Positions 1-64,000 of a stretch of 64,000 nucleotides of DNA are shown one piece after another. The stretch is taken from IMG/VR virus record IMGVR_UViG_3300028914_000061, positions 64,001-128,000 of that record; one strand, 5' to 3'. How positions within the stretch are numbered: position 1 is the first letter of the stretch; every line of letters begins with the position of its first letter. Below the pieces are notes generated by a model that ran no database searches, was not told where the DNA came from, and saw only the letters and a list, made by a program, of their open reading frames with translations. A program made the position numbers and the translations under genes. This DNA is from a virus. Lineage: Duplodnaviria; Caudoviricetes.

Positions 1-55
1 GTTAGTTCGCTGCCCTTTCACGGCAGTAATACGGGTTCGAGTCCCGTTGGCACGA
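1..55 (+). tRNA. tRNA-Glu(TTC), 5'-truncated by window edge
   Basis: Anticodon arm CTGCC-CTTTCAC-GGCAG, T arm ACGGG-TTCGAGT-CCCGT. Confidence 0.85.
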
Positions 56-129
56 CTCTCGCCGAGTTAGTTTCTAATCCGGAGCGCTTAACGTACACAC
101 GTTAGTAAGTAGGAAACAAGGCGAGTTTT

Positions 130-204
130 CGGCTAGTGGTGTAATTGGTTAGCACGTCACCCTGATAAGGTGAAAGTTTGGTGGTTCGAGTCCACCCTAG
201 CCGA
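130..204 (+). tRNA. tRNA-Ile(GAT)
   Basis: Acceptor CGGCTAG/CTAGCCG, arm TCACC-CTGATAA-GGTGA, GGTTCGAGTCC. Confidence 0.93.
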
Positions 205-219
205 CAAAATATGCAAAAA

Positions 220-251
220 TTTGTGAAATAATTTATTTTTTTGTATATTTA
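220..251 (+). promoter_or_regulatory. Class II promoter TTTG-N20-TATATTTA (Bacteroidetes sigmaA-like)
   Basis: Same spacing at 6643, 12461, 39616, 40960, 42937; resembles Bacteroidetes -33 TTTG / -7 TAnnTTTG. Confidence 0.65.
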
Positions 252-258
252 TAAAACA

Positions 259-398
259 AGAAAGTAGTATTCCTGTCAAGGGCGAAACAATTGATGGGTT
301 AGAGCCATACCGTTAGAAACACGGTCATAATGTTAGGGTACAAGTCGGGTAAAACTGACACCAGTCGGAATGACAAGTTAAATTATGGTTCACTTTCT
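259..398 (+). ncRNA. Putative structured ncRNA
   Basis: Closing helix AGAAAGT/ACTTTCT, internal hairpins, no ORF, directly after promoter. Confidence 0.45.
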
Positions 399-402
399 AA
401 AT

Positions 403-477
403 GGGGCGTTAGCTCAGTCTGGCTAGAGCGGTAGCTTTGCAAGCTTCAGGTCGTGGGTTCGAATCCCACACGCTCCA
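403..477 (+). tRNA. tRNA-Ala(TGC)
   Basis: GGGGCGT/ACGCTCC with G3:U70, loop TTTGCAA, T arm. Confidence 0.93.
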
Positions 478-600
478 CAAAACATATTCAGGTATAGAAG
501 ACGCAAATTCTAAGAGACTGCTCTGTGTTTTGGACGATATATGTGTACCAAACCAATGTTCAAGTTGCGTATTGAACTGAGGGCATGTATAATCGAAAAA

Positions 601-669
601 AAGTGTCTATGGTGTAAGTGGTGAGCACACCCAATGGAGGGAGGTACGGTTCGAGTCCGTGGATTACTT
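601..669 (+). ncRNA. tRNA-like RNA with reduced anticodon arm
   Basis: D-like GTGTAAGTGGTGAGCAC, T arm ACGG-TTCGAGT-CCGT, only CCC-AATGGA-GGG between them. Confidence 0.5.
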
Positions 670-843
670 CAATTTTTTTCTTATTATTTAAAAGGATGAA
701 GTTGGTAGCGCCACAACGTAATGTAACAAGTCCCTGAAATGGTCATTTCAAACTGTGTTCCTTATCGTAGTTAAGGGAAAGTCTTTTACGGTTTCTATAA
801 TGCGAAAGCCAAAATGTATCAAAGGAAGCAAACCGTTTTATTT

Positions 844-970
844 GGAGGTATAGTTTAGTGGTAGAATGACGTAAAATGAAAATAGCATTTTGGTCATTTA
901 AAAATGTTAACAGCATATGAGTTCAATGCCTTTCCCGCCGTTGATGTAGGTTCGATTCCTGCTGCCTCCG
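844..970 (+). tRNA. tRNA (TTC, Glu-like) interrupted by 56-nt insert (872-927)
   Basis: Removing 872-927 gives ACGGC-CTTTCCC-GCCGT and a 71-nt cloverleaf with acceptor GGAGGTA/TGCCTCC; C37 is atypical. Confidence 0.75.
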
Positions 971-1124
971 CTATGAGATACCAATAGGTTTACTTAATCA
1001 TATGTCAGAAGTACAATGACGTTAGAGTATGGGATTGCCGGAAGCTAACGGTGTGATACATAACTTCGCACAATTGGTAACAATTCATGTTAGTTGCAAA
1101 TGACATGATGCTCATTTTTTTTAT

Positions 1125-1256
1125 TGGCCAGTAGCTCAGTTGGCAGAGCAACGGAATGAAAAGAAAACGCATTTTGGCCTAAAGATGTTAACAGCAATGA
1201 AAAATTTTCGACTGTTAATCCGTGGGCCGCAGGTTCGAGTCCTGCCTGACCAGCCA
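1125..1256 (+). tRNA. tRNA-Asn(GTT) interrupted by 56-nt insert (1154-1209)
   Basis: Removing the insert gives a canonical 76-nt tRNA, ACGGA-CTGTTAA-TCCGT, encoded CCA. Confidence 0.88.
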
Positions 1257-1359
1257 ATATGTCTTGTGTTGGTGCGTAACCATCGGGCACTAAATGTTGA
1301 AACAAACAGGATTAAGTTCCTCGAAAGCCATTAATCAGTTCAACTCTGATGGGACATAT
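1257..1359 (+). ncRNA. tRNA-like RNA (acceptor plus T arm, non-canonical core)
   Basis: ATATGTCTT/GGGACATAT closing helix, ATCAG-TTCAACT-CTGAT T arm. Confidence 0.5.
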
Positions 1360-1366
1360 TTTTTAT

Positions 1367-1442
1367 GCATGTATGAAGCAGATTGGATGTGCTACCAGCG
1401 TGATAAGGCTGGGCTATGTTGGTTCGAATCCAACTGCATGCG
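1367..1442 (+). tRNA. Atypical tRNA (Ile GAT-like) with 8-nt anticodon loop
   Basis: GCATGTA/TGCATGC, CCAGC-GTGATAAG-GCTGG, GTTGG-TTCGAAT-CCAAC. Confidence 0.7.
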
Positions 1443-1483
1443 CAAATTACCTGAACACATAGGGTGATTTATCTGTACAGATT

Positions 1484-1637
1484 GGGTGTGTAGACTGAAT
1501 GGGAAAATTGGTATCAAAAGTACATTCGGATATGACTGAAATGCAGATAGGTCATATTGACGGGATGCAACTTGAGAAGATTTGAAGATGCGCCCGGTAA
1601 GCTCCGGGAGATACGGGTTCGAATCCCGTCACACTTA
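1484..1637 (+). ncRNA. tRNA-like RNA with greatly expanded D region and 6-nt loop
   Basis: GGGTGTG/CACACTT, CCCGG-TAAGCT-CCGGG, ACGGG-TTCGAAT-CCCGT. Confidence 0.55.
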
Positions 1638-1642
1638 CAATA

Positions 1643-1709
1643 GGAAAACATACAGCAACTTTAATTCAGTTACAATCTTTTAAATTGTGGGACTAAAATT
1701 TCGTTTTCC
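1643..1709 (+). ncRNA. Stand-alone ACAGCA element enclosing a Lys(TTT)-like anticodon stem-loop
   Basis: GGAAAAC/GTTTTCC helix, ATACAGCAA, ACAAT-CTTTTAA-ATTGT. Confidence 0.65.
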
Positions 1710-1796
1710 GTTTAATATATGGTTGGCAAAGATGAGTTAGCTAGCAAACATTACCCCAAAAGTTATTCATACTTAGGTTATAACGCCAATCATTAT

Positions 1797-1878
1797 GGGG
1801 AAGTGGTGGAACTGGTAGACACGTATGCCCAAGGAGCATATGCCGAAAGGCGTGTGGGTTCGACTCCCACCTTCCCTA
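1797..1878 (+). tRNA. tRNA-Leu(AAG)
   Basis: Type II cloverleaf with long variable arm, TATGC-CCAAGGA-GCATA; C33 and A34 unusual. Confidence 0.88.
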
Positions 1879-1886
1879 CTTAATAT

Positions 1887-2018
1887 GCCCTGTAGTCAAA
1901 GTTGTAGAACAACTATTACGTATGTCGTTGTTTCTGTAATTTCTGGTGATTTATTTGACCGTACTTTGTTAATACATGTTAATACGAAGTATGAAGGTTC
2001 GATTCCTTTACTGAGGCG
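1887..2018 (+). ncRNA. tRNA-like RNA with expanded D and anticodon arms
   Basis: T arm GAAGG-TTCGATT-CCTTT, GTCAA/TTGAC enclosing a long hairpin, GTACTTTGT/ACGAAGTAT arm. Confidence 0.5.
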
Positions 2019-2028
2019 CAAGGAGAAA

Positions 2029-2099
2029 GCCTTGTTAGTTTAGTGGTAGAATGATACCCTCGTAAAGTATAGACGATGGTTCGATTCCATCACTTGGCT
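2029..2099 (+). tRNA. tRNA-Thr(CGT)
   Basis: Loop CTCGTAA, GATGG-TTCGATT-CCATC; acceptor stem has two U:U mismatches. Confidence 0.8.
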
Positions 2100-2131
2100 C
2101 AATATTTATTAAAGAACAAAAAAGATTATTT

Positions 2132-2392
2132 ATGAAAAAGTTATTTTTAACAATTACTATTGTTTTTGCATTGCTTACAAGTTGCATTGCACAAAATGGA
2201 GGAGGATTATTCCAAAGGGGTGAAAATCCTGAAAGTGAAAAAACCCAAGTTATTTATAACAGAGAAGGGGGATTTCCTGGTCTTCCGCCACACGGAGAAG
2301 AAGGCGACCAACCTGCACCTGTAGGCGCAGGAACTGTTTTACTTATTGGCTTTGGTGCTGCTTATGCAATGTACAAGAAAAACAAAAAGTAA
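2132..2392 (+). CDS. Small exported protein with PID/PEP-CTERM-like C-terminal sorting signal
   Basis: Signal peptide, Pro/Gly-rich body, PAPVGAG + TM + KKNKK tail. Confidence 0.75.
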   Translation: MKKLFLTITIVFALLTSCIAQNGGGLFQRGENPESEKTQVIYNREGGFPGLPPHGEEGDQPAPVGAGTVLLIGFGAAYAMYKKNKK

Positions 2393-2394
2393 AG

Positions 2395-2670
2395 AAAACT
2401 CAACGCTGATGAGTATAAATAAGACAGCCGTACAGCCATCGTGAACGGTAGCAGTACTGGACTAAACTGTTAAAATAAAGGCCCTAAGGGAGAGGTAACG
2501 TTACTCCTTAAAACTAGCGAATTTCAAGTAGATTCATGGGTTATCGAAAGGCTTTAGAAATGTTAAGTAAAAAGACCTTATGCCAGCGATTGACACTCTA
2601 CACGGGGAGTGTAGGCCACGAAAAATGTGGTGGTTGAAAAAGTACCAGGGTTCGACTCCTATATCAATCA
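2395..2670 (+). ncRNA. Putative ncRNA with 3' tRNA-like domain (2588-2670)
   Basis: No ORF; GATTGA/TCAATC closing, 6-bp D-like stem, CCAC-GAAAAAT-GTGG, variable arm, GGTTCGACTCC. Confidence 0.45.
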
Positions 2671-2690
2671 AGGAAATCCATTTTTCAGAT

Positions 2691-2768
2691 GGTGTCTATA
2701 GTGTTAGTGGTCGAGCACGCAAGTTTGTGGCACTTGTAGCCTCAGTTCGAATCTGAGTAGACACCCCA
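2691..2768 (+). tRNA. tRNA-His(GTG)
   Basis: G-1, CAAGT-TTGTGGC-ACTTG, C73, encoded CCA. Confidence 0.93.
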
Positions 2769-3073
2769 ATAGCAAGTACGGACCACATAGTAGTGTTCAG
2801 GGTAAGCCGTAAAGGTATCAGCTGTAGGGTTACGGTGTAGTCAGGGACCCATGTCCCCCAGCCTGATGAAGGAGTGTTGGTAATTTGCGAATCTCGTAAA
2901 TTAAAGGTGAACTGCAACCGATTCCGTGAGGGGCCATAAGATGACAAGCAACAGGAGCGTAAAAGTAGAGAAAAATGTGCAATCTGCATCAAGGTCTAGG
3001 TTAGCCCTCTCCCCATTGCACACTTACCACATAGTGGTTGTTCTCGCCTTGTCTCGTGAATTTACCTTGCTAT
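2769..3073 (+). ncRNA. About 305-nt putative structured ncRNA between tRNA-His and tRNA-Ser
   Basis: ATAGCAAG/CTTGCTAT end-to-end helix, raised GC, no credible ORF. Confidence 0.55.
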
Positions 3074-3078
3074 TTTAT

Positions 3079-3164
3079 GGAGATGTGGCCGAGTGGTTTA
3101 AGGCGGCTCTCTGCTAAGGAGTTGGGCCCATAAAGCCCCGCAGGTTCGAATCCTGCCATCTCCG
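3079..3164 (+). tRNA. tRNA-Ser(GCT)
   Basis: GGAGATG/CATCTCC, loop CTGCTAA, long variable arm, G73. Confidence 0.93.
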
Positions 3165-3294
3165 CAGAACGTGGCCAAAGCACGTTTTTAACACAAAAAT
3201 TAAAGTGTTGGAGTATAATAAAGTGAAAATGTGGTCTGCAAGCCCATCGGTAAGCCAACGTGCTTTGAAAGTTCTTTGCCTTTGCAGGGGCAAT

Positions 3295-3367
3295 TTGTTT
3301 ATGGTGTAACAGGGAGCATGCCTGTCGTGAAGACAGGAGGAGTCGGGTTCGAGACCCACTGAGCAGC
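3295..3367 (+). tRNA. Atypical tRNA, loop CGTGAAG (nominal TGA), short variable loop
   Basis: CCTGT/ACAGG stem, D and T arms present, G:U-rich acceptor, G33. Confidence 0.55.
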
Positions 3368-3368
3368 T

Positions 3369-3519
3369 AAATAATTGAGAGGGAGTTGTCTGTTGAGAAT
3401 CAAGCTTACTCAGTGGAAACGGATAGCGGGAAAATGGTTACTACCGAAACTTCATTACGGGGTGTGTGACAAAGGAGTATTAGGTGTATGAAGGAAACTA
3501 ATACGTGTATCAATTATTT
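3369..3519 (+). ncRNA. Putative structured ncRNA
   Basis: 10-bp closing helix AAATAATTGA/TCAATTATTT, internal hairpins. Confidence 0.4.
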
Positions 3520-3548
3520 TTTATTTCAGATTTCACGATGTCAAAAAT

Positions 3549-3579
3549 AAAGGTCGCTGAGTTTTCAACGACCTTTTTT
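3549..3579. terminator. Bidirectional intrinsic terminator
   Basis: AAAGGTCG...CGACCTTTTTT between convergent units. Confidence 0.8.
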
Positions 3580-3580
3580 G

Positions 3581-5641
3581 TTATTCTATTGTGTTAAGTA
3601 TCCGAGCAAGTTCACATGAATACATTCCCGTTGCTTCAGGAAACATATATTCGCCAAATTCTTCACAAAGTTCTTCCTCGTTTATTTCTCCATCATTATA
3701 ATCGTGTATAAATTCTTCTATTTCTCCATTATCTTCATCGAAATAGTCAATCAGATAATCAACTAATCCATGGGCTATCTCATGGCCTATAGAAATCCTC
3801 GCCTGAGCCTTTATATTGAAATCATCGGTATCTATACCATTTTTAACCATTAATGCGTGTATGAGCCCCAAATTGACCCCTATTGGGATAATTTTCTCAC
3901 CTATTAAGTTTCTTGAACGCTCGTAAACGGCAAGCCAATTTTTATCACCAAAATTATAATTGTAATCAAGTTCAACCGAAATACCCAATCTTCTCAAAAA
4001 TTCATTCTCCAAATCATTAACACACTCATAGGCATGTTCCATGAATTTACGTTTCCAAATGTCAAATGAATTAACTGATTCGTTCAATTCTTCTTTACCT
4101 TCAAGTCTATCTGCCAAAGTTTGTATGCTGACACAATTTTTGTCTTGAAGTGTAAAGTGGCTTCTTTCTATATAGAAATAAATCGGCACTCTTTGGGCAA
4201 ATTCACTCTTTGATATTTTCAATAATGCCTTTTTGTCTGCATCAAATTGTTTGAAACCCATCATCAAAGAATCATAATCAGGATAGTATATATCAACACG
4301 GTTCAAATAAGCGCTGACGTGAGTAAGGTTATCTCTATATGGTAGTTGTAATCCTTCTTCTGCTTGGTTTTGGTATTCATGTCTTTGAAGTGAACCAAGA
4401 TTAAGTTCTTTTGGTAGCCCCAACTTAACAGGTGCTAAACCCATTCTTCTTTGCTTTTCGTAATAATATTCTTTGTCTTGGTATCTTGACTTGCTTGATT
4501 CGTTACCAGGAATTTGTCTGTTGAATGCGGCATCGTATCTATCTCTCTTTGGAGAATAGTATTCCATTGGCTTAACATTCAATACATCGTGATTTGAATT
4601 GAGTTTATCTGTGTTAAATTCAAGCCTTACAAATGGATGCATTCTATAATATGATGCATTGGCAAATCCCTCAAAGTCACTTCTATGTCTTGTCAATGAT
4701 ATGTGTGAATTACCATCCCAATATTTAGTGTTATAAAATGCCGAATACAGTTCATCAGATTCAGCAATAAGACTAAATCTGTATAAGGTTGTGAAATGAT
4801 ACAAAGATTTCATGTTTGTGTGCTCGTTCAATGTACACTCTTCCAAATCATTTATGTTTCCTAAAAATTTTTCAAACCTCTTTCCATGGATGTCTTTTAT
4901 GCTTCCATAAGTGTTATTTAGGAATTCAAGCATATCTTTTAGTTTTACACAATGCTTGTCCTGCAAAGCAAAATTCCTTGCATTGGTGTAAACAAATATA
5001 GGCACGTAATTTGCAAATACGCTATCACCTATTTCTTGATATTCGGATAATAAGTTATTCCATCCATCGTAATCTTTAAGTACTTCGTTAAATTCTTTAA
5101 ACAAAATATCTATTCTGTCAATATACTTGTGTATATTTTTTAACTTTGGCCTGTATTTATCATTCTTAATTTGCAACCCTTCTTCAGCCTGATTGTGAAA
5201 CTCAATCCTGTCGCCATTTTCTTCCCTATAAAACGGGTTCTGATAATGGGCCTTTGACGTTGTGTAATGAGAAAACATATAAGCGCCATGTCTTTTTGGA
5301 GAATAAAACTCCATTGGCTTTATGTTCAAAACATCATGCTTTGAATTTAATTTTTCTATGTTAAATTGTATCCTTACATTGTTGTTTCTTTCGTTGGCAA
5401 AAGCAAACCCCTCAAAATTGCTTTTATGCCTTGTCAATGATATGTGGCTATTGTTATCCCAATAATCCTTCAGGTAGTTTGCACCCAACAATTCATCAGT
5501 GTTAACAATTTCACGTAAACTGTATATTGACGTGAAATGATACAAAGATTTCATGTTAGTGTGCTCATCAATTATATTCTTAACACACTCGCTTACTATC
5601 TTTTCAATGTCTTCTATTGTGTATTCAATCAATTTTTCCAT
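3581..5641 (-). CDS. Polyvalent protein: two tandem ADP-ribosyltransferase-like domains plus C-terminal HExxH metallopeptidase
   Basis: Duplicated EHTNMKSLYHFT...ISLTRH...NQAEE, GHEIAHG, LNE linkers. Confidence 0.7.
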   Translation of the reverse strand: MEKLIEYTIEDIEKIVSECVKNIIDEHTNMKSLYHFTSIYSLREIVNTDELLGANYLKDYWDNNSHISLTRHKSNFEGFAFANERNNNVRIQFNIEKLNSKHDVLNIKPMEFYSPKRHGAYMFSHYTTSKAHYQNPFYREENGDRIEFHNQAEEGLQIKNDKYRPKLKNIHKYIDRIDILFKEFNEVLKDYDGWNNLLSEYQEIGDSVFANYVPIFVYTNARNFALQDKHCVKLKDMLEFLNNTYGSIKDIHGKRFEKFLGNINDLEECTLNEHTNMKSLYHFTTLYRFSLIAESDELYSAFYNTKYWDGNSHISLTRHRSDFEGFANASYYRMHPFVRLEFNTDKLNSNHDVLNVKPMEYYSPKRDRYDAAFNRQIPGNESSKSRYQDKEYYYEKQRRMGLAPVKLGLPKELNLGSLQRHEYQNQAEEGLQLPYRDNLTHVSAYLNRVDIYYPDYDSLMMGFKQFDADKKALLKISKSEFAQRVPIYFYIERSHFTLQDKNCVSIQTLADRLEGKEELNESVNSFDIWKRKFMEHAYECVNDLENEFLRRLGISVELDYNYNFGDKNWLAVYERSRNLIGEKIIPIGVNLGLIHALMVKNGIDTDDFNIKAQARISIGHEIAHGLVDYLIDYFDEDNGEIEEFIHDYNDGEINEEELCEEFGEYMFPEATGMYSCELARILNTIE

Positions 5642-5642
5642 A

Positions 5643-6605
5643 TTAAACCTTCAATGGGTCATAATCTACTATTTCATCAAATGAGTTTGATAATTCTTTT
5701 TTTGCAATTTCAACCAAGTCGTTTGAACTTACAAACAATCCAGAATCTTTCTTGACTTCAACTTTTGCCATGTCGTTTATATAGTAATATGGTTTTCCGT
5801 TAACTGTTGCAACAATTGACAATATCTTGTCCAAATTGAATGCTTTTCCTTGGAATGTCTTATCCAATTCTGCCTTTTCTTTCATGTATAGTTCAAGTGC
5901 TTCACCTGACAACACATCGGTAACGGCTTTTTCAGGCTTTGGCGCTTGGAAAGGTGTGCTCATTGCATTTACAACGCTTGATGGTATTTCACCAATTACT
6001 TGTCCATTTGTTCCGATTACATAGAATTTTGATTTTGATGCTGGACTACCTGCTGCATTGAAACGCTTTTCAACATCACCTCTTGTGTTTGTTACAACAT
6101 TTGATGATGCATCGTTCTTTTCTACTTGATGCATTGGGTCCCCTAAAATACCTGCTGTTTGAATACCAACTCCGTTTCTCATTCTCAAATCACGTAATTT
6201 GTCGGCATATGCTCCATATGCTTTTCCATAGTTCTTTTCTGTTGTCCAATGCAAAACATATCTTGTAACCATGATAATACCTGCAATTCCTTGAAGTTTC
6301 TTAATTTTGCCTTCAGCATCGTCATTGAATTGCTTTATTTGTGGATACCAATGCTCGTTGCCTTCTTCACCATATCCATTAAGTGCTTTTGTCATATCGT
6401 CAGTTCTCCAACTTCTCTTTGTTCCATAGAATGACTTACCTGTTACATATGTTAATGAAACATAACATCCTGCATTTGTTTCATCTTGTGCATCCAAAAT
6501 ATCTATAATATCGTTCCTGCCGACTTGCTTTCTTTCAATTTTAACCCCCTCATATAAGTTCATTCTATTCATGAGACTTAGGGCTTCATTCAACTGTTTA
6601 TCCAT
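5643..6605 (-). CDS. Hypothetical, probable virion protein
   Basis: 320 aa, N-terminal QLNEALSLMNRM, upstream CTATTTAT. Confidence 0.75.
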   Translation of the reverse strand: MDKQLNEALSLMNRMNLYEGVKIERKQVGRNDIIDILDAQDETNAGCYVSLTYVTGKSFYGTKRSWRTDDMTKALNGYGEEGNEHWYPQIKQFNDDAEGKIKKLQGIAGIIMVTRYVLHWTTEKNYGKAYGAYADKLRDLRMRNGVGIQTAGILGDPMHQVEKNDASSNVVTNTRGDVEKRFNAAGSPASKSKFYVIGTNGQVIGEIPSSVVNAMSTPFQAPKPEKAVTDVLSGEALELYMKEKAELDKTFQGKAFNLDKILSIVATVNGKPYYYINDMAKVEVKKDSGLFVSSNDLVEIAKKELSNSFDEIVDYDPLKV

Positions 6606-6700
6606 AATCTACTCTATATTTTAAAATAAATAGTTTGAAAGTTTTGTTATTACATTTTTTATTTGTATATTCAACATGTTAAATGATAAAATTTTAATAA

Positions 6701-6946
6701 ATGATTACATTCCATTTTGTGTTCATGTCAACAATTCAATTGTTCTTCTTATTCATTGTATTCGTTGCCATAGTCTATATAACGAAATGTATTGACTTAT
6801 GGCTTGATTCAAGGAAGAAAGAACATTTTACCATTAGGTTTATTAACTTATTGATTTGTGACATGGCATCAAACCTTGCAATCATTATGCCTTTCTTAAT
6901 AGTTGCGTATATTTTGATAATGACAGTAGTATTAATTTGTTTGTAA
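6701..6946 (+). CDS. Hypothetical membrane protein
   Basis: Two hydrophobic segments, class II promoter upstream. Confidence 0.65.
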   Translation: MITFHFVFMSTIQLFFLFIVFVAIVYITKCIDLWLDSRKKEHFTIRFINLLICDMASNLAIIMPFLIVAYILIMTVVLICL

Positions 6947-6947
6947 T

Positions 6948-7469
6948 ATGTGTTTATACAGTAAAACGGGAAAACTTGAAGTAGCAGAAAAAGACCTTGA
7001 CTGCTACAAAGTAGTATGTAAATCAAAGTTTGTTGAATTCGATGAATTTGGCTTAGGAATTATTCCATGGATTAGCCCAATAAAAAAGTTCTTTAAAAGG
7101 CTAAGAAGGTCAAGGTACTTTACACCGTATCAACAAAAGAGAATAACAAATTCAGTTATTAAAGGTAATGAAAATCTAATTGCAGAAGGTAACGAGGTAA
7201 TTGAAGACCCAAGATATAGTTGGAACAACACTTACAGCGTATCAGAAGGCTTTATCCACTCATTTAGGGGCCTTTCAGTAATACTAAAACACTTTGAAAA
7301 CGCAAGTTTATTCATGTCAAGAGACGATAAGTCATATGAACTGTATAAATGTGTAATTCCTAAAGGAACAACATATATTTCAGGCGTTGATAATGATGGA
7401 GTTACTTGTTATGCATCCAAAGAAATTAAGTTTGTTGAAAAAATTGCAGAAAGATTAATCGAAAAATAA
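6948..7469 (+). CDS. MCL/CYK/IPKGT family paralog 1
   Basis: Shared motifs MC..CYK..TP..GFIH..CxIPKGT..YAS. Confidence 0.85.
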   Translation: MCLYSKTGKLEVAEKDLDCYKVVCKSKFVEFDEFGLGIIPWISPIKKFFKRLRRSRYFTPYQQKRITNSVIKGNENLIAEGNEVIEDPRYSWNNTYSVSEGFIHSFRGLSVILKHFENASLFMSRDDKSYELYKCVIPKGTTYISGVDNDGVTCYASKEIKFVEKIAERLIEK

Positions 7470-7475
7470 AATACC

Positions 7476-7913
7476 ATGTGTACAATTGTTAAAAGCAGAA
7501 TTTCAAAACGTAGTGAAGGAGATTTAGTATGCTACAAAATTCTTGAAATTGAGTTTGGAAATAGAGTTTATCAAACTCCTTTCACTTATTTTCCTGTTTC
7601 AACGGATATTATTAATGGTAAAGAGCCTTTAATTGCCAAAAATAAGAAGCCATTAAGAAAGTGTCAGTTTGAAAATGGAGCATATTGGAGTGTTAATAGC
7701 GGATATATCCACACATATATGGATTTGGAATGTGCTAAAAACAAAATCTTATCATTAAGAGAAACATATGACACCTCAATATTCACTTTGTTCAAATGTG
7801 TCATTCCAAAAGGAACAAAATACTATGTTGGATTTAATGATGGATTCCTGCTTGAAGAAGCGGAAACATATGCATCTGAGAAAATTTCATTTGTTGAGCA
7901 AGTAGATTTTTAA
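7476..7913 (+). CDS. MCL/CYK/IPKGT family paralog 2
   Basis: Same motifs. Confidence 0.85.
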   Translation: MCTIVKSRISKRSEGDLVCYKILEIEFGNRVYQTPFTYFPVSTDIINGKEPLIAKNKKPLRKCQFENGAYWSVNSGYIHTYMDLECAKNKILSLRETYDTSIFTLFKCVIPKGTKYYVGFNDGFLLEEAETYASEKISFVEQVDF

Positions 7914-7915
7914 TT

Positions 7916-8347
7916 ATGTGCTTATTTTCAAGAATTAAAACAAACGCAAAAAAAGATTTGATTTGCTATAAAATTATTGAACGTTACAAGAATTTTTATG
8001 GCGAATATTGCTATAAAACGCCATTCCAAGGCACTCCTGTTTCCATTAAAGTGATAGAGGGTCAAGAATTTAAGCCTGACCCATTTATATCTATAGGTGC
8101 TGATAGAAAATCAGATGGTCATTATGAGGTTTATGATGGATTTATCCACTCATATAAAACAAGATGGAAAGCAAGAAAAATGGCAAAATACATACGAGAA
8201 ACCCTTTTTAAAGGTGAAGATAGATGGTATGACGTGTATAAATGCATTATTCCAAAAGGAACTGAATATTTTGATGGCGTTGATGAAAACGGGTTCGGTG
8301 CTTATGCTTCAAAATCAATTAAAATTATCAAAAAGACATGTGCTTAA
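7916..8347 (+). CDS. MCL/CYK/IPKGT family paralog 3
   Basis: Same motifs. Confidence 0.85.
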   Translation: MCLFSRIKTNAKKDLICYKIIERYKNFYGEYCYKTPFQGTPVSIKVIEGQEFKPDPFISIGADRKSDGHYEVYDGFIHSYKTRWKARKMAKYIRETLFKGEDRWYDVYKCIIPKGTEYFDGVDENGFGAYASKSIKIIKKTCA

Positions 8348-8826
8348 TTTGTACTGATTCAATAAGAAGAGAAGCGTTTGAAGACATTATGTGCTTCAAA
8401 GTGCTTAAACTGTCATCAATTGGCTACATGACACCTTGTGTAGAGGCTGTAATTTATGATGAAGACAATGTTTTGCACCATAAAAAGCCATTTGTCGCAT
8501 CTGACGAAGTTGAAATAGTACACACACAAAATGGCCTTGAAATAAATAACGGATATATCCATGTATTCCGAAAATTGGAAGATGCTGCCGTATATTCAAA
8601 GTATCTTGAAAGTATTGATGACACCAATTCGCCAATGAGAGTGTTCAGGTGTATGATTCCGAAAGGAACTGTATATTTCCAAGGATATTATGAACACTAT
8701 GGACCAAGAGATTCATTTGCAGCAAAGCAGATTGTATTTATTGAGCAAATGCAATTGAATTTTTTAAACTGTGATGAATTTGGGTATAACCTAAATATGC
8801 CACGAAGAGATTTCTATTATAACTAA
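8338..8826 (+). CDS. MCL/CYK/IPKGT family paralog 4
   Basis: Same motifs. Confidence 0.85.
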   Translation: MCLICTDSIRREAFEDIMCFKVLKLSSIGYMTPCVEAVIYDEDNVLHHKKPFVASDEVEIVHTQNGLEINNGYIHVFRKLEDAAVYSKYLESIDDTNSPMRVFRCMIPKGTVYFQGYYEHYGPRDSFAAKQIVFIEQMQLNFLNCDEFGYNLNMPRRDFYYN

Positions 8827-8858
8827 AAAGGCAACTAACAATTGCCTTTCTTTTTTTT
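8826..8858 (+). terminator. Intrinsic terminator
   Basis: AAAGGCAA/TTGCCTTT followed by T tract. Confidence 0.7.
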
Positions 8859-8930
8859 AAATAAGGTGCTATTTAATTGCGCTTAATTAGATATTTATAT
8901 AAAAAATAAGATTAAAACAAAAAGATAAAT

Positions 8931-10412
8931 ATGCCAGGATTTGTAAGAAGAGGATGGGGACAAGGCGCTCAACAAAAGCCAGCCGGTGCTCCACAAGATG
9001 ACAGATGGTCTTTAAACGCAAAATTTGCACAATATACAGATAAAGGAAACCTTGTATTCAAATTATCAGGTTTCAAATACGAAGACATTGAAAAAGTAAA
9101 CAAAATCAAGCCTGATGTTTTCAAGGTTTTGAAGAACGAAAAGACAGGTTCAATTTGCTTAATTGTAAAACCAACGGCACTTGAAGATTTCAAGAACGTA
9201 TTGCCTACATTGGTTGATGAATTGAGAAAGTTCAATCACTATAACGACAAGTCTCTTGATGAGTTTGAAGAAAAGATTCTTTCAATTATTGAAAAAACTC
9301 CTACACAAGAAGAACTTGCAGCAAACGAAAAGACAGTTATTTCCAACTGGAAACAATTGCTTGAAACATTGAATGACCCTGAAACTAAAAAGAAATTCTT
9401 GGCATTCCAAACAACTTATATTTGCCAAAACTCATTCAGTGATGCTGCTTTGTCACCATCAAACGTTGTTGAAGTTAGATTGGCAGACCCACAAGCATCA
9501 TTCGTTACAGATGCTGCTACATGGAAAAACAGATTTAACCGTGTAATCACACCAGGTTCACCTTTTGTTATTATTACAAAGCCTGAGCAATCAATCCCGC
9601 CAATTAAGTTATTGGAAGCAGACCCTGTTGTAAGAGGTAAAGGTGGATGGAACAAATTGTGTAAAGATTCAGGTGGTCCATGGTACGGTGAAGCATGGGC
9701 AGCAATCAAGCGTGTTAGAATCAAGAACAACTTGAGAACAACTTACTATAAATCAAAAGTTTATGACGTTAGATTCACACAGCCTATTGACCCTAATAAT
9801 GACCCGTTCTTGAAAGTTGCTAACTTGGTCAATAACTTGACAGGTGAACTTAACCAAGTTGCTAAGGAAATGATGATGAAGAACGCTGCACTTACTGGTC
9901 AAGAAAAGCCTGACTTTGAAGCAAAGAAAGAAGGTCTTCAAACAAGTGATGAATTGATGAAATATAAACAATATATTTTGGCAAAATGTAAGTCAAAGAA
10001 AATTGATATTCCTGAAGTCGGTTCAGACAATGAAATCATTGCAAGCGCAATTTATGCATACGCATACAAGATTGCTGAGGAATACAATGTTTTGTCACCA
10101 AAGGCTAAAGGTGCTTTCGCATCAGCAGTTCTTTACAGTGTCGCTTACAGCATCGGCCTTGAATCATCAAAGGTTTCACAAGCAGCTGACATCTTCGGAA
10201 AGATTAGTCCTGAAGAAGGTGAGGAATTAATTCAAAAGACTTTTGAAATATACAAACAATTGGCAACACACCAAGTAAATGAATCAATGGGTAATGGCAT
10301 CATGTCATTTGAACAATACCATGAACTTATGTCTAAGTTATTGCCAAGCAGAGAAACCATCAAACAAAGATTTGATGAAATGAATGACAGATTAAACAAC
10401 GTTGAATTTTAA
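8931..10412 (+). CDS. Protein with central ArdC-like ssDNA-binding domain
   Basis: LSPSN..ADPQASFV....WK.RFNRVI.PG...IITKP and VYDVRFTQ resemble ArdC-N; TATTTAT upstream. Confidence 0.65.
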   Translation: MPGFVRRGWGQGAQQKPAGAPQDDRWSLNAKFAQYTDKGNLVFKLSGFKYEDIEKVNKIKPDVFKVLKNEKTGSICLIVKPTALEDFKNVLPTLVDELRKFNHYNDKSLDEFEEKILSIIEKTPTQEELAANEKTVISNWKQLLETLNDPETKKKFLAFQTTYICQNSFSDAALSPSNVVEVRLADPQASFVTDAATWKNRFNRVITPGSPFVIITKPEQSIPPIKLLEADPVVRGKGGWNKLCKDSGGPWYGEAWAAIKRVRIKNNLRTTYYKSKVYDVRFTQPIDPNNDPFLKVANLVNNLTGELNQVAKEMMMKNAALTGQEKPDFEAKKEGLQTSDELMKYKQYILAKCKSKKIDIPEVGSDNEIIASAIYAYAYKIAEEYNVLSPKAKGAFASAVLYSVAYSIGLESSKVSQAADIFGKISPEEGEELIQKTFEIYKQLATHQVNESMGNGIMSFEQYHELMSKLLPSRETIKQRFDEMNDRLNNVEF

Positions 10413-12412
10413 TGTACACATATACAGTAGGTAAGAAAAGTCAAATAGATAGCGTATTCACTAATGGTTATAGCAGACAATTCGCAGGTGAGGCTGAAGG
10501 AGTTGACTATGGCATTGGTGTATATTGCAATATTTCCTACAATGACAAAGAAACGCCTGTTGAATCTTTAGCAAGGTACAGAAGAGACCCACAAAACAAC
10601 TGCATATTCAGAAATGAATTGAAAGGTGGTCTTGACAGATTCTTGATTTTCGATGAAAGATTTGCAAGAAAAGTATATGGAGAACATTATCTTATAAAGG
10701 ACCAAGTATTTGCTTTGTTCCCTGAGAATGTGGCTAAAAATTTATGGAATGACATGAAATATTACATGTCTCTTGATACGTCACCTGAAGGTAATGGAAA
10801 CCATATGAAAGGCAGAACAGCAGGATTGCTTCAATTCATGATGTCAAAACACCTTAGAGGAAATGTTGCAAACCCAAAGAAATACGAAAGCATCTTTGGA
10901 CAATACAATGTAAGAGGCGCTATCTATAGAGGTAGGGGTGATGGTTTCTGCATGGTTGTTTATAACTATGATGAAATCGTTCCTGTTGGATATTCTCTTG
11001 ACGGTGGTAGAACCTACAAAATGAAAACCGTTCAATATACATATCCTGATGTCGTAAGGAAATTAAGGCATAAATACAGAAAAGTAGATTATCCAATTGC
11101 ATTGCAAGGCGATGATAGGGTATATTATTTTGCAAAAGTCCAAAAAGAAAACGGCAAATGGAATTACATTGACGCATCAACTGGCCAGGAAATATCAGTT
11201 GTTGATTTTGATTCTTGTACGTCAATAAATCCAAATGATGGAATGTTCCAAGTTGAATATAAAGGAAAATTCTACCAAGCATGCCCTGATGGTTTTTTCG
11301 ATGAGAACGATGAGGGCCATACATGGGATGAGTTACCAATGTTCGATGAAGAATTTTTAGGTGATATTGATGAAGAGACAAAACAATATGATAAGATGCT
11401 AACAGAAAGCATTAAAAATGTTCTTGGAGAATTTTCCATGTATTATAATATGTTAAATGAAGATATTGACGAAAATATGGAAGATGAAATAGCATATTAT
11501 CATTATGACGTTCCGGATAAGTCATATTTCGATTCGCCAAAAATTCCATCTATCTACCATGTAACAGAATCAAACGTAGTGAATGACATCTTCAGAAATG
11601 GACTTGACAGAGAGTTTTTGAGAACATTCGTATATGGTAAAGGCGTTTATGCCGCATACAGTGTCGAAGATTCTAAGAACCAATTAGGGCCTTACGGAAA
11701 TGTAATTCTTCAATTGAAATTAATCGGTGGCTATGACAGATTCATAATATTCCCAAATAGCGAACAGACAAAGAGAATTGCTATGAAATATTATGGCCAT
11801 AACATTGATATATTCGACCAACTCAAATCATTCTTGCCATATAAAGAAGCAAAGGATTTGTACGAAAGATGTGGTAATAGAATTGAAGCATATTCACACT
11901 ATGCATCAAAATACCATCTAAGAGGCGCAATATATCAATGGGGACCAACCGTTGCTGTATTGCCTTATGACTTTTCTTCAGTTGTCCCATATGCGGTATC
12001 AATGGATAGAGGAATGACTTTCAAAAAGAAATTCGATGAAAGAACTTGGGAAAGATTCCTTACAAACGTTGATGTTGAATGGAGATACGGAAGAAAGTAC
12101 AAGAAAGTGGAAAAGCCAATTCTTGGATATAACGCTGATGGACAAAAGACAGGCTATTCAAGAGCCCAAAAACATAACGGAAAATGGAATATCATAGACA
12201 TACAGACAGGAAATGAAGAATTGCCATTTGACTTCGATTCATTAACAACCATGAATCCAAACAACGGTGAATTCCAAGCAGAATACAACGGAGAAATATT
12301 CAATGCATGCCTTGACGGTTTCTATGACAATAACGGTGATGGACACCCATGGGATGAACTTGAAGAATACTTGGCGAACAACAAAGAAGATTTTAGCGAC
12401 ATAGATTTCTAA
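10412..12412 (+). CDS. Tandem PARP-like ADP-ribosyltransferase domains, each followed by a WG-like repeat
   Basis: YHVT..IFRNG..YGKGVY and degenerate copy YTVG..FTNG..YGIGVY; NGKWNxID..G.E..FD twice. Confidence 0.7.
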   Translation: MYTYTVGKKSQIDSVFTNGYSRQFAGEAEGVDYGIGVYCNISYNDKETPVESLARYRRDPQNNCIFRNELKGGLDRFLIFDERFARKVYGEHYLIKDQVFALFPENVAKNLWNDMKYYMSLDTSPEGNGNHMKGRTAGLLQFMMSKHLRGNVANPKKYESIFGQYNVRGAIYRGRGDGFCMVVYNYDEIVPVGYSLDGGRTYKMKTVQYTYPDVVRKLRHKYRKVDYPIALQGDDRVYYFAKVQKENGKWNYIDASTGQEISVVDFDSCTSINPNDGMFQVEYKGKFYQACPDGFFDENDEGHTWDELPMFDEEFLGDIDEETKQYDKMLTESIKNVLGEFSMYYNMLNEDIDENMEDEIAYYHYDVPDKSYFDSPKIPSIYHVTESNVVNDIFRNGLDREFLRTFVYGKGVYAAYSVEDSKNQLGPYGNVILQLKLIGGYDRFIIFPNSEQTKRIAMKYYGHNIDIFDQLKSFLPYKEAKDLYERCGNRIEAYSHYASKYHLRGAIYQWGPTVAVLPYDFSSVVPYAVSMDRGMTFKKKFDERTWERFLTNVDVEWRYGRKYKKVEKPILGYNADGQKTGYSRAQKHNGKWNIIDIQTGNEELPFDFDSLTTMNPNNGEFQAEYNGEIFNACLDGFYDNNGDGHPWDELEEYLANNKEDFSDIDF

Positions 12413-12430
12413 CATGTATATTATAAATGT

Positions 12431-12463
12431 AAGGTCAGTCTTGTAAAAGGCTGACTTTTTTTT
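12431..12463 (+). terminator. Intrinsic terminator
   Basis: GGTCAGTCTT/AAGGCTGACT followed by T tract. Confidence 0.75.
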
Positions 12464-12509
12464 GTTTTATTCAAATTTGTTTTGTATATTAAAAGCAAAT
12501 ATGTGAATT

Positions 12510-12713
12510 ATGACAATAGAATTCAGGAATAGAGACGATGATTATATCAAGCAGTGGCCAAATTGGACAGGAGCAATTCCGCTTAAAGGCGATACAGTTG
12601 TCATTCACTTTGGAGATTATGCTGAGGCATCATATTCATACGAGGTAGAAGAACGAATCATTGACGGAACAAATCCTGATAAGGTAGTTCTTATTATTAA
12701 TTATGAAATTTAA
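12510..12713 (+). CDS. Hypothetical protein
   Basis: ORF after class II promoter. Confidence 0.7.
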   Translation: MTIEFRNRDDDYIKQWPNWTGAIPLKGDTVVIHFGDYAEASYSYEVEERIIDGTNPDKVVLIINYEI

Positions 12714-13308
12714 TAAATTATTTTTTAATATTAAAAATTTTAATAGAATGAAAAATGTTTTAGATTCAAAATTTGAAGAACTTCATCGCCTTATTATTAA
12801 AGAAGGCAAAAAAGACAGCAAAATTGAAAAAAAGCAAATTGAGATTTTATCTACTATTCTTGGTAAACTAAAATCTTATTATGGAAGAAAAGTTGAAATT
12901 GATTACACTAGATTCAACACTAAACTTAAAGAAAATTGGTATAGAATTGACCAAAATGGAGTTATTAAGCAAGGTGACTACAAAGATTGTGGAAACAAAT
13001 GGTATGATTCAAAAACATTTGATGCAATTATTGATTTAATAATTGGAAACAAAGAATATTCATTATTTTTTGTTTTAAAAAGCGCACAAGAAGCAGGTGG
13101 CACACAAGATTATGCAATTAAAGAAATTGGACAATATTCAAAATCAATGCAAAAAAACACAGATGAAAACTTACATTTTGTTTTTGTACTTGATGGCGAG
13201 TACATAAATTCAGAAATAGACAAACTGGATAAAAGCAATAAATACGAAACTTGTACTTCTGAAACATTAGAGAATTCACTTAAATCATTCATCAACTCAA
13301 AACTTTAA
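12703..13308 (+). CDS. Putative PD-(D/E)XK restriction-endonuclease-like protein
   Basis: KTFDAI..FVLK...GGTQD..FVLDG, next to an MTase. Confidence 0.5.
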   Translation: MKFNKLFFNIKNFNRMKNVLDSKFEELHRLIIKEGKKDSKIEKKQIEILSTILGKLKSYYGRKVEIDYTRFNTKLKENWYRIDQNGVIKQGDYKDCGNKWYDSKTFDAIIDLIIGNKEYSLFFVLKSAQEAGGTQDYAIKEIGQYSKSMQKNTDENLHFVFVLDGEYINSEIDKLDKSNKYETCTSETLENSLKSFINSKL

Positions 13309-13313
13309 TCACA

Positions 13314-14615
13314 ATGGCAAAAATTAAAAATAAGCTTGAAAACGATAATAGCCATTATTTTACACAATGGGGCTCTAGAAATGTAAAACTTACATTTAAC
13401 GAAGAAATGGACAATATACTTGGCGCAAAGCCTACCATTGCAGGTGTGTCATTTAAAGAAGAAATTGTTGGAAATACGAATACAATGGAAACATTTAATG
13501 ACGGGATGATTCCAAGCCATACTAGAGTTAGAGATATGTACAAAATTGGACGAACCATGTCTGATAATCATGGCGTTTCAATTTGCGGTGTTGGACAAAT
13601 TGAGTCAATTGTGGCCGGTAGAAAATCGGCAAAGGCAATTGGAACTTTAACAGTAAAAGTTGTGTATAATGGCGAATATAGCGTTTTTACTTGCATAGCA
13701 AATGGAAAAGATTTTTCAATTAACTGTGAATATGATGAGCCAAAACCATGTGACGAACCGAATTGCATAAAGAAAACATTCGAAGGCCAAAAAAAACTTA
13801 CAAAAAAAGAATTGGAAGAATTAAAAATAATTGCTGCGATAAAAATTTATCCATATTCTTTAGAAAATCCAAATTTTAAATTTTATTTTAATAACGAACT
13901 ACTTGACCCATTTGATGTTATGTATGGTGATGTTGTTGATGACAGATTGAAAAGGTTCAAAAAGGATTATAATCTTAAATTTCATAACAAAACAATATCT
14001 TGTAAACTACATATGATTGATTGTGCAAGATATGTAAAACCAAACGGGTTTGAAATTGACGAAGATAACGCAAACGATTTTGACAAATTTTATAGAATGT
14101 CAAGTGATTGCACCGGCGCTTTTGTTAACTATGACAATAATCTTGTTATGTATGGCGGTGAATCTTCGTGGGGGTTCTTTGGAGATAAATACCATTCAAC
14201 ACACAACGGGCAAAAAGTAATGCTTACTTTTGGATGTAATAATGACTTAAAATCTGAAATATTTTCAGAAAGTCCCGACAAGAAAAATGTAAAATTCGGA
14301 ATTCAAGATGTTGTTGATTACGATGGAACAAAAATCTTTGAAGAGGTTATTTCAGATATTAACGAACATATTGAACAATGGACAGAAGAACGTTCAAAAG
14401 TTGATGAAAATGGTGAAAAAATAGATAGTGAAAGTGAAAAGAAAATATACGAAAGCATTTTACAAGATGAAAAAATTGCAAATTTATTAAAAAATTTGTA
14501 CACTTCTTTAAGTAAAGAACAGTTTTTCGTTTTTTCAAAGAAAAAAATGAACACCATTTTCAATGATACAGGGTGTACTAAAAATAAGTGTGTACAATGC
14601 AAATTAAATGTCTAA
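13314..14615 (+). CDS. Divergent GHKL/MORC-like ATPase-fold protein
   Basis: EEMDNILGA, FNDGM, SICGVGQ resemble GHKL motifs I-III. Confidence 0.5.
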   Translation: MAKIKNKLENDNSHYFTQWGSRNVKLTFNEEMDNILGAKPTIAGVSFKEEIVGNTNTMETFNDGMIPSHTRVRDMYKIGRTMSDNHGVSICGVGQIESIVAGRKSAKAIGTLTVKVVYNGEYSVFTCIANGKDFSINCEYDEPKPCDEPNCIKKTFEGQKKLTKKELEELKIIAAIKIYPYSLENPNFKFYFNNELLDPFDVMYGDVVDDRLKRFKKDYNLKFHNKTISCKLHMIDCARYVKPNGFEIDEDNANDFDKFYRMSSDCTGAFVNYDNNLVMYGGESSWGFFGDKYHSTHNGQKVMLTFGCNNDLKSEIFSESPDKKNVKFGIQDVVDYDGTKIFEEVISDINEHIEQWTEERSKVDENGEKIDSESEKKIYESILQDEKIANLLKNLYTSLSKEQFFVFSKKKMNTIFNDTGCTKNKCVQCKLNV

Positions 14616-15587
14616 TAAACGTGAATTAGGACAATACTATACAATAGAAAATCCATTTAACCATCCACTCTTTCATGAATGGATGGATTTTGTGGATAAA
14701 AACATTCAAATATTGGAACCGTTTGCTGGTGCAAACAATATTTTGAAACTTGTTGAAGAAAGTGGATATAATTTAAATTGGTCATGTTATGACATTAGTC
14801 CATCAGACAAACCTGTATATGAATGTAACATAACAAAACAAGACACAATAGAGAATTTTCCATTAGGATATGAAACTTGTATAACAAATCCACCATATCT
14901 TGGAAAAAGTTCAGCAAGAAGAAGGCACATAGATTATCCATGGGAAGAAGATGACCTATATAAAGTATGCATGAATCTTATTTTGGACAATTGCAATTAT
15001 GCTGCATTAATCATACCTGAAAGTTTCATAACATCAGACATTCATCACAAGACTGAAAACACAAAAAGACTATGGGGAGTTATATCACTTACAAACAAAA
15101 TGTTTAATGACACTAATTGCCCTGTTTGCCTTGCAATGTTACACCTGAAGGAACTGATAACGTAAAAGTATATTCAAATGACATTTTTCTTGGAACGTTG
15201 TCAGAATTGCAAAATATTGATGTAACAGGATGTACAACTTCAAATCAGTGGGTGTTCAATGATAAAGAAGGAAATATAGGAGTTAAAACAGTTGACGGTC
15301 AAATAGAATCTGATTGCAAATTTTTCCATGGAGAAGAAATAGACCCATCATTGATTAAAATATCAAGTAGAGCATTCTCAAGAATATCCGGCCTACCATC
15401 AAACATTGACCGTGATGAATTTATCCATGAATGTAACAATATACTCAACGAATACAGGGAACAGACAAAAGACGTAATGCTTACATCATTCAAGGGCCTT
15501 AGAAAAGATGGAAAATATAGAAGAAGACTTGACTTCAAAACAGTTAAATGCATAATGAATAAAGCATTAATAAATTTGAAAAAGTAA
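14608..15587 (+). pseudogene. N6-adenine DNA methyltransferase split by a 1-nt frameshift near 15139
   Basis: GQYYT, EPFAG, NPPY; one extra T in GCAATGTT-ACACCT joins the two ORFs (CLAMFTPEGTD). Confidence 0.75.
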
Positions 15588-15593
15588 AAACAA

Positions 15594-15643
15594 TAATCCC
15601 TAATAGAGTACTGTTAATTCAGTTTTTCTATTAGGGATTTTTT
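15594..15643. terminator. Bidirectional terminator
   Basis: AATCCCTAATAG/CTATTAGGGATT. Confidence 0.75.
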
Positions 15644-15645
15644 CT

Positions 15646-16788
15646 TTATTGAAGCGGTGAGTATAAACCTAAATTCATATCAGGTGTAATCTCGGCATCA
15701 CCATTCATTTCCATGTTCTTCATACCCTCGTTGGCAATAAACTCATCTATGACTTCGTTTATTATGCTTTTCATGTCTTTTTTGCCCTCGCTGACATAAT
15801 TTGACGGGTTGCTTATAATCCTACTAACTGTTTCGTCACTCATCTTTGGAAAACGTTCCTTAATTTTGCTTATTAATTCGCTCTCAGACGTGAATTCACA
15901 TTCAAATGACCCATTAGTCGTTTTTATCACAAAAATGCGTCTGGGGGCCATTTCTGCGTCTATATCGGCATTATTATCATTATCATTTCCATCATCTTCT
16001 CCAATATTCAATAATTTTTTCAATTCATCTATCCAAGGCTTGTCTGTAATATCCCAATATCTCCATGTTCTCATTATTTTAGTATAGCCTTTTGAAAACA
16101 AAAAATCAATTACATCTGAATTGTTTGTAACAATACTTGGTTCACCTTTTTTTGAATGATGAAGACTTATTGAATTAACCAAATTTTGGTCCTTTGAAAT
16201 TGTCAAACGTATTTCTCCATTTTTAAGGAACGTAACAACAGCATATGATGCTGATTTCTTATTTGCAAGCCTCTTTTCTTTTCTTGCTTTCATTTCATCG
16301 TTCAATTCCAATTCTGACATCTGTTCGGCGCTTGCAAGCCTTTGTATGGTAAACAAGCCATTGGACCTTGCTGATACAATTTGGCCTATCTCCCTAAATT
16401 CCCTACCATGGGCTTGTGTAGGAGCCCAACCATACATATATGTATAATAGTGGCACATCTCATGGGCCAAAGTACAAAGGAATCCATGTTCAGTACCTGA
16501 ATAATTTCCATTCAATTCAATTTTAGGAATACATATATTAACAAAATTATCTTTGTCAATATATTCCCTATTGTAATAATTGTCTTGGTACATTCTCCTT
16601 GTACGCCTGTCTATCCTAATTCTGCTTCCTGTAATCTTAAACCAACCAAGAACACCACCACCTGAGCCTCTTCCTGTTGTGAATATTCCAAATTTACACT
16701 CCATCAAACGCCCATTGAATAATGTGGCATTTAATTCATCATACTTCTCAGACATCCATTGCTCGTTTGGAACAAAATTCTTTTCCAT
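15646..16788 (-). CDS. SprT-like zinc metalloprotease
   Basis: YDELNATLFNG..TLAHEMCH..AHGREF. Confidence 0.85.
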   Translation of the reverse strand: MEKNFVPNEQWMSEKYDELNATLFNGRLMECKFGIFTTGRGSGGGVLGWFKITGSRIRIDRRTRRMYQDNYYNREYIDKDNFVNICIPKIELNGNYSGTEHGFLCTLAHEMCHYYTYMYGWAPTQAHGREFREIGQIVSARSNGLFTIQRLASAEQMSELELNDEMKARKEKRLANKKSASYAVVTFLKNGEIRLTISKDQNLVNSISLHHSKKGEPSIVTNNSDVIDFLFSKGYTKIMRTWRYWDITDKPWIDELKKLLNIGEDDGNDNDNNADIDAEMAPRRIFVIKTTNGSFECEFTSESELISKIKERFPKMSDETVSRIISNPSNYVSEGKKDMKSIINEVIDEFIANEGMKNMEMNGDAEITPDMNLGLYSPLQ

Positions 16789-16797
16789 ATAAAAATT

Positions 16798-17118
16798 TTA
16801 TTTATTCAATCCATTATATTTTTCACCTAACATATCAGATACTATAGTTTCACAATATTCCTTGAATCCACCAGGATATTGTGATTTATATTCGTCATCC
16901 AAATCATTTTCCCATTCCTCTAATAAATGACGATAGAACTGAAATATTTCTTCCTCATCATCCCTGTACCTGTCTTCTATCTCTCTGTACATAGACAAAA
17001 AATCTTCAGGAGAATAATCATCATCATTATCATTGTTAAAATAGTTCTCATTTAACAATTTAATAACAGACCCTGAAATAACACGTGCCAATCGTGATTC
17101 ATTTATATTAATTTTCAT
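16798..17118 (-). CDS. Acidic hypothetical, probable virion protein
   Basis: MKININESRL..LLNEN, CTATTTAT upstream. Confidence 0.75.
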   Translation of the reverse strand: MKININESRLARVISGSVIKLLNENYFNNDNDDDYSPEDFLSMYREIEDRYRDDEEEIFQFYRHLLEEWENDLDDEYKSQYPGGFKEYCETIVSDMLGEKYNGLNK

Positions 17119-17159
17119 TATATTTCATTTTCACATAAATAGTCTAATTTTACACTAAA

Positions 17160-17440
17160 AAAATATATGGAAAAATTTTTTCGAAAAGTAGTACCTACTG
17201 AAAAAAAAGACCCCCCCCTCATGGAAAATCGTTTTTTTTAGGTGTTATCCGTGGAATTTTTTTTGAATTTTAATTTTAATTGGTCTTACCCTACGTTTGG
17301 CCGAAATTTCCGGAAAAAATTTTCACACGCAATTGTGCGGGCCTATTTGAAAAAAGTGCCGTGGGGGACTCGGTGAGGGGGATAACGCCACCACATAGCC
17401 CCCATATAGCCCCCACAAGTATATTTTTTTCTTCCATATT
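17160..17440. other. Non-coding boundary with G/C homopolymers (candidate genome end, pac site or origin)
   Basis: No credible ORF; C7, G5 and A/T tracts; separates divergent gene blocks. Confidence 0.4.
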
Positions 17441-17584
17441 GTTGCAGTTTGGCACGATTGTTGCAGTGTATTGTAGTGTTCATTCTGTTCTTGATTAAGG
17501 AAACAAAAAAAAAGTTTCAAGCCGTGAGCAGTTTGGCACAATTATTGTAAGAGTAATAGTATAACCAATTAAAATTAAAAAGTC

Positions 17585-18166
17585 ATGGAAACAACCGCAA
17601 GAAAGTACAAGAAAGAAACCTTCATTGAATATGCCAAGCACATTGTAGAAGGATATAAGACAATCATTGCAGCCTACGGAGTAATTTCGAAGGTTGGCTT
17701 GACGATGCACGGAAAAGTTTTCAACAAGCGTTTTGAAAGTGAGATTGAAAAACACTGCAAGGAAGAAGGTATCAATGTTTCTATTTGGGTGAACGACCAA
17801 TATAATATGGGGTATAAAGATTTGAAGATTTACCTCCAAGACAGGTCTTTCAATGGCGGCGATTGTTGGATTTACTTCGACAATGACATCTACCACAACA
17901 ACATTCACAACTGCAACAATGCCTTCGTTGATGGCGACAATAGAATCATTGGCGTTAAGGTTGCCGAAACTTGCAATGAATATATTGAACTTTGCAAGAA
18001 AGACATGACAAAGTGGCAGGATGCGGCAGACAACTATGACAAATATGCAGAGCAGGTGACAGCCGCTTTGAAGCAGTTGAATGAAGCCTTTGAAGGTCTT
18101 AACTCACTTTTCAAGCCTTACACCATTTCCCAATATGATTGGGAGAATGAAGCGAAGAAAAAATAA
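17585..18166 (+). CDS. Hypothetical early protein
   Basis: Own sigma54-type promoter and AATTAAAATT leader. Confidence 0.85.
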   Translation: METTARKYKKETFIEYAKHIVEGYKTIIAAYGVISKVGLTMHGKVFNKRFESEIEKHCKEEGINVSIWVNDQYNMGYKDLKIYLQDRSFNGGDCWIYFDNDIYHNNIHNCNNAFVDGDNRIIGVKVAETCNEYIELCKKDMTKWQDAADNYDKYAEQVTAALKQLNEAFEGLNSLFKPYTISQYDWENEAKKK

Positions 18167-18168
18167 TA

Positions 18169-18182
18169 TACGCAAATGCGTA
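18169..18182. repeat. Palindrome TACGCAAWTGCGTA copy 1
   Basis: Abuts -24 box. Confidence 0.9.
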
Positions 18183-18307
18183 CTTTGGCACGGAATTTGT
18201 AAGTAGTAATATCGAAACAATCAATAACCCAAAACACTGACGGAGGCGGTTGGTGTCCACAAACAAAGTGGTTTAATTACCTTGAAGGAAGGATAGCCTA
18301 AAACAAC

Positions 18308-18637
18308 ATGGTTAAAATGATTCTCGTTGCTATGGTTGGAAAACTCGCTCAAACCATTATGAACATGATGGGCGTTCCGAACTCCACTGAAAACACCGAA
18401 AAAGCCCTCGCCATTGCCGAATGCGTTGTTTCGGTTGAAATGGGTGAAAAGAAAACGAAGGCAATCTCAAAACTCTATCGTGACCTCGGCTTGAATGGTT
18501 GGCGCAACGAAGCCATGACACACGCCACCATCGAAGCCTACGAGAATGTCAAAAAGTCAGGCGGTGACGAATTGGCAGTTTTGCTCGAAGTTGAGCGATT
18601 GAGAACGGGAGCCGACTTTGTGGGTCTTGAACTCTAA
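18308..18637 (+). CDS. Hypothetical early protein
   Basis: Promoter, about 100-nt leader, terminator 18650-18682. Confidence 0.8.
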   Translation: MVKMILVAMVGKLAQTIMNMMGVPNSTENTEKALAIAECVVSVEMGEKKTKAISKLYRDLGLNGWRNEAMTHATIEAYENVKKSGGDELAVLLEVERLRTGADFVGLEL

Positions 18638-18762
18638 ACGAACAAGGGAAAAGGGGAAGCAAAAAAAAGTTTCCCCTTTTTTCGTTTTTTGAAAATCCTG
18701 GCACAATTATTGCTTATATTGTAGTGAACATTATTTATTAACCCAATTAAAAACACAAAACT

Positions 18763-19038
18763 ATGAAAATGAAAGCCACTTTTTTCGTAATGTCAATGAC
18801 TGAATTTGTTGATGGAGTTGAATACCACAACAAGCCGACAGCGCACAGCAACGAACAAGAAGCCGAAGCAGCCATGAACAAAAAGGCTGATGAATGGATT
18901 TCAACATTCAAGGGGATTGATGATTTCAAGCCGAAAGATGCAAGAACTTGCGACACCATCGAAGTCAAAGATGAAAACGCACCCGACACCTACATCAAGA
19001 TTTGGATTGACAAGGTGAGTTTGGAAGTTGAAATTTAA
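18763..19038 (+). CDS. Hypothetical early protein
   Basis: Promoter cassette. Confidence 0.8.
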   Translation: MKMKATFFVMSMTEFVDGVEYHNKPTAHSNEQEAEAAMNKKADEWISTFKGIDDFKPKDARTCDTIEVKDENAPDTYIKIWIDKVSLEVEI

Positions 19039-19141
19039 TCAACAAAAAAAAATAATGGCGGTGCTAAAAAAAGTGCCGCCATTTTTCATTTTTGGAATGG
19101 TTTTTGTATTCTATTGTAGTGAACACTAAAACACAAATGCT

Positions 19142-19429
19142 ATGTTTACGAAGTATCGCAAAAGAAACAATCAAAGACTTCTATTCATTGACAACACAAT
19201 AATGATTGAAGAGGGCAGTACTATCATTGCCATTGGCAGAGAGAACAAAATGTTTTCAACTGAAAAGACCATTGCCTTTGACATTGCCACCATTGAGGGA
19301 GCAGACAAGAATATGATAAAAAGGTTTGTCAAGACCGCATTACTTTACAATAACGATAAACGGATTTTAAATTATAATTTTTTGGAAGAAAAAGAATTAA
19401 ATTACAAGCCAAAACTTACATTTTCGTGA
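19142..19429 (+). CDS. Hypothetical early protein
   Basis: Variant promoter TTTGGAATGG. Confidence 0.75.
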   Translation: MFTKYRKRNNQRLLFIDNTIMIEEGSTIIAIGRENKMFSTEKTIAFDIATIEGADKNMIKRFVKTALLYNNDKRILNYNFLEEKELNYKPKLTFS

Positions 19430-19477
19430 ATTTTTGGCATGATATTTGTGTATTATTATAGTGAACATTAAAAACGA

Positions 19478-19714
19478 ATGACTATGAACTACGAAGAACT
19501 TGTTTCCAAAGTTGGCGAAGAGAACGTACATTGCTGCAACATTTGTGGCAAACCGCTTGAATGGGACGATAACATTTGGATAAATTCCAATTTTGGAGTT
19601 TGTGAAGATTGTTACAACAAAATTCCCCAAAGGATTCAAGATAAGATAGAAGAAGAATTGTACGAGGAGGAAGAGGTGAAAAATTATCTTGATTCAGTTG
19701 GCGCAATCTATTAG
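19478..19714 (+). CDS. Small CxxC/CxxC zinc-binding protein
   Basis: CNICG..CEDC. Confidence 0.8.
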   Translation: MTMNYEELVSKVGEENVHCCNICGKPLEWDDNIWINSNFGVCEDCYNKIPQRIQDKIEEELYEEEEVKNYLDSVGAIY

Positions 19715-19764
19715 TTTGGCACGATTATTGATGTATATTAAAGTGAACGTAAAAACACAAAACC

Positions 19765-19998
19765 ATGAGTAAATTAGTCAATGGCACTTGCCCCGAAAAC
19801 GAAAAGCGTTTTGCTATCATTAACCCTACATCATATAATTGTGATGGTAATTGGGCGGTCACTATCTGCGAAAGCAATGAACTTGGCGACCTCGGTCTTG
19901 ACGATGACGAAATCAAGCAGGTTGAGCAGTTGGAAGTTGGCGAAAGATGGGCGGAATCTTTTTATGGATTGAACGCACAAATTGTTAGGTTGGGATAG
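19765..19998 (+). CDS. Acidic hypothetical early protein
   Basis: Promoter cassette. Confidence 0.8.
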   Translation: MSKLVNGTCPENEKRFAIINPTSYNCDGNWAVTICESNELGDLGLDDDEIKQVEQLEVGERWAESFYGLNAQIVRLG

Positions 19999-20190
19999 CA
20001 GTTTGGCACGATTGTTGCTTATTATTTCAGTGAACAATTAAATAACAAAAGCAATGGGAGAGTTTATACTTGGTTTTTTAGTTGGATTTATGGCAATGTT
20101 CTTGATTGCTTGCAAGATGGATGAACCTACAAAATAGTTTTGGCACGATTATTGTAAGTAATATAGTGTAACCAATTAAAATTAAATACC

Positions 20191-20367
20191 ATGAGTAAAG
20201 TTTATATGAAGGTCACGCTCAACTTGATTGTTGATACTGACATTCCCGAAACGGCAGACATTATGGAAGGTCTTGATTTTGAAGTCACTCCTAATGGTGA
20301 GGCTGACGATGACATTGAAGTTTACGATGTGGAAGTGGAAGATTACGAAGTAACCGATTCAAAATAA
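20191..20367 (+). CDS. 58-aa very acidic early protein (below ORF-track cutoff)
   Basis: MSKVYMKVTLNL...DDDIEVYDVEVEDYEVTDSK, own promoter. Confidence 0.8.
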   Translation: MSKVYMKVTLNLIVDTDIPETADIMEGLDFEVTPNGEADDDIEVYDVEVEDYEVTDSK

Positions 20368-20373
20368 AAAGCC

Positions 20374-20568
20374 ATGAGACTTAAAATAATAGAATTGATT
20401 TGGTCAGCCATTTTGGTAATTGCTTGCATTTCAATTTTGATTTGGCAGATTATCATTAAGTCACCGATTTTCGTAATTGGAATGTTCGCTTTCATGGCAA
20501 TTATGGCCTTGATTATTCTTGTCCATATCATCAAAGAAATAAAGGAGGAAAAACATGGGAAACAATAG
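20374..20568 (+). CDS. Small membrane protein
   Basis: Two TM segments. Confidence 0.7.
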   Translation: MRLKIIELIWSAILVIACISILIWQIIIKSPIFVIGMFAFMAIMALIILVHIIKEIKEEKHGKQ

Positions 20569-20827
20569 CCTTTGGATTGTGAAGTTTGCAAGTGAGAAAC
20601 GGGAGCAGCCGAATTTCCCCAATTTTACGAATCTCAATGCAGCCAAAACGTACTGCAATTCAGTCCTTTCCGATTACGGCAAGAAAAAGCATTTGGACGG
20701 AGGCGAAATTCTCCACGTTGTAAATGGCGAAATCATTTCAAAGGTTGCTGTGGACTACGTTGGATTTGATGAATTGTATTACAGCGATGTTCACATTCTC
20801 CATAAAAAAATCCCATACAAAGGATAA
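20555..20827 (+). CDS. Hypothetical protein
   Basis: Coupled ORF. Confidence 0.75.
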   Translation: MGNNSLWIVKFASEKREQPNFPNFTNLNAAKTYCNSVLSDYGKKKHLDGGEILHVVNGEIISKVAVDYVGFDELYYSDVHILHKKIPYKG

Positions 20828-20831
20828 TATA

Positions 20832-20845
20832 TACGCAATTGCGTA
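20832..20845. repeat. Palindrome copy 2
   Basis: TACGCAATTGCGTA. Confidence 0.9.
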
Positions 20846-20902
20846 CTACTTTGGCACGATATTTGATTATAATTAAAGTGAAATCATTAAATAATTAGAA
20901 TT

Positions 20903-21103
20903 ATGACTTTTGTAGCAGCCATTCAATTAATTTTATTGTGCATCCAACTAACGTTCTTGGCAGGAACGATTTACTCAACCACTAAAAAGGGCGAGGAACA
21001 AATCAAGAAAGAATTTAAAATGGAAACCCAAAAGTTCAGAAACATTTGCCTATACGGAAACTTGGGTTGCATGGCAATCATTTTGTTGCTGAATCTTTTC
21101 TAA
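20903..21103 (+). CDS. Small membrane protein
   Basis: Two TM segments, promoter cassette. Confidence 0.75.
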   Translation: MTFVAAIQLILLCIQLTFLAGTIYSTTKKGEEQIKKEFKMETQKFRNICLYGNLGCMAIILLLNLF

Positions 21104-21133
21104 AAGTTTGGCACGATATTTGATAAAGAAACA

Positions 21134-21275
21134 ATGACGATGTTATCGGGAATGGTAAGTTCGCCCTATGCGAAGGGAGGTCTTTGGTGAGATTCCAAAG
21201 GGTAGCGCTAATCGTCATGCTTGCGCAAGCCCCCCATGTGTCCCTTGGTCGCAATACAAGGGACACCCTTGGGGA
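21134..21275 (+). ncRNA. GC-rich structured 5' leader or ncRNA
   Basis: ATGACGAT/ATCGTCAT, CTTTGG-TGAGATT-CCAAAG, GTGTCCCTTG/CAAGGGACAC. Confidence 0.6.
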
Positions 21276-21304
21276 ATAGAAAACAACAACAAAAACATAA
21301 AACT

Positions 21305-21628
21305 ATGAGAATCAATTTCAACATCAAGCCATACTCCGATTTTACGGGAATTGGCACTAAAAAAGAAGCACTTGCACGTCTTGAAAGCCGATGGGGACTT
21401 CGTGCGGTTCCTAATTGCTTTTCGACTTATGGAGATTTCCAACATCGTGGACTTGACAATGATACCGCTTGGCTCTACACCATTCAAGTGTATAAGCACG
21501 GCAAGCATCGCAAATGCAAGAATTATCATGTTTGGGTCTATCGTGTTCCGATTAAGACTTTGGAAGTTCTTGGAATCAAGATGAGCCAAATGCGCAACGG
21601 AATCAAGATTGAAAAACTCAATAAGTAA
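21305..21628 (+). CDS. Basic hypothetical protein (start revised to MRINF)
   Basis: ATG after A-rich leader; terminator follows. Confidence 0.75.
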   Translation: MRINFNIKPYSDFTGIGTKKEALARLESRWGLRAVPNCFSTYGDFQHRGLDNDTAWLYTIQVYKHGKHRKCKNYHVWVYRVPIKTLEVLGIKMSQMRNGIKIEKLNK

Positions 21629-22248
21629 ACCATGTTGTTTGCAGGGGAGGGACAAAAAAGTTTCTCCCCTTGCCCATTTTGGCACGATTCTTGTGTATTA
21701 TTGTAGTGACAATTAAAATTAAAAGCCATGACAAAAGCAGAATGTATTTCAAGAGGTTGCCCGATGCTCATCAAAAAGAGAGACAAGGTTACGATGTTGC
21801 CTTATTGGGTCTGCGGTGTAACCAACCAAGACGTTAAGAAAGTCCATAACTGCGTAAACAAGCCACATTAAACCATGAACAAAGAAAGATTTATTGAAAT
21901 TCTATCCAAGCCGATGAGCGAGGTAATGAATGACCCAACTATCTCCGATGAAGAGTTTTCATTTTGCATGGAAAACTGCGAAAAAAATATTGACGAAATC
22001 GAATTTGACGAATAGTTTGGCATAGATTTTGATTATTATTTTAGTGAACATTAAAACAAAACAACATGGGAACAAAGACTTACAAAGTAAACCGAAAAAA
22101 GGCAATCGAACTTGCCATGAATCATAACAATGTGACAAGGGAGGTTGCTGAACGTTACACCGATAGCGAACTGAAGGAAGTGCTTGCTCATCTTTCGGGC
22201 AGATTCTTTAAGATGGAAGCCGATTTCTAACCATTAAAACAATTAGCC

Positions 22249-22554
22249 ATGCAATTCAGCGAATTAAGAGAAAACATCATCACCAATCTTTGCACCGACA
22301 TCATCAATAAGCAATTAGCGGCAATGTTAGCCATGAATATTGACATGGAAACTTCGTTTGAAGAAAGCAAGGAGGAAATTGTAATCTTTACCAATTCCCA
22401 TGTTGGATTTATCGGTGTTTCTTTCATTGAAGGAAATCTGCGCTTCATCAAAGGCGATGGTACAACCGTGTTGGCAAAAGATTATATTTCAAACGAATAT
22501 TATTACGAAACCGTACTTCAAATTTGGTATGCTTTTCGGCACGATAGCAAATAG
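22249..22554 (+). CDS. Hypothetical early protein
   Basis: A-rich leader. Confidence 0.75.
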   Translation: MQFSELRENIITNLCTDIINKQLAAMLAMNIDMETSFEESKEEIVIFTNSHVGFIGVSFIEGNLRFIKGDGTTVLAKDYISNEYYYETVLQIWYAFRHDSK

Positions 22555-22604
22555 TTTGGCATGATTATTGCTATAATTGAAGTGTAACAATTAAAATTAT
22601 AATT

Positions 22605-22826
22605 ATGGCTACACAATCCGACATTGCGCTGATTAGTTCTAATCCATTTGTCATTAAAAAGGAGCATGGAACGAGACCTTCATATTTGAAGTCATTGCCG
22701 AATCATTTTACCGATGACATTTCGGAAGCGAGAAAGTTTGCGACTGAAACGGCAGCAAAGAACAATATGCTCAAAATCACAACCTATTCACTGAATCCAA
22801 ACCATTATTCAATCATTAGGCTATGA
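22605..22826 (+). CDS. Hypothetical early protein
   Basis: Promoter cassette. Confidence 0.75.
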   Translation: MATQSDIALISSNPFVIKKEHGTRPSYLKSLPNHFTDDISEARKFATETAAKNNMLKITTYSLNPNHYSIIRL

Positions 22827-23017
22827 GCAAAGAAAGAGACTTTAAGGGTGAACTGAAAGCCCTTCTTGAAGATGTTGCAAAAAGCGGATGGGAGGCAGCA
22901 ATCCCCTCATTGATTGCAGAGTGCTTGAAAGACGGAAAGTTTGAAAATATCTCAAATTGGGATTTGTTGGACTGCACGGCTTATCAATGCCATAAGTATA
23001 AAAAGCAAATAAAATAA
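22823..23017 (+). CDS. Hypothetical protein
   Basis: ATGA coupling. Confidence 0.75.
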   Translation: MSKERDFKGELKALLEDVAKSGWEAAIPSLIAECLKDGKFENISNWDLLDCTAYQCHKYKKQIK

Positions 23018-23428
23018 GTGTTCATATCTTTTGTGTTTTTGGCCGGAAATTTCTTGTAAGTTTCCGACTTTTTTTTATTACTTTGGCATGGTTTTTGTGT
23101 ATTATTGTAGTGTATATTAAAACGAATCACCATGAACGACACACAAAAGATTGAAGCAATCAAAAAAGAGATTGAAAGCACTCACTTGAATACATTGGAG
23201 GATATGGGCGAAATGCTTGATAGCATCATCCGTATTGTCTATGGAGTTGAAAAGACAAAACCATTATTTGAAAAGAAAGGGATTTGATTATGGAAATTTT
23301 ATGTGCTTTTTTGCTTTTGTGTGTTATTGCAATGACAATTACCTGCATTTATGTATCAAACAAAAGTCAAAAGGAAAATGATGAATTGAGGAAAGAACTC
23401 AATGAATTAAAATCTCAAATAGATAGTT

Positions 23429-23707
23429 ATGGTAACGATAGATAGTTTGTTTCACTTGGTAAAGCATTATCATTTGGACGATGATGAAAATTGCTTTGAC
23501 AAGGCGATAGAAATGGCAAGCAACCAACTTTCCGATGTGTTGGAAAAGGAAAGGGAATATCCACCATTTATTTACTATTTGTGCTTGGAGCAAATGGAGA
23601 AGAATCCAAAGTACAAGTTTGGCAAAACATTTCATTCAATGAATGATGAAGAAAAAACTTGTGTATTCAATGAAACAATTTCAGCATTGAAAGCACTTTT
23701 GGCATAG
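23429..23707 (+). CDS. Hypothetical protein
   Basis: ORF in cassette run. Confidence 0.7.
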   Translation: MVTIDSLFHLVKHYHLDDDENCFDKAIEMASNQLSDVLEKEREYPPFIYYLCLEQMEKNPKYKFGKTFHSMNDEEKTCVFNETISALKALLA

Positions 23708-23764
23708 TTTTTGATTATAATTTGAGTACAAACAAACACATTATTAACTTAAATCTAAATTACA

Positions 23765-24274
23765 ATGAAGAAAATCTTTTTTGCTATCGCCATTATTTTT
23801 GCCACTACACTTGTTGGCTTCGCACAATCAACGGCTATCCATTTTGATAATGGAAAATATGACATGATGCTTCACCCGAAAAACCCAACGGGTCAAAACA
23901 TCGAAGTTGTCACTTTCATTGGCTATGATGCAATTTCGCAAACTCGTTCAACGAAGAAAATCGAAGTTGATTACGAAGTTATTGATGGCGTTCAATATGC
24001 TTTGGAGAACTCAAAAAGAATGAAAAAGTTTGCTACTACTGAACTAATAGGTCTTGGCGTTTGCCTTGCAGGTGGAGAACTAATGCACTATTCATACAAA
24101 CAATTTGGCAAGCACCCGAATGACCATTATAAAAATTTAGCCTATGTTGGAGGTGCGGTTGCTATGGCAGGTGCTTTGACTTGTATTTTAGGCTATATTC
24201 CGCTATTGAATGACCATGTTTATGTTACAAACAATGGGATTGGAATACGATACAAGATTAAAAGTTTGAATTGA
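23765..24274 (+). CDS. Exported or membrane protein
   Basis: Signal peptide, two Gly-rich TM segments, terminal beta strand. Confidence 0.8.
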   Translation: MKKIFFAIAIIFATTLVGFAQSTAIHFDNGKYDMMLHPKNPTGQNIEVVTFIGYDAISQTRSTKKIEVDYEVIDGVQYALENSKRMKKFATTELIGLGVCLAGGELMHYSYKQFGKHPNDHYKNLAYVGGAVAMAGALTCILGYIPLLNDHVYVTNNGIGIRYKIKSLN

Positions 24275-24385
24275 CCCCATGCGAGAATGTAAATATTTGT
24301 AAAAAAGTCACTTTTCGGAGTGGCTTTTTTCATTTTTGGCATGGTATTTGTATTATATTGAAGTGAACACTAAACACAAAAGACT

Positions 24386-24691
24386 ATGGCTAATAACATT
24401 GAAAATTACCAAAAGTGCCAATGCGGTGCAATAACTTTCTACTTTGAAGATGGAAGTTCAAGCAGTATGCGCCAACGCACTGCAAAGAAGATGGGAATTG
24501 ATTTGAGGCACTATAAGAGCCTTAGACCAACTTGGAATTGCAATCATTGTGTTAATCATTGGGGAACTGACATCTGCGAATGTGGCAGTGGTGAAAAGGT
24601 TGGAAAATGTTCTTGCGGCTCCAATAGACCAATGCAAGAGTTTGGCATAAATTTTGATTCATTTAGCCGTATAATTCAAAACTTTTGCTAA
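24386..24691 (+). CDS. Cys-rich metal-binding protein
   Basis: CQCG, CNHC, CECG, CSCG. Confidence 0.8.
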   Translation: MANNIENYQKCQCGAITFYFEDGSSSSMRQRTAKKMGIDLRHYKSLRPTWNCNHCVNHWGTDICECGSGEKVGKCSCGSNRPMQEFGINFDSFSRIIQNFC

Positions 24692-24692
24692 C

Positions 24693-25103
24693 ATGGAATT
24701 GAACGAGATAAGGAATAAAATGGCTCAACTTTTGGAAGAGCATAAAGCCCTTGAAGAAGAGTTGAAGAACGCTATGGTGGCTATCATCAATGAGACAGCA
24801 GAAGAAAGCCCGAATAAGAAAAAGAGAATAGCCAAGCATATTTTTATTCTTAATGCTTCTGACATCATGGGTAATCCGTGGAATGTAGAGTTTTACGATT
24901 GGGAGGCTTCTGCAAAGGTTGTCTTGGATTATCTTGAATTGAAACCTATCTACGATTGGAAAGCATTGTTGGAAAAGAAGTTAGAAGAAGCCAAACGTAA
25001 TGTGGTAGAGTTTAAGAAAATATCATCTTGCATGGGTTACAAAACTACCTATGTAATTCCAATTAGCAAAGAATTTGTTGAAAAAATTGTAGCCAAAATG
25101 TAA
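24693..25103 (+). CDS. Hypothetical protein
   Basis: Coupled ORF. Confidence 0.8.
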   Translation: MELNEIRNKMAQLLEEHKALEEELKNAMVAIINETAEESPNKKKRIAKHIFILNASDIMGNPWNVEFYDWEASAKVVLDYLELKPIYDWKALLEKKLEEAKRNVVEFKKISSCMGYKTTYVIPISKEFVEKIVAKM

Positions 25104-25157
25104 TGTTTTGGCACGATTATTGTTTATTATTATAGTGTAATCTAAAAACGCAAAAAA

Positions 25158-25493
25158 ATGATACACGCAACTTTTAAAACGATTGATGATATAATCAATA
25201 ATTTTAATTTGGTTGGTGGAATGAGTTTGTCGTTTGGTGATAACAGCAAATTTTCCACTTCCCATTTTGACATCAATGCAAATAATGATTCAATTCCATT
25301 TAAGGAGGGTTGGATTAAAAACATTAGTCTTTACTATGCGGAGAACGAGGAAACGGGTAAAACTGAACTGCGAACTGACATCAAAATTGAACTTAAACTA
25401 TATTGTTCTTGTGCTGAAAGACCTACAATGATAGTCAATAAATCTTGGTTTGATAAAAATGTATCAAACATTAGTGTTTGGGGCATCAAATGA
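25158..25493 (+). CDS. Hypothetical early protein
   Basis: Promoter cassette. Confidence 0.8.
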   Translation: MIHATFKTIDDIINNFNLVGGMSLSFGDNSKFSTSHFDINANNDSIPFKEGWIKNISLYYAENEETGKTELRTDIKIELKLYCSCAERPTMIVNKSWFDKNVSNISVWGIK

Positions 25494-25550
25494 TTTATTT
25501 TGGCATGATTTTTGTGTATTATTTTCAACGTAAATTAAAACCAAAATACA

Positions 25551-25862
25551 ATGAGCAAAGTAAGAGAATTAGAAGATAATGTTTCGCAAGACAATTTGTT
25601 TACCATTGGTAAGCAACTTATTCAGTGTATTGGGTTTATGGATTGGTGCTATTGTCAATACAACACCGATAAAAGAACAACCGAGGATTTAGTCCTGCAC
25701 AATGAAAATGCAAGGTACGATAGTCCCGATAGATGGTGGAGGTATCGCTTTTTCCGCCTTTGCCGACTGCCTTTCAAGGTCAAATACAAGTGGGTTGGCT
25801 ATGACCACGTTTTCAAAGTAAGACCCGAAATTTGGATTAGGCTTTATCACATCAAAGACTGA
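25551..25862 (+). CDS. Hypothetical early protein
   Basis: Promoter cassette. Confidence 0.8.
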   Translation: MSKVRELEDNVSQDNLFTIGKQLIQCIGFMDWCYCQYNTDKRTTEDLVLHNENARYDSPDRWWRYRFFRLCRLPFKVKYKWVGYDHVFKVRPEIWIRLYHIKD

Positions 25863-25913
25863 TTTGGCACGATTCTTGTAGTATATTGTAGTGACAATTA
25901 AAATTAAAATACC

Positions 25914-26120
25914 ATGAAAGGAATAGACATTATTAATTATATCAAAGAGAACAACCTTGAAGATGCAGAGGTAAGTGTGACCGCTACAATCTACCGACAA
26001 GGCGACCACGATTGCAGAACAACAACAAATGTTTCCGTTATGGAATCGTCAGTCTATGACGATGAACAAAGGAAATATGTTCCTGCCATTGATTTCTATG
26101 TGGATGATGAATTGTATTGA
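25914..26120 (+). CDS. Hypothetical early protein
   Basis: Promoter cassette. Confidence 0.8.
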   Translation: MKGIDIINYIKENNLEDAEVSVTATIYRQGDHDCRTTTNVSVMESSVYDDEQRKYVPAIDFYVDDELY

Positions 26121-26172
26121 GTTTGGCACAAAATTTGTAGTAATTGAAGTGTAACCTTAAAAACATCGAACT

Positions 26173-26445
26173 ATGAAAAAGACAGCAAGGATTTCAAGAA
26201 TCAACGCAATGTTGGATAGTCATTTCAAGTCCAATCATGGCGCATGGTGGGTTTCCAACAGCAACGGCTATAAGGAAATGATTGAATTGCACCGAGGTCA
26301 AGGTGGCGACAAAATCAATCCCGTTTGGATAGCCAAATACATTTTCCGCCACGAAGCAAGTGTAAACATCATTCACTTTGCAGGTTGTTGCATGGTCTAT
26401 ACGAGAGAGAGCGTAAAACTTTACGATAGAGCCGTGAAAAAGTAA
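26173..26445 (+). CDS. Hypothetical early protein
   Basis: Promoter cassette. Confidence 0.8.
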   Translation: MKKTARISRINAMLDSHFKSNHGAWWVSNSNGYKEMIELHRGQGGDKINPVWIAKYIFRHEASVNIIHFAGCCMVYTRESVKLYDRAVKK

Positions 26446-26498
26446 AAATTGGCACGATTTTTGATTATAATTGTAGTGTAACCTAAAAACATCGAACT

Positions 26499-26924
26499 AT
26501 GAGAAACGAAGTCGTAACCATCCAAGTCCCTAATGTTGGAACTATCAACGTTTCCTCCACAATGAGAGGCGAATGTAAGGGAACTAAAATGTTTGACCTG
26601 CGCCACTACGTTTATAGGCTGCGCATTTGGAGCGAACACGATAAAATGACCTGCAATTTCCATGACTGCGCCTTCAATTATCCGAGAGTTAAGAAACTCA
26701 ATAGGGAGGCTTTGCTCAACGCTTTAGATTGTGTTTTGTCCGATATTTCCATGTATCTTAACGATGAAATCAAATGGAATTATGACGATGAGGATGCAGC
26801 CCTTATGAGAATTGCCGAAAAGGGATGCAAGCGTGAATCCGAGGCATTTTCAAAAGTCGTTGGCGGTGACGATAATCTTTGGACTGCCATAGAATTTTTG
26901 ACAGATTACATCAACAACCATTGA
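26499..26924 (+). CDS. Hypothetical early protein
   Basis: Promoter cassette; leader AAAAACATCGAACTATG shared with previous gene. Confidence 0.8.
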   Translation: MRNEVVTIQVPNVGTINVSSTMRGECKGTKMFDLRHYVYRLRIWSEHDKMTCNFHDCAFNYPRVKKLNREALLNALDCVLSDISMYLNDEIKWNYDDEDAALMRIAEKGCKRESEAFSKVVGGDDNLWTAIEFLTDYINNH

Positions 26925-27457
26925 TTTTGGCATAGTTTTTGTTTATATTTGTAGTGTAAATAAAACTCAAAATTATAGATGAAAAAGAAAAATTAAACGC
27001 AATTAGAACTGAAATAGACAAGTGGTTTTCCGATGAAGAAAAGTCAGCAGTTGACACCTTGAAAAGAATCTCCAACATTCTCAAAAGGAATGATTTCGAT
27101 ATGGATGAATACTGCGAACAACTTCACGATTCAGTAAATGTGTAACAATGAAAAAAGAAGAAATCATCAAAATGGCTAAAAGCCTTGCGGAGCGTCATTT
27201 GATTGACCCCTATATCCCCGATGTGCTAACTGATGGCTCAACGTATGCGGAGGAATTTCTTGCAAAGTTGTCAGTAGCCGAAACCGAAGATGGATTGCTG
27301 AAAAGAATCCAAGAGGTAATGAGTTAGAGAATTATCATAGTCGAGTTTTTAATATGCGGTTGGGTGTGGAAACTTTCTCCTTTCAATTCCACACCCACGC
27401 TGTAAGGTTTGGCACGATTATTGCTTATATTGTAGTGAACAATTAAAATTAAATACT

Positions 27458-27697
27458 ATGGGTTGGGTAAAAAAAGAAACCATTAAAGATGAAAAACTTT
27501 TGAAAGAATTAAAAGAAGTTTTTCCCGACAAATTTTCCATTTTAAGAGGTGTTACAAGAAGTTGCAGCAGTTCAGTCTATGAGTATCTTACGGACTATAT
27601 TCGTGACTATTACGATGTAACGTTGGCTCAATGTGACCGAGTTTCCAAGCGGATTGCTCAACATTACGAAATCAAGCAGTTTTACCATAAACACTAA
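27458..27697 (+). CDS. Hypothetical early protein
   Basis: Promoter cassette. Confidence 0.8.
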   Translation: MGWVKKETIKDEKLLKELKEVFPDKFSILRGVTRSCSSSVYEYLTDYIRDYYDVTLAQCDRVSKRIAQHYEIKQFYHKH

Positions 27698-27731
27698 AAA
27701 AACGGCTGTAAGTATTCCTATCAAATAAATG

Positions 27732-27763
27732 AAAAAGCGGTGCAACAATGTACCGCTTTTTTT
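27732..27763. terminator. Bidirectional terminator
   Basis: AAAAAGCGGTGC/GTACCGCTTTTT. Confidence 0.75.
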
Positions 27764-27788
27764 GTGCATAAGATTCACAACAATACAC

Positions 27789-27806
27789 CACAATATCCGT
27801 GCCAAA
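27789..27806 (-). promoter_or_regulatory. Antisense sigma54-type promoter
   Basis: Reverse complement TTTGGCACGGATATTGTG followed by GTGTATTGTTGTG. Confidence 0.7.
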
Positions 27807-27882
27807 GTGGTGAAAATCTTGAAAAAAGTTTGGCATGGTTTTTGATGTATATTGTAATGCAAACCAATTAAAATTATAATCC

Positions 27883-28146
27883 ATGAGCAAAACCACCGAT
27901 GAACTTATCCAAGATAGGATAGACAGCGCAAATAAAGATTTTAGAGAAAACGAAACAAGCATGATTGCCGAAATCTACGACCTTCAAACAATGGTAGTTT
28001 GTATTGTAATTGAATGGGGAGATTGGAAGCATGAGCATGGCTATGCTGATTATATCATGGAACAGCATGGATTCAAGAAATTAAAGGAAGATGTGACGGA
28101 GGAAGATGGAAGCGATTGTTATTCCTCAATTCATTATTATAAATGA
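27883..28146 (+). CDS. Hypothetical early protein
   Basis: Promoter cassette; GDWKHEH motif. Confidence 0.8.
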   Translation: MSKTTDELIQDRIDSANKDFRENETSMIAEIYDLQTMVVCIVIEWGDWKHEHGYADYIMEQHGFKKLKEDVTEEDGSDCYSSIHYYK

Positions 28147-28201
28147 AAAGTTTGGCATAATTTTTGATATAATAATAGAGTAATCAATTAAAATTAAAGA
28201 T

Positions 28202-28561
28202 ATGAAAAACTTTATTCAAAATGAACTTGTTTGCCTTCGTGCGTTAGAGCCGATTGGCTGCGATAGATACGAGGAACTTTCAAAGGCTATTCAATGGCTT
28301 GACGAAAACACCTTGAAAGAGGGAGAGAAAAAAGAAGAGGTTAATAAGCCCCAATACGCCCATACTACAATCCGTTGGAAAGATGACAATAGCGAAGAGG
28401 AAACCATCATTGCCATTGGTTGCCCTTACATTGAAAAGTACGATGAGCAAATTCTTTTCTACTGCGAAAACCAAGAAGATTTTGAAAACTTGAAGCACTA
28501 CGAAAACGGACAAGATTTCTACATTGATGGCTGCACCATGTTCACTGAAACATTGGATTAG
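28202..28561 (+). CDS. Acidic hypothetical early protein
   Basis: Promoter cassette. Confidence 0.8.
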   Translation: MKNFIQNELVCLRALEPIGCDRYEELSKAIQWLDENTLKEGEKKEEVNKPQYAHTTIRWKDDNSEEETIIAIGCPYIEKYDEQILFYCENQEDFENLKHYENGQDFYIDGCTMFTETLD

Positions 28562-28613
28562 TTTGGCACGAAATTTGATGTAGTAAGAGAGTAACCAATT
28601 AAAATTAAAAACT

Positions 28614-29063
28614 ATGACTATTGAACTTCAAAATCAATTAAAGCCTTTTGAGATTTTCATGGAAAAAATGGAAGTCATTGTTGAGGCTATTAAGAATAAT
28701 GAAGAGAATATCAAGAATGGTTGGGGAGTTGAAAGATTTGATTTGAGAGACGATGCAATCGGCATGGTTGGTAGTATTCCAACAACGATTAAAGAATATG
28801 CTGAACTTTGGGATTATGTTCAAGAAAGATACAAAGAATATCTTGCAGGTTGCGAAAATCCGCTTATGCCAAATGAAATGTTCTTTGATGTCTATTGGAA
28901 TGACCCCGAAGCAAATAGGGCAGAATACGATGATTTGACCCTTTGGGTTTTCTTTGACTACGAATATGGCATCTACTATTTGGAAGATGATGAAATCTTG
29001 GAAAAGATTAAAAAGAGAGACGAAGAATTAGCAAAGGCTGAAAATGCCACAAGAGGCTACTAA
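28614..29063 (+). CDS. Acidic hypothetical early protein
   Basis: Promoter cassette. Confidence 0.8.
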   Translation: MTIELQNQLKPFEIFMEKMEVIVEAIKNNEENIKNGWGVERFDLRDDAIGMVGSIPTTIKEYAELWDYVQERYKEYLAGCENPLMPNEMFFDVYWNDPEANRAEYDDLTLWVFFDYEYGIYYLEDDEILEKIKKRDEELAKAENATRGY

Positions 29064-29067
29064 TATA

Positions 29068-29081
29068 TACGCAAATGCGTA
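29068..29081. repeat. Palindrome copy 3
   Basis: TACGCAAATGCGTA. Confidence 0.9.
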
Positions 29082-29137
29082 CTGATTTGGCACGATATTT
29101 GTAAGATAGTAAGCATAACAAATTAAAATTAAAATCC

Positions 29138-29566
29138 ATGAATCAATCCGAGTACAATAGAATTAACGAAGGCAACGTTCTCATTAGTGGTATTATGAGA
29201 GATATTCACAGCATGGAGGGCAAGTTGCGCAATAAGATGGAAACATCTATTTTCGACATGGTTACTGCTATGGGCGGTAGGCTTGAAGTTGATGTTGACA
29301 ATGACGATATTCCTATCGTAACTTACGATGGCGGCAGACACCCCGAATATAACGCCACGCCTTGCGCCCAAGTCCAAGTTATTGAGCCATTGGAAAAGAA
29401 CGGCTTCAAACGTTTTCGTGTGGACATGGACGTTTGCGAAGAGTACGAATCGGATAGATTTGACATTGAATCAGTCGAAGTCATTTTTGACTATGTTTAT
29501 TGGAAGTTTGACGATTACTGCGAACAATTAGGTCTTGCTGTGGAAGTTATCAAAGAGTTTACCTAA
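29138..29566 (+). CDS. Hypothetical early protein
   Basis: Promoter cassette. Confidence 0.8.
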   Translation: MNQSEYNRINEGNVLISGIMRDIHSMEGKLRNKMETSIFDMVTAMGGRLEVDVDNDDIPIVTYDGGRHPEYNATPCAQVQVIEPLEKNGFKRFRVDMDVCEEYESDRFDIESVEVIFDYVYWKFDDYCEQLGLAVEVIKEFT

Positions 29567-29630
29567 TAGACCAACTTTGGCACGATTTTTGTTAGTATTA
29601 TAGTTGTCTAACCAATTAAAAACACGCACT

Positions 29631-29984
29631 ATGAATTACATTACCAATTCAAAAGAAGTCCCCTTCACGCTCAATGACTTTTACAATCACACGCATTTTT
29701 CCCTTCGTTCAAGCGGAAACGGCTATAAGATTTGCCATGTATTGCTCAACGACTACAATACAGACCAACAAGGTATTACTACAATGTCAGTAACGATTTG
29801 GGAAAGCCTACGCCAACGTGGAAGGCATACTTTAACCATCGAAGAGATTTCAAGCAAAATCAACATGAGGGATTTGCTTATGGAAATTTCGGCAAAGTTA
29901 GCCCACAATGAATTTGAAGATGGGGATTGCTACATTGAAGTAGATATGCCCACATCAAGCGGAAAAAGAAGTTTCACATTCTAA
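29631..29984 (+). CDS. Hypothetical early protein (start revised)
   Basis: ATG after leader. Confidence 0.8.
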   Translation: MNYITNSKEVPFTLNDFYNHTHFSLRSSGNGYKICHVLLNDYNTDQQGITTMSVTIWESLRQRGRHTLTIEEISSKINMRDLLMEISAKLAHNEFEDGDCYIEVDMPTSSGKRSFTF

Positions 29985-30036
29985 CATTTTGGCACGATTC
30001 TTGTACTAATAGACATAACCATTAAAAATTAAAATT

Positions 30037-30345
30037 ATGGAAAAAGCAAAAATCCAAGAAATCAAAGACAAGTTAGGTAAGTTTATCAAAGTTGAGCCTA
30101 TCCTTTCACCCCGAAGTGGTGAAGCAGTCCGTAATCAGTACGAAGTTCGTTTTGAAAACGGCAACCTTTTTCAGTCATTCGATACCTTGATTGGTATTCG
30201 GACAGGCGGCAAACTCTATCTTACGAGAAGCCATGAATACTCAACCACCACATCAAAGTATTGCCGTGAATGGTGCGGTTATAGTGGGGAAGAGCGTAGA
30301 AAAGGGCTTGAAAGCGGAAAATTCGTTTACCTCGTAGAAGATTAG
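30037..30345 (+). CDS. Hypothetical early protein
   Basis: NQY..FQSFDT..YSTTTSKY. Confidence 0.8.
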   Translation: MEKAKIQEIKDKLGKFIKVEPILSPRSGEAVRNQYEVRFENGNLFQSFDTLIGIRTGGKLYLTRSHEYSTTTSKYCREWCGYSGEERRKGLESGKFVYLVED

Positions 30346-30379
30346 CCCACTTTGGCACGATATTTGTAAGTAATAAATC

Positions 30380-30780
30380 GAAGTCTAACATCTAAATCGC
30401 TAAATAGTATGAGACCGAGAGACAAGCCCAAAGCAAACTAAAACCAAGTAATAATCCGGAATTTGTAATTATATAAGAGCATCTTTGAATATGAAAAGCA
30501 TTAGAGGTCAGCCGTAAATCGGTAATATATATTTGATATTTTTGATAATTTAATAGTGATAGAAACCCCAATAAAAGAGAGCGGTTTATAGGGTAAAGTT
30601 CGGGATACGTTACAAAGCCGCAATAGAAACAAAAAGTCCATGACCTTGGCAAGAGCATCGCCCAAATAGAAATTATAATATATCTAATAGGAAAGACCCT
30701 TCGCAGTGGCAAGGCAAAATCCCTTCGCAGTCGCACGGCAAAATTACTATTAGATGGCAATCGGACATAAGACCGATATA
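30380..30780 (+). ncRNA. About 400-nt non-coding transcript upstream of tRNA-Lys
   Basis: Promoter at 30351, no + strand ORF of 60 aa or more, 24-nt tandem repeat inside a 9-bp helix. Confidence 0.55.
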
Positions 30781-30784
30781 TTTT

Positions 30785-30857
30785 GCGTCCGTAACTCAGT
30801 CGGTAGAGTACCACACTTTTAATGTGGGAGTCGTGGGTTCGAGTCCCACCGAGCGCA
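30785..30857 (+). tRNA. tRNA-Lys(TTT)
   Basis: CCACA-CTTTTAA-TGTGG, canonical D and T arms. Confidence 0.93.
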
Positions 30858-30877
30858 CACACTTAAAAACTCAAACT

Positions 30878-31144
30878 ATGGAAAAGAAATACGTCATTAT
30901 CAAAAATTGCAATTATGATTTCAACATCGAAATCAAAACTATTGCAGTAACTGACAGCATGGACAAGGCAAAGGAAGTCCTGCAAGAAGAAATCGTAAAA
31001 GAAAAAGAAGAACAAAAGGTAGGTAGCCTCAACTACGACACCGAGGAAGTCACGGAAACGAGTTATGCCGCCTACAATGAAGGCTACGAAGCAACCGATG
31101 GGGTACGAATCTTCATCAGCGAAGCCGAATACAAAAATTCATAG
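30878..31144 (+). CDS. Hypothetical early protein (start revised to MEKKY)
   Basis: ATG after tRNA. Confidence 0.8.
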   Translation: MEKKYVIIKNCNYDFNIEIKTIAVTDSMDKAKEVLQEEIVKEKEEQKVGSLNYDTEEVTETSYAAYNEGYEATDGVRIFISEAEYKNS

Positions 31145-31239
31145 ATGTTTAATTTTTAATTGGTGCGAAAGTGTGTCTTACTGAAAAGTTTGGCACACTT
31201 TTTGTTATATATTGTAGTGAACATTAAATTAAAATTGAA

Positions 31240-31770
31240 ATGATTGTTATTCACATTGATTCGATGGAAGATACAGCAAGACTGAAGGCTGTTTATGAAG
31301 GGATTGATTGTACTTTATTGTATAATCCTACAAGGGATGATGTTGTGCATGAATTAGCCAAAAATGACGATGATACAATTCTTTTGTTGGGTCATGGTAG
31401 CCGTAGCGGATTGTTCAGTAAGGATTGGCGAGGTTATGTATTTGATTGGAGAATTGCAAAGGAATACTGCAAAGATAGAAAGATAATTGGAATTTGGTGT
31501 TATGCCTCCGAGTTTGGCGACAGCATGGGCTTACATGGATTCTTTACCTCAATGTTCATTTCCAATCTTGGGGAAGCATTGAGTTTAGGTTTTCCTAAAA
31601 ACACTAATGAGGATATTTTGGATGAAGTTACGTTTTTCTGCAATATGATTAACAAGTTCATCAAAGAAAATACTCCTATGGAAAATTGGGTTTCCATCTT
31701 GCAGGAAGTCTGCCATAAAGAAAAAGATTTTGTTAGATTTAATTACGAAGCCTTGTCATACTTTGAATAG
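31240..31770 (+). CDS. Putative clan CD (caspase/gingipain-like) cysteine peptidase
   Basis: ILLLGHGS and IIGIWCYA, His-Gly/Cys dyad pattern. Confidence 0.55.
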   Translation: MIVIHIDSMEDTARLKAVYEGIDCTLLYNPTRDDVVHELAKNDDDTILLLGHGSRSGLFSKDWRGYVFDWRIAKEYCKDRKIIGIWCYASEFGDSMGLHGFFTSMFISNLGEALSLGFPKNTNEDILDEVTFFCNMINKFIKENTPMENWVSILQEVCHKEKDFVRFNYEALSYFE

Positions 31771-31824
31771 TTTGGCATGGTTTTTGTGTATATTGTAGTC
31801 GCTAACCAATTAAAATTATAATCC

Positions 31825-32082
31825 ATGAAAACAAAAGAAGAAATCATTGCCATTATCAAGGCTGAAGGTGAAGCAGGTGTTGAAGCCGATGAAAAGTATG
31901 TTGATATTTACGATGAAGTAATTGATGATGGGCTTGAACTTGCTCAACTCGTTTACTTTGAGGAATCCAACGAATTGCTTGCCTATTTGCTTGACGAAGA
32001 AAACAATGGGTATTGGAAAGAGTTTGACAACCTCACAAAAGAAAATCAAGAAAAGATTAAAAACCTTTCCATTTGGGAATAA
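31825..32082 (+). CDS. Very acidic early protein
   Basis: Promoter cassette. Confidence 0.8.
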   Translation: MKTKEEIIAIIKAEGEAGVEADEKYVDIYDEVIDDGLELAQLVYFEESNELLAYLLDEENNGYWKEFDNLTKENQEKIKNLSIWE

Positions 32083-32134
32083 TTTGGCACACTTTTTGCT
32101 ATAATAATAGTATAACCAATTAAAATTAAATACT

Positions 32135-32467
32135 ATGGCAAAAGTCAATATGGGTTGGTGTAAAACCGAAATCAAAGGTGTAAAATGCACTGAAATTGAT
32201 TGGTGCGTTGAAATCGAAGATGTCTATGACACTGACGATATGACGGGTGAAGAAATTGATGCAGCAATCGAAGAGATTGAAGCAAACCTCCCGACTGAAA
32301 AATACTATCCATTACCCCAAGCAACAAATGATTTGGAAGTTGTCAAAGAGTTTGTCAATGGACTTGCTGACAAATTGTCCGATGATTATGGTTGGCTTAT
32401 CAATGCTTTCAATTACAAGTTAATTGGCGTTGATGACAAAGAATATGAATTTTGGCATAGAAATTGA
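32135..32467 (+). CDS. Very acidic early protein
   Basis: Promoter cassette. Confidence 0.8.
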   Translation: MAKVNMGWCKTEIKGVKCTEIDWCVEIEDVYDTDDMTGEEIDAAIEEIEANLPTEKYYPLPQATNDLEVVKEFVNGLADKLSDDYGWLINAFNYKLIGVDDKEYEFWHRN

Positions 32468-32639
32468 TTAAAATTATGGAAACTATTATCTATAAAGGGA
32501 ATCAAATCCGCAAATGGTCTGACGGAACTTTCAGTGCTTACATTGCCTTTAACAATTATGAAGATATTGAAGAGGTAAATTGCCCAACTTTGGAAAAAGC
32601 ACAAGAAGTAATTGATAAGCACATGGAAGGGCAGGGAGA

Positions 32640-32822
32640 ATGAGACAATATTCAATAGAATGGCTTAACGATTTATCAGTCGTTGATAGAGAAATAAGAG
32701 AATTTGAGTGTTTGGCTCTTTGCATGGACTACGCAAGATTGCAATGCTCATCCAAGAAAGCCGAAAAAGCATACATCTACCAAAGCGATGACCCGCAAGA
32801 TAAAATTTTAGTTGAGCAGTGA
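32640..32822 (+). CDS. Hypothetical protein
   Basis: ORF in coupled run. Confidence 0.6.
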   Translation: MRQYSIEWLNDLSVVDREIREFECLALCMDYARLQCSSKKAEKAYIYQSDDPQDKILVEQ

Positions 32823-32991
32823 AAAAGAAAAAGAAATACGATAGTGTAAAGGTTGCTTGCCAACTTGACCGAGAAAGAGAAATCAAGGCTCATGGGAAAA
32901 TTATAAGCCTCCGACCTTCAAGAGTACATAAGTCAAAAAAACTCTACAATCGTAAAAGAAACAAAATTTCAATTAAAAATTACGAATAATA

Positions 32992-33005
32992 TACGCAAAT
33001 GCGTA
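32992..33005. repeat. Palindrome copy 4
   Basis: TACGCAAATGCGTA. Confidence 0.9.
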
Positions 33006-33064
33006 CCTTTGGCACGATTATTGCTGTAAATAGAAACGTCTAACCAATTAAAAAAACACACATT

Positions 33065-34138
33065 ATGATTATCTACACATTAACCGAGACCTTGACCCAA
33101 GAATCATTTTCACCAAAGCAGGTGTTTACCTTTGTGTCCCACGAACAAGCGCACAAACAAATGATTCAACAAATATACGATTATTTGAAGAAGTGTGGCG
33201 ATGAGATTCCAATGGAAGAATTGGATGCACCCAACGGCTACGAAGATGGAAGCCTTTGCATCGGCTACGACTACGCAAGGGATGATGCAGGTGTGTCTCT
33301 TTGGGAAATCTTCAAAACCGAAGTTTCCATGCGTGAAGTCATTATTGGTAACATCATGGGCTATATCCGTGAAACCTACAAGACCCCCGAAAGGTTTAAC
33401 GATGTTCTTTATAATCTTATCAATGAATATAAGGATAGCGACCTTAACGCCATTGCAAGCGAAGGCGACTTTGTTCAAGAACACGTCATTGGCGAGGCTT
33501 TGTATCAAAACGCCCTTGCTCAACTTGGCGGCAAAACTGACGAAGTTTCCTATGGCAAAATCTTGGAATATCTCAATGAAAGTGAACAATTCATTGATGT
33601 TCGCTGCACCTTGTTCAACTATTGGGATTTGCCCGTTGAAGAGGAAAAGTTGGAGAAGTGGCAAAGATGGTTTATCGGTATGCTGACTATCTGCGATGGC
33701 AATTCTACCATGATTAACCTTGTTAGGGAGGATATTGACGATAGACAGCCCGAAGGCGAAAAAATCTTTGTTATCGAAAGAAAGCACTCTATTGTTGCTG
33801 AACACAAAAACGAACTGCCACAAAATCATCGTGACCTTTGTTCCAAGTTGAGCGATGACCAATACTTTGAAATCATGGCCAACATTCTCACCTACAAATT
33901 CAAGTTTGGAAGTGCCGCAACGTTCCATGACCAAATGGTACACATTTACGATGAAATGAAGTACGTTGTCTTTAAGGTTATCAAAAACTATGGCGTTGAT
34001 GCTATCTACCAAAACTATGGAAACATTGACATTGAGGATGACAAAGAAAATGGTTGGAACATCGTCTTTGTAGGTGAACCTTGCGACATTGCCCACATGA
34101 TTGATGAACTTAAAAATCAATACGACAATCTTTTCTAA
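33065..34138 (+). CDS. Acidic hypothetical early protein (357 aa)
   Basis: Promoter cassette. Confidence 0.85.
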   Translation: MIIYTLTETLTQESFSPKQVFTFVSHEQAHKQMIQQIYDYLKKCGDEIPMEELDAPNGYEDGSLCIGYDYARDDAGVSLWEIFKTEVSMREVIIGNIMGYIRETYKTPERFNDVLYNLINEYKDSDLNAIASEGDFVQEHVIGEALYQNALAQLGGKTDEVSYGKILEYLNESEQFIDVRCTLFNYWDLPVEEEKLEKWQRWFIGMLTICDGNSTMINLVREDIDDRQPEGEKIFVIERKHSIVAEHKNELPQNHRDLCSKLSDDQYFEIMANILTYKFKFGSAATFHDQMVHIYDEMKYVVFKVIKNYGVDAIYQNYGNIDIEDDKENGWNIVFVGEPCDIAHMIDELKNQYDNLF

Positions 34139-34234
34139 TCTTTCATATTGTGTGTAAAAAAATCCGTGCCTTTGGCAACTTTGGCACGGATTTTGTACTA
34201 TTATTAAGCAAATAACCAATTAAAATTATAAACC

Positions 34235-34729
34235 ATGAGTAAGTTTTCAAGCGAAAAAGAAATTGATTTTCTCTCTCTCATTATTGATGTTGCCAACTAT
34301 GCAACGCCCATTTTCAATGATTTGCAAGACAAAATCATCACCAAGAATGAAGTCACTGAAAAGTATGCCTTTGAATGGGCTAAAATCTTCAAAGAGAAGT
34401 TTGAACATGAGACAGCCGTGCAGTTTTCGGCTCGTTACCATGAACATCTTAAAACCTTTGTAGAAGCAAGGGTTAAAGAGGTTATCAAAGAAGAGACAAA
34501 GCAAACCGAAAAGGTTGCCAAACTTGTCACCTTTGAACTGACTACAAGGGTCGTAATCAACAAAAACGCCATGCCCGAATGTGAAGAAGAGGATGCCATT
34601 AATGCAGCCCTCAACAAATTTAGGGCTAACAACAACGTGGATATGTGGCTGTGCTTCGATAATTGCACCGAAGTAGTCAATGACAAAGAATGTCCATTTG
34701 GAACTTTTGCCGATGATAGTTTGGCATGA
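34235..34729 (+). CDS. Hypothetical early protein
   Basis: Promoter cassette. Confidence 0.8.
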   Translation: MSKFSSEKEIDFLSLIIDVANYATPIFNDLQDKIITKNEVTEKYAFEWAKIFKEKFEHETAVQFSARYHEHLKTFVEARVKEVIKEETKQTEKVAKLVTFELTTRVVINKNAMPECEEEDAINAALNKFRANNNVDMWLCFDNCTEVVNDKECPFGTFADDSLA

Positions 34730-34774
34730 TATTTGTAAGTAATAATAACGTATAACCAATAAAAAACACACATT

Positions 34775-35644
34775 ATGATTTTAGTTACTTATCCTATCAG
34801 CACACAAGAAAATCAAATTATCGAACACCCCGACAAGTCGTTTAGAATGTTCGACACTACCGAAAAAGAAGATTCAAAGAAAGTATTTATGATGCTTCTT
34901 GCTCAATTCGGCAACGATTTAAGCATCTACAATATGTCAAGCCGTTCACAATCAACGTTCTTTGAAAACGTTGGAAATCTCTTTGACTATATCAACAACG
35001 AAGATGTTTCGTTTGAAAACTCATGGTGCGTTTTGCTCAACCTTGAAGAAGATGAAACTCGTGCCATGATGAACAAGTACAAGCGAGACTTTATCATTGT
35101 TGAAGATGGTAAGCCTATTTGCTTCGATGACAAAGAGATTGTTGTCTATGGCGATATTGAGTGCGCCTATGCAGAAAAACATGGCGGAAGTATCTATTGC
35201 TTGCTGAGCATTGAAGACCCCGACAACAAAGAATTATACGATGTTCATGTTCTTTCTTTCGACAACAGCATTGTAGAAGTCCACGATTACAAAGCCCCAA
35301 AAATTGACAAGGATTGGTTTAGTGTCTCTTTCAATGACCTTTCACAATTCTTTGCAGAGGCTGAAAAAAGCGGCTATGACCAAGTTGTCTATGTGACAAA
35401 TTGTCAGTATGTGAACTGCAAGTACGTTGACCATGATTCCGCTCCTGCCATTGCAGCCTTCGACAGCAAGGAAAAAGCAAAGCAAGACCTCAAAGACACA
35501 CTTGAATATGTCAAAGAAGAGTTTTTGCAATACTACGAAGAGAAAGAACTTGTCATTGTCGAAAAAGACAATTACGTTGAAATCCATGATATTGACCACA
35601 TGGATTGGTGGTGGGGTAAACTCTACGAAACGGAACTGAAATAA
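34775..35644 (+). CDS. Acidic hypothetical early protein
   Basis: Promoter cassette. Confidence 0.85.
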   Translation: MILVTYPISTQENQIIEHPDKSFRMFDTTEKEDSKKVFMMLLAQFGNDLSIYNMSSRSQSTFFENVGNLFDYINNEDVSFENSWCVLLNLEEDETRAMMNKYKRDFIIVEDGKPICFDDKEIVVYGDIECAYAEKHGGSIYCLLSIEDPDNKELYDVHVLSFDNSIVEVHDYKAPKIDKDWFSVSFNDLSQFFAEAEKSGYDQVVYVTNCQYVNCKYVDHDSAPAIAAFDSKEKAKQDLKDTLEYVKEEFLQYYEEKELVIVEKDNYVEIHDIDHMDWWWGKLYETELK

Positions 35645-35758
35645 CCTCCTTTCTTAATACACATTTTTTTGAAAAGCAGTGCATTTTTTTGTACTGCTTT
35701 TCTCTTTTTGGCACGGTTTTTGTGGTATATTGCAGTGAACATTAAACAAACACACACT

Positions 35759-36208
35759 ATGGAAAATTACATTTCAAGAGACAAATTCAAAGAATTGATT
35801 GGTTGGAATTGTGCCAATGAGCCTTATGGTTGGCAAGCCCTTAAACTTGCAAATGGTTTGAATGGCGCAAGGTTAAGTGGAGCAAAGATTTTCGACAATC
35901 ACTATTCAGTATATTATAAGTACGATGTTAGAAGTGGCAAATACTATTTTCCTATTGTTTTCAAAATGGGTGTTCGTGGATTTGTGGCACACAATATTGA
36001 AGAACTTGAACATTTCCTTAACGAGATTAAACAATGCCATTTCAGCGTAATGGATAGAATTGTTGAGGAAAGGATTGAAAAAATGGTAGGTTGTGATATA
36101 GTAGAAATAAGAAAGCACGAAATTTCCCATGAAGATAGAATCCCTTACGATGAATCTTACGATTGGTACAAAGAACAATTTAACGGATATTGGTATGTAG
36201 AGTGCTAA
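35759..36208 (+). CDS. Hypothetical early protein (start revised)
   Basis: ATG after promoter and leader. Confidence 0.8.
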   Translation: MENYISRDKFKELIGWNCANEPYGWQALKLANGLNGARLSGAKIFDNHYSVYYKYDVRSGKYYFPIVFKMGVRGFVAHNIEELEHFLNEIKQCHFSVMDRIVEERIEKMVGCDIVEIRKHEISHEDRIPYDESYDWYKEQFNGYWYVEC

Positions 36209-36263
36209 TTTTGGCATGATATTTGTAAGGAAATAAGTATAACCAATTAAAATTATAAGAACT

Positions 36264-36593
36264 ATGATTAAAGAAGTTGGAAACATCGAACTTGAAAACG
36301 GATTTCTCTTCAAGTTTTGGAGTGACAAATTAGGCAAGTCCTTTTATGTAGTCCAATTCAATGATTGGGGCTATATCAATATCTTTGACGAATCAAAAGA
36401 AAAGGTTGCAGTCAATAGCCTTCTTGACCGAGATATTTCTTGCCAAGATAGGGATGATACCCTTCCCATGAATCTTTTGTCCGAAGATGAGGAATTTTAT
36501 TTCAAAGAGTATTGCAATGTATTGGAAGAACAAAATTTCCAATATGAATATGCAGCAAAATTATTTTTCATGGAATTTCCTATTCCGTGGTAA
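36264..36593 (+). CDS. Hypothetical early protein
   Basis: Promoter cassette. Confidence 0.8.
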   Translation: MIKEVGNIELENGFLFKFWSDKLGKSFYVVQFNDWGYINIFDESKEKVAVNSLLDRDISCQDRDDTLPMNLLSEDEEFYFKEYCNVLEEQNFQYEYAAKLFFMEFPIPW

Positions 36594-36648
36594 TTTGGCA
36601 TAGTTTTTGATTATAATTAAAGTGTCTAACCAATTAAAATTAAATAAT

Positions 36649-37170
36649 ATGTATTACAAGAGAATTAACAAGTCCGAAAACGAAGGTATTGCTCAACTTG
36701 AAAAATCCTATGAGGGATTGAAAACGAGAGTTGGCGTTATCGTCAGCAATGATGAAGAAGGCGAATTTCTTCTTGTGCCTACTGAAATGTTAGGCGACTA
36801 CGTTGTTACCTGTGTTTCAAAGACCGATGTACGTTCAAAGGGCTTTGATACTGCCAAAGTAACCGATGAGCAAATGAGAGAACTTGCCGAACAAATTGAA
36901 TCCGATTTGGTGGAATACGGCAACTATTGGGACACCATCTGCGACACTGCCGAAGATTGGGGACTGCCGAGAATCCATATTGTTGTCGAATCCGACTATG
37001 GCGAGGCTTGCATTGAGCCTTCAAGCGATGGCGATGGCTATTACGATGTATTCATTGGCGATGATTTTGATGATTATGTTGGCACACTGATTTTGGATGA
37101 TGCTGACCTCCAAGACATGGACAAACTCGTTGAGGAAGTAAATTCACTTTTCAAAGACGAAGCAGAATAA
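36649..37170 (+). CDS. Acidic early protein (start revised)
   Basis: ATG after leader; D/E-rich C-terminus. Confidence 0.8.
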   Translation: MYYKRINKSENEGIAQLEKSYEGLKTRVGVIVSNDEEGEFLLVPTEMLGDYVVTCVSKTDVRSKGFDTAKVTDEQMRELAEQIESDLVEYGNYWDTICDTAEDWGLPRIHIVVESDYGEACIEPSSDGDGYYDVFIGDDFDDYVGTLILDDADLQDMDKLVEEVNSLFKDEAE

Positions 37171-37369
37171 GGCTGAAAGCGTTCACTAAATATTTTGGAA
37201 GCGGTGCTTGAAAAAGTGCCGCTTTTTTTTTATAGTTTGGCATGATTTTTGTGCTATATTGTAGTGAACATTATGCCCGAAAAAAAATAAAAATTTTAAT
37301 CCATGAAGTTGAAAAATGGCATGGTTTTTGATATAATAAAGTAAGTCTAACCAATAAAAACATAACACT

Positions 37370-37549
37370 ATGGAAGAGAAAATGTATTGTCCCGAATGTG
37401 GCCATGAGTTTGTTCAAGGCGAATCCAATTACAATTATGAAACCGCAAATACGGACTATGTTTGCCCCGAATGTGGTTGGGAAGGAACCCACAATGAAGT
37501 CATTGATGGTGATGAAATGGAAGTTGACGAAATCGGAGAACTTGACTAA
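37370..37549 (+). CDS. 59-aa zinc-ribbon protein with acidic tail
   Basis: CPECG twice. Confidence 0.8.
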   Translation: MEEKMYCPECGHEFVQGESNYNYETANTDYVCPECGWEGTHNEVIDGDEMEVDEIGELD

Positions 37550-37560
37550 AAATTAAAATC

Positions 37561-38109
37561 ATGGCAAAACAAGAATTTAATAAAAAGGACTTCACTTTAA
37601 TTCAAAGTGGTGGAAGAGGATATGATGAAGATTATTCCTATGAAAACTACCTTGAATGGTGCAAGGAAAACGAAATGGAGCCTTCAGAAGAGGATTCAGA
37701 AGATTATTGGAGTTGGGTTTACGAAGAGGCTGAACTTGATTACGATAACTTCTTTGATAATCTCCACTATTCAAAGGCTGAGCATGGATTTTACATGATT
37801 ACCTTTGACCTTGGCCTTTGGAATGGCCATAGAAAAGGCTACATTGAGCAAGTTTTCACCTCATTGACCGAGGCTATCAAATTTGCCTTGCGGTCTTCCA
37901 ATGACTATTTGGATTATAAGATTCAGTTTAAGGATGGCGAAGTCATTGTCTATGGCTATCACCATGACGGAACTAACATTATGACCATTAGCCAACTCTC
38001 CAAACATGGACAGCGAAACCTTTTGGACAAGGATGAGCCTAACTATGAAAAGTACGTTCAAATGAAGGATACCTTCAAAAAGTTAGATTGGCAATTTGCA
38101 TGGACTTAA
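37561..38109 (+). CDS. Hypothetical protein
   Basis: DLGLWNG and HHDGTN motifs. Confidence 0.85.
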   Translation: MAKQEFNKKDFTLIQSGGRGYDEDYSYENYLEWCKENEMEPSEEDSEDYWSWVYEEAELDYDNFFDNLHYSKAEHGFYMITFDLGLWNGHRKGYIEQVFTSLTEAIKFALRSSNDYLDYKIQFKDGEVIVYGYHHDGTNIMTISQLSKHGQRNLLDKDEPNYEKYVQMKDTFKKLDWQFAWT

Positions 38110-38122
38110 AATTAAAATTACA

Positions 38123-38341
38123 ATGAAAGTACAAGTAACTCTTTGCACCTATAAGACAAACGACAAAGGCGGGAAAATCTTGGAAACAAGATACAGCCAA
38201 TGGGACACCATCGAAGTCAATAACATGGCAGAAGCAATGGCCTTTGGTAGAGGCGTTGTTTGTGGCCTACGTTACAAATGGAAGTCAGCGGCTTGCGCTT
38301 TGCGCTTCGAGGATGGCCATGAAGAATATTTTACCGATTAA
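38123..38341 (+). CDS. Hypothetical protein (start revised)
   Basis: ATG after leader. Confidence 0.75.
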   Translation: MKVQVTLCTYKTNDKGGKILETRYSQWDTIEVNNMAEAMAFGRGVVCGLRYKWKSAACALRFEDGHEEYFTD

Positions 38342-38343
38342 TA

Positions 38344-38357
38344 TACGCAAATGCGTA
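38344..38357. repeat. Palindrome copy 5
   Basis: TACGCAAATGCGTA. Confidence 0.9.
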
Positions 38358-38418
38358 CTTTGGTACGGTTTTTGATTACTAATTAAATTGAACATTAACA
38401 AACACACAAATTAAAATT

Positions 38419-39150
38419 ATGAAGTATAACGTTGGCGGAACTATGCTGTCCTGCATTTTTAGAGATGGCATTGAAGCATCTTCAAAAGAAGAGGCTGTCG
38501 AAAAATTTAAAAAGATTGTTCAAAAAAGCATCAGTGGCGTTGATTGGCTTGAATGGCGTGAAGTTGAGGCTGAGGAAGTCAAAGACTACACTACCAAAAT
38601 CAACAAGGTTCTCGCTGATTGTGGCTACGGCTCATCATACATGGTTGATAAAACACCAAAACTTGTTTGCAGTGGCGCACCTACCACTCCCAAGTGTTTC
38701 AATAACGTTGATGTCTATAAGGCAGAAGTTAGATGCGGTGGCGTTCTGTATTTCATTGTCATTGGAACAGACATTTACCTGCCGGTGACCCAAGACCATT
38801 TCTGTATGCCCACAAGTGACTTTTGGGAGAAAGATTTGGGCTTGAATAACGTCCTCAAAATGTTTTGGATGGCAAGAAACAACATCTATGCGTTCAACAA
38901 TAGTGGCGACTTGATTGCTCTCTATCTTTCGTCAAGAAACTATGGAATGTCCACGCTTGGCGCACGAATCATGAACATCATTACCAAGTTGCCCGATTAT
39001 TTGAAGATTGGATACTTCCTTATGAGGTCGGAATCAAGATACCTTGAAATGAAGTCTTGTGACGGAAAACACACGTTGAAGGCAACATTCTCATCTTGCG
39101 AAGACGAATATCCTGATACGTTCATGCAAATTTCAAAGATTATTCCGTAA
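38419..39150 (+). CDS. Hypothetical early protein
   Basis: Variant promoter TTTGGTACGG. Confidence 0.8.
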   Translation: MKYNVGGTMLSCIFRDGIEASSKEEAVEKFKKIVQKSISGVDWLEWREVEAEEVKDYTTKINKVLADCGYGSSYMVDKTPKLVCSGAPTTPKCFNNVDVYKAEVRCGGVLYFIVIGTDIYLPVTQDHFCMPTSDFWEKDLGLNNVLKMFWMARNNIYAFNNSGDLIALYLSSRNYGMSTLGARIMNIITKLPDYLKIGYFLMRSESRYLEMKSCDGKHTLKATFSSCEDEYPDTFMQISKIIP

Positions 39151-39215
39151 AATTATAATTGTCATACTATTTATTTTTTAGGAGTTTAATAATAACTTTT
39201 AATAAATAAATTAGT

Positions 39216-39578
39216 ATGGCGATTACAATAGCAGCTTTACTGCAACAACTTTTAATCTTTATCCCTACCATTATTGCAAGTACAACAGTTATCACTGGTG
39301 CTATTAACGGTGCTTTCGATATTGAAAATGCAAATGCAAAGCATATCATATCATGGGTCGTAGCAATATTATGCGGAGTATTGACAGTCTTAACAGGCGG
39401 GTTGACATTCGGATTAGGCTGGGTTGATTACTTAATTGGTGCAGGTTTCGGTCTCGTAGCAGGAGGCGCAGCAAATGGATTGTACGATTGGCCAGCAATA
39501 TCAAATATCATTGACAAATTCTATGACTTGTTCGGTCACGGAGAAACAATAAAGGCCAAACGTGCAGTGAAAAAGTAA
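39216..39578 (+). CDS. Holin-like membrane protein
   Basis: About three TM segments, AANGLYD, basic tail, CTATTTAT upstream. Confidence 0.6.
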   Translation: MAITIAALLQQLLIFIPTIIASTTVITGAINGAFDIENANAKHIISWVVAILCGVLTVLTGGLTFGLGWVDYLIGAGFGLVAGGAANGLYDWPAISNIIDKFYDLFGHGETIKAKRAVKK

Positions 39579-39582
39579 AATA

Positions 39583-39596
39583 TACGCAATTGCGTA
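39583..39596. repeat. Palindrome copy 6
   Basis: TACGCAATTGCGTA upstream of class II promoter. Confidence 0.9.
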
Positions 39597-39691
39597 TCGT
39601 TTAACTAAAAAAATATTTGATATTAAGAAATTAAAATTGTATATTTAATAAGTGCTTATGAAGCATAGTAGTAAGCACTTTTCTATCGAAT

Positions 39692-39764
39692 GCGGCATTC
39701 GTATAACGGTTTAGTATACCAGCCTTCCAAGCTGGGGGTGAGGGTTCGATTCCCTTATGCCGCT
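39692..39764 (+). tRNA. tRNA-Gly(TCC)
   Basis: GCGGCAT/ATGCCGC, CCAGC-CTTCCAA-GCTGG, U73. Confidence 0.93.
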
Positions 39765-39852
39765 CAAGCAACGTTGGCTCGTTTCAAGTACTTTGGCGTT
39801 AAACAGTACTCGCTTGGCGGCTATGTTTGTTACTAACCGCATTGCTGCCCAC

Positions 39853-39958
39853 AATGCAAGGAGATGTGGGGGGCTCAGCGTAGCCTGAATACGTTAGTGG
39901 GTGATACCACGAAGTAGTGTTCTTGGGTTTACTACTATCAACAACAAATCCATGCATT
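39853..39958 (+). ncRNA. Putative structured RNA with H-type pseudoknot
   Basis: AATGCA/TGCATT closing; TCAG/CTGA and CGTA/TACG. Confidence 0.4.
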
Positions 39959-39959
39959 T

Positions 39960-40033
39960 GGTCCCTTAGCGCAGTTGGTTAGAGCAACTGACTCATAATC
40001 AGTAGGTCCCAGGTTCAAACCCTGGAGGGACCA
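39960..40033 (+). tRNA. tRNA-CAT (Ile2-like or elongator Met)
   Basis: ACTGA-CTCATAA-TCAGT. Confidence 0.9.
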
Positions 40034-40229
40034 CAAACAGAGAGGATGTTTCTAATTAAAATTAGAGACCCCGACTTGGCAAGGCATCCTCTTCTGTTAT
40101 GTTACGTACCGGGGCTACTCAAGCCAATGGGTAGTCAACGAGGGTGACACCGAGTGAATGGAGGCCGGCTTTCCATTTGCGCCTATGGTGTTATAAAAGA
40201 GATGGACCGTACATCAACGTAACAAACTT

Positions 40230-40304
40230 GGGAGATTGGCGCAGTCGGTACAGCGCAACTGGCTTACATCCAGCAGGTCGGGGGTTCGAATCCCTCATCT
40301 CCCA
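40230..40304 (+). tRNA. tRNA-Val(TAC)
   Basis: CTGG-CTTACAT-CCAG, GGGAGAT/ATCTCCC. Confidence 0.92.
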
Positions 40305-40315
40305 CAGTAATAATA

Positions 40316-40329
40316 TACGCAATTGCGTA
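40316..40329. repeat. Palindrome copy 7
   Basis: TACGCAATTGCGTA between tRNAs. Confidence 0.9.
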
Positions 40330-40338
40330 TGCATTTAT

Positions 40339-40423
40339 GGCGGGGTGGTGGAATTGGTAGACACGGCAGACTTAAAATCTTCTGGACTAACCGTCCGTGC
40401 GGGTTCGAGTCCCGCTCCCGCTA
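40339..40423 (+). tRNA. tRNA-Leu(TAA)
   Basis: Type II cloverleaf, loop CTTAAAA. Confidence 0.93.
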
Positions 40424-40453
40424 CAATTAAAACTTTAATCTAAAACTTTAACC

Positions 40454-40852
40454 ATGGAAAACGAAAGTAAACTCTCAAAAATTTTAGTGATTATTATGAT
40501 TCTTGGAATCGCTGCTCTTGGTGCTGTATTGTATTTTGCAATTCAGGATTCAAGAGAACGACAGGAACTTGCTGAGCAAGCAAAGATTGATGCTCAGGTT
40601 GATGTCAATAGAATTGATGATTCAACTTATCATTTCAACCTGGGGGATGGCGGTTCCTGTTTTACACTTGGACTTGCTAACGATACCCTGACGGTAGATA
40701 TGGTCAACGTAATGCTCTGCCACATTGATAACGATACCATCACAGTAATTACAATGAGAAATAAGGCCAAGCATGGGTATCAATTCAACTATTCTCATTA
40801 TTTCAAGGGAAGCGTACCGGAGAAGTCCAAGGTTAAGTTTATCCATAACTGA
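40454..40852 (+). CDS. Membrane-anchored hypothetical protein
   Basis: N-terminal TM. Confidence 0.8.
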   Translation: MENESKLSKILVIIMILGIAALGAVLYFAIQDSRERQELAEQAKIDAQVDVNRIDDSTYHFNLGDGGSCFTLGLANDTLTVDMVNVMLCHIDNDTITVITMRNKAKHGYQFNYSHYFKGSVPEKSKVKFIHN

Positions 40853-40929
40853 CGGGGCGTATCCGCTCAAGCTTATACCTTGTTGAAACGGTAATTGGTT
40901 ACATGTAGGTTCGATTCCTACCGTCCCGA
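40853..40929 (+). ncRNA. Rearranged tRNA-like RNA, loop CTTATAC (TAT)
   Basis: CGGGGCG/CGTCCCG, perfect T arm, no 5' D arm, GTAA-TTGG-TTAC hairpin 3' of the anticodon arm. Confidence 0.7.
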
Positions 40930-41001
40930 CAAGAAAAAAATAAAAAAAATACGAAAAAATTTGTTTTTTTTCAAATTTAATTGTATATTTATAACGTTAG
41001 A

Positions 41002-41064
41002 AGAAAACATACAGCAACTATTCAATACACAAAGAGAGGGTTTTTGTTTGTCATACTGTTTTCT
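41002..41064 (+). ncRNA. Stand-alone ACAGCA element
   Basis: AGAAAACA-T-ACAGCAA...TGTTTTCT, just after class II promoter. Confidence 0.6.
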
Positions 41065-41180
41065 GATAACATGAAAATAATCAAATTTATACATAGACTG
41101 CTGAGAAGCAAGCCAATTTAATTTAAAGTTAAGTTCAAAACAGTTAGGTAGGTCTGTTTGAAGTAAAACAAAACCTCCGG

Positions 41181-41259
41181 CTCAATTCAGGTTAGAGTGT
41201 AACGCCCGTGCCTTGGATAGCGTAAGTACGGAACACAGTGGTCCGAGTCCACAATTGAG
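41181..41259 (+). ncRNA. Degenerate tRNA-like RNA
   Basis: CTCAATT/AATTGAG, GTGG-TCCGAGT-CCAC. Confidence 0.45.
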
Positions 41260-41283
41260 ACAAGATTAGTTCTTTGATATTGA

Positions 41284-41355
41284 TGCGGGGTGGAGCAGAG
41301 GCAGCTCGCAAGGCTCATAACCTTGAGGTCGGAGGTTCGAATCCTTCTCCCGCTA
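41284..41355 (+). tRNA. tRNA-fMet(CAT)
   Basis: 1:72 mismatch, GCGGGGTGGAGCAG, CAAGG-CTCATAA-CCTTG. Confidence 0.92.
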
Positions 41356-41360
41356 CTTGA

Positions 41361-41546
41361 AGAAAGCGTACAGCAAAGCTCAAAATCAAATTAATGTAAT
41401 TAGTTAATTCAAAGATGATGAGATGCGCACTCTCTCCAAGTCTAGGCGCACAGCCCTTAGATACGGCTGCTAAGACCAGAGACTTGGGCGTGAAAACCTT
41501 GGAAAGTACACAGCGCTAAATGATACATCGGTTTTTCTCGCTTTCT
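41361..41546 (+). ncRNA. ACAGCA element enclosing a pseudoknotted domain
   Basis: AGAAAGCG-T-ACAGCAA...CGCTTTCT; CCAAGTCT/AGACTTGG; CAGCC/GGCTG with CTTAG/CTAAG. Confidence 0.65.
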
Positions 41547-41859
41547 GAAACTTATGGAGTTTTATTAGTTTCGCTTCTGTTTGAAAAACTAATTGGTGGA
41601 GTATAGGACAACCGTACACCCAGGCTTCCATGAGCCTCTTGCTTGGCAAGTTTCGATTTTAAATCATGGAACAATGTGTGTTTGTTTGCACGGAATTCTC
41701 GAATTTCGTGCTTTTTTTTTATCTAATTGAAATTTCTGGCACGGTTTTTGTTGAATATTGTGGTGTTCATTCTATATTAAATTATGAACAAATTAAAATT
41801 TTAATGCCAAATCGAATAGTCTGGCACGATATTTGATAGGGTAAGAAAAAAGTAAAATT

Positions 41860-42033
41860 ATGACACCTGAAGAAAATTTAGTTAAAGAACTCAAGGAATG
41901 GAGAGATGCTTGTAAGGAAGCACATGAAGAAGGTCTGAAGAAGAATGTCTATGAATTAGGCTTCCATCTTACGTACTTACAATTGGATAAGTTAATTAAG
42001 AATTACGAAGAAGAAACCATTCCTGAAGCTTAA
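41860..42033 (+). CDS. 57-aa hypothetical protein
   Basis: After sigma54-type promoter, precedes sigma factor gene. Confidence 0.7.
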   Translation: MTPEENLVKELKEWRDACKEAHEEGLKKNVYELGFHLTYLQLDKLIKNYEEETIPEA

Positions 42034-42051
42034 AAATAAAATTTTAATAAT

Positions 42052-42948
42052 ATGATTAATGTGAAGAGTTACAATAAAATCAGAAAAAAGGATGACCTCG
42101 TTGTTGCCTACTTGACTGACATCAAGGGCTCCAAGAGCAAACCTATCTCTCCTGAGGAAGAGAGAGACCTGCTTGTGAAGTACTACGCCGATGGTACGTC
42201 TGAAGCAGAGAAGACTGAAATCAAGAAGAAGATTGTGATGTCACATCAAAGATTCCTCTATGACATAGCCAACTGTTATTCCAATGGCGACAATGGAATG
42301 CTGCTTGAACTCATCAATGTCGGAACCATCGGTATGTACGAGACGTTTGACAACTTCGACATCACCAAGGATAATAAGTTCATGACGTATGCACAGTACT
42401 ACGTCCGTAGAGCAATCAAGCACTTCCTGGATGATGAGAACCTTGTGGTGCGTCCTGCAAACAATGCAAAGATTACTCCTAAGGTAAAGAAGATTGAAGA
42501 GGAATTCTACAGAACTCAGGGCCGTAAGCCTACTATCTTCGAAGTGGAAGACATCCTGTTCGAGAAATATGGCATCGAACTCGCTGACAGAAATGACATT
42601 TATGGAGCCACAATTGAAAGAATTGAAGACACCACTGATGGTTCTGAAGACGATAACTACACATTCGAGATGTCCAAGGATTTCACAGACTATGCGTCTA
42701 CTGAGAATGACTACGAAGTCGAAACCAGGAAGAGTGACACCGCTTACGAAGTAGCCAAGGCAATTTCAAGGCTCCCTGAGCGTGAGGCACAAATCATTAA
42801 GATGGCTTATGGCATGGGCGACTACAATAAGCCTTGCAATAACATCGAAATCGGTGAGGCGCTTAACTTAACATCTGAGAGAGTCAGACAACTCAGGAAA
42901 GGTGCTGAAGCCAGGTTGAAATCTTTACTTGAAAAAATTGAAGTTTAA
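42052..42948 (+). CDS. RNA polymerase sigma70 factor, RpoD/RpoS-like (lacks region 1.1)
   Basis: AYLTDI..ISPEEE, ELINVGTIG..FD..KFMTYA.YYVR, region 4 LPERE..IGEALNLTSERVRQL. Confidence 0.93.
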   Translation: MINVKSYNKIRKKDDLVVAYLTDIKGSKSKPISPEEERDLLVKYYADGTSEAEKTEIKKKIVMSHQRFLYDIANCYSNGDNGMLLELINVGTIGMYETFDNFDITKDNKFMTYAQYYVRRAIKHFLDDENLVVRPANNAKITPKVKKIEEEFYRTQGRKPTIFEVEDILFEKYGIELADRNDIYGATIERIEDTTDGSEDDNYTFEMSKDFTDYASTENDYEVETRKSDTAYEVAKAISRLPEREAQIIKMAYGMGDYNKPCNNIEIGEALNLTSERVRQLRKGAEARLKSLLEKIEV

Positions 42949-42973
42949 TTAAAATTTTTGTATATTATAAACT

Positions 42974-43285
42974 ATGAAAAAACTTGTATTTGTATTAATA
43001 TTAGCATTCACCATGGTCCTTACAGGATGTGAATGTGGATGCGGGGTCGAAGGTTCTGTAGTCGAAGTCGAACCAAGCGATGTGATGACCATCAAAGTTA
43101 ACACTGAATTCGGTTGGCGTAAGATTCACAGATATACCTGTGACATCAATGGAGAACTGTGGTACGTATATTATGTACAGGACCATGGCATTACCCAACT
43201 CGAAAGAGTTAACAGTGTTCCCGGTAATCAGGATAAGCCTGATGACAGCGCTATCCTACAGGAAGAACATTATTTCGATTTTTAA
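42974..43285 (+). CDS. Putative lipoprotein
   Basis: MKK-hydrophobic-LTGC lipobox. Confidence 0.75.
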   Translation: MKKLVFVLILAFTMVLTGCECGCGVEGSVVEVEPSDVMTIKVNTEFGWRKIHRYTCDINGELWYVYYVQDHGITQLERVNSVPGNQDKPDDSAILQEEHYFDF

Positions 43286-43310
43286 ATAACAATTAAAATT
43301 ATACATAGCT

Positions 43311-43751
43311 ATGAATGATAAAGAAGCAGAATTAATCGGAAGATTACAAACAAGTATCAAGTATGGTCCTAATTCATGTATCCACCGTCCAAGACCAGAA
43401 TCAAAACCATCTGAAAAGGTTGACAGAGTTGAACAACTCGTTCAGTCAGTAAGAAGAGCAAAGGACATGACTAAGAAAGATGACAATGGCGAATATGAAA
43501 TGGTCAACCATCCTAAGCATTACAACAACTACGATGTAGAAGTTGTTGATATGATGGAAAAGATTTGGGGTACGAAAGCAACCATGGAGTGGTGCAAAAT
43601 GACCGCCTATAAGTATCGCATGCGCATGGGCACAAAACCTGCCGAAGATGATACTAAGGAAGCCATGCAAAAGAAACTCATGGAAGACTTCAACAAAGAG
43701 CAATGGTATCTTGCAAAAGCCAAAGAACTTTCATCAAAATTGTCGCACTAA
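43311..43751 (+). CDS. DUF3310 (SaV / T7 gp1.7-like) protein
   Basis: VNHPKHY..KYRMRMG.K..EDFNKEQWYL. Confidence 0.85.
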   Translation: MNDKEAELIGRLQTSIKYGPNSCIHRPRPESKPSEKVDRVEQLVQSVRRAKDMTKKDDNGEYEMVNHPKHYNNYDVEVVDMMEKIWGTKATMEWCKMTAYKYRMRMGTKPAEDDTKEAMQKKLMEDFNKEQWYLAKAKELSSKLSH

Positions 43752-43769
43752 AGAATAATTAAAATTAAA

Positions 43770-44000
43770 ATGGTCACAAGAGAACAAGCCAAAGAAAGAG
43801 CCCTCGAAATGATTAACCAAATCATTCGTACTGAAGGTGGACAATCCATCGGGCTCACTAAAAAACAAAAAGGAAAAAATTCATGGACAAATATTGAAAT
43901 TAAAAATGCAATTATCCATGATTGTAATTTACCTAATGGGCCAAATCCCGTAGATGAGATTTATGATTCCCTTGTGTATATGGAAAACCATGGTATGTAA
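43770..44000 (+). CDS. Hypothetical protein
   Basis: A-rich leader. Confidence 0.75.
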   Translation: MVTREQAKERALEMINQIIRTEGGQSIGLTKKQKGKNSWTNIEIKNAIIHDCNLPNGPNPVDEIYDSLVYMENHGM

Positions 44001-44078
44001 CGCATAGCATACGTAATGAGTTTTTTTTATTATTTTTGTGGGCCTTTCGCAAGAAGGGCCCAATTTTTTTTTATAATA

Positions 44079-44092
44079 TACGCAATTGCGTA
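44079..44092. repeat. Palindrome copy 8
   Basis: TACGCAATTGCGTA. Confidence 0.9.
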
Positions 44093-44360
44093 CTGGTCCT
44101 GCATAGTTTGGCACGGTTTTTGATATACATTGCAGTGTTATGAATAAGTCACCGCCGTAATATCGGAAACATATTAAACAATTGGATGGCCAAATGCCAC
44201 ACAGGGGCTGAACGCAAAACTGTGAGTAGGAGAGTAGACTCCAACACGTAAAAAGCGAATAGTAGAGTAGACTCCAGCATACCCTTTATTTTTTTTAATT
44301 AAAATTATAATTTTTTAATATATCTACCGACTATTTATTATTATCTAATTTTAATTTTAT

Positions 44361-44615
44361 ATGAACAAATTTTTAAATGATTTACTCACATTCGTACTTT
44401 TTGTGGCAAGTATTGCTTGCTTCTACTTCGCAGTGACAGCCGCTTTCGCTTCTGCATTGCTCAACTTCATTCTCTTATTCGCAGCAATATTCTTCCTCAT
44501 CCAAGCGGCAGGTCTTATAGACAAGGCCAAGGGATTCGGAAAGTATTCTAACGATAATTCTCCTACCGTGCCAAATAAAGTCGAAGAATCCCCTGATAAA
44601 ACAGAGGATAATTAA
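44361..44615 (+). CDS. Two-TM membrane protein
   Basis: CTATTTAT upstream, terminator 44628-44655. Confidence 0.8.
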   Translation: MNKFLNDLLTFVLFVASIACFYFAVTAAFASALLNFILLFAAIFFLIQAAGLIDKAKGFGKYSNDNSPTVPNKVEESPDKTEDN

Positions 44616-44660
44616 AATTAAAATTAAGCAAGGGTCTCACAAGGGCCCTTTTTTATTTAC

Positions 44661-44780
44661 AATTAAAATTATAATCCACCCATGCCCTGCTCAGCATTAA
44701 TAATTAAAATTATAATTACAATCCTAATCCCATAATTAAAATTATAATTAACAATTTAAATTTCTAATTAAAATTATAAT
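44661..44780. repeat. Four phased AATTAAAATTATAAT repeats
   Basis: Start at 44661, 44702, 44734, 44766. Confidence 0.85.
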
Positions 44781-45279
44781 CCATCGTGTCTGACGATTTT
44801 GTCTAAATATTTTTTGTGCAAAATAGATTTCCACACTAATGCCATGAGCCACAGTTATTTAGAACCATTCTAAATTTTAATTGTAATTGTAATTTAGTTT
44901 GTTTCTAAATTAAAAATTTTAATTGAAATTCCCACAAGCCACAAATGGATTGGCACTTTTCCCACAGGGCCCAAGCAAAAAAATTCCAATAAAAATCATC
45001 CATATTTTTCAGGCAGAAAATATTCGAAAGTTATATTTTGATTCATGCCCGATTTTGTACAAAAAAAAAGAGGGAGAAATGTGCTAAAAACTCCACATTT
45101 TCCCACTTTATACCACTCGGATTATCAGTGTTTTACGAATGTTCTGATTATCAGGCACTTATAACTTTCTCATTTTTAATCTCTTAAAATAAAATTGCAA
45201 TTTAAATTAAACAACCCATCTGAAAATATAAATTACAATTTGTGTATAAGAATGCTATCAAAATGATATTACTTTTATA

Positions 45280-45594
45280 CTATTTTACAATACCCTCTTT
45301 TTCAAGTTTTAGCATAACGGGGTCAGTGATTTCCAGAATGAAATAGTTATGGTGGTTGTGGTTATAGGCTGACTGTGCTGTTGGGTATTTTTTATACCAC
45401 ATTCCATCTTCGATGATGGTTGCATCGGCATACCATCTTTTGCACCACTCAAGAAATTTTTCAATTTCCTTCAGGAAGCCTTTTTCTCCACCGACCTTAT
45501 TATTGGAGAATACTTTTATCCTATATGGTTCATCAAGTAAGATAGAACCTTGCAGGAGTCTTTTAACGTATTTTGGTATTGTAAAGTTATTCAT
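45280..45594 (-). CDS. Hypothetical protein
   Basis: Coupled ORF. Confidence 0.75.
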   Translation of the reverse strand: MNNFTIPKYVKRLLQGSILLDEPYRIKVFSNNKVGGEKGFLKEIEKFLEWCKRWYADATIIEDGMWYKKYPTAQSAYNHNHHNYFILEITDPVMLKLEKEGIVK

Positions 45595-46001
45595 TCGTAT
45601 TTTAATTTAAGGTCAATACTTTGTATATTTTCCCATAGGGTTCCGTATTTGTAATCCAAATAAGTCAAATATTTTTCACGGTCAAATAAACTATATAGGA
45701 AACGGTAATATTCTTCTTGTTTCTTTTTATTCAGGATTGGTTTTTCGAGGCATATTGTACAAATCCACAAGTCAACGAATTTATTGTATGTGTCTGAGTA
45801 TTTCTTTCCTGTTGCAACGTAATAGAAGAATCGTACAGTGACAAGTTCTAAAAGATGTAGTATTAGAACGATTGGTGTAGTTGAGATGGCCAAGACAATG
45901 TGTATGGCAACGAGTAATACATATCCTAACATTGCAAGTAATTTACCGAAGAATTTTAGGATAATGGAAATGATGTTGAGGAATCGTTTAATGTACTTCA
46001 T
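45591..46001 (-). CDS. Membrane protein, YYxxTG family
   Basis: Similar to 59736, 60073, 62423. Confidence 0.75.
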   Translation of the reverse strand: MKYIKRFLNIISIILKFFGKLLAMLGYVLLVAIHIVLAISTTPIVLILHLLELVTVRFFYYVATGKKYSDTYNKFVDLWICTICLEKPILNKKKQEEYYRFLYSLFDREKYLTYLDYKYGTLWENIQSIDLKLKYE

Positions 46002-46302
46002 GGGATTTTCTTTCGTTACGTTCTTTTTCGTTTTGTTCTATATCGGCCAGGGTTTGGTTATACATCCTGAGGGCTTTCCATAGGGCCCAACCGCAAAAGA
46101 TATACAATGGCAATTCAAAGCACAGGAACCACACAAGGTTAAATCCAAGTAGGTAATAGTGCGATACAACGGCCATTGCGATTGCTACCAATGCGATGAC
46201 AAATAGTGTATAGCCACCGCCTGTTTTGAGAAAGTCATTAAAATTTAAATAAAACTTATCTCCGAGTTTCTTTAAAGCATTAATTATTTTCATGGGTTCC
46301 AA
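45988..46302 (-). CDS. Membrane protein
   Basis: Two TM segments. Confidence 0.75.
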   Translation of the reverse strand: MEPMKIINALKKLGDKFYLNFNDFLKTGGGYTLFVIALVAIAMAVVSHYYLLGFNLVWFLCFELPLYIFCGWALWKALRMYNQTLADIEQNEKERNERKSHEVH

Positions 46303-46310
46303 AAATTTTG

Positions 46311-46646
46311 TTATTCAATATACCATTTATCGAAAGAAACGACAATAGGTAGATAATCATTTTCATTATAGCCTACAGCTTCGAATTGGATTCTACCAAA
46401 ATCAACGTTCAGTTCATGGATTGTGTAGTCATAGATATGATTGACTTTACAACAGCCATCGTATTCGTAATCTTCAATTACGTCTTTAATTAGTTCTTTC
46501 CATTCCATGTATTCGTCAGTTTCGCTTCTACTAACAAACATTCCACCAATACCATAATGATGTGGTGGCATTTCATCTGCAAGGATGATGCAGATAAACC
46601 TTGAATCATAGAAACTACTTCCTTCGACTTTATATAATCTTTTCAT
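46311..46646 (-). CDS. Hypothetical protein
   Basis: ORF in operon. Confidence 0.75.
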   Translation of the reverse strand: MKRLYKVEGSSFYDSRFICIILADEMPPHHYGIGGMFVSRSETDEYMEWKELIKDVIEDYEYDGCCKVNHIYDYTIHELNVDFGRIQFEAVGYNENDYLPIVVSFDKWYIE

Positions 46647-46650
46647 GGGT

Positions 46651-46830
46651 TTATAGCATTGTGAAACAAATAGTCATTGAAATTACAAACAAAATTAGTC
46701 CAATGCTAAAACTGATAATAGCAATTGTGTTTTTTGTTTTTGTGTAATTTTTCATATTGGAAAGGTTAAGTCCCCAACCAATAAAGGTGAGTATCCAACC
46801 AATAATGCTTAATGTAAATACGGTTTCCAT
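46651..46830 (-). CDS. Small membrane protein (start revised to METVF)
   Basis: Two TM segments. Confidence 0.65.
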   Translation of the reverse strand: METVFTLSIIGWILTFIGWGLNLSNMKNYTKTKNTIAIISFSIGLILFVISMTICFTML

Positions 46831-46834
46831 GGTT

Positions 46835-47170
46835 TTACTTTTTTTCGATATGGATAAAAATTTGGTCTTCTTCAGTTCTTTCGTCTTTTCTCCATCTGTA
46901 GTCATGGATGGTCCAACCAGCGTTTTCAATTTCGTTCTTCAACTTATTGAATGTTTCTGTGGTAACAAGGTTTTTTGGAATAGTAAGCCAAAGTCTAAAG
47001 ATTGCGTTTGGCATATAGTTGCCAGTGTTTCTTTGTTTCTTATTGAATGGGTCTTTGAAGAATCTTTCTTTTTCTTCTTTCCATTCTTTGATTTCGATTT
47101 CAAGGGCCTCATTGAAAAGGCTTTCAAGTTCATCGTATGATACGAACAGGTGATTAGAATTTGTAATCAT
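46835..47170 (-). CDS. Hypothetical protein
   Basis: ORF in operon. Confidence 0.75.
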   Translation of the reverse strand: MITNSNHLFVSYDELESLFNEALEIEIKEWKEEKERFFKDPFNKKQRNTGNYMPNAIFRLWLTIPKNLVTTETFNKLKNEIENAGWTIHDYRWRKDERTEEDQIFIHIEKK

Positions 47171-47173
47171 GGA

Positions 47174-47608
47174 TTATTTGTTTTTGTAGATTTCGTTTCC
47201 AAAGAACCACTTCATGGTTTTATAGATGAGTTTTTCATCACTACCAATTTTTTCGCTGACATATTCCCACATTTTAGGTAAATTAAGATGGTCAATATGT
47301 TGATATGTTAAATCGGTCCAATTTGAACGTTTCAATAGTTGAGCCATTTCATTGGTCAATTTTTCTCGCTCATCATCAGGTACAAGAATCATCCATGGGC
47401 TTTTAATGTCAAAAATTGACATCTTGGTCGCTTTGTCCATGGAATTATTTGCATCACAATTGAATGGAGTGATAAATCGGCCATTTTCGCTTTTGATAGC
47501 ATAGATACCTTCTTTTCCCTTGTAGGTTTGGGTTTCAAGAGCGTTAAGGGCATCAACAACATTAATGCCGCTTTCCAATAATTTCCAATTTTTAATAGGC
47601 TTTTCCAT
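47174..47608 (-). CDS. Hypothetical protein
   Basis: ORF in operon. Confidence 0.8.
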   Translation of the reverse strand: MEKPIKNWKLLESGINVVDALNALETQTYKGKEGIYAIKSENGRFITPFNCDANNSMDKATKMSIFDIKSPWMILVPDDEREKLTNEMAQLLKRSNWTDLTYQHIDHLNLPKMWEYVSEKIGSDEKLIYKTMKWFFGNEIYKNK

Positions 47609-47619
47609 ATAATTAAAAT

Positions 47620-47982
47620 TTAAATTTCGTCAAAGTTAAAGAATCTGCTATACGTAGAATCATCATAATAGTAAAATCCTGTAAGCTCATACATTTTGTC
47701 TATTTGAGCCTTTGTTGGTCTTGGATAATCATCCTCATATCCGATAATATGCTCACAACTCCATCTGTCAATTGTGGTGGAGAATCTTATCCAACCTCTC
47801 TTCTCAAGAGTTTCTTGGAAGCACTCACTAAATCCACGCTCCTCCCAATCATCAAAATCAATTGGTCTGTTTCCATCCATGGGAAACTCATCTTTCAGAA
47901 TCTCTTGTGCAACTTTTTCGTGCTTGAACTCTTCAACATATGTTATGTTCCCATAAGGGTCCATCCAACAATCTCTTTTCAT
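47620..47982 (-). CDS. Hypothetical protein
   Basis: WMDPYG..H..LEKRGWIR; sigma54-type promoter near 48020. Confidence 0.8.
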   Translation of the reverse strand: MKRDCWMDPYGNITYVEEFKHEKVAQEILKDEFPMDGNRPIDFDDWEERGFSECFQETLEKRGWIRFSTTIDRWSCEHIIGYEDDYPRPTKAQIDKMYELTGFYYYDDSTYSRFFNFDEI

Positions 47983-48038
47983 TTTATTTTTAGAATTTTA
48001 ATTACATTGAACTATTATACAAAAATCATGCCAGACTT

Positions 48039-48470
48039 TTAATCCCTTTCATAAAAATATTCAGTCTTTCCACATTTTGTACAAGTGCATTTATAGTAAC
48101 AAGAGTCAACCCATTCTTTATAGCCCCAATGATGGTCACAATAATTTTGTACTCGTTCATTTGCTTTCTCTTGTTCTTCACATCTGATTTCTTCTCGCAA
48201 CAATTCGGTATCTTTTTCGCACTTTGCTTCAATAAGAATTTCATTGTATTTGTTATATACAAGCATTCTTTTCATAATTTCATTTGTGAAATCCAAATAA
48301 TTGTTTGTTTTTGCACAAATGTTTTCAATAAGCATATTTCTATCAAGCCTATGGTTATAAAACGTTGGAAGCATTCCAAGTAAAACTTCTGCTTGTGTGA
48401 AGTAAGTTTCGTCTTCTTCGTTTTCAAACAATTTTTCTGGATGTGCGAGATAGTATGTGTTTTTATCCAT
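48039..48470 (-). CDS. Hypothetical protein with C-terminal zinc ribbon
   Basis: CDHHW..CTKCG. Confidence 0.8.
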   Translation of the reverse strand: MDKNTYYLAHPEKLFENEEDETYFTQAEVLLGMLPTFYNHRLDRNMLIENICAKTNNYLDFTNEIMKRMLVYNKYNEILIEAKCEKDTELLREEIRCEEQEKANERVQNYCDHHWGYKEWVDSCYYKCTCTKCGKTEYFYERD

Positions 48471-48520
48471 AATTATGATTTTAATGTTGTTTACTGATTA
48501 TATACAAAAATCATGCCAAA

Positions 48521-49018
48521 CTAACTAAGTGGCCATCTTTCATTGTCATTTTCTTTGTTTCCGTCAAAAACAGTTGTTAGATTATTAAAATGTGGTAGTT
48601 CTCTAATGTTCTTAATATGGGTTTCTTTTTCAAGTTCCTCAAAGAATTTTTCTTCGCTTACTTCTTCCATGGATTTATATATGTCATAAAGGTTTGATGT
48701 CTTCATGAATCTATAGTTATTTATGGAATATATTATTTTTTCCCAGTATGAGCAATGTTCGGTTAATTCATGCTCAACATCGTAGAGTTTATATCCATGT
48801 TCAAATTCAAAGTCTTGGATATATTTAGGTCGGCCACAATCAGTAAGAACGTGCTTTACCTTGTACATGAATATTCTATAATCAAAGCCTTTAATGATAA
48901 AGCATTTGTCAATAAACAATACCTTTAAGTCTTCAGGATGCTCTTCAAAATAAGTTTCAACATCCTCTTTTGTTTTCAATAGAGTTTCGTACTCTTCTAT
49001 AACGCTTAAAATATCCAT
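48521..49018 (-). CDS. Hypothetical protein
   Basis: ORF in operon. Confidence 0.8.
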   Translation of the reverse strand: MDILSVIEEYETLLKTKEDVETYFEEHPEDLKVLFIDKCFIIKGFDYRIFMYKVKHVLTDCGRPKYIQDFEFEHGYKLYDVEHELTEHCSYWEKIIYSINNYRFMKTSNLYDIYKSMEEVSEEKFFEELEKETHIKNIRELPHFNNLTTVFDGNKENDNERWPLS

Positions 49019-49021
49019 ATA

Positions 49022-49387
49022 TTATAATTTATACATATCTTTTGGTGCTTCAAGGGCAATTCTTTTTCTAATAAGTCCACGGTAATCAAGATGATGTTCA
49101 TTGTAGAAATCAATTCTTTCCACATCGGTTCCATTACCCATCAATTGGAATAGTTCTTCTTTTTCTGCTTTAGTCATTTTTGACAATGAACGAAGATACG
49201 GTTTTGCTTCCTTCCAAAAATAATGATGCCGACTGCCGCCACCAGTCATAATTACAATTCCTGATGTAAAAACACCTGTAAGTCTTCCTTCATTAATTGC
49301 ATAGCCTTCTTTACCCTTAATAAATGGATGGTATTTTAATCTTGCACAAAGGTCTTTGGATAATAAATCTTCTTCTTCTTTCGTCAT
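49022..49387 (-). CDS. Hypothetical phage protein
   Basis: KDLCARL..KPYLRSLSKMT..DYRGLI..ALEAP. Confidence 0.8.
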   Translation of the reverse strand: MTKEEEDLLSKDLCARLKYHPFIKGKEGYAINEGRLTGVFTSGIVIMTGGGSRHHYFWKEAKPYLRSLSKMTKAEKEELFQLMGNGTDVERIDFYNEHHLDYRGLIRKRIALEAPKDMYKL

Positions 49388-49535
49388 ATTTTGACATTCA
49401 TTAAATACTCACAGTCAATATCAATTGAATAAGTGGATATGAAGTCTTCAACAATATCTTTTGTGGGCTTATTAATTTTGTTTCTTTTACAATAAAGTAT
49501 GAACCAGTTTGCTATACCTTTTTTTTCTTCATTGG

Positions 49536-50387
49536 TCATAGTTCATCTGTATGTTGATAAGTTCTATACATTACGGCATAGTCTTCAGGTCTTATTGAGA
49601 TACCTGTTTTCCATGGGCAAATACTATGGATTTTTCTTTCAGGGATTCCTGCATTTTCGAGGATTAGGTAAATGGCCCAACTTGGGTCATAATCACAATA
49701 CATGTCAATATTGAATCCGTATTTCCAATCGTATTCATTGTTTTTGCTCTTCAATGTTGTTTTGAGCCATTCAATGTCATCCATGTCATATGTTTCTCCA
49801 AAATGGATAAGCCTCTTGTAGTATTCTTGGAATAATTCATGGGCTTTTTGTTTCATTTCATCAGTAATGTCGGCTTTTGCATCATTAGCAAGGATTGTAG
49901 CTAGGGCACAAGCAGGAAATCCACAACCATGGCTTTCATTCAGTGCGCCATTGTCTTGTAAATGCCAACCAAATATAAGTTCACACCATTTGTCAGCTGC
50001 AATTTTAGCAGCCTCTTCAGCAGTATGCGCCCTACCATTTACTTCTACCCAATTTTTGGATAAATTGCAGTCGTAACGGCATTTATACCAAACTCCTGAA
50101 ACATCGCTGTGCCTTCTCCATGCCTTATATTCATCTGTTTCTTTAATAGCATCCCTATCAAGGCTCCAATTAATCTTTTCGTATGTATCTTCTACATACT
50201 CATCAAGAACATCAGACAAATATCTTTCGGCTGCTGTAAGGTTTTCTTTTTTGAAAAATTCATTGATAACCTTTTCAATATCATCATCTGTGATTTCAGG
50301 CACTTCTAGTTTTTCTTCTTCGAGTTTGTTATGAAATTCTTCTGTAAAATCTTCAATAACTTCTTTGATTAATTCTTTTTTATCCAT
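49536..50387 (-). CDS. Hypothetical protein
   Basis: 283 aa; CDYDP and CPWKT motifs. Confidence 0.85.
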   Translation of the reverse strand: MDKKELIKEVIEDFTEEFHNKLEEEKLEVPEITDDDIEKVINEFFKKENLTAAERYLSDVLDEYVEDTYEKINWSLDRDAIKETDEYKAWRRHSDVSGVWYKCRYDCNLSKNWVEVNGRAHTAEEAAKIAADKWCELIFGWHLQDNGALNESHGCGFPACALATILANDAKADITDEMKQKAHELFQEYYKRLIHFGETYDMDDIEWLKTTLKSKNNEYDWKYGFNIDMYCDYDPSWAIYLILENAGIPERKIHSICPWKTGISIRPEDYAVMYRTYQHTDEL

Positions 50388-50404
50388 TGTGTTTAAAATT
50401 TAAA

Positions 50405-50677
50405 TTAATACATTTGATTCAATGTGCATACAATAGACTCATAAATTATTTCCATTGTTTCAAGTGAATATGGAGTGTGCAATCCAACATTTTCTGCTGA
50501 TGTTTTTACATCATCCAAAATGTCTTTCATTTTTTCTTCGGGCCATTTAGCAAGTTCATCCTTGATTTCTTGAGAAAATGTTACGTGTACTGTATAATTA
50601 CAATCACAATACACATCAATATTATCCTTGTTAATCAAGTGTTTAGGTAACATATAATACTTTTCCATATTTGTCAT
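50405..50677 (-). CDS. Hypothetical protein
   Basis: ORF in operon. Confidence 0.75.
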   Translation of the reverse strand: MTNMEKYYMLPKHLINKDNIDVYCDCNYTVHVTFSQEIKDELAKWPEEKMKDILDDVKTSAENVGLHTPYSLETMEIIYESIVCTLNQMY

Positions 50678-50681
50678 GTCA

Positions 50682-51494
50682 TTAATCTTTAAGTAATTGT
50701 TTTTTCAATTCCTCTTTTTGTTCTTTAGACAAAGACTTTAACAGTTTCTTTATGTCAGCCTTTAATGGGTCTGCCGGTTTTCTCTTTCTTGGATAATATT
50801 TTTTCTTTCCGCCATCCCTATATTTACTCCAATTGTTGTACATGTTAATAACTGTACCCCAAAGATGTATTCCTTGTAGTAAAACTATATGGTTTGCACC
50901 ATATTTTCTTTCTGCTTCTTTTATTGGATTGAATCTTTCTTTTTTACAGAACTTTACGTATTCAAATGCAAATTTTTCATCCATATTTTTCACAAGATAT
51001 GGAGTAAATTCAAAATGGTTAGTTCCGTCACCCCTTTCGACTAAGGCAGTTCTTATAATCTTTTTTGCTTCATTTATTTCATACTCAAATCCAACAATTG
51101 TACCAACATACGTGAAAGTAAGACTTGGTGATAAATGTGAATCTTCATAATCACCCCAAAAGGCATCTGCTATTACGGTATCACCAATTGACAACAGTTC
51201 TTTATCGTGGGAAATGAATTCAATAGTTTCTTCATGCTCATTAGGCGTTCCTTCCAAATCTTCTTCAGGTATCCAATTATGAAATTGAATGTACTCATCA
51301 CAATAGGCGTATAAATTGTAAACCACATTTACAATATTGTTTGCTTTAATTGTACATTTACATCTTGAAATTTTATATTCTTTTGGCGTAAATTCACTTT
51401 CAAGTACATACTTACCGTATTGCATGTTTTGATACGATGGTAACTTTTTCAGTAATACCGTATCACCAACATTATATTTAAAATTAACTTTCAT
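50682..51494 (-). CDS. Hypothetical protein with two SH3-like GDTV units
   Basis: KYNVGDTV, SIGDTV. Confidence 0.8.
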   Translation of the reverse strand: MKVNFKYNVGDTVLLKKLPSYQNMQYGKYVLESEFTPKEYKISRCKCTIKANNIVNVVYNLYAYCDEYIQFHNWIPEEDLEGTPNEHEETIEFISHDKELLSIGDTVIADAFWGDYEDSHLSPSLTFTYVGTIVGFEYEINEAKKIIRTALVERGDGTNHFEFTPYLVKNMDEKFAFEYVKFCKKERFNPIKEAERKYGANHIVLLQGIHLWGTVINMYNNWSKYRDGGKKKYYPRKRKPADPLKADIKKLLKSLSKEQKEELKKQLLKD

Positions 51495-51496
51495 AT

Positions 51497-51748
51497 TTAT
51501 TCCTCCGCTATATATAACATTTTACAGGAAACCAACGAATCATCCTCAATAAATGAGAATGCAAGTTTTTCTTTTCCGTCATTTCCTGTAATAACACCAA
51601 CGTCTTTAATGGTATTTTCCCATAGTTGGCTTTTGAATGGTTTTCCAGAAAGTTTCTTACACTTCTTTCCAATATACTGAACCGCATCTTCATGTGATTC
51701 AATATTGAGTTTCAAGCGTAGTTTTTCTGATTTAGTCAGTTTACTCAT
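51497..51748 (-). CDS. Hypothetical protein
   Basis: SGKPFKS motif. Confidence 0.75.
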   Translation of the reverse strand: MSKLTKSEKLRLKLNIESHEDAVQYIGKKCKKLSGKPFKSQLWENTIKDVGVITGNDGKEKLAFSFIEDDSLVSCKMLYIAEE

Positions 51749-51913
51749 GGATTCTAATGGTTTTCTTTGTGTAGTCTAACAATATTAGTTGCAAAGATAA
51801 AAAATGCCACAAAAAAAATAATAGCAGCGACCAATGGGGCTGCTTTTATTACGCACCATCCAACAATCAAAAGAATCCATCCAATGATGGTTAAAATTGT
51901 GGTTTTACTCATA

Positions 51914-52321
51914 TTAAATTAGTTTTTCGAGACAATATTTAATTGAAGTTTCCATTGCTTCTTCGTAAGTTTCGCAAATTGGTATGTCGTAATTATCAAT
52001 TCGGCTTTCACAATCAATGAATAACTTTCCGTCATCAATTTTTGCTCCGCCTATATAAGAAAACCATCCTCTATCAAGGTGTATTGTTGAAATGAACAAA
52101 TTGTGTTTTTCAATAAGCCATGTCATAACTTGATAGAAAGTTGGCACAGAACAAATAAATTTATATTGTGGCTCAAAACGGTTTCTATCATCAAATTGTA
52201 TAACTTCGTATTTTTCACCACCATACATGGAAGTATATTCTGCATACCATGCTTTACATGGGGCATGAAAGCCCTTTTCCTTCAATAATTTTGAAGTTTC
52301 AAAAGAAACAAGGTCACTCAT
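51914..52321 (-). CDS. Hypothetical phage protein
   Basis: VSFETSKLLKEKGF..PT..WL.EKH..TYEEA. Confidence 0.8.
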   Translation of the reverse strand: MSDLVSFETSKLLKEKGFHAPCKAWYAEYTSMYGGEKYEVIQFDDRNRFEPQYKFICSVPTFYQVMTWLIEKHNLFISTIHLDRGWFSYIGGAKIDDGKLFIDCESRIDNYDIPICETYEEAMETSIKYCLEKLI

Positions 52322-52326
52322 GTAAG

Positions 52327-52713
52327 TTAATCTTTAAAATATTTCATGTGTTCTTCAAGTTCTTGCATATAGGCATCCATTTCATTATAGATTGCTCTAT
52401 ATTTTTCATGGCTTTCTGTTTCAGGAAGTTCCAAAAGGCGATAGCCAAATTCCTCAAGTTTTCTACCTGTTTTGGGGAACAATAAGCCTTTTTTGACGAA
52501 CTTTGTAAAGTAGTCATCAATGCCTTCAGCAATGACTTTTGTGTGCAATGTTAATGGATATGCTTCTGTGCCTCCATTATAAGAGCATTCAACATAACCA
52601 TTTGAAAATTTCACATTGCCGTATTCGTTTTTTTCCTCAAGTATTTGAGCAATTTTTCCATCGGTAGTGACAATCCACTCACCTTTTTTAAAAGAATCAA
52701 GTCTTCTGCTCAT
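52327..52713 (-). CDS. Hypothetical protein
   Basis: ORF in operon. Confidence 0.8.
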   Translation of the reverse strand: MSRRLDSFKKGEWIVTTDGKIAQILEEKNEYGNVKFSNGYVECSYNGGTEAYPLTLHTKVIAEGIDDYFTKFVKKGLLFPKTGRKLEEFGYRLLELPETESHEKYRAIYNEMDAYMQELEEHMKYFKD

Positions 52714-52919
52714 TGTTCAATCGGGATTTTAGTTAATGATTCACGGCTTAAAATATAGCCATCTTCCTTAGCATGGCAACCTTTGCCATAGAGCATATTT
52801 GAATAACGGCCTTTTTCAACAAGGTCTTCGTGAGTTGCGAAGAACACATCTTCGGTGAATTCATCACCCTTTTTCACTTTTACCCAAGTGGGCATCTTTA
52901 CTTCTTTGTTGGTTTCCAT
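52710..52919 (-). CDS. Hypothetical protein (start revised to METNK)
   Basis: Coupled ORF. Confidence 0.7.
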   Translation of the reverse strand: METNKEVKMPTWVKVKKGDEFTEDVFFATHEDLVEKGRYSNMLYGKGCHAKEDGYILSRESLTKIPIEQ

Positions 52920-52930
52920 AATTATAATTT

Positions 52931-53221
52931 TTAAATCCAAAGTTTACCAAATTCGTTTTCCCATCCACCGCTATAGATAGATACAGTTTTACCATTTAAT
53001 CCGTATTCTTGGAAAACTATTGTTCCTGTACCTTTAGGGCAGAACCAATCACTGCTTTCCATCAGTGCATCAACAGCTTCTTTGAGTGTTTTGTGGTATG
53101 AAGTTGCACGTGAATGATATTCATCAATAGAATTTTCGATATAAAAGAATCCGTTTTTTGTTTCAAGTTCAGCAATCACATCAATTTTGTGAAGTGCATT
53201 GTAGATTTCTTCTTTTGTCAT
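52931..53221 (-). CDS. Hypothetical protein
   Basis: Promoter cassette. Confidence 0.8.
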   Translation of the reverse strand: MTKEEIYNALHKIDVIAELETKNGFFYIENSIDEYHSRATSYHKTLKEAVDALMESSDWFCPKGTGTIVFQEYGLNGKTVSIYSGGWENEFGKLWI

Positions 53222-53276
53222 AATTCAAATTTTTGAGGTTTACTATGAATATACAAAAATCATGCCAAAAATCCAA

Positions 53277-53621
53277 TTACCAACAAATACTTGTTTGAAA
53301 AGGATGAGGATAAACCTTTGAAATGTTGTTGTCAATCGGGTAATAGTCGCCACAGGCGTATCTTCCGCCCTTGTTGTCCTTGTAGTTGATGATGTAGATG
53401 ACCATCAGATACAGTGGCCAGTTGTTGTCATCAACATACAGTTTGACGTGATGCGGGGCCAATGAATCTTTCTCGTACAGTTCTTCAATGGCCTCTTTAT
53501 GGGATTCCTCGGCCTCTGCCATAATAAGTTTCTTGTCACGTTCAACAACAGGCTCACAATCGTACTTTTTTCCGTTGAACTCAAAAGAGTTTGAGTTGAT
53601 GTTAATTTCTTCAGTTCTCAT
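53277..53621 (-). CDS. Hypothetical protein
   Basis: Promoter cassette. Confidence 0.8.
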   Translation of the reverse strand: MRTEEININSNSFEFNGKKYDCEPVVERDKKLIMAEAEESHKEAIEELYEKDSLAPHHVKLYVDDNNWPLYLMVIYIINYKDNKGGRYACGDYYPIDNNISKVYPHPFQTSICW

Positions 53622-53680
53622 TTAGATTAATTTTAAAGTTACACCGTAATATTATCAAAAACTATGCCAAACTTATTTGG

Positions 53681-53962
53681 TCAGTCAACAATTTCAGGAA
53701 TTTTGTTCAAACTTGAAATATCAACAGAGAAAATGTTTCCGTTGTTTCCAACTTCGACACAATGAAGAACGACATATCTGTCTTTCTCCGTCATTTCGGG
53801 CCTATACTTAACGACCAAAATACCGCCGTTTTCCTCCCAATCATCATAAAAATGTTCAGGCTGTTTGATATATGTAAGGATATTATCCTTTGAATGGGAA
53901 TATTCGTAAACCCCAAAATAATTGAACTTTAGTTTCTTTGCGATATTATCCATATAATTCAA
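53681..53962 (-). CDS. Hypothetical protein
   Basis: ORF in operon. Confidence 0.75.
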   Translation of the reverse strand: MNYMDNIAKKLKFNYFGVYEYSHSKDNILTYIKQPEHFYDDWEENGGILVVKYRPEMTEKDRYVVLHCVEVGNNGNIFSVDISSLNKIPEIVD

Positions 53963-53965
53963 ATT

Positions 53966-54436
53966 TTAGTCCTGATGCTTTCCTACAAAATATATTTGTG
54001 AAGAGGCATATGTTTTTTGCTTTATAACATTGGCATTGCCCCCAAGAACAACGCATTCACCCTCCACATATTCAGCGCCAGCTGGGATGATACAATCAAA
54101 AATCTCAAATCCCCTGTTTTTAAGGACTTTCAAATTTTTGTCTGAAGGGAATGTATGGATAAAACCATTGTCATAGATATACAATTTGTCCGCATCTTTA
54201 TCAACACAATCATACATAAGGCTATCCCAAAATGATTTCCTGCCCAAAAGATTCCCTTTAAAATGGAATCCATCGCAAGAAGCAACAAGTGGCATTTCGC
54301 CACTCATTATGTTCTTTTTAAGGTAATGGTGCGTAAAGGGTGTACGATAGCCCTTTGCTTTCTTTTGCATGATTTTAAGAACGTGAATATCGGTCTCAGC
54401 GGTTTTTGTCTTTTTTTCTTTTGAAATGCAACACAT
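53966..54436 (-). CDS. MCL/CYK/IPKGT family paralog 5
   Basis: MCC..TPF..GFIHT..CIIPAG..TYAS. Confidence 0.85.
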   Translation of the reverse strand: MCCISKEKKTKTAETDIHVLKIMQKKAKGYRTPFTHHYLKKNIMSGEMPLVASCDGFHFKGNLLGRKSFWDSLMYDCVDKDADKLYIYDNGFIHTFPSDKNLKVLKNRGFEIFDCIIPAGAEYVEGECVVLGGNANVIKQKTYASSQIYFVGKHQD

Positions 54437-54489
54437 AATTTTAATTTTTAAAGTTATGCCTTACACTTATCAAAAACCGTGCCAAACTT

Positions 54490-54684
54490 TTAGATGCGGG
54501 TATCAAAAGTCCAACATTCACATTTTTCTTTCAAATTGTTGAAGTCTTCATCGTCATCTTCCCAAGTATGTCTGTCAATGAAGCATACGTTTGGCATTGG
54601 TTTTGGGTACTTCGTGGAGAAATACCAATGTCTGCAAGTTTTGCAGTATATACAGGTTTTCGGCTTATTTTCCATATTAATCAA
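54490..54684 (-). CDS. Small Cys-rich protein
   Basis: CIYCKTC. Confidence 0.65.
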   Translation of the reverse strand: MINMENKPKTCIYCKTCRHWYFSTKYPKPMPNVCFIDRHTWEDDDEDFNNLKEKCECWTFDTRI

Positions 54685-55060
54685 GTTCAGGACTATACAT
54701 TAGTCCATCTTTTTCAGGACCATTATTTTCTTTTACAAACTCTTCAAGTTTAGCATAATACTCTCTACCTTTTTCATCTGATTCTTCAAAGGCATCGAAG
54801 CAATCCATTATTTGTCTCATGGAAAAATTGGGTTCAACTCTTCCCCCTGAGTTTATTTTTGATATTTCAAAACAAATGTTTGCAACTTTGTAGATGAAAT
54901 CTTTCATCTGTTCGCTTGGGTTGTCTTTATTCATAAGTTTTTTAAGCATTTTTTCAAATTCGTCATAAACTTCCCATGCACGTTCAAGGTGTCCGCTTCT
55001 TATTTCCTCGAATACTGAATTAAGGATAAGTTGAATTTCTTTTTTTTCTTCTTTATTCAT
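54677..55060 (-). CDS. Hypothetical protein
   Basis: ORF in operon. Confidence 0.75.
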   Translation of the reverse strand: MNKEEKKEIQLILNSVFEEIRSGHLERAWEVYDEFEKMLKKLMNKDNPSEQMKDFIYKVANICFEISKINSGGRVEPNFSMRQIMDCFDAFEESDEKGREYYAKLEEFVKENNGPEKDGLMYSPELD

Positions 55061-55230
55061 ATATCTAAATTTTAAAACCAATCACAACTAAAATGCCAAT
55101 CAAGCAATTTTTTTTCTTCTTGAGATAATTTGTCATAGCATTCTTTGCAGTAAGATTCTGAATCACGGCACATGTTTCCATATACATGGCCAGCTATTTC
55201 TTTACCGCATTTTATACACTTTGCCATTTA

Positions 55231-55881
55231 TCAATCCTCATAAATTATTGGAAGTGAGTCTAATACATTTTGTAATTGGTATTCGTAAATACCTCTTCTT
55301 ATTGTTTCTCCTGTTTTTGGATTCTTGATTAGATACCGTACATAATTGTCAGAATCGCCATCACGGTCATCTTCTACTATGTATTCCAATTTCTTTTTCT
55401 TGGCATCGTCAAGTGTATATCCCTTATTGAGACGTTCTTTAAGTCGTGCAAGTTTGCGTTCTTTTTCATTTTGGAATCTATCCCATCCAAAGAACACTGC
55501 CATTTGTTCCATTAAAATCCACACATCAGCAAGTTCTGTAATGACTTCATCCTCATTTACACGTCCACGGTCATATTTACCAATAGCGTTAAGCATCTCT
55601 CCTGTCTCTTCCATTACCATCATTATTTGTGGTCCAATCCCCCAATCGTGTAGAGCCTTTTTATATAACTCTATTCTTTTTTTTGCCGCCATTCCGCATA
55701 AATCGTGTTCACGGATTGCTTCTTCGTGGTCATCAATGGCATCCATATAGCCATTTTTATAGCCTTCCCTTTTGTCATTGTTTTGGTCAATGTAATCACA
55801 TCCAAAGTAATACAAATCTTCAGGAAAAGCCTTTAATGCCTTTTCTTCCAAATAATCTTTACTTATTCCTATTAATCCCAT
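55231..55881 (-). CDS. MazG-like NTP pyrophosphohydrolase domain protein
   Basis: MEETGEM..ELADV. Confidence 0.8.
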   Translation of the reverse strand: MGLIGISKDYLEEKALKAFPEDLYYFGCDYIDQNNDKREGYKNGYMDAIDDHEEAIREHDLCGMAAKKRIELYKKALHDWGIGPQIMMVMEETGEMLNAIGKYDRGRVNEDEVITELADVWILMEQMAVFFGWDRFQNEKERKLARLKERLNKGYTLDDAKKKKLEYIVEDDRDGDSDNYVRYLIKNPKTGETIRRGIYEYQLQNVLDSLPIIYED

Positions 55882-55892
55882 GGTAAATCAGA

Positions 55893-56144
55893 TTATTCTT
55901 CATTATCTTTTTCAAACTTTTTCGGTACAATATCACCCTCAATTACACCTGCAACAATAGCAATTATAAGAATCAATGTTCCAAGCATTCCAAGGCCTGG
56001 CACTGCGCAAATTGCCATTGCAAGAATAGCATAAGGAATCGGAATCTTTTCCTCATATTCCAACTCAAACAAGCCTAATGTAAGCAATACAAAAAAGAAT
56101 GCTATACCAAGGCAAATAAAATAAATTAACCAAAATGTACTCAT
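55893..56144 (-). CDS. Membrane protein
   Basis: Two or three TM segments. Confidence 0.75.
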   Translation of the reverse strand: MSTFWLIYFICLGIAFFFVLLTLGLFELEYEEKIPIPYAILAMAICAVPGLGMLGTLILIIAIVAGVIEGDIVPKKFEKDNEE

Positions 56145-56292
56145 AATATTTAAAAATTTTAATTGTTATAATCTGTTTTCTTTTTCTTTCCAATGTTCAC
56201 AATCTTCATCTCCCCATTGTTCTTCTTTATCCAAAATTCTTCCATGATAAAAACAATGTGATGGAAGCCATGGATTTTGCCATGCACAAAAA

Positions 56293-56547
56293 CTACATTT
56301 GTATTTCATTTTCTCGCTCTTTTATTGCGTTGCGAATCTTACGCTTATTGATTTTAATTTCAATTACTTGACCTCCTGGCCTAAGCCATTTTCTTGTCAC
56401 ATAACTAATTCCGTTATATATACGATTCCCATAACGGTCTTCATCATAATAACTTGAGAAATGTGTCTTCTTGGCAATGGCCTTATAGAAAGCCTTCAGG
56501 CGTTCAAGCGTAAATGTTGCGAAATATTCTCTTTCTAACTGTGTCAT
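56293..56547 (-). CDS. Basic hypothetical protein
   Basis: ORF in operon. Confidence 0.7.
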   Translation of the reverse strand: MTQLEREYFATFTLERLKAFYKAIAKKTHFSSYYDEDRYGNRIYNGISYVTRKWLRPGGQVIEIKINKRKIRNAIKERENEIQM

Positions 56548-56863
56548 TTTATTCTCCTATTGTAAACAGTGTTATCCACTTAAAAAATCCCAATTTTTGT
56601 CCAACAGCCTTTGTTACATTTGGGCTGAATTGTAGGAATACGGACTGATATTCCATATCGTCATAGTCATCGTAATAATGCTTTCTGACAAGTCCGCCAT
56701 TTGATGTAGTAACTAATCTATACATGATATTAATAAATTAATGATGCAAAAATCAAATAAAAGGCATATGCTATATCATCATATGGGTTATTATTACAAT
56801 AATCACCAAGACGTGAGCATAAGCGACAAAGTTTGAATTTTATTTTCAATTTCAAAGGCATAA

Positions 56864-57055
56864 TTAACTCCTTTCATAAAGTTTACCTTCATCATCATAT
56901 GTAAAAGCATGGGAATAGCTAAATCCATAATCAGTTTTTGTTCTACCCCAAATGAACTTTTTCCCATTTTCCTCAAAAATCCCAATTACTTCATAGATTT
57001 TCTTACTTCTACCGACATTGAAGGTATCTCCTATTTTTAATTCTTGTTTATCCAT
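56864..57055 (-). CDS. Hypothetical protein
   Basis: ORF in operon. Confidence 0.7.
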   Translation of the reverse strand: MDKQELKIGDTFNVGRSKKIYEVIGIFEENGKKFIWGRTKTDYGFSYSHAFTYDDEGKLYERS

Positions 57056-57340
57056 ATCAATTAATCTAAAATTATATCCATATAATTACAAAAGTCTTCA
57101 ACCCACCAATGTTTGTCAGCCTCAGGCATATCCAAGTTCATGTAAAGCCATTCAGCCGCTTTTTTGATTACGTTATTTTTTTCTTCTTGTGTCATAGCAT
57201 TTTATTCTACTATCCAATGAGGGTCTTCGATATTTCCAAGGTCATTGTCATCAATGTATCCTGAATAATCGGAAAGATGCTTACTTATCTCAGCAAGCAA
57301 ATCTCTCATGGGTTTGTTAAAATCTTTTTCTTCATCCATG

Positions 57341-57679
57341 TTATTCCTCTTTGATTAGGTTATAAATCTCTTTTACAACTTTGGGGTCAGGTTCACCCCA
57401 TTCAAGATGGCGTACAATCTTATTAATCAACCCCTTTGCCTCATTTCTTTCTTTTATATATTCTTCACACTCGGCCTTTGTTCCCTTGTAAAGCAAATAG
57501 CCAAGATATTCAGAACGATGGGTTTCTGAACCAAATTTGTTTGAGTTTCCTGAATGTTTAGTTACAATAAACTTTGAACCAGCGCTTGTTACTTCTGTTT
57601 CTGTAACAAATTCATAATCATTTTTCGCTGTGTTAATGATACAAACTGTATCGCCTTTTTTAATATCTTGTCTTTTCAT
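57341..57679 (-). CDS. Hypothetical protein
   Basis: ORF in operon. Confidence 0.75.
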   Translation of the reverse strand: MKRQDIKKGDTVCIINTAKNDYEFVTETEVTSAGSKFIVTKHSGNSNKFGSETHRSEYLGYLLYKGTKAECEEYIKERNEAKGLINKIVRHLEWGEPDPKVVKEIYNLIKEE

Positions 57680-57691
57680 TTTAATTGAATT

Positions 57692-57994
57692 TTAATCAAA
57701 TTTTTTACCACAGAATGGACAGAATTGAATGTCTTCCACTGCTCCACCTTCGCCAAAAGCGCCAATCCATCCATATCCCATATCAAGGCTGGTGTAACAA
57801 TCGTATGTTAATTCCATCTTGGCTTCTTTGTGCTCTCGTAAGATTTCACAAACGCATTTACCTTCAGTATCAAGAATTTCAATTTCGTTTTCTCTGAAAT
57901 AGCATTTTCTATTAGGTGTCATCCACTTGTAGCCTTGTTCGTTATAGTTTGCTTCAACAACGTCAATAATGTAGTTTGAATATAAAGCTTTCAT
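57692..57994 (-). CDS. Hypothetical protein with CxxC / FCPFCG zinc ribbon
   Basis: Motifs. Confidence 0.75.
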   Translation of the reverse strand: MKALYSNYIIDVVEANYNEQGYKWMTPNRKCYFRENEIEILDTEGKCVCEILREHKEAKMELTYDCYTSLDMGYGWIGAFGEGGAVEDIQFCPFCGKKFD

Positions 57995-57998
57995 AATT

Positions 57999-58286
57999 TT
58001 AATCGTAATAATGGGTTAATGCTTCTTCTATGAATTTTTCAATAACGGCAGACATTGCTCCTGTGCTGTTTTCTGAATTTTTAGCGTCTTTATGCTTACA
58101 CTTAACAAATGAATCCCAATTTATAGTACTCATATCTGAATAAGAGCCGCCATAAAATGGGCAACGATGACACTCTTGGTTTCCTGCTTTACCTTTTAGG
58201 CCACGCAACGTACATATTTCGTTGTATGCCACAAGATGGAAATCAAGTGTCACTTTTCCTGTTTCGTATTCGTAAGTGCAAGCCAT
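57999..58286 (-). CDS. Cys-containing hypothetical protein
   Basis: CHRCPF. Confidence 0.75.
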   Translation of the reverse strand: MACTYEYETGKVTLDFHLVAYNEICTLRGLKGKAGNQECHRCPFYGGSYSDMSTINWDSFVKCKHKDAKNSENSTGAMSAVIEKFIEEALTHYYD

Positions 58287-58288
58287 AG

Positions 58289-58525
58289 TTATCTGTTGTA
58301 TTCGATTTCATCAGCAACTTGGCCCATAGCCATCATTGCAAGGCCCAATTGTAATTCCTTTGCATCATCGCCCAAACTGTCAGTACGTAGGACAATTGTA
58401 TCTTCCATACATTTTTGCTTTGCTTGCTCAGCAATCATTTCTTCATATTTTGAGTCTGCATCCAATATCATTTGTGCAGCAATAGCGTTCAAATATTTGT
58501 CTTCGATTTCAATTTCAATTTTCAT
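58289..58525 (-). CDS. Hypothetical protein
   Basis: ORF in operon. Confidence 0.75.
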   Translation of the reverse strand: MKIEIEIEDKYLNAIAAQMILDADSKYEEMIAEQAKQKCMEDTIVLRTDSLGDDAKELQLGLAMMAMGQVADEIEYNR

Positions 58526-58529
58526 GGTT

Positions 58530-59138
58530 TCAATTTTCGTTTTTTAATAATGATTGTAATTTGTTTTTATGCTCTTCGGTTTGTGGCGTACCTGAGAAAT
58601 TGTAGAAATTAAACAGATAAATCTTCATATCATCAGTAACAGGAACGTCAGGATATGAATAATAAACCAATGCGGTCATACTATTTGCCCTTGATTCAAA
58701 GAACCATTGAAGTTTATCATCAAAATCCTTGAAATAACAGTCTTGTCCATTGATATTGATTGAAAATTCATTTCTAAGGAATTTCTGAATAGTCATAAGA
58801 CGTTGTTTACCATCAATCACATAGTTGATGCTTTCGCTTCTGACATCGTAGTTAAACGTGTGTTGAACGATTACGACAGGCTCAAGTGGCTTCTCGAACA
58901 GAATAGAGAAAATAAACTCACTCTGTTGGTAATGTTCCCATACATAAGGGCGCTGTAGGTTAATTCCGTACTTTGGCAGAAAAACGTCAAAGTCATATTT
59001 ACGGTTTCTTGGATTTTCCTCTGTTGCTTTAAGAGCATCAGTTAATCTATAATCCAACAGAACATTCTTATTGACATGAATGTCTTTTGGTAGATTGTGC
59101 AAATCGTTAAGTTCTCTTACGTTTTCAAGTGTGACCAT
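58530..59138 (-). CDS. DUF262 (ParB/Srx-like, GmrS-type) domain protein
   Basis: LQRPYVW..FIFSI..VIDGKQRLMTI. Confidence 0.85.
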   Translation of the reverse strand: MVTLENVRELNDLHNLPKDIHVNKNVLLDYRLTDALKATEENPRNRKYDFDVFLPKYGINLQRPYVWEHYQQSEFIFSILFEKPLEPVVIVQHTFNYDVRSESINYVIDGKQRLMTIQKFLRNEFSININGQDCYFKDFDDKLQWFFESRANSMTALVYYSYPDVPVTDDMKIYLFNFYNFSGTPQTEEHKNKLQSLLKNEN

Positions 59139-59254
59139 AATTATAATTTTAATGTTTACTTATCCATATACAAAAACCGTGCCAAAGTTTAAAATTTATC
59201 CTCCCAATAGTACACCATTGTAATGGCAGAAAGGTTCGCCTTCAATAAATTCAA

Positions 59255-59494
59255 TCATAATTCTTCAAGCTTTTTCTGTTGGTCTTTTTTAAATTCTGAA
59301 ATAAGGTCCATAATCTTTCCATACAATTCTGATGGGATTAAGATTTCCTTTGTTCTTCCATTGAAAGAACGTTGTTTAAAATAGAAATTGCTTTGATATT
59401 CATCATCAGGTCTTGTTAACTCAAATTCAATATCTTCACAATTCTCAATATTGAAATAAAGTTTTAATGCTTGTTCTACTTTATCAGGGCTCAT
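59255..59494 (-). CDS. Hypothetical protein (paralog of next gene)
   Basis: Similar length and termini. Confidence 0.75.
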   Translation of the reverse strand: MSPDKVEQALKLYFNIENCEDIEFELTRPDDEYQSNFYFKQRSFNGRTKEILIPSELYGKIMDLISEFKKDQQKKLEEL

Positions 59495-59724
59495 AGACTT
59501 GCAAATCTTTCTTTAAGTTTTGAAACATGGTTTACTATTAGTTCTACAATGTCATCCTCAATTTCTTTTGGTAGTGCAGTTCCAGAACTTGGGTTATTAT
59601 CTTTCACCATAACAAAATGAGCATCAGGAAATGCTTTTTCATTTGTTATAGTTTTTACTATTTGCTCGTATGTATTAATTTGAAAATCGAGCTTCATAGC
59701 TTCGTTAAGTTGCTCTTTATTCAT
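59491..59724 (-). CDS. Hypothetical protein
   Basis: MNKEQLNEA...KERFASL. Confidence 0.75.
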   Translation of the reverse strand: MNKEQLNEAMKLDFQINTYEQIVKTITNEKAFPDAHFVMVKDNNPSSGTALPKEIEDDIVELIVNHVSKLKERFASL

Positions 59725-59735
59725 AATCTAATATT

Positions 59736-60080
59736 TTAGTTAAATAATTCTCCATATATACAGAACGGGGATTTATCAGCCCAGTTTCCAAATTTGTCAA
59801 CCAAATCACTAAAAATTTGAAGTGGCCTCTTATATGCACTATTCCATGAATATTCATGCGCCTTTTCGCCAGTAATGACATAGTAAGCAGGGGCAATAAG
59901 TATTCTATCCAATCCATCTGCTATGCTAAACATAATGAACGTAGCAATGAATAAAACCCCAAATACTGGGAATAAAACAGCTTGAAGTATGGCAAATATA
60001 ACAAATAAAGCACCGAGTAAAAATGACATAATCGGTACTACAAATGCTTCCTTGAATCGTTTCCAATATTCGTTACTCAT
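59736..60080 (-). CDS. Membrane protein, YYxxTG family
   Basis: PAYYVITG. Confidence 0.75.
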   Translation of the reverse strand: MSNEYWKRFKEAFVVPIMSFLLGALFVIFAILQAVLFPVFGVLFIATFIMFSIADGLDRILIAPAYYVITGEKAHEYSWNSAYKRPLQIFSDLVDKFGNWADKSPFCIYGELFN

Positions 60081-60471
60081 CTTCTATTTTAATTTTAATG
60101 CTACAAATTTTATTCCATATGTTGCCATAAAAATCAACATCATTGTGTGCGCTTCTCCATCTTTCATGGTCGTAATTGGATTCCCCCTCAAGTCTTCTGA
60201 ATGTAAGAACACCTGTCTCAATAATGTCCTCAAACATTATAAGTACGCCATAATAGACATTCAAGAACTTGCTGCCAGTCAAGATGAAGTATATCGGCCT
60301 TACAACTAAAAATTCAATTGGCACAAGTACACACATTGTTATAATAAATGTGAAAAAAATGCAAATCATCTGTATTAGCATCATAAGGCCAAGACCTATT
60401 GTTGATAATATTATACCAAAAAGTTTTAATACAGACAAAATTATTTTCAAAAATCTTTCAAAGTATTCCAT
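60073..60471 (-). CDS. Membrane protein, YYxxTG family
   Basis: PIYFILTG. Confidence 0.75.
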   Translation of the reverse strand: MEYFERFLKIILSVLKLFGIILSTIGLGLMMLIQMICIFFTFIITMCVLVPIEFLVVRPIYFILTGSKFLNVYYGVLIMFEDIIETGVLTFRRLEGESNYDHERWRSAHNDVDFYGNIWNKICSIKIKIEDE

Positions 60472-60625
60472 TATGATTTAATTTTTGGGTGTTTAATAAT
60501 TTTAAACTTATAAGCAAATCCCTTTTTAATGGCTTCTTCGCCACTTTTCTTTGCCTTTCTAATTGATGGGTATTCGATTCCATATGATTCACTACCCTCT
60601 TTGTTAATCCAAATCAGTTCACACT

Positions 60626-60922
60626 TCATGATTCTTCTTGTTGTTCGTATAATTCTTCTAATTCACTTGCGCTGTGTATTCCTAAATCTCCATAATCATC
60701 GGGGTCCCCTCCATCTGAAACGATATATGTTGAGTCGTAAACGCTGTAGTCAGCTCCATCTACATGTTTTAATACATGGATAGTATCAGGAGTAGCAAAT
60801 AATCCACAAATTGAAAGATTTCCTTTTTTGAACAAATTATCAATTGCATTTAAGTGCTTGATAACTTTAAGGTCATCTTCTGTCAAATGTTCTTTTGTTA
60901 GTTCGTAAATCAAATTACTCAT
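60626..60922 (-). CDS. Hypothetical protein
   Basis: DGGDPD motif. Confidence 0.75.
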   Translation of the reverse strand: MSNLIYELTKEHLTEDDLKVIKHLNAIDNLFKKGNLSICGLFATPDTIHVLKHVDGADYSVYDSTYIVSDGGDPDDYGDLGIHSASELEELYEQQEES

Positions 60923-61112
60923 TTTCTTCTATTAGTCCTATTAAATTTTCAATTAGGTTTTGTTTACCAATTGACTTATTAAAGTCATTATACATTTGAG
61001 AATTACCTTGCCTTATTGCCTTTTCATAGTAATGTACTCTCAAGCGTTCCAATTCTGACTTTGGAATCCATATACCACCATTCTCTACTTTATATTCTTC
61101 AAACATATTCAT
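60915..61112 (-). CDS. Hypothetical protein
   Basis: Coupled ORF. Confidence 0.7.
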   Translation of the reverse strand: MNMFEEYKVENGGIWIPKSELERLRVHYYEKAIRQGNSQMYNDFNKSIGKQNLIENLIGLIEENE

Positions 61113-61115
61113 GGC

Positions 61116-61352
61116 TTAAAACTTTCCTCTATGATAACTTCTTTTCTTATGGTGGTTTCGTTTAATGTAGTTTTTAGGCTTTGTTTCGCTTTCACCCATT
61201 ACAACATTGTCATATATGACTTCACGTGTAAAATGTGGACACTTACCAAAGCTTGATACACTCATTGTGCAGTTTCGTCTTCCACAATATGCACATGGAT
61301 AATCAGGCATCGAATTGGTAATTGTATTACTATCTTCAGTCTTCGCTATCAT
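61116..61352 (-). CDS. Small Cys-rich basic protein
   Basis: CAYC..C..C. Confidence 0.65.
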   Translation of the reverse strand: MIAKTEDSNTITNSMPDYPCAYCGRRNCTMSVSSFGKCPHFTREVIYDNVVMGESETKPKNYIKRNHHKKRSYHRGKF

Positions 61353-61561
61353 CTTTTTCTTTCTTTATTCCTGCATCGCATCCATCACATTCGCATGGTG
61401 CTGAGCGTAAATCTTGCCTTACTCCGCAGCAATTACATTTCGGGCCTCTGTATGGTACTGACATATTTTAAAAAATTTATTCACTGCAATATACATCAAA
61501 AACTGTGCCAAACTTTCAAATTTTGTCGGAAACTATATAAAAAAAGTGACTTTCCGACAAA

Positions 61562-61861
61562 TTATACCACATCAAAGTTTTCTTGGAAATCATCTATATT
61601 AGTGATATAGCCACCAACTATAAAATGTTTCTCTGTCCATACATAGGCTTTCACAACATCACCCTTTTTGAACTTATATGTATCTTTTATACATCTTACA
61701 TCAAATTCTTCGACTTCAGTTTCAAGTTGCCCTCTTGCACTGCATGAACTACAGCAGTCTTCAAGTTCATCCCAATCATCACTATTGATTTTAGGGCAAA
61801 CACGGTTAGCTAATTCACCGTATCTTGTACAAAAGAAAACATTATACTTGTGTTCTGACAT
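61562..61861 (-). CDS. Hypothetical protein
   Basis: ORF with leader. Confidence 0.75.
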   Translation of the reverse strand: MSEHKYNVFFCTRYGELANRVCPKINSDDWDELEDCCSSCSARGQLETEVEEFDVRCIKDTYKFKKGDVVKAYVWTEKHFIVGGYITNIDDFQENFDVV

Positions 61862-61962
61862 TTCTTACAATTTTAATTTTATTTTGTTTACTATAAACCT
61901 TATCAACAGATAAGATTAAAGAAGCCTCCATGCACTTTTGGAAGCTTCTTTGAACATCTTTT

Positions 61963-62400
61963 TTACTTATCTTCTGTTTCATTATCTGAATGATTTTCAA
62001 GTTTTTCATCATACCTTTCGACTGAATCATCGTACTTGATATTCTGAAGCCACTTGTAGTACTCCTTGATGATTTCAATATCAGATTCATTTGATTCTCC
62101 ATTGGCAACCTTTCTGATTGATTCCTTTTGAATTGCATTAGGTAGGAAAGCCACAAGTTGATTGAATTTCTTTGTCAAATCATTGTAATTTTTACTCCAC
62201 TGTGCAATTGAATCATCACGGCCTTGAAGTTGCTTTTGAAGGCTGATTATGTTAGAAGAATACTGTTTCAATGCAGTATCCATCATACTAAGTGCAGCAT
62301 CATTTTCCTTATTGGCATGAATATCAAAAAAGTGCCCGTAAATGTACATACCGCTTTGTAGTATAAGAACTACAATCAAAATAATAATTAAAATTTCCAT
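61963..62400 (-). CDS. Membrane-anchored coiled-coil protein
   Basis: N-terminal TM followed by heptads. Confidence 0.75.
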   Translation of the reverse strand: MEILIIILIVVLILQSGMYIYGHFFDIHANKENDAALSMMDTALKQYSSNIISLQKQLQGRDDSIAQWSKNYNDLTKKFNQLVAFLPNAIQKESIRKVANGESNESDIEIIKEYYKWLQNIKYDDSVERYDEKLENHSDNETEDK

Positions 62401-62422
62401 AAGTTATTGTTTATTAAATTAT

Positions 62423-62689
62423 TTACCACGTTCTATCTTTGTCGTAATATTTCTTTCTCCATTCAAATTCTTCGCAATTGATTATCCATTCCATAACAGC
62501 TTCAACAATCGGGTAATGGAAGTCCCAATAGTTGTTTCCTGTAACTACATAATAAACTGCTGCTACAATAAGTTCAACGCTTATTTGAAGAACAAAAGCA
62601 ATAGGAATCAGTGTAAACATTCCTACTATTCGTGTAATCAAAAGGAAAATCCACTTAATTAAGTTCCAAATTCTTTCTAAGTAAATCAT
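62423..62689 (-). CDS. Membrane protein, YYxxTG family
   Basis: AVYYVVTG. Confidence 0.75.
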   Translation of the reverse strand: MIYLERIWNLIKWIFLLITRIVGMFTLIPIAFVLQISVELIVAAVYYVVTGNNYWDFHYPIVEAVMEWIINCEEFEWRKKYYDKDRTW

Positions 62690-63129
62690 AATATTTTGAC
62701 TTTTAATGTTACCATATAGTTTTTTCTATCTCCCTTTTTATGTTTTAATTCGTGTGTCCAAACGTCTTTTACATCGTGATTCCAAAGTCTTTCGGCATCA
62801 CATCCGTATGGGAAACACATAAAGAATACTTTAATGTTTGGTTCAACGATTCCAACATCAAGCGTACCATCATCTTCAACACTGACACATGCAAAATAAT
62901 CTTGTTTGTTGCAGTCATAGTTCTTGTCTCTCATTAATTGGTCCACAAGAACATCGTTTTCGATTATCTCACATTCAACATCAACAATGTCTTCAGGCTT
63001 GCAGCCCCATACATAGCAATGGTCTCTTGATGCACCAAAATGTTTCAAAAATTCACGTTTGTCATCTTTGTGCATAATTGCCGTTGTTACGAACTTCGTG
63101 CCAGGTTCTACCGAATCAATTGTAATCAT
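62686..63129 (-). CDS. Hypothetical protein
   Basis: MCFPYG motif. Confidence 0.8.
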   Translation of the reverse strand: MITIDSVEPGTKFVTTAIMHKDDKREFLKHFGASRDHCYVWGCKPEDIVDVECEIIENDVLVDQLMRDKNYDCNKQDYFACVSVEDDGTLDVGIVEPNIKVFFMCFPYGCDAERLWNHDVKDVWTHELKHKKGDRKNYMVTLKVKIL

Positions 63130-63297
63130 AGTTTATCTGCGTTAATGGTTACTGCAATTCTTGCCCATTCGTCTTTAATTTCTTGTGTCAATAGTGAGTT
63201 AGTTTCTGTGTTCATAATTGGGACAATACAATCTTTGAAGAATCCATCCCAATCCATTTCAAACTCTCCGAAAGTGTTATGAATGTTAGCCATAATA

Positions 63298-64000
63298 TTA
63301 CTGTTTAATTACGTAAATAAAATCATTGAACGTATGCCAATATTCTTCACCATTTAGGCAATACCTCTTATTGTAGTCAAGGTAAATTTTACCATCATCA
63401 TCAACAACCATTTCTACACCGATAACATAATCAACAAGGTCTTTAACCCCCTTGTAAATCCTAATTTCAAATCCATGTCTGTTGAGAATCTTTGTAGCAA
63501 GGCCAGCCTGTTCTTGGACAATCTCTTCGTCAAATTTATATTCGTTGAAAATCTTGTTCATTTCTCCTGTCTCATCACAGAAGTCAAGCCTGATTCTTGT
63601 ATTGTCGAATCCACAATCCTTTGAGAAGTCAACAAATTTCAGGACAAACAAAACATAGTCCAAATAATCCTCAAAAGGTTCATAAATAACTGCAATTGAA
63701 GTAGTTGCAATACCTCTTTCATGTAACTCTTCATTCAACTTTTTAAGGTCTTCATTTGAAGGAATATATTTGGTCCTGAATATTTCCGATGTTCTTTTCA
63801 GATACTCATAATGGTGGACTGAGATATTGACAATATCCACAATATCCTTCATGTAAATCATGCACTCATTAAGATGATAGCCGTTGGTAGTAAGAACAAT
63901 CTTGTCAACTTTCTCTTTGTATCGTTCTTTGAAGTATGCCAACATATTCATAAGTTCAACGAACTCTTTTACATTGAAAGTTGGCTCATTTCCCGTAATG
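63298..64000 (-). CDS. Radical SAM enzyme, N-terminus beyond window
   Basis: Frame open to the edge: ITGNEPT, LTTNG, VNISVH. Confidence 0.8.
   Translation of the reverse strand, partial: ITGNEPTFNVKEFVELMNMLAYFKERYKEKVDKIVLTTNGYHLNECMIYMKDIVDIVNISVHHYEYLKRTSEIFRTKYIPSNEDLKKLNEELHERGIATTSIAVIYEPFEDYLDYVLFVLKFVDFSKDCGFDNTRIRLDFCDETGEMNKIFNEYKFDEEIVQEQAGLATKILNRHGFEIRIYKGVKDLVDYVIGVEMVVDDDGKIYLDYNKRYCLNGEEYWHTFNDFIYVIKQ

What the first reader, a model, noticed from the sequence alone, without database searches (positions are those of the whole stretch)
844..1256. Two tRNAs carry related 56-nt introns at a non-canonical site (29/30): possible new tRNA intron class
Seen: both tRNAs are split after ACG in the 5' anticodon-stem strand by inserts of exactly 56 nt (872-927 and 1154-1209). 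The inserts share AATGAAAA..GCATTTTGG..TAAA(A/G)ATGTTAACAGCA..ATGA, which is a 7-bp hairpin followed by ACAGCA. Removing them restores perfect 5-bp stems with 7-nt loops: ACGGC-CTTTCCC-GCCGT, and ACGGA-CTGTTAA-TCCGT in a 76-nt tRNA-Asn with CCA. The junction in the first tRNA cannot slide, which fixes it at 29/30. Known: bacterial tRNA introns are group I introns of about 200 nt or more, and bacteria lack the archaeal/eukaryotic splicing endonuclease. I see no group I core or bulge-helix-bulge here. Inference: a compact self-splicing or phage-enzyme-spliced intron, possibly shielding the anticodon from host anticodon nucleases until it is spliced.
Basis: partly seen in the sequence, partly recalled or inferred. 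Interest (0 to 1): 0.92.

Follow-up and report, generated by a model that had tools for sequence, protein, structure and literature searches.

The report
ACAGCA handle arms inside phage tRNAs
Two tRNA-shaped genes of a giant phage do carry related 56-base inserts in the anticodon stem, but the inserts are copies of a widespread "short helix plus ACAGCA" RNA handle that elsewhere tags back-to-front tRNAs and bare anticodon arms and travels with a Ro60-like ring protein. They are therefore more likely protein-docking arms than a new self-splicing intron.

Summary
Window 844-970 (tRNA-Glu UUC shape) and 1125-1256 (tRNA-Asn GUU shape, CCA encoded) each carry a 56-nt insert after ACG in the 5' strand of the anticodon stem. 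Deleting it restores a 5-bp stem and 7-nt loop.

The inserts are not isolated. They belong to a family defined by a 7-10 bp helix followed by ACAGCA(A). This 148-kb jumbo-phage record holds at least 6 hairpin (intron-like) copies and 10 strand-permuted stand-alone copies. The permuted copies enclose permuted tRNAs, a tRNA body with no anticodon arm, or bare anticodon stem-loops. Dozens more lie in other jumbo phages, with helix covariation.

Insertion sites vary: 28/29, 29/30, 31/32, the D loop and about 25/26. There is no bulge-helix-bulge, no Rfam ribozyme or intron match, and no RtcB or EndA gene. Every insert-bearing tRNA has an insert-less isoacceptor.

In other phages the handle co-occurs with a DUF2828/vWA protein that I modelled as Ro60-like, and it sits in that gene's leader in some of them. 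That gene is not in this 41%-complete record.

My best reading is a Y-RNA-like docking arm (about 0.5). Handle-directed splicing remains open (about 0.27). Other agents in this scan found the same family on other DNA.

The parts
844..871 (+). 5' part of the tRNA-Glu(UUC)-shaped gene: acceptor 5' strand, D arm, and positions 27-29 (ACG) of the anticodon stem
   Evidence: Rfam tRNA alignment, 43.7 bits; sequence
872..927 (+). 56-nt insert, a handle arm. A-rich 5' tail 872-882; helix strand 883-891; loop 892-900; helix strand 901-909; ACAGCA core 910-915; 12-nt 3' tail 916-927
   Evidence: Sequence; fold of the insert alone gives the 9-bp hairpin; family comparison
928..970 (+). 3' part of the tRNA-Glu-shaped gene: positions 30-31 (GC), loop CTTTCCC (anticodon TTC, C at position 37), GCCGT, T arm, acceptor 3' strand, discriminator G
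1125..1153 (+). 5' part of the tRNA-Asn(GUU)-shaped gene, ending in ACG; the junction may lie up to 2 nt further 3'
   Evidence: Rfam, 49.3 bits; ARAGORN intron mode
1154..1209 (+). 56-nt insert, a handle arm. 5' tail 1154-1168; helix strand 1169-1175; loop 1176-1181; helix strand 1182-1188; TA; ACAGCAA core 1191-1197; 3' tail to 1209
1210..1256 (+). 3' part of the tRNA-Asn-shaped gene: GA, loop CTGTTAA, TCCGT, T arm, acceptor 3' strand, encoded CCA
   Evidence: The anticodon arm is identical to that of the insert-less tRNA-Asn of this genome (genome 62525) and of relative L004 2633-2707
1643..1710 (+). Stand-alone, strand-permuted handle RNA: GGAAAAC, AT, ACAGCAA, 44-nt cargo with an anticodon stem-loop of Lys(UUU) type, GTTTTCC, G
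   Evidence: orthologs in L005 at 11268 and related copies in other phages
41002..41065 (+). Stand-alone handle RNA: AGAAAACA, T, ACAGCAA, 39-nt cargo, TGTTTTCT, G
   Evidence: ortholog at L006 (reverse strand) 7555
41361..41547 (+). Stand-alone handle RNA with an unidentified 162-nt cargo: AGAAAGCG, T, ACAGCAA ... CGCTTTCT, G
   Evidence: ortholog at L006 (reverse strand) 7940 with the same helix

Best explanation
The two 56-nt inserts are hairpin-form copies of a modular RNA handle: a 7-10 bp helix followed directly by single-stranded ACAGCA(A). Here the handle is grafted as a side arm onto the 5' strand of the anticodon stem of otherwise complete tRNA-shaped RNAs.

Most likely the arm stays in the mature RNA and serves as the docking site for a protein. 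In related jumbo phages the candidate is a Ro60-like ring protein of DUF2828 plus vWA type. The RNA would then be a Y-RNA-like particle that displays a tRNA or anticodon-arm mimic, not a decoding tRNA.

Shown here: the module, its helix covariation, its three topologies, its spread, its co-occurrence with the Ro60-like gene in other phages, and its position in that gene's leader in some of them.

Inferred: that the protein binds the handle; that the arm is not excised; and that the displayed tRNA parts act as baits or scaffolds for tRNA-directed enzymes, for example host anticodon nucleases or repair enzymes.
For: 1. One module, three topologies. The hairpin form sits inside tRNAs (genome 57187, 59407, 59531, 59667; window 910, 1191). 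The permuted form has the order strand A, ACAGCAA, cargo, strand B, G, with perfect 7-10 bp helices of differing sequence.

2. Helix pairs covary across 49 distinct elements. At -9 the pair is A-U in 32 and G-C in 17; at -7 A-U in 37, G-C in 10 and U-A in 2; at -4 there are four pair types. The core is invariant.

3. Cargos that cannot become tRNAs: bare anticodon stem-loops (Lys UUU several times, Asn, Glu, Pro, Cys, Ile) and an acceptor+T+D body with no anticodon arm.

4. The junction varies between 28/29, 29/30, 31/32, the D loop and about 25/26. The 5' tail runs 6-16 nt, and the linkers at the junction differ from copy to copy. I see no geometry that a precise endonuclease could read (hand analysis).

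5. Each insert-bearing tRNA of this genome has an insert-less isoacceptor: Glu TTC, Asn GTT x2, Pro TGG, Gly TCC, Met CAT x3.

6. DUF2828+DUF7788 genes are present in both complete handle-bearing genomes and in a third record. A handle ends 4-16 nt before their start codon in 3 of 3.

7. The AlphaFold model (pLDDT 81) has Ro60/Rsr/TROVE structures as its 11 best PDB matches, E 5e-6 to 9e-4.

8. The handle consensus gives 60 hits in 15 jumbo-phage records against 1 for the reversed control. It is present in 13 of 13 near-complete genomes searched (11 of these 15 records were picked via the Ro60-like protein; the two others at 90% or more also carry the gene).

9. Precedents exist. Ro60-bound bacterial and phage Y RNAs mimic tRNA in permuted order (PMC4201824). 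Dictyostelium Class I RNAs share a terminal stem, an adjacent 11-nt motif and a 3' CUGU (PMC7919456).
Against: No Ro60-like, TROVE or DUF2828 gene was found in this 148-kb record (41% complete), nor in its 302-kb relative (82% complete), by Pfam model or by a custom HMM. For this lineage the partner is therefore unverified.

Only 6 of 37 Ro60-like loci carry the handle in the leader, and the genomes tested are partly related.

In 9 of about 13 hairpin-form cases, removing the insert restores exactly a 5-bp stem and 7-nt loop in register. Selection for splicing would also predict this. The distance from ACAGCA to the 3' junction is narrow (12-16 nt), which a measuring enzyme would explain.

The helices of the two window inserts deviate from the stand-alone consensus: A instead of G at -8 and T instead of C at -3.

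Nearest-neighbour folding puts the cloverleaf-plus-arm fold 12-13 kcal/mol above the MFE.

No RNA or binding data exist.
Confidence: 0.5

Rival explanations
1. These are true, protein-dependent tRNA introns, and the permuted genes are true permuted tRNA genes. The helix plus ACAGCA module would be the recognition element of an unidentified endonuclease or RNP that cuts at the base of the arm, 12-16 nt 3' of ACAGCA and opposite it. A ligase then joins the exons, for example host RtcB. Permuted precursors would be circularised and then opened by RNase P and 3' processing, as for the permuted tRNA genes of Cyanidioschyzon (from my own knowledge).
For: Exact restoration of a canonical anticodon arm in both window genes and in at least 7 other hairpin-form genes. 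A narrow distance from ACAGCA to the 3' junction. The 5' exon ends in ACG in 7 of about 10 cases. Complete permuted tRNA-Tyr and tRNA-Cys have 7-bp acceptor stems and spacers that RNase P could process. The tRNA bodies keep compensatory changes between relatives. Intron-rich tRNA arrays are normal in these phages: Lak-type and group I introns are present. Likely hosts can encode RtcB: the Bacteroides thetaiotaomicron control genome has it.
Against: No EndA, RtcB or T4 Rnl1 in any of 8 related records, two of them complete; an Rnl2-type ligase in one only. No BHB. Junction position and linker geometry vary, with no conserved splice-site nucleotides. Many family members have cargo that cannot yield a tRNA. 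All insert-bearing tRNAs are redundant with insert-less isoacceptors. Several related genes give no clean splice solution, for example genome 57123. Permuted Cys orthologs have anticodon loops that drift between CTGCAAA, AAACAAA and AAGCAAA.
Confidence: 0.27
2. A compact self-splicing or self-cleaving ribozyme intron.
For: An invariant ACAGCA next to a helix could in principle be a catalytic core. In the Glu gene the insert loop (893-899) is complementary to the 5' exon end (864-870), which places the 5' junction at a 1-nt bulge of a 14-bp alternative hairpin (z = -3.1).
Against: No match to any of the 4227 Rfam families at E <= 1. Only about 7 conserved nucleotides. The exon-loop complementarity is absent from the Asn, Gly, Met and Pro copies. 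The same core occurs in stand-alone RNAs with nothing to splice, in mRNA leaders of the Ro60-like gene, and, by the paper's description together with my recollection of the motif, in Dictyostelium Class I RNAs, which are stable small RNAs. The inserts alone fold no better than shuffles (z = -1.1 and +0.2).
Confidence: 0.05
3. Inactivated pseudo-tRNAs: a DNA-level mobile or recombining element, or a fusion between tandem handle-RNA genes, has disrupted spare tRNA copies, and the products have no function.
For: The two window genes have no orthologs in the two closest relatives. The two inserts share identical 9- and 12-nt blocks in different tRNA bodies. The inserts in Gly, Met and Pro contain a same-sense copy of the exon junction, which suggests an origin by recombination. 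All of them are redundant. An HNH endonuclease gene lies in the array.
Against: Full-length Rfam scores of 44-49 bits with intact stems. Insert-bearing Pro and Gly genes are conserved in three genomes with compensatory stem changes. An insert-bearing Met(CAU)-type gene with the same 28/29 junction occurs in a distant phage (L020). The family is conserved across many phage lineages.
Confidence: 0.1

Closest known systems
Ro60/Rsr-bound Y RNAs with tRNA-like domains (YrlA, Yrn1; Chen et al. 2014, PMC4201824; Rfam RF02553)
   Same: A small RNA built from a protein-binding stem plus a tRNA mimic. Found in bacteria and phages. Some copies have the permuted order T arm, closed acceptor hairpin, D arm. 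The M. smegmatis YrlA is even cut by RNase P and receives CCA. The candidate partner here folds like Ro60.
   Different: The handle is a helix plus ACAGCAA, not the Y-RNA bulged helix with the GNCGAAG motif. Rfam YrlA scores only 23 bits (gathering 69) on one permuted copy. The partner is DUF2828/DUF7788, not a Pfam TROVE protein. Here the handle can also sit as a side arm in a normal-order tRNA that keeps a full anticodon loop, or carry only an anticodon stem-loop. No Ro60-like gene was found in this record.
Class I RNAs of dictyostelid social amoebae (Kjellin et al. 2021, PMC7919456)
   Same: A short stem joining the 5' and 3' ends (structure conserved, sequence not). A conserved, unstructured 11-nt motif directly 3' of the 5' stem strand, with C, C, A, A at its positions 6, 9, 10 and 11, which fits xxxxxCAGCAA. 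A 5' G and a 3' CUGU. A variable interior. Length of about 60 nt. The stand-alone phage elements show RG...ACAGCAA...C(U/C)GU.
   Different: The paper prints the motif only in a figure, so the identity with ACAGCAA rests on my memory plus the listed positions. Its position 3 (T) is offset by one in the phage consensus. The paper describes the class as unique to Dictyostelia and reports no tRNA-like cargo and no insertion into tRNAs.
Archaeal/eukaryal BHB tRNA introns, split tRNAs and permuted tRNA genes (from my own knowledge)
   Same: Short inserts at non-canonical positions including 29/30. The same element appears in intron-like and permuted gene forms, consistent with interconversion by tandem duplication.
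   Different: There are no two 3-nt bulges separated by 4 bp at either window junction (hand check against both possible registers). No EndA-family gene. The setting is a bacteriophage.
The 'enigmatic' tRNA introns of Lak megaphages (Devoto et al. 2019, PMC6784885)
   Same: Unexplained inserts in the anticodon arm of tRNAs of huge gut phages, with no Rfam hit. The same type occurs in this genome (tRNA-Cys at genome 57498) and in relatives.
   Different: Lak introns lie after the anticodon. They start (T)ACAG/ACAA plus a small hairpin, are 79-114 nt long and contain a T-arm-like hairpin. The stored part of Table S6 has no ACAGCA. This is a different class from the two window inserts.
Bacterial and phage group I introns in tRNA genes
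   Same: They interrupt the anticodon arm of tRNAs. Real ones of 228-501 nt occur in tRNAs of related phages.
   Different: The window inserts are 56 nt and show no group I core and no Rfam match.

Membership tests
BHB (archaeal/eukaryal) tRNA intron | Both splice sites lie in 3-nt bulges on opposite strands, separated by a 4-bp helix | tested here: not met
   Hand check of both possible registers on 864-871 / 872-880 / 919-935. No 4-bp central helix with the required bulges. MFE folds show none.
BHB (archaeal/eukaryal) tRNA intron | A splicing endonuclease of the EndA/Sen family is available | tested here: not met
   PF01974 is absent from the own record and from G001 and G002. The host is unknown, but from my own knowledge bacteria lack EndA.
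Group I intron | Conserved P3-P9 core detectable by covariance models; length of about 200 nt or more | tested here: not met
   cmscan against Rfam 15 at E <= 1 returns only tRNA over these coordinates. The inserts are 56 nt.
Known small self-cleaving ribozymes (hammerhead, twister, twister-sister, pistol, hatchet, HDV-like, hairpin) | Match to the family's covariance model | tested here: not met
   No such hit at E <= 1 in window 1-4500 or in the 9.2-kb array locus.
Helix + ACAGCA(A) handle RNAs (Class I-like) | A 7-10 bp helix whose 5'-side strand is followed within 0-3 nt by single-stranded ACAGCA(A); helix supported by covariation | tested here: met
   Window 883-915 and 1169-1197. Family statistics; 46-49 elements. 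The helices of the two window copies deviate from the stand-alone consensus at -8 and -3.
Helix + ACAGCA(A) handle RNAs (Class I-like) | RNA termini formed by the helix (5' G, 3' CUGU) | tested here: not met
   In the two inserts a loop closes the helix, and the tRNA acceptor stem supplies the ends. The stand-alone copies at 1643, 41002 and 41361 do show RG...CYG(T).
Y RNA / YrlA | Encoded near, or in the same genome as, a Ro60 (TROVE) gene | tested here: inconclusive
   No TROVE or DUF2828 in this 41%-complete record or in G001. A Ro60-like gene is present in G003, G004, G007 and in 11 further jumbo phages that all carry the handle.
Y RNA / YrlA | Match to the Rfam YrlA model, or the conserved Ro-binding helix motif | tested here: not met
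   The best hit is 23.1 bits against a gathering score of 69, and it falls on the tRNA-like part of a permuted copy outside the window.
Y RNA / YrlA | Physical binding to the Ro60-type protein | not testable with these tools
   No binding data. I did not run a complex prediction, because the partner gene is not in this genome.
Lak-type (type B) phage tRNA intron | Insert 3' of the anticodon, starting (T)ACAG/ACAA plus a small hairpin, with an internal T-arm-like hairpin | tested here: not met
   Comparison with Table S6 of PMC6784885. The window inserts lie 5' of the anticodon and have no T-arm-like hairpin.

The most novel reading that the evidence does not exclude
The helix plus ACAGCA module is the recognition signal of a bacterial-virus tRNA splicing system unrelated to BHB/EndA. 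It would excise the arm from normal-order genes and circularise and rejoin permuted tRNA genes, possibly with the Ro60-like ring protein as the platform and a host or phage ligase as the sealer. Jumbo phages would then own a third, independent solution to tRNA splicing, together with permuted tRNA genes.
Probability: 0.25. Interest if true: 0.95.

Novelty: new variant of a known kind. Interest (0 to 1): 0.76.

Why it matters
If the arms stay in the RNA, jumbo phages make a large, uncatalogued set of Y-RNA-like particles. These would display whole tRNAs, permuted tRNAs or single anticodon arms on a handle shared with the unexplained Class I RNAs of social amoebae. That would link the Class I RNAs to a Ro60-type protein. 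It would also suggest a phage strategy aimed at tRNA-directed host enzymes such as anticodon nucleases, repair enzymes and modification enzymes.

If the arms are excised, this is a new tRNA splicing system in the bacterial world, together with permuted tRNA genes.

Either way, gene finders miss or mis-call these genes. Default ARAGORN skipped both window genes, and Rfam has no family for the handle.

Tried and rejected

- The search for related loci with two window proteins (the 686-aa ORF and the sigma factor) found no relatives. An exact pattern built from the two window inserts found nothing in IMG/VR. blastn against GenBank phages gave only generic tRNA matches.

- No orthologs of the two window genes exist in the relatives, so no insert-present versus insert-absent allele pair could be examined.

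- A brute-force search over splice boundaries with ARAGORN was useless: the program accepts many alternative junctions. Junctions were therefore set by hand, requiring a 5-bp stem and a 7-nt loop.

- The first AlphaFold run, with a 3-sequence alignment, was unusable (pLDDT 45). It was redone with 29 sequences.

- phmmer of the Ro60-like protein against PDB sequences gave nothing; only the fold search did.

- I considered and dropped several mechanisms. K-turn or box C/D, an RNase P minihelix and an RNase III ruler have no consistent geometry. Trans-splicing of anticodon-arm cassettes into the arm-less body fails because each element's helix strands pair only with each other. An IS200/IS605-like DNA element does not fit a single hairpin with no transposase.

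- A pairing between the 5' and 3' tails that closes the arm can be drawn in most copies, but not in the Gly, Met and Pro group, and its register varies.

- An attempt to show that DUF2828-bearing contigs from the same metagenomes belong to this lineage gave nothing.

Full report
**Setting.** The window is bases 64001-128000 of a single 148,072-nt IMG/VR virus record, which CheckV rates 41% complete, so the full genome is a jumbo phage of roughly 360 kb. The record holds about 47 tRNA genes in two arrays, a suppressor tRNA(CUA) and a permuted tmRNA. The finding lies in the main array.

**Observation.** Both genes are as described.
- The Rfam tRNA model covers 844-970 (43.7 bits) and 1125-1253 (49.3 bits) from model position 1 to 71. 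It leaves a 67-nt and a 58-nt unaligned block in the anticodon arm. No other Rfam family matches there at E <= 1.
- The inserts are 872-927 and 1154-1209, each 56 nt.
- Removing them gives a 71-nt tRNA-Glu(UUC) shape with loop CTTTCCC, which has an unusual C at position 37. It also gives a 76-nt tRNA-Asn(GUU) shape ending in CCA.
- The first junction is fixed at 29/30. The second can slide by up to 2 nt.
- The two inserts share a 9-nt and a 12-nt identical block. Each has a hairpin (9 and 7 bp) followed by ACAGCA.

**The inserts belong to a family.** ARAGORN in intron mode finds further insert-bearing tRNA-shaped genes in this genome. Four of them (Tyr-like at 57123, Gly at 59341, Met-like at 59471, Pro at 59609) have the same plan as the two window genes:
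- an A-rich 5' tail of 6-16 nt;
- a hairpin;
- 0-3 nt, then ACAGCA;
- a 3' tail of 12-16 nt.

Listing every ACAGCA in the genome showed additional copies between tRNA genes. In each of those, the 7-10 nt before the motif are perfectly complementary to a stretch 40-260 nt downstream, which is followed by G. So the same module exists with its strand order permuted. The helix closes the RNA, and the region between ACAGCAA and the second strand is a "cargo".

The cargos in this genome are:
- a complete, circularly permuted tRNA-Tyr (3' half, spacer, 5' half; also in the relative L004);
- a permuted tRNA-Cys joined in the D loop;
- an acceptor+T+D body with no anticodon arm;
- bare anticodon stem-loops of Glu, Cys and Lys type, the last at window 1643-1710;
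- two unidentified RNAs, at window 41002-41065 and 41361-41547.

**Statistics for the family.**
- The 10.5 kb of arrays hold 13 [AG]CAGCAA motifs, 11 of them with the helix.
- Shuffled arrays give 1.1 motifs and 0.13 with a helix.
- The remaining 259 kb (both strands) give 3 of 59.

**Spread and covariation.**
- A pattern for one common helix variant found 19 stretches in about 15 IMG/VR contigs, mostly of 100-400 kb. About 16 of them also show the flanking R...YG that was not part of the pattern.
- Over 49 distinct elements the core is invariant, while helix pairs covary. At -9 the pair is A-U in 32 and G-C in 17. At -7 it is A-U in 37, G-C in 10 and U-A in 2. At -4 there are four pair types.
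- More hairpin-form copies inside tRNAs occur in other phages: Pro at 29/30 with a 6-nt 5' tail; Met(CAU) at 28/29 with a GCAGCAA core; two Tyr-like genes at 31/32.
- The same arrays also hold Lak-type inserts and true group I introns. These phages therefore carry at least three kinds of tRNA insert, and the Lak "enigmatic introns" are a different kind from the one studied here.

**Is it spliced?** I could not obtain RNA data, so this rests on indirect evidence.

Against splicing:
- There is no BHB (hand check), and no ribozyme or intron model matches.
- No EndA, RtcB or T4 Rnl1 gene occurs in eight related records, two of them complete. An Rnl2-type ligase occurs in only one.
- The junction position varies, and so does the geometry at the base of the arm. 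Unpaired linkers are 0-5 nt on the 5' side and 0-3 nt on the 3' side.
- The splice sites have no conserved nucleotides beyond a frequent ACG before the insert.
- Many family members have cargo that can never become a tRNA.
- Every insert-bearing tRNA here is redundant with an insert-less isoacceptor.
- Some related genes have no clean splice solution.
- Permuted Cys orthologs have drifting anticodon loops.

For splicing:
- About 9 of 13 hairpin-form genes restore exactly a 5-bp stem and a 7-nt loop.
- The distance from ACAGCA to the 3' junction is narrow.
- The permuted tRNAs look processable.
- A likely host phylum has RtcB (control genomes).

**Partner protein.** Notes from other agents in this scan pointed to a DUF2828 protein, and I tested this.
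- PF11443 hits occur in both complete handle-bearing genomes (G003, G004) and in G007.
- The proteins are DUF2828 plus DUF7788 with a DxSGS MIDAS motif.
- A handle element ends 4-16 nt before the start codon in all three of those genomes, and in 6 of 37 homologous IMG/VR loci.
- An AlphaFold model from a 29-sequence alignment (pLDDT 81, pTM 0.80) has Ro60, Rsr and a TROVE-domain crystal structure as its 11 best PDB matches. These are full-length alignments with E from 5e-6 to 9e-4, although the global TM-scores are only 0.30-0.47.
- The handle consensus occurs 60 times in 15 jumbo-phage records, against once for the reversed control. Eleven of those genomes were chosen only because they carry the protein, and all 11 have the handle.

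Limits on this evidence:
- The genomes are partly related.
- No negative set was tested.
- Neither this record nor its 82%-complete relative shows the gene.

**Comparison with known systems.**
- Ro60-bound Y RNAs of bacteria and phages (YrlA) carry tRNA mimics in the order T arm, closed acceptor, D arm. One of them is even cut by RNase P and receives CCA (PMC4201824). This is the closest functional analogue. However, the handle differs from the Y-RNA helix, and Rfam YrlA does not match.
- The handle itself matches the description of Dictyostelium Class I RNAs: a terminal stem, an adjacent unstructured 11-nt motif with C, C, A, A at positions 6, 9, 10 and 11, a 5' G and a 3' CUGU (PMC7919456). 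That paper regards the class as restricted to Dictyostelia.
- I found no paper that mentions DUF2828, and none that describes permuted tRNA genes in phages.

**Unexplained.**
- In the Glu gene the loop of the arm (893-899) is complementary to the 5' exon (864-870). The 5' tail also repeats the helix strand. The predicted MFE is therefore a 14-bp alternative hairpin that destroys both the arm helix and the D stem (z = -3.1). The cloverleaf-plus-arm fold is 12-13 kcal/mol less stable in both genes.
- The Gly, Met and Pro arms contain a same-sense copy of the joined exon sequence.

These features may reflect a switch, an origin by recombination, or chance.

**Verdict.** The interpretation as a new self-splicing intron class is not supported. 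A protein-recognised handle arm, making a Y-RNA-like tRNA mimic, is the best-supported reading at about 0.5. Handle-directed protein splicing stands at about 0.27. RNA data would decide between them.

Noticed in passing
window 1484-1638: A third tRNA-shaped gene. ARAGORN calls it Gln(UUG) with a 64-nt insert and a long extra arm. The insert has a 7-bp hairpin (ATATGAC/GTCATAT) but no ACAGCA. Rfam tRNA gives only 21 bits on its 3' part.
   Followed up: partly
G000 genome 57498-57668 (outside the window); L005 3878-4035; L007, L020, L022: A second class of tRNA insert, identical in plan to the Lak megaphage 'enigmatic introns'. It lies after the anticodon, starts (A)ATACAG plus a small hairpin, and contains a T-arm-like hairpin. 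It occurs in several jumbo-phage lineages.
   Followed up: partly
L009 1004-1319; L015, L016, L020, L024, L007: Inserts of 228-501 nt in tRNA-Leu(UAA), Ser, Lys and others of related jumbo phages look like group I introns. These arrays therefore carry three kinds of tRNA insert.
   Followed up: no
G000 genome 63549-63853 (just 5' of the window): A permuted (two-piece type) tmRNA gene: Rfam RF04321, 63.4 bits. It lies next to a large handle element (63187-63465) that encloses a permuted tRNA-Cys and a conserved RNA of about 130 nt.
   Followed up: partly
G000 genome 53382-53453: A suppressor tRNA with anticodon CTA. Together with the sparse long ORFs at window 17-30 kb under code 11, this raises the question of TAG recoding. 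I did not resolve it.
   Followed up: no
whole genome: Six ordinary phage tRNAs have C or G instead of U at position 33: Arg ACG, Leu CAA, Leu AAG, Val GAC, Ser and one more. This recalls reports that phage tRNAs change their anticodon loops to escape host anticodon nucleases.
   Followed up: no
stand-alone handle RNAs in about 15 phages: Anticodon-arm cargos are often flanked by a second 5-bp helix (TTAGT / ACTRA), with a 1-nt and a 3-nt internal loop. Lys(UUU) is the most frequent anticodon displayed, followed by Asn, Glu and Pro.
   Followed up: partly
G000 genome 60352-60921 (L008 3453-4022): An HNH endonuclease ORF (PF13392, PF01844) sits inside the tRNA array, next to a 211-aa ORF with no Pfam match.
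   Followed up: partly
window 600-670 and 1367-1443: tRNA-like remnants with good T arms (GGTTCGAGTCC, GGTTCGAATCC) that neither ARAGORN nor Rfam accepts as tRNAs. They may be further rearranged or arm-less tRNA mimics.
   Followed up: no
L031 83-1420 (G003, directly upstream of the Ro60-like gene): A 445-aa ORF with a treble-clef zinc finger (DUF4379, DUF723) and a weak, sub-threshold hit to the Sen54 N-terminal domain (E = 0.0012). I did not pursue it.
   Followed up: no

What the first reader, a model, noticed from the sequence alone, without database searches (positions are those of the whole stretch)
1643..1709. Stand-alone, circularly permuted ACAGCA element presenting a tRNA-Lys(UUU) anticodon stem-loop
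Seen: the helix-plus-ACAGCA motif of the introns recurs outside tRNAs with strand order permuted. Here it reads strandA-ACAGCAA-loop-strandB, whereas in the introns it reads strandB-loop-strandA-ACAGCA. Copies lie at 1643-1709, 41002-41064 and 41361-41546, with compensatory helix changes (GGAAAAC/GTTTTCC, AGAAAACA/TGTTTTCT, AGAAAGCG/CGCTTTCT). This copy encloses ACAAT-CTTTTAA-ATTGT, an exact CU-UUU-AA anticodon loop, at about the same distance from ACAGCA as the real anticodon loops in the intron tRNAs. Known: tRNA-Lys(UUU) is cut by PrrC and PARIS AriB. Inference: these RNAs are anticodon decoys, or donors for trans-splicing repair of cleaved tRNAs, forming one system with the introns.
Basis: partly seen in the sequence, partly recalled or inferred. 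Interest (0 to 1): 0.88.

Follow-up and report, generated by a model that had tools for sequence, protein, structure and literature searches.

The report
Phage handle RNA mimicking tRNA-Lys anticodon
This 67-base stretch of a large cattle-rumen phage is a real small-RNA gene that joins a conserved "handle" (a clamp helix plus the letters ACAGCAA) to a copy of the anticodon arm of lysine tRNA; the same RNA recurs in many unrelated phages that encode a Ro60-like ring protein, so it is most likely an undescribed kind of Y-RNA-like particle and not a piece of an intron.

Summary
Window 1643-1709 reads closing helix, U, ACAGCAA, spacer, a 5-bp stem with loop CUUUUAA, spacer, closing helix. I found 19 distinct relatives in phage contigs of 50-413 kb. 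All three helices covary, while ACAGCAA and the Lys-UUU loop stay fixed.

The same handle also encloses whole circularly permuted tRNAs and other cargo. It also forms the "introns" of five tRNAs in this genome.

The handle matches no Rfam family at threshold. Its nearest look-alikes are the handle of Dictyostelium Class I RNAs (stem, CUUACAGCAA, ...CUG) and, by architecture, the tRNA-like Y RNA YrlA.

All seven near-complete phage genomes with this RNA encode a DUF2828+DUF7788 protein, against 0 of 16 near-complete controls. Its model folds like Ro60, and a handle often lies directly beside its gene.

My best reading: a Y-RNA-like RNA whose handle docks the Ro60-like protein and whose cargo presents a tRNA-Lys anticodon arm. 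Binding is inferred. The protein gene is not in this 41%-complete fragment. The decoy function is untested. Trans-splicing repair has no support.

Other agents of this scan reported the same family on other DNA, with notes from at least 68 genomes. I re-tested their Ro60 and Class I leads here.

The parts
1643..1649 (+). P1, 5' strand of the closing (clamp) helix, GGAAAAC, preceded by A1642
   Evidence: It pairs with 1703-1709. P1 is 100% paired in 19 relatives with 2-4 pair types per position. The base before P1 is A in 80 of 80 family members.
1652..1658 (+). Invariant single-stranded ACAGCAA of the handle, 2 nt after P1
   Evidence: Invariant in alignment A1 and in all 80 handle elements, which were selected to have it. 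It aligns to CUUACAGCAA of the Rfam Class I RNA consensus in a relative.
1668..1694 (+). Cargo domain: P2 (AGU 1668-1670 with ACU 1692-1694) enclosing the anticodon-arm mimic
   Evidence: P2 is AGC/GCU in 16 relatives and AGU/ACU in 3, always compensatory.
1672..1688 (+). P3 plus loop: ACAAU-CUUUUAA-AUUGU, a copy of a tRNA-Lys(UUU) anticodon stem-loop
   Evidence: The P3 stem is 98% paired in 19 relatives, with 2-5 pair types per position; shuffled partners give 69% on average and 84% at most. RNAalifold finds compensatory changes in 11 of 13 predicted pairs.
1703..1710 (+). P1 3' strand GUUUUCC plus the conserved trailing G
   Evidence: The A-rich stretch before it (AAAAUUUC) fits the family consensus.
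41002..41064 (+). Second handle RNA of the window (AGAAAACA/UGUUUUCU) with a 40-nt cargo that is not anticodon-like; it follows a promoter-like TTG-N-TATATTTATAA
   Evidence: The ortholog in G003 is L035(-) 6264.
41361..41546 (+). Third handle RNA (AGAAAGCG/CGCUUUCU) with a 163-nt cargo; it starts 4 nt after tRNA-Met
   Evidence: The ortholog in G003 (L081/L035) has a 176-nt cargo.
844..970 (+). tRNA-Glu(UUC)-shaped gene with a handle arm (hairpin, UUA, ACAGCA at 910-915) inserted after ACG in the 5' anticodon-stem strand
   Evidence: Rfam tRNA 43.7 bits; sequence. An arm-free tRNA-Glu(UUC) lies at genome 63984.
1125..1253 (+). tRNA-Asn(GUU)-shaped gene with the same handle arm (ACAGCA at 1191-1196)
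   Evidence: Rfam tRNA 49.3 bits. ARAGORN calls Asn with a 56-nt insert. Arm-free tRNA-Asn genes lie at genome 56123 and 62525.

Best explanation
Window 1643-1709 is a gene for a small structured RNA of about 67-70 nt. It belongs to a large phage family of 'handle RNAs'. The handle is a 6-9-bp clamp helix formed by the RNA's two ends, flanked by A on the 5' side and G(U) on the 3' side, followed by single-stranded (U)ACAGCAA. It stays in the mature RNA. It most likely serves as the docking site of a Ro60-like ring protein (DUF2828 + DUF7788/vWA) that phages with these RNAs encode. This parallels the terminal stem of Y RNAs, which docks Ro60. The variable inner part is cargo, and here it is a mimic of the tRNA-Lys(UUU) anticodon arm. 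By analogy with Y RNAs, which tether Ro60 to other proteins, the cargo would bring the protein together with a factor that recognises the tRNA-Lys anticodon arm, or shield the phage from such a factor. Candidate factors are an anticodon nuclease, a modification enzyme or LysRS. Shown: the RNA family, its structure by covariation, conservation of the Lys loop, co-occurrence with the protein gene, and the protein's Ro60-like fold. Inferred: binding of handle to protein, the ends of the mature RNA, and what the cargo engages.
For: (1) Family and structure. A loop-anchored scan found 19 distinct Lys minis in phage contigs. P1, P2 and P3 all covary, while ACAGCAA, CUUUUAA and GCU/ACU-AAA stay fixed. 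The direct ortholog lies in the related 303-kb phage G003 (L095:1499-1576). A first scan that did not constrain the loop already gave Lys minis in four independent lineages: G000/G003, G001, G002 and G004. (2) The same handle encloses other cargo. ARAGORN finds whole permuted tRNAs on rotated inserts: Thr, Tyr, Cys, Ile, Lys. Other cargo includes a T-arm, closed acceptor and D-arm in YrlA order, and 160-280-nt RNAs. Infernal gives sub-threshold YrlA matches through the tRNA-like part. (3) The handle consensus over 80 elements is A|AGAA..|(U)ACAGCAA| U-rich ... A-rich |..UUCU|GU. It equals the Class I RNA plan of a 6-bp terminal stem, an adjacent 11-nt motif, an AAG start and a CUGU end, all kept in the mature RNA (PMC7919456). 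A G001 mini aligns end to end with RF01414 at 30.4 bits. (4) Partner. PF11443 (DUF2828) hits both complete genomes. The proteins (587 and 555 aa) are 32% identical and both carry DUF2828 + DUF7788. The AlphaFold model (pLDDT 77) has Ro60/TROVE structures as its top 12 listed Foldseek hits, aligned over the full length, E 3e-7 to 3e-5. (5) Co-occurrence. 13 of 17 further Lys-mini records encode the protein, and the four that do not are 3-14% complete. Counting G001 and G002, that is 7 of 7 records that are at least 90% complete, against 0 of 16 such controls (Fisher p = 4e-6, lineages not independent). (6) Adjacency. In divergent homolog loci the handles lie next to the gene on the same strand: 10 directly downstream in L223, 7 directly upstream in L225, and one ending within about 10 nt of the gene start in G002/L229 and L228. 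(7) Against a splicing role: every one of the five handle-arm tRNAs of this genome has an arm-free isoacceptor twin, as do permuted Thr and Tyr in G001.
Against: The Ro60-like gene was not found in this contig (41% complete), in its relative G003 (82% complete) or in G004. This holds with Pfam models, a protein query and an 11-sequence profile at E up to 1. For the window's own lineage the partner is therefore not shown; it may be absent, host-supplied or too divergent to detect. No experiment or model here shows that the protein binds the handle. Co-occurrence rests on about four independent lineages. The handle lacks the Ro60-binding motif of YrlA. The known binder of Class I RNAs is an RRM protein (Rnp1A), not Ro60. 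Removing the arms restores perfect tRNAs, and many permuted cargos have perfect 7-bp acceptor hairpins. These features also fit a splicing precursor. About half of the minis carry no anticodon-like hairpin, so anticodon display is not a defining feature of the family.
Confidence: 0.55

Rival explanations
1. Splicing and circularisation module. The helix plus ACAGCA marks a new kind of tRNA intron. When the helix is split, it marks permuted tRNA precursors that are cut at both junctions and ligated through a circular intermediate, as in Cyanidioschyzon merolae. The mini would then be processed into a free, possibly circular, Lys anticodon hairpin.
For: Removing the inserts restores canonical anticodon stems; Rfam scores the two window genes as tRNA at 43.7 and 49.3 bits. 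The permuted cargos are complete cloverleaves with 7-bp acceptor hairpins and breaks at 26/27, 27/28 or 29/30. Junctions often read ACG|U ... AU|G (Glu, Gly, Pro arms and permuted Thr; my reading). The permuted form is what tandem duplication of an intron-bearing gene would give. G002 encodes two RNA-ligase-domain proteins.
Against: None of the five phage records, two of them complete, has RtcB or a splicing endonuclease. The G001 hit to the RNA_ligase family is a DNA ligase. Spacers from the handle to the junctions vary (10-15 and 6-16 nt), so there is no ruler. The minis, the cargo without an anticodon arm (genome 62772) and the 160-280-nt cargos cannot give tRNAs. All arm-bearing or permuted tRNAs have ordinary twins. 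The handle sits beside, and in the leader of, a Ro60-like gene. In Class I RNAs it is kept in the mature RNA. RNA-run contigs gave no joints at these elements, but contigs are poor evidence.
Confidence: 0.17
2. Protein-independent decoy or sponge. The RNA acts alone as a competitive substrate or inhibitor of a host nuclease that cuts the tRNA-Lys(UUU) anticodon loop (PrrC/RloC-type, PARIS AriB, Cas13). The handle only stabilises the RNA.
For: The loop CUUUUAA is strictly kept on a covarying stem. Other minis carry UUC, UGG, GUA, GCA and GCU loops. This genome holds three ordinary tRNA-Lys(UUU) genes with different anticodon stems, which suggests pressure on this tRNA. tRNA-Lys is a known nuclease target (literature titles).
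Against: This does not explain an invariant 7-nt single-stranded motif, the conserved flanking A and G, or the co-occurrence and adjacency with the Ro60-like gene. Half of the minis and all the larger cargos are not anticodon-like. No nuclease or host is identified.
Confidence: 0.12
3. Decayed remnant: a deletion derivative of a permuted or arm-bearing tRNA-Lys gene with no function of its own.
For: Deletion-like variants exist. Genome 62772 lacks the anticodon arm, whereas the element with the same clamp helix in G003 is a full permuted tRNA-Tyr. G004 has a full-size permuted tRNA-Lys(UUU) in the same handle.
Against: There are 19 distinct members in contigs of 50-413 kb, with compensatory changes in three helices, a fixed loop, a fixed P2-AAA context and a narrow size range (cargo 40-51 nt). 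Neutral remnants would not keep this.
Confidence: 0.04
4. A small self-cleaving or self-ligating ribozyme whose core is the ACAGCAA internal loop.
For: An invariant unpaired heptamer beside a helix is typical of ribozyme cores. No processing protein shared by all five records was found.
Against: No Rfam ribozyme family matches, even at E up to 5. The strands that join handle and cargo vary freely in length and sequence and are G-poor. Little is conserved besides the heptamer. The protein association offers a simpler reading.
Confidence: 0.05

Closest known systems
Y RNAs bound by Ro60/Rsr, especially the tRNA-like YrlA of bacteria and mycobacteriophages (Rfam RF02553; Chen et al. 2014, PMC4201824)
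   Same: A small RNA closed by a stem made of its 5' and 3' ends. The inner part mimics tRNA; in family members with permuted tRNAs the order T-arm, closed acceptor, D-arm is exactly that of YrlA. It is encoded in phages that carry a Ro60-fold protein, often next to its gene.
   Different: The handle sequence is unrelated and has no GNCGAAN0-1G motif. The protein is DUF2828/DUF7788, not a Pfam TROVE hit. Rfam scores are 25-40 bits against a threshold of 69 and come only from the tRNA-like part. The window's RNA carries an anticodon arm, which YrlA lacks. There are many paralogs per genome, set in tRNA arrays.
Class I RNAs of dictyostelid social amoebae (Rfam RF01414; Kjellin et al. 2021, PMC7919456)
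   Same: The same handle plan and nearly the same letters: a short covarying terminal stem, then CUUACAGCAA, a variable middle, the 3' stem strand, then UG. Conserved AAG at the start and CUGU at the end. Length about 60 nt.
   Different: Class I RNAs are eukaryotic nuclear genes with a DUSE promoter and were reported as unique to Dictyostelia. No tRNA-like cargo is described for them. Their known binder is the RRM protein Rnp1A. The window's element does not reach E = 10 against RF01414, and the best phage relative reaches 30.4 bits against a threshold of 41.5.
Circularly permuted tRNA genes (Cyanidioschyzon merolae and some algae and archaea), expressed through a circular intermediate (my knowledge; reviewed in PMC3400036 and PMC4238349, listed)
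   Same: Family members enclose a 3' tRNA part, a linker and a 5' tRNA part, with the ends held by a helix.
   Different: There is no bulge-helix-bulge motif and no splicing endonuclease. The host is bacterial, judged from the phage's own tmRNA genes. The window's element encloses only an intact anticodon arm, which is not permuted.
'Enigmatic' introns in tRNAs of Lak megaphages (Devoto et al. 2019, bioRxiv 10.1101/356790 / PMC6784885)
   Same: tRNA genes of large gut phages interrupted by short conserved inserts with no known splicing route. One Thr(UGU) insert was itself predicted to hold a tRNA.
   Different: I found no clustered handle in Lak-B2. WACAGCAA matches are scattered and none lies next to a tRNA in the 49 kb I read. 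Whether the Lak inserts belong to this family is not shown.

Membership tests
Phage ACAGCAA-handle RNA family (uncatalogued; defined here and in earlier notes of this scan) | Terminal clamp helix of 6-9 bp that covaries, flanked by a 5' A and a 3' G | tested here: met
   A1642, GGAAAAC/GUUUUCC, G1710. Family statistics.
Phage ACAGCAA-handle RNA family (uncatalogued; defined here and in earlier notes of this scan) | Single-stranded ACAGCAA 0-3 nt after the 5' strand of the clamp | tested here: met
   AU + ACAGCAA at 1650-1658. Spacer distribution.
Phage ACAGCAA-handle RNA family (uncatalogued; defined here and in earlier notes of this scan) | A Ro60-like DUF2828/DUF7788 gene in the same genome | tested here: not met
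   Absent from the 148-kb contig (41% complete) and from relative G003 (82% complete). Present in 7 of 7 near-complete genomes of other lineages. It may lie in the missing part.
YrlA / Y RNA (RF02553) | Rfam gathering score (69 bits) | tested here: not met
   No hit for the window's element. Family members with permuted tRNAs score 25-40 bits.
YrlA / Y RNA (RF02553) | Ro60-binding stem with the GNCGAAN0-1G motif (PMC4201824) | tested here: not met
   By reading the handle and the family consensus, the motif is absent; the handle has ACAGCAA instead. Motif taken.
YrlA / Y RNA (RF02553) | tRNA-like T-arm, closed acceptor stem and D-arm | tested here: not met
   The window's element holds only an anticodon-arm mimic. 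Other members of the handle family do have this domain.
YrlA / Y RNA (RF02553) | Bound by Ro60/Rsr | not testable with these tools
   Only co-occurrence and adjacency with a protein of Ro60 fold were shown.
Dictyostelium Class I RNA (RF01414) | Short terminal stem plus an adjacent 11-nt motif (CUUACAGCAA in the Rfam consensus) | tested here: met
   Window: GGAAAAC-AU-ACAGCAA. Consensus shown; description.
Dictyostelium Class I RNA (RF01414) | Conserved AAG at the start and CUGU at the end of the mature RNA | tested here: inconclusive
   The window has A-GG...CC-GU. The family consensus is A-AG...CU-GU, which fits at the DNA level. The mature ends are unknown.
Dictyostelium Class I RNA (RF01414) | Rfam gathering score (41.5 bits) | tested here: not met
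   No match at E up to 10 for 1630-1725. 30.4 bits for a G001 relative.
Dictyostelium Class I RNA (RF01414) | Dictyostelid nuclear gene with a DUSE promoter about 60 nt upstream | tested here: not met
   The element lies in a phage tRNA array, 5 nt after a tRNA-like gene. DUSE is described.
tRNA anticodon arm (Lys UUU) | 5-bp stem and a 7-nt loop with pyrimidine-32, U33, UUU and purine-37 | tested here: met
   ACAAU-CUUUUAA-AUUGU. The loop is identical to that of the three tRNA-Lys(UUU) genes of this genome; the stems differ.
Permuted tRNA gene with splicing | The 3' part of a tRNA upstream of its 5' part inside the element | tested here: not met
   The 45-nt cargo holds an intact anticodon arm only. 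This feature is met by other members of the family.
Permuted tRNA gene with splicing | Splicing endonuclease and ligase available; spliced or circular RNA seen | tested here: inconclusive
   The phage records have no EndA or RtcB. The control Bacteroides genome does have RtcB. RNA contigs show no joints, but contigs cannot exclude them.

The most novel reading that the evidence does not exclude
Large gut and rumen phages deploy a battery of Ro60-like RNA-protein particles whose RNAs display tRNA parts. The Lys(UUU) anticodon-arm version is the most widely conserved. It would be a protein-mounted bait that captures or blocks host enzymes that attack or read the tRNA-Lys anticodon loop (PrrC/RloC-, AriB- or Cas13-type nucleases). 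That would be a new anti-defence principle. It would also give a first functional clue for the unexplained Class I RNAs of social amoebae, which share the handle.
Probability: 0.2. Interest if true: 0.92.

Novelty: new variant of a known kind. Interest (0 to 1): 0.8.

Why it matters
If the reading holds, this RNA is one of a large family of structured RNA genes hidden among phage tRNA genes. The family is strongly supported by covariation. It is absent from Rfam 15 and from the papers I could search. It would extend the Ro60/Y-RNA principle, a ring protein plus a tRNA-mimicking RNA, to a second and sequence-unrelated handle and a divergent protein family (DUF2828). It would explain some of the odd 'intron-bearing' and 'broken' tRNAs that annotation pipelines report in big phages. 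It would also link them by a shared handle to the Dictyostelium Class I RNAs, whose function has been open since 2004. The strict conservation of a tRNA-Lys(UUU) anticodon arm points to a testable interplay with tRNA-targeting defence or tRNA-reading enzymes. A practical consequence is that such elements should not be annotated as tRNA introns or pseudogenes.

Tried and rejected
- **Known RNA families.** Rfam at gathering scores over the window, and at E up to 5 over both arrays, gave only tRNAs and noise.
- **Theta (HDV-like) ribozymes behind phage tRNAs (PMC10879173).** The topology does not fit, because the closing helix encloses everything. I dropped this without a formal descriptor search.
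- **Processing enzymes.** RtcB, the tRNA splicing endonuclease, T4 Rnl1 and Pfam TROVE are absent from G000-G004. The Rnl1 control rang nowhere, so that negative is empty. The G001 RNA_ligase hit is a DNA ligase.
- **Similarity to GenBank phages.** BLAST of the array and of the element found only ordinary tRNA matches or chance hits.
- **Lak megaphage Lak-B2.** No clustered handle.
- **Prokaryote genomes.** A specific Lys-mini pattern over 185,579 genomes gave 5 hits. One is real, on a phage-like contig binned as Myxococcales, and its genome bin (G026) also holds the Ro60-like gene. So the family looks viral.
- **Public RNA runs.** Three rumen metatranscriptome runs and one DNA run were laid on the array as contigs only. 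No joints appeared at the handle elements. Depth over the element is low (0.8-5) and could be DNA, so this is neither evidence of expression nor of splicing.
- **Looking for more complete relatives of this phage.** A 17-mer from the 41361 cargo gave only chance matches in GC-rich 40-kb contigs.
- **Minimum-free-energy folds of the arm-bearing tRNAs.** They were inconsistent with one another.
- **Covariance model.** I did not build one; a custom helix finder did the job instead.
Full report
**What is in the sequence**

The window is bases 64001-128000 of a single 148,072-bp IMG/VR phage contig. It has 35% G+C and CheckV rates it 41% complete. Public runs that hold it are mostly cattle, goat and sheep gut metagenomes.

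The contig carries about 47 tRNA genes in two arrays. These include a CUA suppressor and a tmRNA. The reported element sits in the first array.

It reads as follows:
- A1642
- GGAAAAC (1643-1649)
- AU
- ACAGCAA (1652-1658)
- a U-rich spacer
- AGU (1668-1670)
- U
- ACAAU-CUUUUAA-AUUGU (1672-1688)
- GGG
- ACU (1692-1694)
- AAAAUUUC
- GUUUUCC (1703-1709)
- G1710

The combined motif is far above chance. There are three exact matches. With up to 2 mismatches there are 5 matches against 0.35 expected. ACAGCAA alone is not enriched.

In the whole contig I count seven stand-alone copies, each with a different closing helix. Five more copies sit inside tRNA-shaped genes, where the helix is a hairpin directly 5' of ACAGCA.

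**Relatives**

A scan of IMG/VR with AGAAARYRTACAGCAAC returned mostly chance hits. It also returned true homologs in the tRNA arrays of several large phage contigs:
- G001: 185.6 kb, terminal repeats, complete
- G002: 392.8 kb, complete
- G003: 302.6 kb, 82% complete, a relative of this phage
- G004: 77.8 kb

G003 holds the direct ortholog of the window's element. It has the same anticodon-arm mimic and a slightly longer spacer (L095:1499-1576).

A second scan was anchored on TACAGCAA, CUUUUAA and RCUAAA. It gave 31 hits closed by a helix, of which 17 were distinct sequences once three chance helices are set aside. With the window's own copy and its G003 ortholog that makes 19 distinct members, in contigs of 50-413 kb.

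In these 19 sequences:
- The clamp helix P1 is always paired, with 2-4 pair types per position. P1 was a selection criterion, so this is expected.
- The anticodon-like stem P3 was not selected for. It is 98% paired with 2-5 pair types per position. Shuffled partners give 69% on average and 84% at most.
- A 3-bp helix P2 that brackets the arm is AGC/GCU in 16 and AGU/ACU in 3.

RNAalifold on a plain MAFFT alignment finds compensatory changes in 11 of 13 predicted pairs.

The single sequence is not thermodynamically special (z = -0.01). The evidence for structure is comparative.

The first, loop-independent scan had already found a Lys(UUU) mini in each of four independent lineages: G000/G003, G001, G002 and G004. 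So the prominence of Lys is not only a result of my second pattern.

**The family is wider than the mini**

Over 80 handle elements the consensus is as follows:
- A before the helix. This was 80 of 80 and was not a selection criterion.
- A helix that starts AGAA and ends UUCU.
- G after the helix.
- 0-2 nt, then ACAGCAA.
- A U-rich, G-poor strand.
- The cargo.
- An A-rich strand.

Cargo lengths fall into three classes: about 40-50 nt, 90-140 nt and 160-280 nt.

The middle class holds circularly permuted tRNAs. After rotating the inserts, ARAGORN calls Thr(UGU), Tyr(GUA), Cys, Ile and Lys(UUU) across the junction. By eye the parts are clear. For example, in G001 the 3' part (GC, CUUGUAA, GCCGU, the T-arm and AGGUGGA) is followed by a 4-nt linker and then the 5' part (UCCACUU, the D-arm and ACG).

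Break points differ between elements: 8/9, 26/27, 27/28 and 29/30.

Some cargos lack the anticodon arm, for example genome 62772. Others lack the D-arm.

Among the minis, 18 of 36 non-redundant elements hold a YU-NNN-R heptaloop on a stem of at least 4 bp, against 2.4 expected from shuffles. Among those not selected for the Lys loop the count is 7 of 24 against 1.6 expected, and 2 of 1000 shuffles reach 7. The triplets seen in the listed minis include UUU, UUC, UGG, GUA, GCA and GCU.

About half of the minis, however, carry something else.

**Splicing or a permanent handle?**

I first read the family as a new intron and permuted-precursor system. Several results argue against that reading:
- None of five phage records, two of them complete, encodes RtcB or a splicing endonuclease. 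The only shared 'RNA ligase' hit turned out to be a DNA ligase in G001.
- The strands between handle and junction vary from 10 to 15 nt and from 6 to 16 nt. A measuring enzyme or a compact ribozyme core is therefore unlikely.
- The minis, the armless cargos and the long cargos cannot become tRNAs.
- All five handle-arm tRNAs of this genome (Tyr, Gly, Pro, Glu, Asn) have an ordinary twin with the same anticodon. So do permuted Thr and Tyr in G001.
- Infernal gives sub-threshold matches of the permuted-tRNA members to YrlA, the tRNA-like Y RNA. YrlA has the same order of parts and a terminal stem that docks Ro60.

RNA-run contigs gave no joints at the elements. Contigs are weak evidence, so I do not count this either way.

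**The partner protein**

Notes from other agents of this scan said that the handle travels with a DUF2828 protein. They also said it resembles Dictyostelium Class I RNAs. I treated both claims as leads and tested them.

Sequence and fold:
- PF11443 hits one ORF in each complete genome. The two proteins (587 and 555 aa) are 32% identical. Both carry DUF2828 followed by DUF7788, with a faint vWA_Ro60 hit.
- An AlphaFold model built from 11 homologs has pLDDT 77 and pTM 0.74. Its top 12 listed Foldseek hits are Ro60/TROVE structures from frog, human, Deinococcus and Thermus phage phiLo. They align over the full length, with E from 3e-7 to 3e-5.

Adjacency, in loci of divergent homologs:
- The handles lie beside the gene on the same strand.
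- Ten lie in tandem directly downstream in L223.
- Seven lie directly upstream in L225.
- One ends within about 10 nt of the gene start in G002/L229 and in L228.
- In G001 the gene lies about 1.2 kb upstream of the tRNA and handle array.

Co-occurrence:
- Of 17 further records with a Lys mini, 13 encode the protein. The four without it are fragments of 3-14% completeness.
- Counting G001 and G002, all 7 records that are at least 90% complete have the gene.
- None of 16 control records of the same completeness has it. The controls are contigs whose matches to my patterns were chance matches without a helix.
- Fisher's exact test gives p = 4e-6. The positive records represent only about four independent lineages.

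The one real hit in 185,579 prokaryote genomes is a phage-like contig, and its genome bin (G026) also holds the gene.

**The Class I RNA link**

Kjellin et al. (PMC7919456) describe Class I RNAs. They are about 60 nt long, with a 6-bp covarying stem that joins the two ends and an 11-nt motif next to the 5' strand. AAG is conserved at the start and CUGU at the end, and both are kept in the mature RNA.

The Rfam consensus reads GaUcuC-CUUACAGCAA ... GagAuC-UG. A G001 mini aligns to it end to end at 30.4 bits, below the threshold of 41.5. The window's own element does not reach E = 10.

The phage consensus A-AGAA...UUCU-GU follows the same plan. This supports the view that the handle belongs to the mature RNA. 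It is a resemblance and not membership.

**What remains open for this window**

The Ro60-like gene is absent from this 41%-complete contig, from G003 (82% complete) and from G004. I searched with Pfam models, a protein query and a profile at E up to 1. The gene may lie in the missing parts, be replaced by a host Rsr, or be too divergent to detect. The Bacteroides control genome has both TROVE and RtcB.

Binding of the protein to the handle is inferred from co-occurrence and adjacency only. What the Lys arm engages is unknown.

This genome keeps three ordinary tRNA-Lys(UUU) genes with three different anticodon stems. tRNA-Lys is a classic target of anticodon nucleases. These facts make a bait or shield role attractive but do not show it.

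**Verdict**

The proposed mechanism of trans-splicing repair has no support.

My best reading, at 0.55, is a Y-RNA-like handle RNA that docks a Ro60-like protein and presents a tRNA-Lys anticodon arm. The main rival, at 0.17, is a splicing and circularisation module.

I found no description of the family in Rfam 15 or in the searched literature.

Noticed in passing
L080:9760-9860 (genome 62760-62860, just upstream of the window): A handle RNA (AGAAATC/GAUUUCU) whose 71-nt cargo is a T-arm, a closed 7-bp acceptor hairpin and a small D-arm in YrlA order, with no anticodon arm. The element with the same clamp helix in G003 (L092 at about 1500-1640) is a complete permuted tRNA-Tyr(GUA).
   Followed up: partly
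window 41361-41546: A handle RNA with a 163-nt cargo that is not tRNA-like, conserved in G003 (176 nt; L081/L035). G001-type phages have a different conserved 190-nt cargo in the same kind of handle (L088, minus strand, at 299). The identity of these larger cargos is unknown, and no Rfam family matches.
   Followed up: partly
L229 (G002) 6000-6041; L228 5936-5993; L225 5939-5976: A minimal handle with only 16-35 nt of cargo ends within about 25 nt (about 10 nt or less in L229 and L228) of where the Ro60-like gene's match begins (locus position 6001) in three divergent phages. This suggests that the protein binds its own mRNA leader (autoregulation) or that RNA and protein are co-transcribed.
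   Followed up: partly
window 30785-30858 and genome 57881-57955, 57964-58040: There are three ordinary tRNA-Lys(UUU) genes with three different anticodon stems (CCUGA, CUUGA, CCACA), in addition to the Lys mini. This is an unusual investment in one isoacceptor.
   Followed up: no
window 1367-1443, 1484-1638, 40853-40929: tRNA-like genes with aberrant cores or long inserts that carry no ACAGCA. Rfam scores them as tRNA at 21-29 bits. ARAGORN calls 1484-1638 a tRNA-Gln(UUG) with a 64-nt insert. They are a second, separate kind of odd tRNA in this array.
   Followed up: no
L080:6730-6922 (genome 59730-59922): Contigs of two metatranscriptome runs skip 191 nt right after the arm-bearing tRNA-Pro, while a third RNA run has the unskipped form. 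The skipped piece is bounded by a direct repeat (AAUGAAAUMCCAAGUGGG...). A strain deletion between repeats is therefore more likely than RNA processing.
   Followed up: partly
genome 63519-63944 (just upstream of the window); L095:245-437; L102:2538-2884: ARAGORN calls a permuted tmRNA (tag GNENYAYAVAA) in this phage. Rfam's tmRNA_permuted model hits the relative G003 at 65 bits, and a standard tmRNA hits G002. So the phages carry their own tmRNA next to the handle RNAs.
   Followed up: no
genome 53382-53453 and 59471-59597 (outside the window): A tRNA with anticodon CUA (amber suppressor), and a tRNA-shaped gene with anticodon UUA and an insert. These suggest stop-codon reassignment in this phage.
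   Followed up: no
L194:83-1420 (G002, directly upstream of the Ro60-like gene): A 445-aa ORF with treble-clef zinc-finger repeats (DUF4379, DUF723) and faint, sub-threshold hits to a tRNA-splicing-endonuclease N-terminal family and to RNase P Rpp14. A handle (AGAAAATTA-ACAGCAA) starts at about the ORF's own start, some 1.4 kb upstream of the Ro60-like gene.
   Followed up: no
L183:1429-2106 and L185:1399-2079 (G002): Two small (225-226 aa) proteins with the RNA_ligase domain (PF09414) in the 393-kb phage. No counterpart was found in G001.
   Followed up: no

Follow-up and report, generated by a model that had tools for sequence, protein, structure and literature searches.

The window examined here, a stretch of 64,000 nucleotides from an uncultured T4-like phage of ~360 kb, carries sigma-54-type promoters before almost every small non-structural gene, in a phage with no detectable sigma-54 or activator genes. 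The likeliest reader of these promoters is host RNA polymerase carrying host sigma-54 (probability about 0.6), and the genes behind the array are probably early genes. No published study describing a phage programme on sigma-54-type promoters before nearly every small gene was found, in agreement with an earlier note on this DNA that knew of none.

The promoter array and its placement

The pattern TGGCAYR-N4-TTG was found 54 times in the window, compared with 0.70 expected from shuffles (the largest shuffle value was 3). The earlier note had counted about 55 such sites, including a perfect copy at 17448 and seven on the - strand at 48–61.5 kb, and all three statements were reproduced: 46 matches were on the + strand (17450–44122), seven on the - strand between 48020 and 61510, and one more - strand match lay within the + strand arm (Table 1). 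In the full 148-kb record there were 64 matches versus 3 for a reversed control pattern. None of the 64 was inside the structural and replication arm, and the first 56 kb of the record, with the virion and replication genes, had 0 matches. The matrix of the 64 sites was A-g-T-T-TGGCA-Y-G-r-T-t-t-TTG, and the next base was T (32 sites), A (25) or C (7). A scan with the flank columns only recovered the exact core at 33 of the 35 best places, so the core is practically invariant; two one-letter variants are listed in Table 1. These data support the assignment of TGGCAYR-N4-TTG as a sigma-54-type -24/-12 element.

Most sites were oriented with the genes. A same-strand ORF started 23–65 nt past the first T in 53 of 64 sites (median distance 49 nt; 45–55 nt at 45 sites), and in half of them (32/64) the stop codon of the upstream ORF ended at most 9 nt ahead of TGGCA. 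Host-type upstream enhancer boxes were absent at the phage sites, and the earlier remark that the cassettes leave little room for upstream enhancers holds. On the + strand arm, the small accessory genes nearly all had a site of their own ahead of them. However, the claim of one site per gene was true only for ~17.4–37.4 kb, whereas the - strand arm had approximately one per operon. Sites also stood ahead of - strand operon heads, some tRNA genes and the sigma-factor operon of the phage, and terminator hairpins were present just upstream of some cores. At record position 56091, the mature 5' end of tRNA-Asn lies 18 nt past TTG, a geometry that fits a start 12 nt after -12. Besides, eight copies of a palindrome, ATATACGCAA(A/T)TGCGTA, were detected (core starts 18170, 20833, 29069, 32993, 38345, 39584, 40317 and 44080), six of which adjoin a sigma-54-type core; it is probably a protein-binding site.

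Table 1. Features of the array in window coordinates; "core" denotes a sigma-54-type TGGCAYR-N4-TTG match unless called variant.
Feature	Position	Strand	Context
Core TGGCACG-ATTG-TTGCA, perfect TTGCA	17450–17463	+	First of tandem pair; no ORF within 120 nt
Core	17534–17547	+	ATG at +51; ORF 17585–18166
Palindrome, first of 8	18166–18183	not assigned	
Core	18186–18199	+	Adjoins palindrome 18170; no ORF within 120 nt
Core	18699–18712	+	After terminator hairpin 18646–18683; ORF 18763–19038
Variant core TGGAAT	19093–19106	+	Full downstream consensus; ORF 19142–19429
Core	19435–19448	+	ORF 19478–19714
Core	19717–19730	+	ORF 19765–19998
Core	20004–20017	+	Then short ORF only
Core	20141–20154	+	ORF 20191–20367
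Core	20852–20865	+	Adjoins palindrome 20833; ORF 20903–21103
Core	21109–21122	+	Then G+C-rich stretch; possible non-coding RNA or ORF 21236–21628
Core	21680–21693	+	ORF 21728–21871
Core	22018–22031	+	ORF 22066–22230
Core	22557–22570	+	ORF 22605–22826
Core	23084–23097	+	After terminator hairpin 23044–23066; ORF 23132–23287
Core	23700–23713	+	ORF 23765–24274
Core	24337–24350	+	After terminator hairpin 24301–24330; ORF 24386–24691
Core	24643–24656	+	Within 3' end of preceding ORF; ORF 24693–25103
Core	25109–25122	+	ORF 25158–25493
Core	25501–25514	+	ORF 25551–25862
Core	25865–25878	+	ORF 25914–26120
Core	26124–26137	+	ORF 26173–26445
Core	26450–26463	+	ORF 26499–26924
Core	26928–26941	+	No ORF of at least 30 aa within 120 nt
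Core	27410–27423	+	ORF 27458–27697
Core, lone - strand one in + arm	27791–27804	-	Back to back with 27831; points into two-way terminator hairpin, so short antisense RNA possible
Core	27831–27844	+	ORF 27883–28146
Core	28153–28166	+	ORF 28202–28561
Core	28564–28577	+	ORF 28614–29063
Core	29088–29101	+	Adjoins palindrome 29069; ORF 29138–29566
Core	29578–29591	+	ORF 29631–29984
Core	29990–30003	+	ORF 30037–30345
Core	30353–30366	+	Then non-coding stretch ending in tRNA-Lys (30785–30858)
Core	31191–31204	+	ORF 31240–31770
Core	31773–31786	+	ORF 31825–32082
Core	32085–32098	+	ORF 32135–32467
Core	32453–32466	+	ATG just 23 nt off; doubtful promoter for that ORF
Core	33010–33023	+	Adjoins palindrome 32993; ORF 33065–34138 (357 aa)
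Core	34182–34195	+	ORF 34235–34729
Core	34722–34735	+	ORF 34775–35644
Core	35709–35722	+	After terminator hairpin 35671–35702; ORF 35759–36208
Core	36212–36225	+	ORF 36264–36593
Core	36596–36609	+	ORF 36649–37170
Core	37238–37251	+	First of tandem pair
Core	37317–37330	+	ORF 37370–37549
Variant core TGGTAC	38361–38374	+	Adjoins palindrome 38345; ORF 38419–39150
Core	41737–41750	+	First of tandem pair before sigma operon; tandem layout kept in relative G002
Core	41822–41835	+	ORF 41860–42033, then sigma gene
Phage sigma-70-family factor, regions 2 and 4	42052–42948	+	Downstream of motif; orthologues in G001, G002, G008
Core	44109–44122	+	Adjoins palindrome 44080; then conserved non-coding leader, not ORF
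Core	48020–48033	-	ORF 47620–47982
Core	48505–48518	-	ORF 48039–48470
Core	53254–53267	-	ORF 52931–53221, operon head
Core	53656–53669	-	ORF 53277–53621
Core	54471–54484	-	ORF 53966–54436
Core	59171–59184	-	ORF 58530–59138, GmrSD_N-like domain
Core	61497–61510	-	Heads - strand operon

Relatives, hosts and known promoter systems

Relatives with the same capsid protein (76% identity) and an orthologue of the sigma factor had the same array in its textbook form, TGGCACG-N4-TTGC(A/T). C at -12 occurred in 39 of 44 sites of G008, 22 of 26 of G004 and 12 of 24 of G001, and the sequence of the N4 spacer differed from phage to phage, as expected if two boxes are recognised. Clusters of the canonical motif were also present in G005 and in the unrelated, complete G007 and G009, all lacking this capsid and this sigma; this observation is best explained by a host factor.

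The hosts are probably Bacteroidales, judging from leaders without Shine-Dalgarno sequences and from the contig of a close relative, which was binned in a Bacteroidales MAG. The DNA-binding domain of rpoN was present in all 61 Bacteroidales genomes sampled. We found that 48 Bacteroidales groES and dnaK promoters followed TGGCAYA-N4-(T/A)TG-A and that the phage core was identical to them; together with the canonical form in relatives, this agrees with the earlier assignment to the RpoN -24/-12 type. This chaperone promoter class of Bacteroidota has been published as a sigma-54 regulon (PMC9723704; PMC12316311): in Flavobacterium psychrophilum it is class SM4, with mapped start sites and assigned to sigma-54 (Guerin et al. 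2021, PMC9723704), and the same class was reported for Bacteroides thetaiotaomicron (PMC12316311). On the basis of the published motif and start-site evidence, we regard the host class as sigma-54. Of the 48 groES and dnaK promoters, 37 carried A at -12 and just 4 carried C. Thus, T or A at this position is not special, and its use by the earlier note as a sign of activator independence is not supported, since regulated promoters of the probable hosts mostly carry A.

The SM4 chaperone and protein-quality-control promoters have in common with the phage sites the boxes TGGCAY(A/G)-N4-TTG with A or T as the next base, equal spacing and a T-rich dinucleotide before the core. They differ in the TGACA/TGTCA repeat boxes that stand upstream of them, in their longer leader (median ~66 nt from first T to ATG versus 49) and in lacking the AT-rich TATAGT tract (A+T from -12 to -1 is 65%, versus 81% in the phage). 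The phage sites have none of these boxes, follow the preceding stop codon directly and number at least 64 in one replicon, against a handful per regulon in the host.

Classical enhancer-dependent sigma-54 promoters, such as glnAp2, nifH and pspA, have the consensus YTGGCACGr-N3-TTGCW. The invariant GG, the invariant G of the -12 box and the exact spacing are common to these and the phage sites, and in G008 and G004 the agreement extends to the full consensus. However, this phage has T or A for the -12 C in 57 of 64 sites, and its sites have no linked enhancer or enhancer-binding protein gene.

T4 uses host sigma-70 for early, MotA/AsiA for middle and gp55/gp33/gp45 for late genes. As in T4, host core polymerase would serve throughout, phage sigma-type factors would take over for the later classes, and a short box of their own (CTATTTAT here) marks the virion genes. 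Unlike in T4, the first class would be transcribed with a host sigma that is alternative and activator-dependent, not with the primary one. Promoter-early stem-loop (PeSL) cassettes of T4-type phages (Arbiol et al. 2010, PMC2839356) are similar in that a strong promoter of early type stands before each small gene of unknown function in a hyperplastic arm, some promoters are paired with terminator hairpins, and the cassette order differs among close relatives, the breakpoints lying at the promoter module; PeSL promoters, however, are of sigma-70 type and read by the host primary holoenzyme, whereas the module described here is of sigma-54 type. The T4-like Mosigvirus AV110 encodes Htm (gp204), an AAA+ protein whose structure resembles that of enhancer-binding proteins; this hints at a possible contact of T4-like phages with sigma-54 that needs no canonical activator, the link of Htm to sigma-54 being a hypothesis (bioRxiv 10.64898/2026.10.06.757011). 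An AAA protein (371 aa) is also encoded by this phage. No sigma-54 promoter array has been described for AV110.

Reading of the array

The phage would have copied the promoter type of the chaperone (heat-shock) genes of its hosts, which are probably Bacteroidales. Host RNA polymerase with host sigma-54 would bind TGGCAYR (-24) and TTG (-12) and start ~12 nt downstream of TTG, within a conserved AGTG. The resulting leader, ~23 nt long (TAACCAATTAAAA...), would contain no Shine-Dalgarno sequence. The closed complex might be opened by a host activator acting from solution, e.g., the heat-shock activator, or by an unrecognised phage or virion protein, and the AT-rich tract from -11 to -1 may help. 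Virion and replication genes, many of which are preceded by CTATTTAT-type boxes, would be on these other signals, presumably read with phage sigma factors. A search for rpoN and enhancer-binding protein genes, a check proposed in the earlier note, detected neither rpoN nor a true enhancer-binding protein gene in the phage family, nor a GAFTGA motif; RNA polymerase genes (PF00623, PF00940) were not found in the family either, complete G001 included. The earlier interpretation is upheld in part, i.e., for the sigma-54-type element and not for the -12 argument or a sigma54 of the phage's own. Several observations speak against reading by sigma-54. Just 7 of the 64 sites of this phage have C at -12, one of the bases that define the classical consensus; no enhancer-binding protein gene, GAFTGA motif or host-type upstream box was found, and we know of no initiation by sigma-54 without an activator. 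Also, a conserved AT-rich TATAGT/TATTGTAGTG tract lies between -12 and +1, which is not a sigma-54 promoter feature and can be read as a -10-like box.

This tract is central to the idea that a sigma-70-family factor of the phage reads TTGGCA as -35 and TATAGT or TAGTGT as -10 across a 16–18 nt spacer, the likeness to sigma-54 being coincidence or convergence. We consider this unlikely, even though a consensus scan gave TTGGCA-N16/17-TATAGT at many sites, TATAGT(A)TAGTG is common to this phage, G002, G004 and G008, and at least two sigma-70-type factors are encoded in the family. G001, the tRNA promoters and the host promoters keep both sigma-54 boxes but have the -10-like box out of place or not at all; the invariant TTG(C) would fall in the spacer, which is unexpected for -35/-10 promoters; and TTGGCA as -35 would place the start inside tRNA-Asn. 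Moreover, the sigma gene itself sits behind the motif in this phage and in G002, so the reader must pre-exist that sigma, phages without this sigma also carry the motif, and agreement with the sigma-54 consensus at 12 positions is unlikely to have arisen by chance.

Quite unlikely, too, is a scheme resembling T4 middle transcription, in which a phage activator on TTTGGCAYG near -30 redirects host sigma-A holoenzyme to TG plus TAnnnT. An activator expressed from these very promoters could not start the programme, and a search of the phage family, complete G001 included, detected no homologue of MotA, although it had no positive control. The phage is T4-like, the geometry fits (a 9-bp box 9–12 nt upstream of the TAnnnT hexamer) and TTTG-n-TATAAT occurs at many of its sites, but the distance from TG to hexamer varies by 1–4 nt among relatives, host chaperone genes bear the same box pair without such a hexamer, and the sigma-A element of Bacteroidota is TAnnTTTG, not TATAAT (PMC9723704). 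Finally, it is very unlikely that the sites are sinks or roadblocks for sigma-54 holoenzyme, or chiefly recombination modules for cassette shuffling, with transcription coming from elsewhere. Sigma-54 does form stable closed complexes, no activator is visible, and homology blocks shared with a close relative begin at motif -2 in 14 of 22 cases; however, true promoter modules also recombine (PeSL, PMC2839356), no other shared promoter is found in these short gaps, and the strict orientation, the 45–55 nt spacing to start codons, the terminator hairpins just upstream and the placement ahead of tRNAs all point to promoters.

Number, placement and form of the motif

The pattern TGGCAYR-N4-TTG was found 54 times in the 64-kb window, against 0.7 matches in dinucleotide-preserving shuffles, and 64 times in the 148-kb record of the phage under study (G000), against 3 copies of a reversed control pattern. 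The first 56 kb of the record contained zero copies. A position matrix of the 64 sites read A-g-T-T-TGGCA-Y-G-r-T-t-t-TTG: the GG, C and A of TGGCA were constant, the next base was Y, and TTG stood at a constant spacing from GG in all sites and was followed by T in 32, A in 25 and C (the -12 C) in 7. Since the sites had been picked by the core, the record was rescanned with the flanking columns alone, and the exact core was present at 33 of the 35 best places. Because the flank-only scan recovers it, the constancy of the TGGCA core does not stem from how the sites were searched for.

We found that a same-strand ORF started 23–65 nt from the first T of the core at 53 of the 64 sites (median 49), that the stop codon of the preceding ORF lay within 9 nt of the core at 32 of the 64, and that a terminator hairpin immediately preceded several further sites, with at least five strong hairpins just upstream of sites. 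An earlier note, made from the sequence alone, had described the number, orientation and placement of the motif in much this way, and the shuffles, reversed control, flank-only rescan and ORF spacing bore it out. Its estimate of roughly one promoter per gene was appropriate for about 17.4–37.4 kb and not for the minus-strand arm, which had roughly one site per operon. Three tandem pairs with no ORF behind the first copy and two orphan promoters (see table) possibly correspond to short non-coding RNAs or leaders. The stretch after 44109 (GTGTTATGAATAAGTCACCGCCG...) was conserved in the related phage G002.

Coordinates of features in the window
Feature	Position	Remark
Tandem promoter pair	17450/17534	no ORF behind first copy
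Tandem promoter pair	37238/37317	no ORF behind first copy
Tandem promoter pair	41737/41822	no ORF behind first copy
Orphan promoter	44109	
Orphan promoter	27804	minus strand
Variant core TGGAAT	19093	from flank-only scan
Variant core TGGTAC	38361	seen beside palindrome copy at 38345
Palindrome ATATACGCAA(A/T)TGCGTA	18170, 20833, 29069, 32993, 38345, 39584, 40317, 44080	eight copies
Sigma-70-family gene	42052-42948	regions 2 and 4
(C/A)TATTTAT box	2132, 6605, 8931	candidate late promoter

Predicted start-site geometry and the promoters of the probable host

With GG at -25/-24 and TTG at -15 to -13, transcription would start at position 26–28 counted from the first T of the core, within a conserved (T)AGTG, giving a leader of approximately 23 nt. 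The mature 5' end of a tRNA-Asn lies 18 nt after TTG (record position 56091), a placement which fits a start located 12 nt past the -12 box with a leader of about 6 nt and would rule out any start lying 30 nt or farther from TTGGCA. Between -12 and -1, the sequence was 81% A+T in the phage and 65% in host promoters. Such a composition may ease opening, which is not in itself a demonstration of activator independence.

Assignment of a Bacteroidales host is indirect: it is based on G000 leaders without a Shine-Dalgarno sequence and on a Bacteroidales MAG (G013) containing contigs 83–96% identical to G000, which may simply be phage binned with the MAG. The RpoN DNA-binding domain (Sigma54_DBD) was detected in 61 of 61 Bacteroidales genomes sampled, and the sigma-54 protein on hand in the cell would be that of this presumed host. 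In Flavobacterium psychrophilum, the motif SM4, which is of the -24/-12 type and coincides with mapped 5' ends, stands ahead of groESL, lon, dnaK, grpE-dnaJ, htpG, clpB and skp (PMC9723704). A 2025 comparative study reported the same chaperone-gene enrichment in Bacteroidota and stated that groES and grpE of Bacteroides thetaiotaomicron are sigma-54 dependent (PMC12316311). When groES and dnaK upstream regions were taken from a sample of Bacteroidales genomes, TGGCA-Y-A-N4-(T/A)TG was found in 48 such regions, followed by A in 37, T in 6 and C in 4. This is the form of the phage core, the -12 C being mostly missing in both, and the -12 box of G000 seems to have drifted to the host's own form. 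The suggestion of the earlier note that T or A at -12 hints at activator-free initiation was not upheld, since the hosts' own regulated promoters carry A there (37/48).

Two further observations were made at bacterial loci. Repeat boxes TGTCAGAAT/ATTCTGACA, located 20–100 nt ahead of the -24 box in Bacteroidales groES/dnaK loci (L157, L158, L164 and others), are candidate binding sites of the chaperone-regulon activator. Two Bacteroidota loci examined as possible homologues of the ClpB encoded by the phage were set aside, being ClpC-like genes without a sigma-54 promoter, and gave no more than a way into the host genomes.

Related and unrelated phages, and the reading of the promoters

Related records were identified via an exact 16-mer of the motif, which matched many viral contigs, several with dense arrays. 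They included G001 (363 kb, complete; 32 sites), G002 (303 kb; 52 sites), G004 (116 kb; 27 sites) and G008 (217 kb; 68 sites). G001 shared a capsid protein with G000 at 76% identity, and a search of the records sharing the motif revealed a sigma orthologue in G001, G002 and G008 (38–58% identity). In these relatives, the core was the textbook sigma-54 consensus TGGCACG-N4-TTGC(A/T). C followed TTG in 39/44 sites of G008, 22/26 of G004, 12/24 of G001 and 10/35 of G002, compared with 7/64 in G000. Besides, the four-base spacer varied by phage (ATAG, AGACC, T-rich) and both boxes were fixed, as bipartite -24/-12 recognition would predict. Canonical-motif clusters also occurred in the unrelated phages G007, G009 and G005. 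G007 (108 kb, complete) had no sigma-70 region 2 match, G009 (335 kb, complete) had no orthologue of the G000 sigma, and both were without a homologue of the G000 capsid. No array was present in Flavobacterium phage immuto or Rhodothermus phage RM378, which are cultured distant capsid relatives, or in uncultured LR756508; because immuto and RM378 do not carry it, there is no ready laboratory model. G000 and its host are themselves uncultured. In G009 (L149, e.g. 3297-3331), cores also occurred in face-to-face pairs, TGGCAYR-N4-TTGC-TTAA-GCAA-N4-YRTGCCA, with about 15 in 20 kb. Such a palindromic pair may consist of two overlapping promoters that face each other or may be bound as a palindrome by a protein, and is another use of the same two boxes.

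The phage promoters would most economically be explained as sites read by the sigma-54 holoenzyme of the host, because the sigma operon itself lies behind the motif, at a conserved tandem pair, in G000 and G002, which means that this sigma cannot be the first to read it, because phages without the G000 sigma carry the motif, because the consensus match spans about a dozen positions and because the same boxes head the host regulon. A different reader, the phage sigma acting on TTGGCA-N16/17-TATAGT, is less likely and fits fewer observations: with TTGGCA as a -35 box the start would fall inside the tRNA-Asn at record position 56091. Fewer observations are also accommodated by a MotA-like activator box. 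MotA_activ (PF09114) had no match in G000, G001, G002 and G008, a weak negative because this search had no positive control. The same applies to a role of the sites as sinks or recombination modules. The Bacteroidota sigma-A promoter TTTG-N19-21-TAnnTTTG was rejected as the identity of the motif on account of its spacing, and none was present in the promoter gaps.

Sigma-54 is the one bacterial sigma factor that is not known to start transcription alone. A search for phage rpoN and enhancer-binding protein homologues, which the earlier note had proposed, gave zero Sigma54_DBD matches in five phage records (two complete), and matches to the sigma-54 activator domain (PF00158) were confined to the ClpB-like chaperone. 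No GAFTGA-like motif occurred in six frames of the 148-kb record, and no genes for multisubunit (double-psi) or T7-type RNA polymerases were detected, the PF00940 search being weak for want of a positive control. Divergent forms of sigma-54, activator, MotA or polymerase could escape such profiles. Host enhancer boxes (TGTCAGAAT, TGACA/TGTCA repeats) were not enriched upstream of phage sites, and activation by a host activator is still conceivable. Closed complexes formed by host sigma-54 could be opened by a host activator from solution, by an unrecognised phage or virion protein, or by other means.

Extending host sigma-54 reading to the group, we tentatively propose, with a probability of about 0.3, that an entire clade of giant Bacteroidales phages, together with several phages unrelated to it, runs an early/accessory programme on host sigma-54 from enhancer-less promoters and without a canonical activator gene. 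Opening would then follow an undescribed route, the candidates being a novel virion-delivered or early protein and a captured host heat-shock activator in solution; in the latter case, phage early transcription would be tied to the proteotoxic stress state of the host. To our knowledge, the phage programmes on record rely on the primary sigma, on sigmas of the phage or on phage polymerases, and none built on sigma-54 promoters was found in the literature. Closest to it came a putative sigma-54-like protein of Pectobacterium phage Q19 and the AAA+ protein Htm, which resembles enhancer-binding proteins and comes from a T4-like coliphage (bioRxiv 10.64898/2026.10.06.757011). The presence of at least 64 compact enhancer-less sigma-54-type promoters in one phage raises the question of what opens the complexes, and the answer could reveal an activator of a new kind or a connection of infection with the host's heat-shock circuit. 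If host sigma-54 reads these sites, rpoN or the activator of the chaperone regulon should prove to be a host factor for a group of phages that is widespread in gut and rumen. For Bacteroides genetics, the sites would also provide a set of short sigma-54 promoters of natural origin.

Promoter modules, palindromes and gene content

In the PeSL cassettes of T4-type phages, small genes whose function is unknown are flanked, in hyperplastic regions, by promoter plus stem-loop modules that recombine with one another (PMC2839356). The G000 arrangement is similar in that each small gene has its own promoter module, in some cases with a hairpin (46 plus-strand sites at 17.4–44 kb), and in that cassettes are reshuffled between close relatives. 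For example, window 17000-45000 and contig C165 (L229) of G013 contained the same cassettes in another order, at 75–99% identity in pieces. Fourteen of 22 homology blocks between G000 and C165, whose order was not collinear, began 2–3 nt before the core, and many ended about 45–55 nt after it. These edges suggest that recombination, as in PeSL shuffling, takes the promoter-plus-leader unit as its module. However, the G000 module is of the sigma-54 type (-24/-12 boxes), whereas the PeSL promoter is a strong sigma-70-type early promoter, so a PeSL-type shuffling module is found on a different promoter class.

Six of the eight palindrome copies ended 2–17 nt before a sigma-54-type core, and similar palindromes (GTACGCA..TGAGTAC, TATACGCAATTGCGTAC) occupied the same place in related phages. 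The palindrome ATATACGCAAATGCGTA is probably bound by a dimeric protein and regulates some of the promoters; it is too close to the promoter to be a classical enhancer.

The window covers bases 64001-128000 of the 148-kb IMG/VR record, whose CheckV completeness of 41% implies a genome size of about 360 kb. Genes of the record include those for a gp23-type capsid protein and for a portal and a terminase of the T4 type. It also encodes a ClpB-like chaperone, a UvrD-type helicase, a primase, ThyX and Dam methylases, and has a very large tRNA island. The large genes of the window, used as DNA queries, had zero matches in the phage collection, and a peptide-pattern search of viral contigs for the sigma gene confirmed nothing. 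Twenty-five genes behind the motif had almost no Pfam or PHROG family matches, which is typical of early/accessory genes in a hyperplastic arm. A different motif, (C/A)TATTTAT, precedes many virion and replication genes; it was located 5–80 nt upstream of 27 gene starts, mainly of virion genes (record 1-55000 and three window positions). This candidate late promoter differs in sequence from the T4 late promoter TATAAATA.

The tRNA island (record 53000-67400, i.e. window 1-3400 and upstream) contained about 40 tRNA genes, a tmRNA-like call and a CTA-anticodon tRNA, and at least three sigma-54-type cores lay 32–43 nt ahead of tRNA 5' ends. The sole AAA+ protein besides the ClpB-like one was a 371-aa protein (record 38798-39913; L011:798-1913; phrog_14322) with a classical AAA domain, proteasomal Rpt/BCS1-like, and an N-terminal half of no known kind; a role as an unorthodox activator would be pure speculation. 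In G002, the ClpB-like gene (L140/L142, 65-71 kb) was interrupted by an ORF whose matches were weak and endonuclease-like (DUF559/REase), so that its D1 and D2 halves are separate; this looks like a homing-type insertion.
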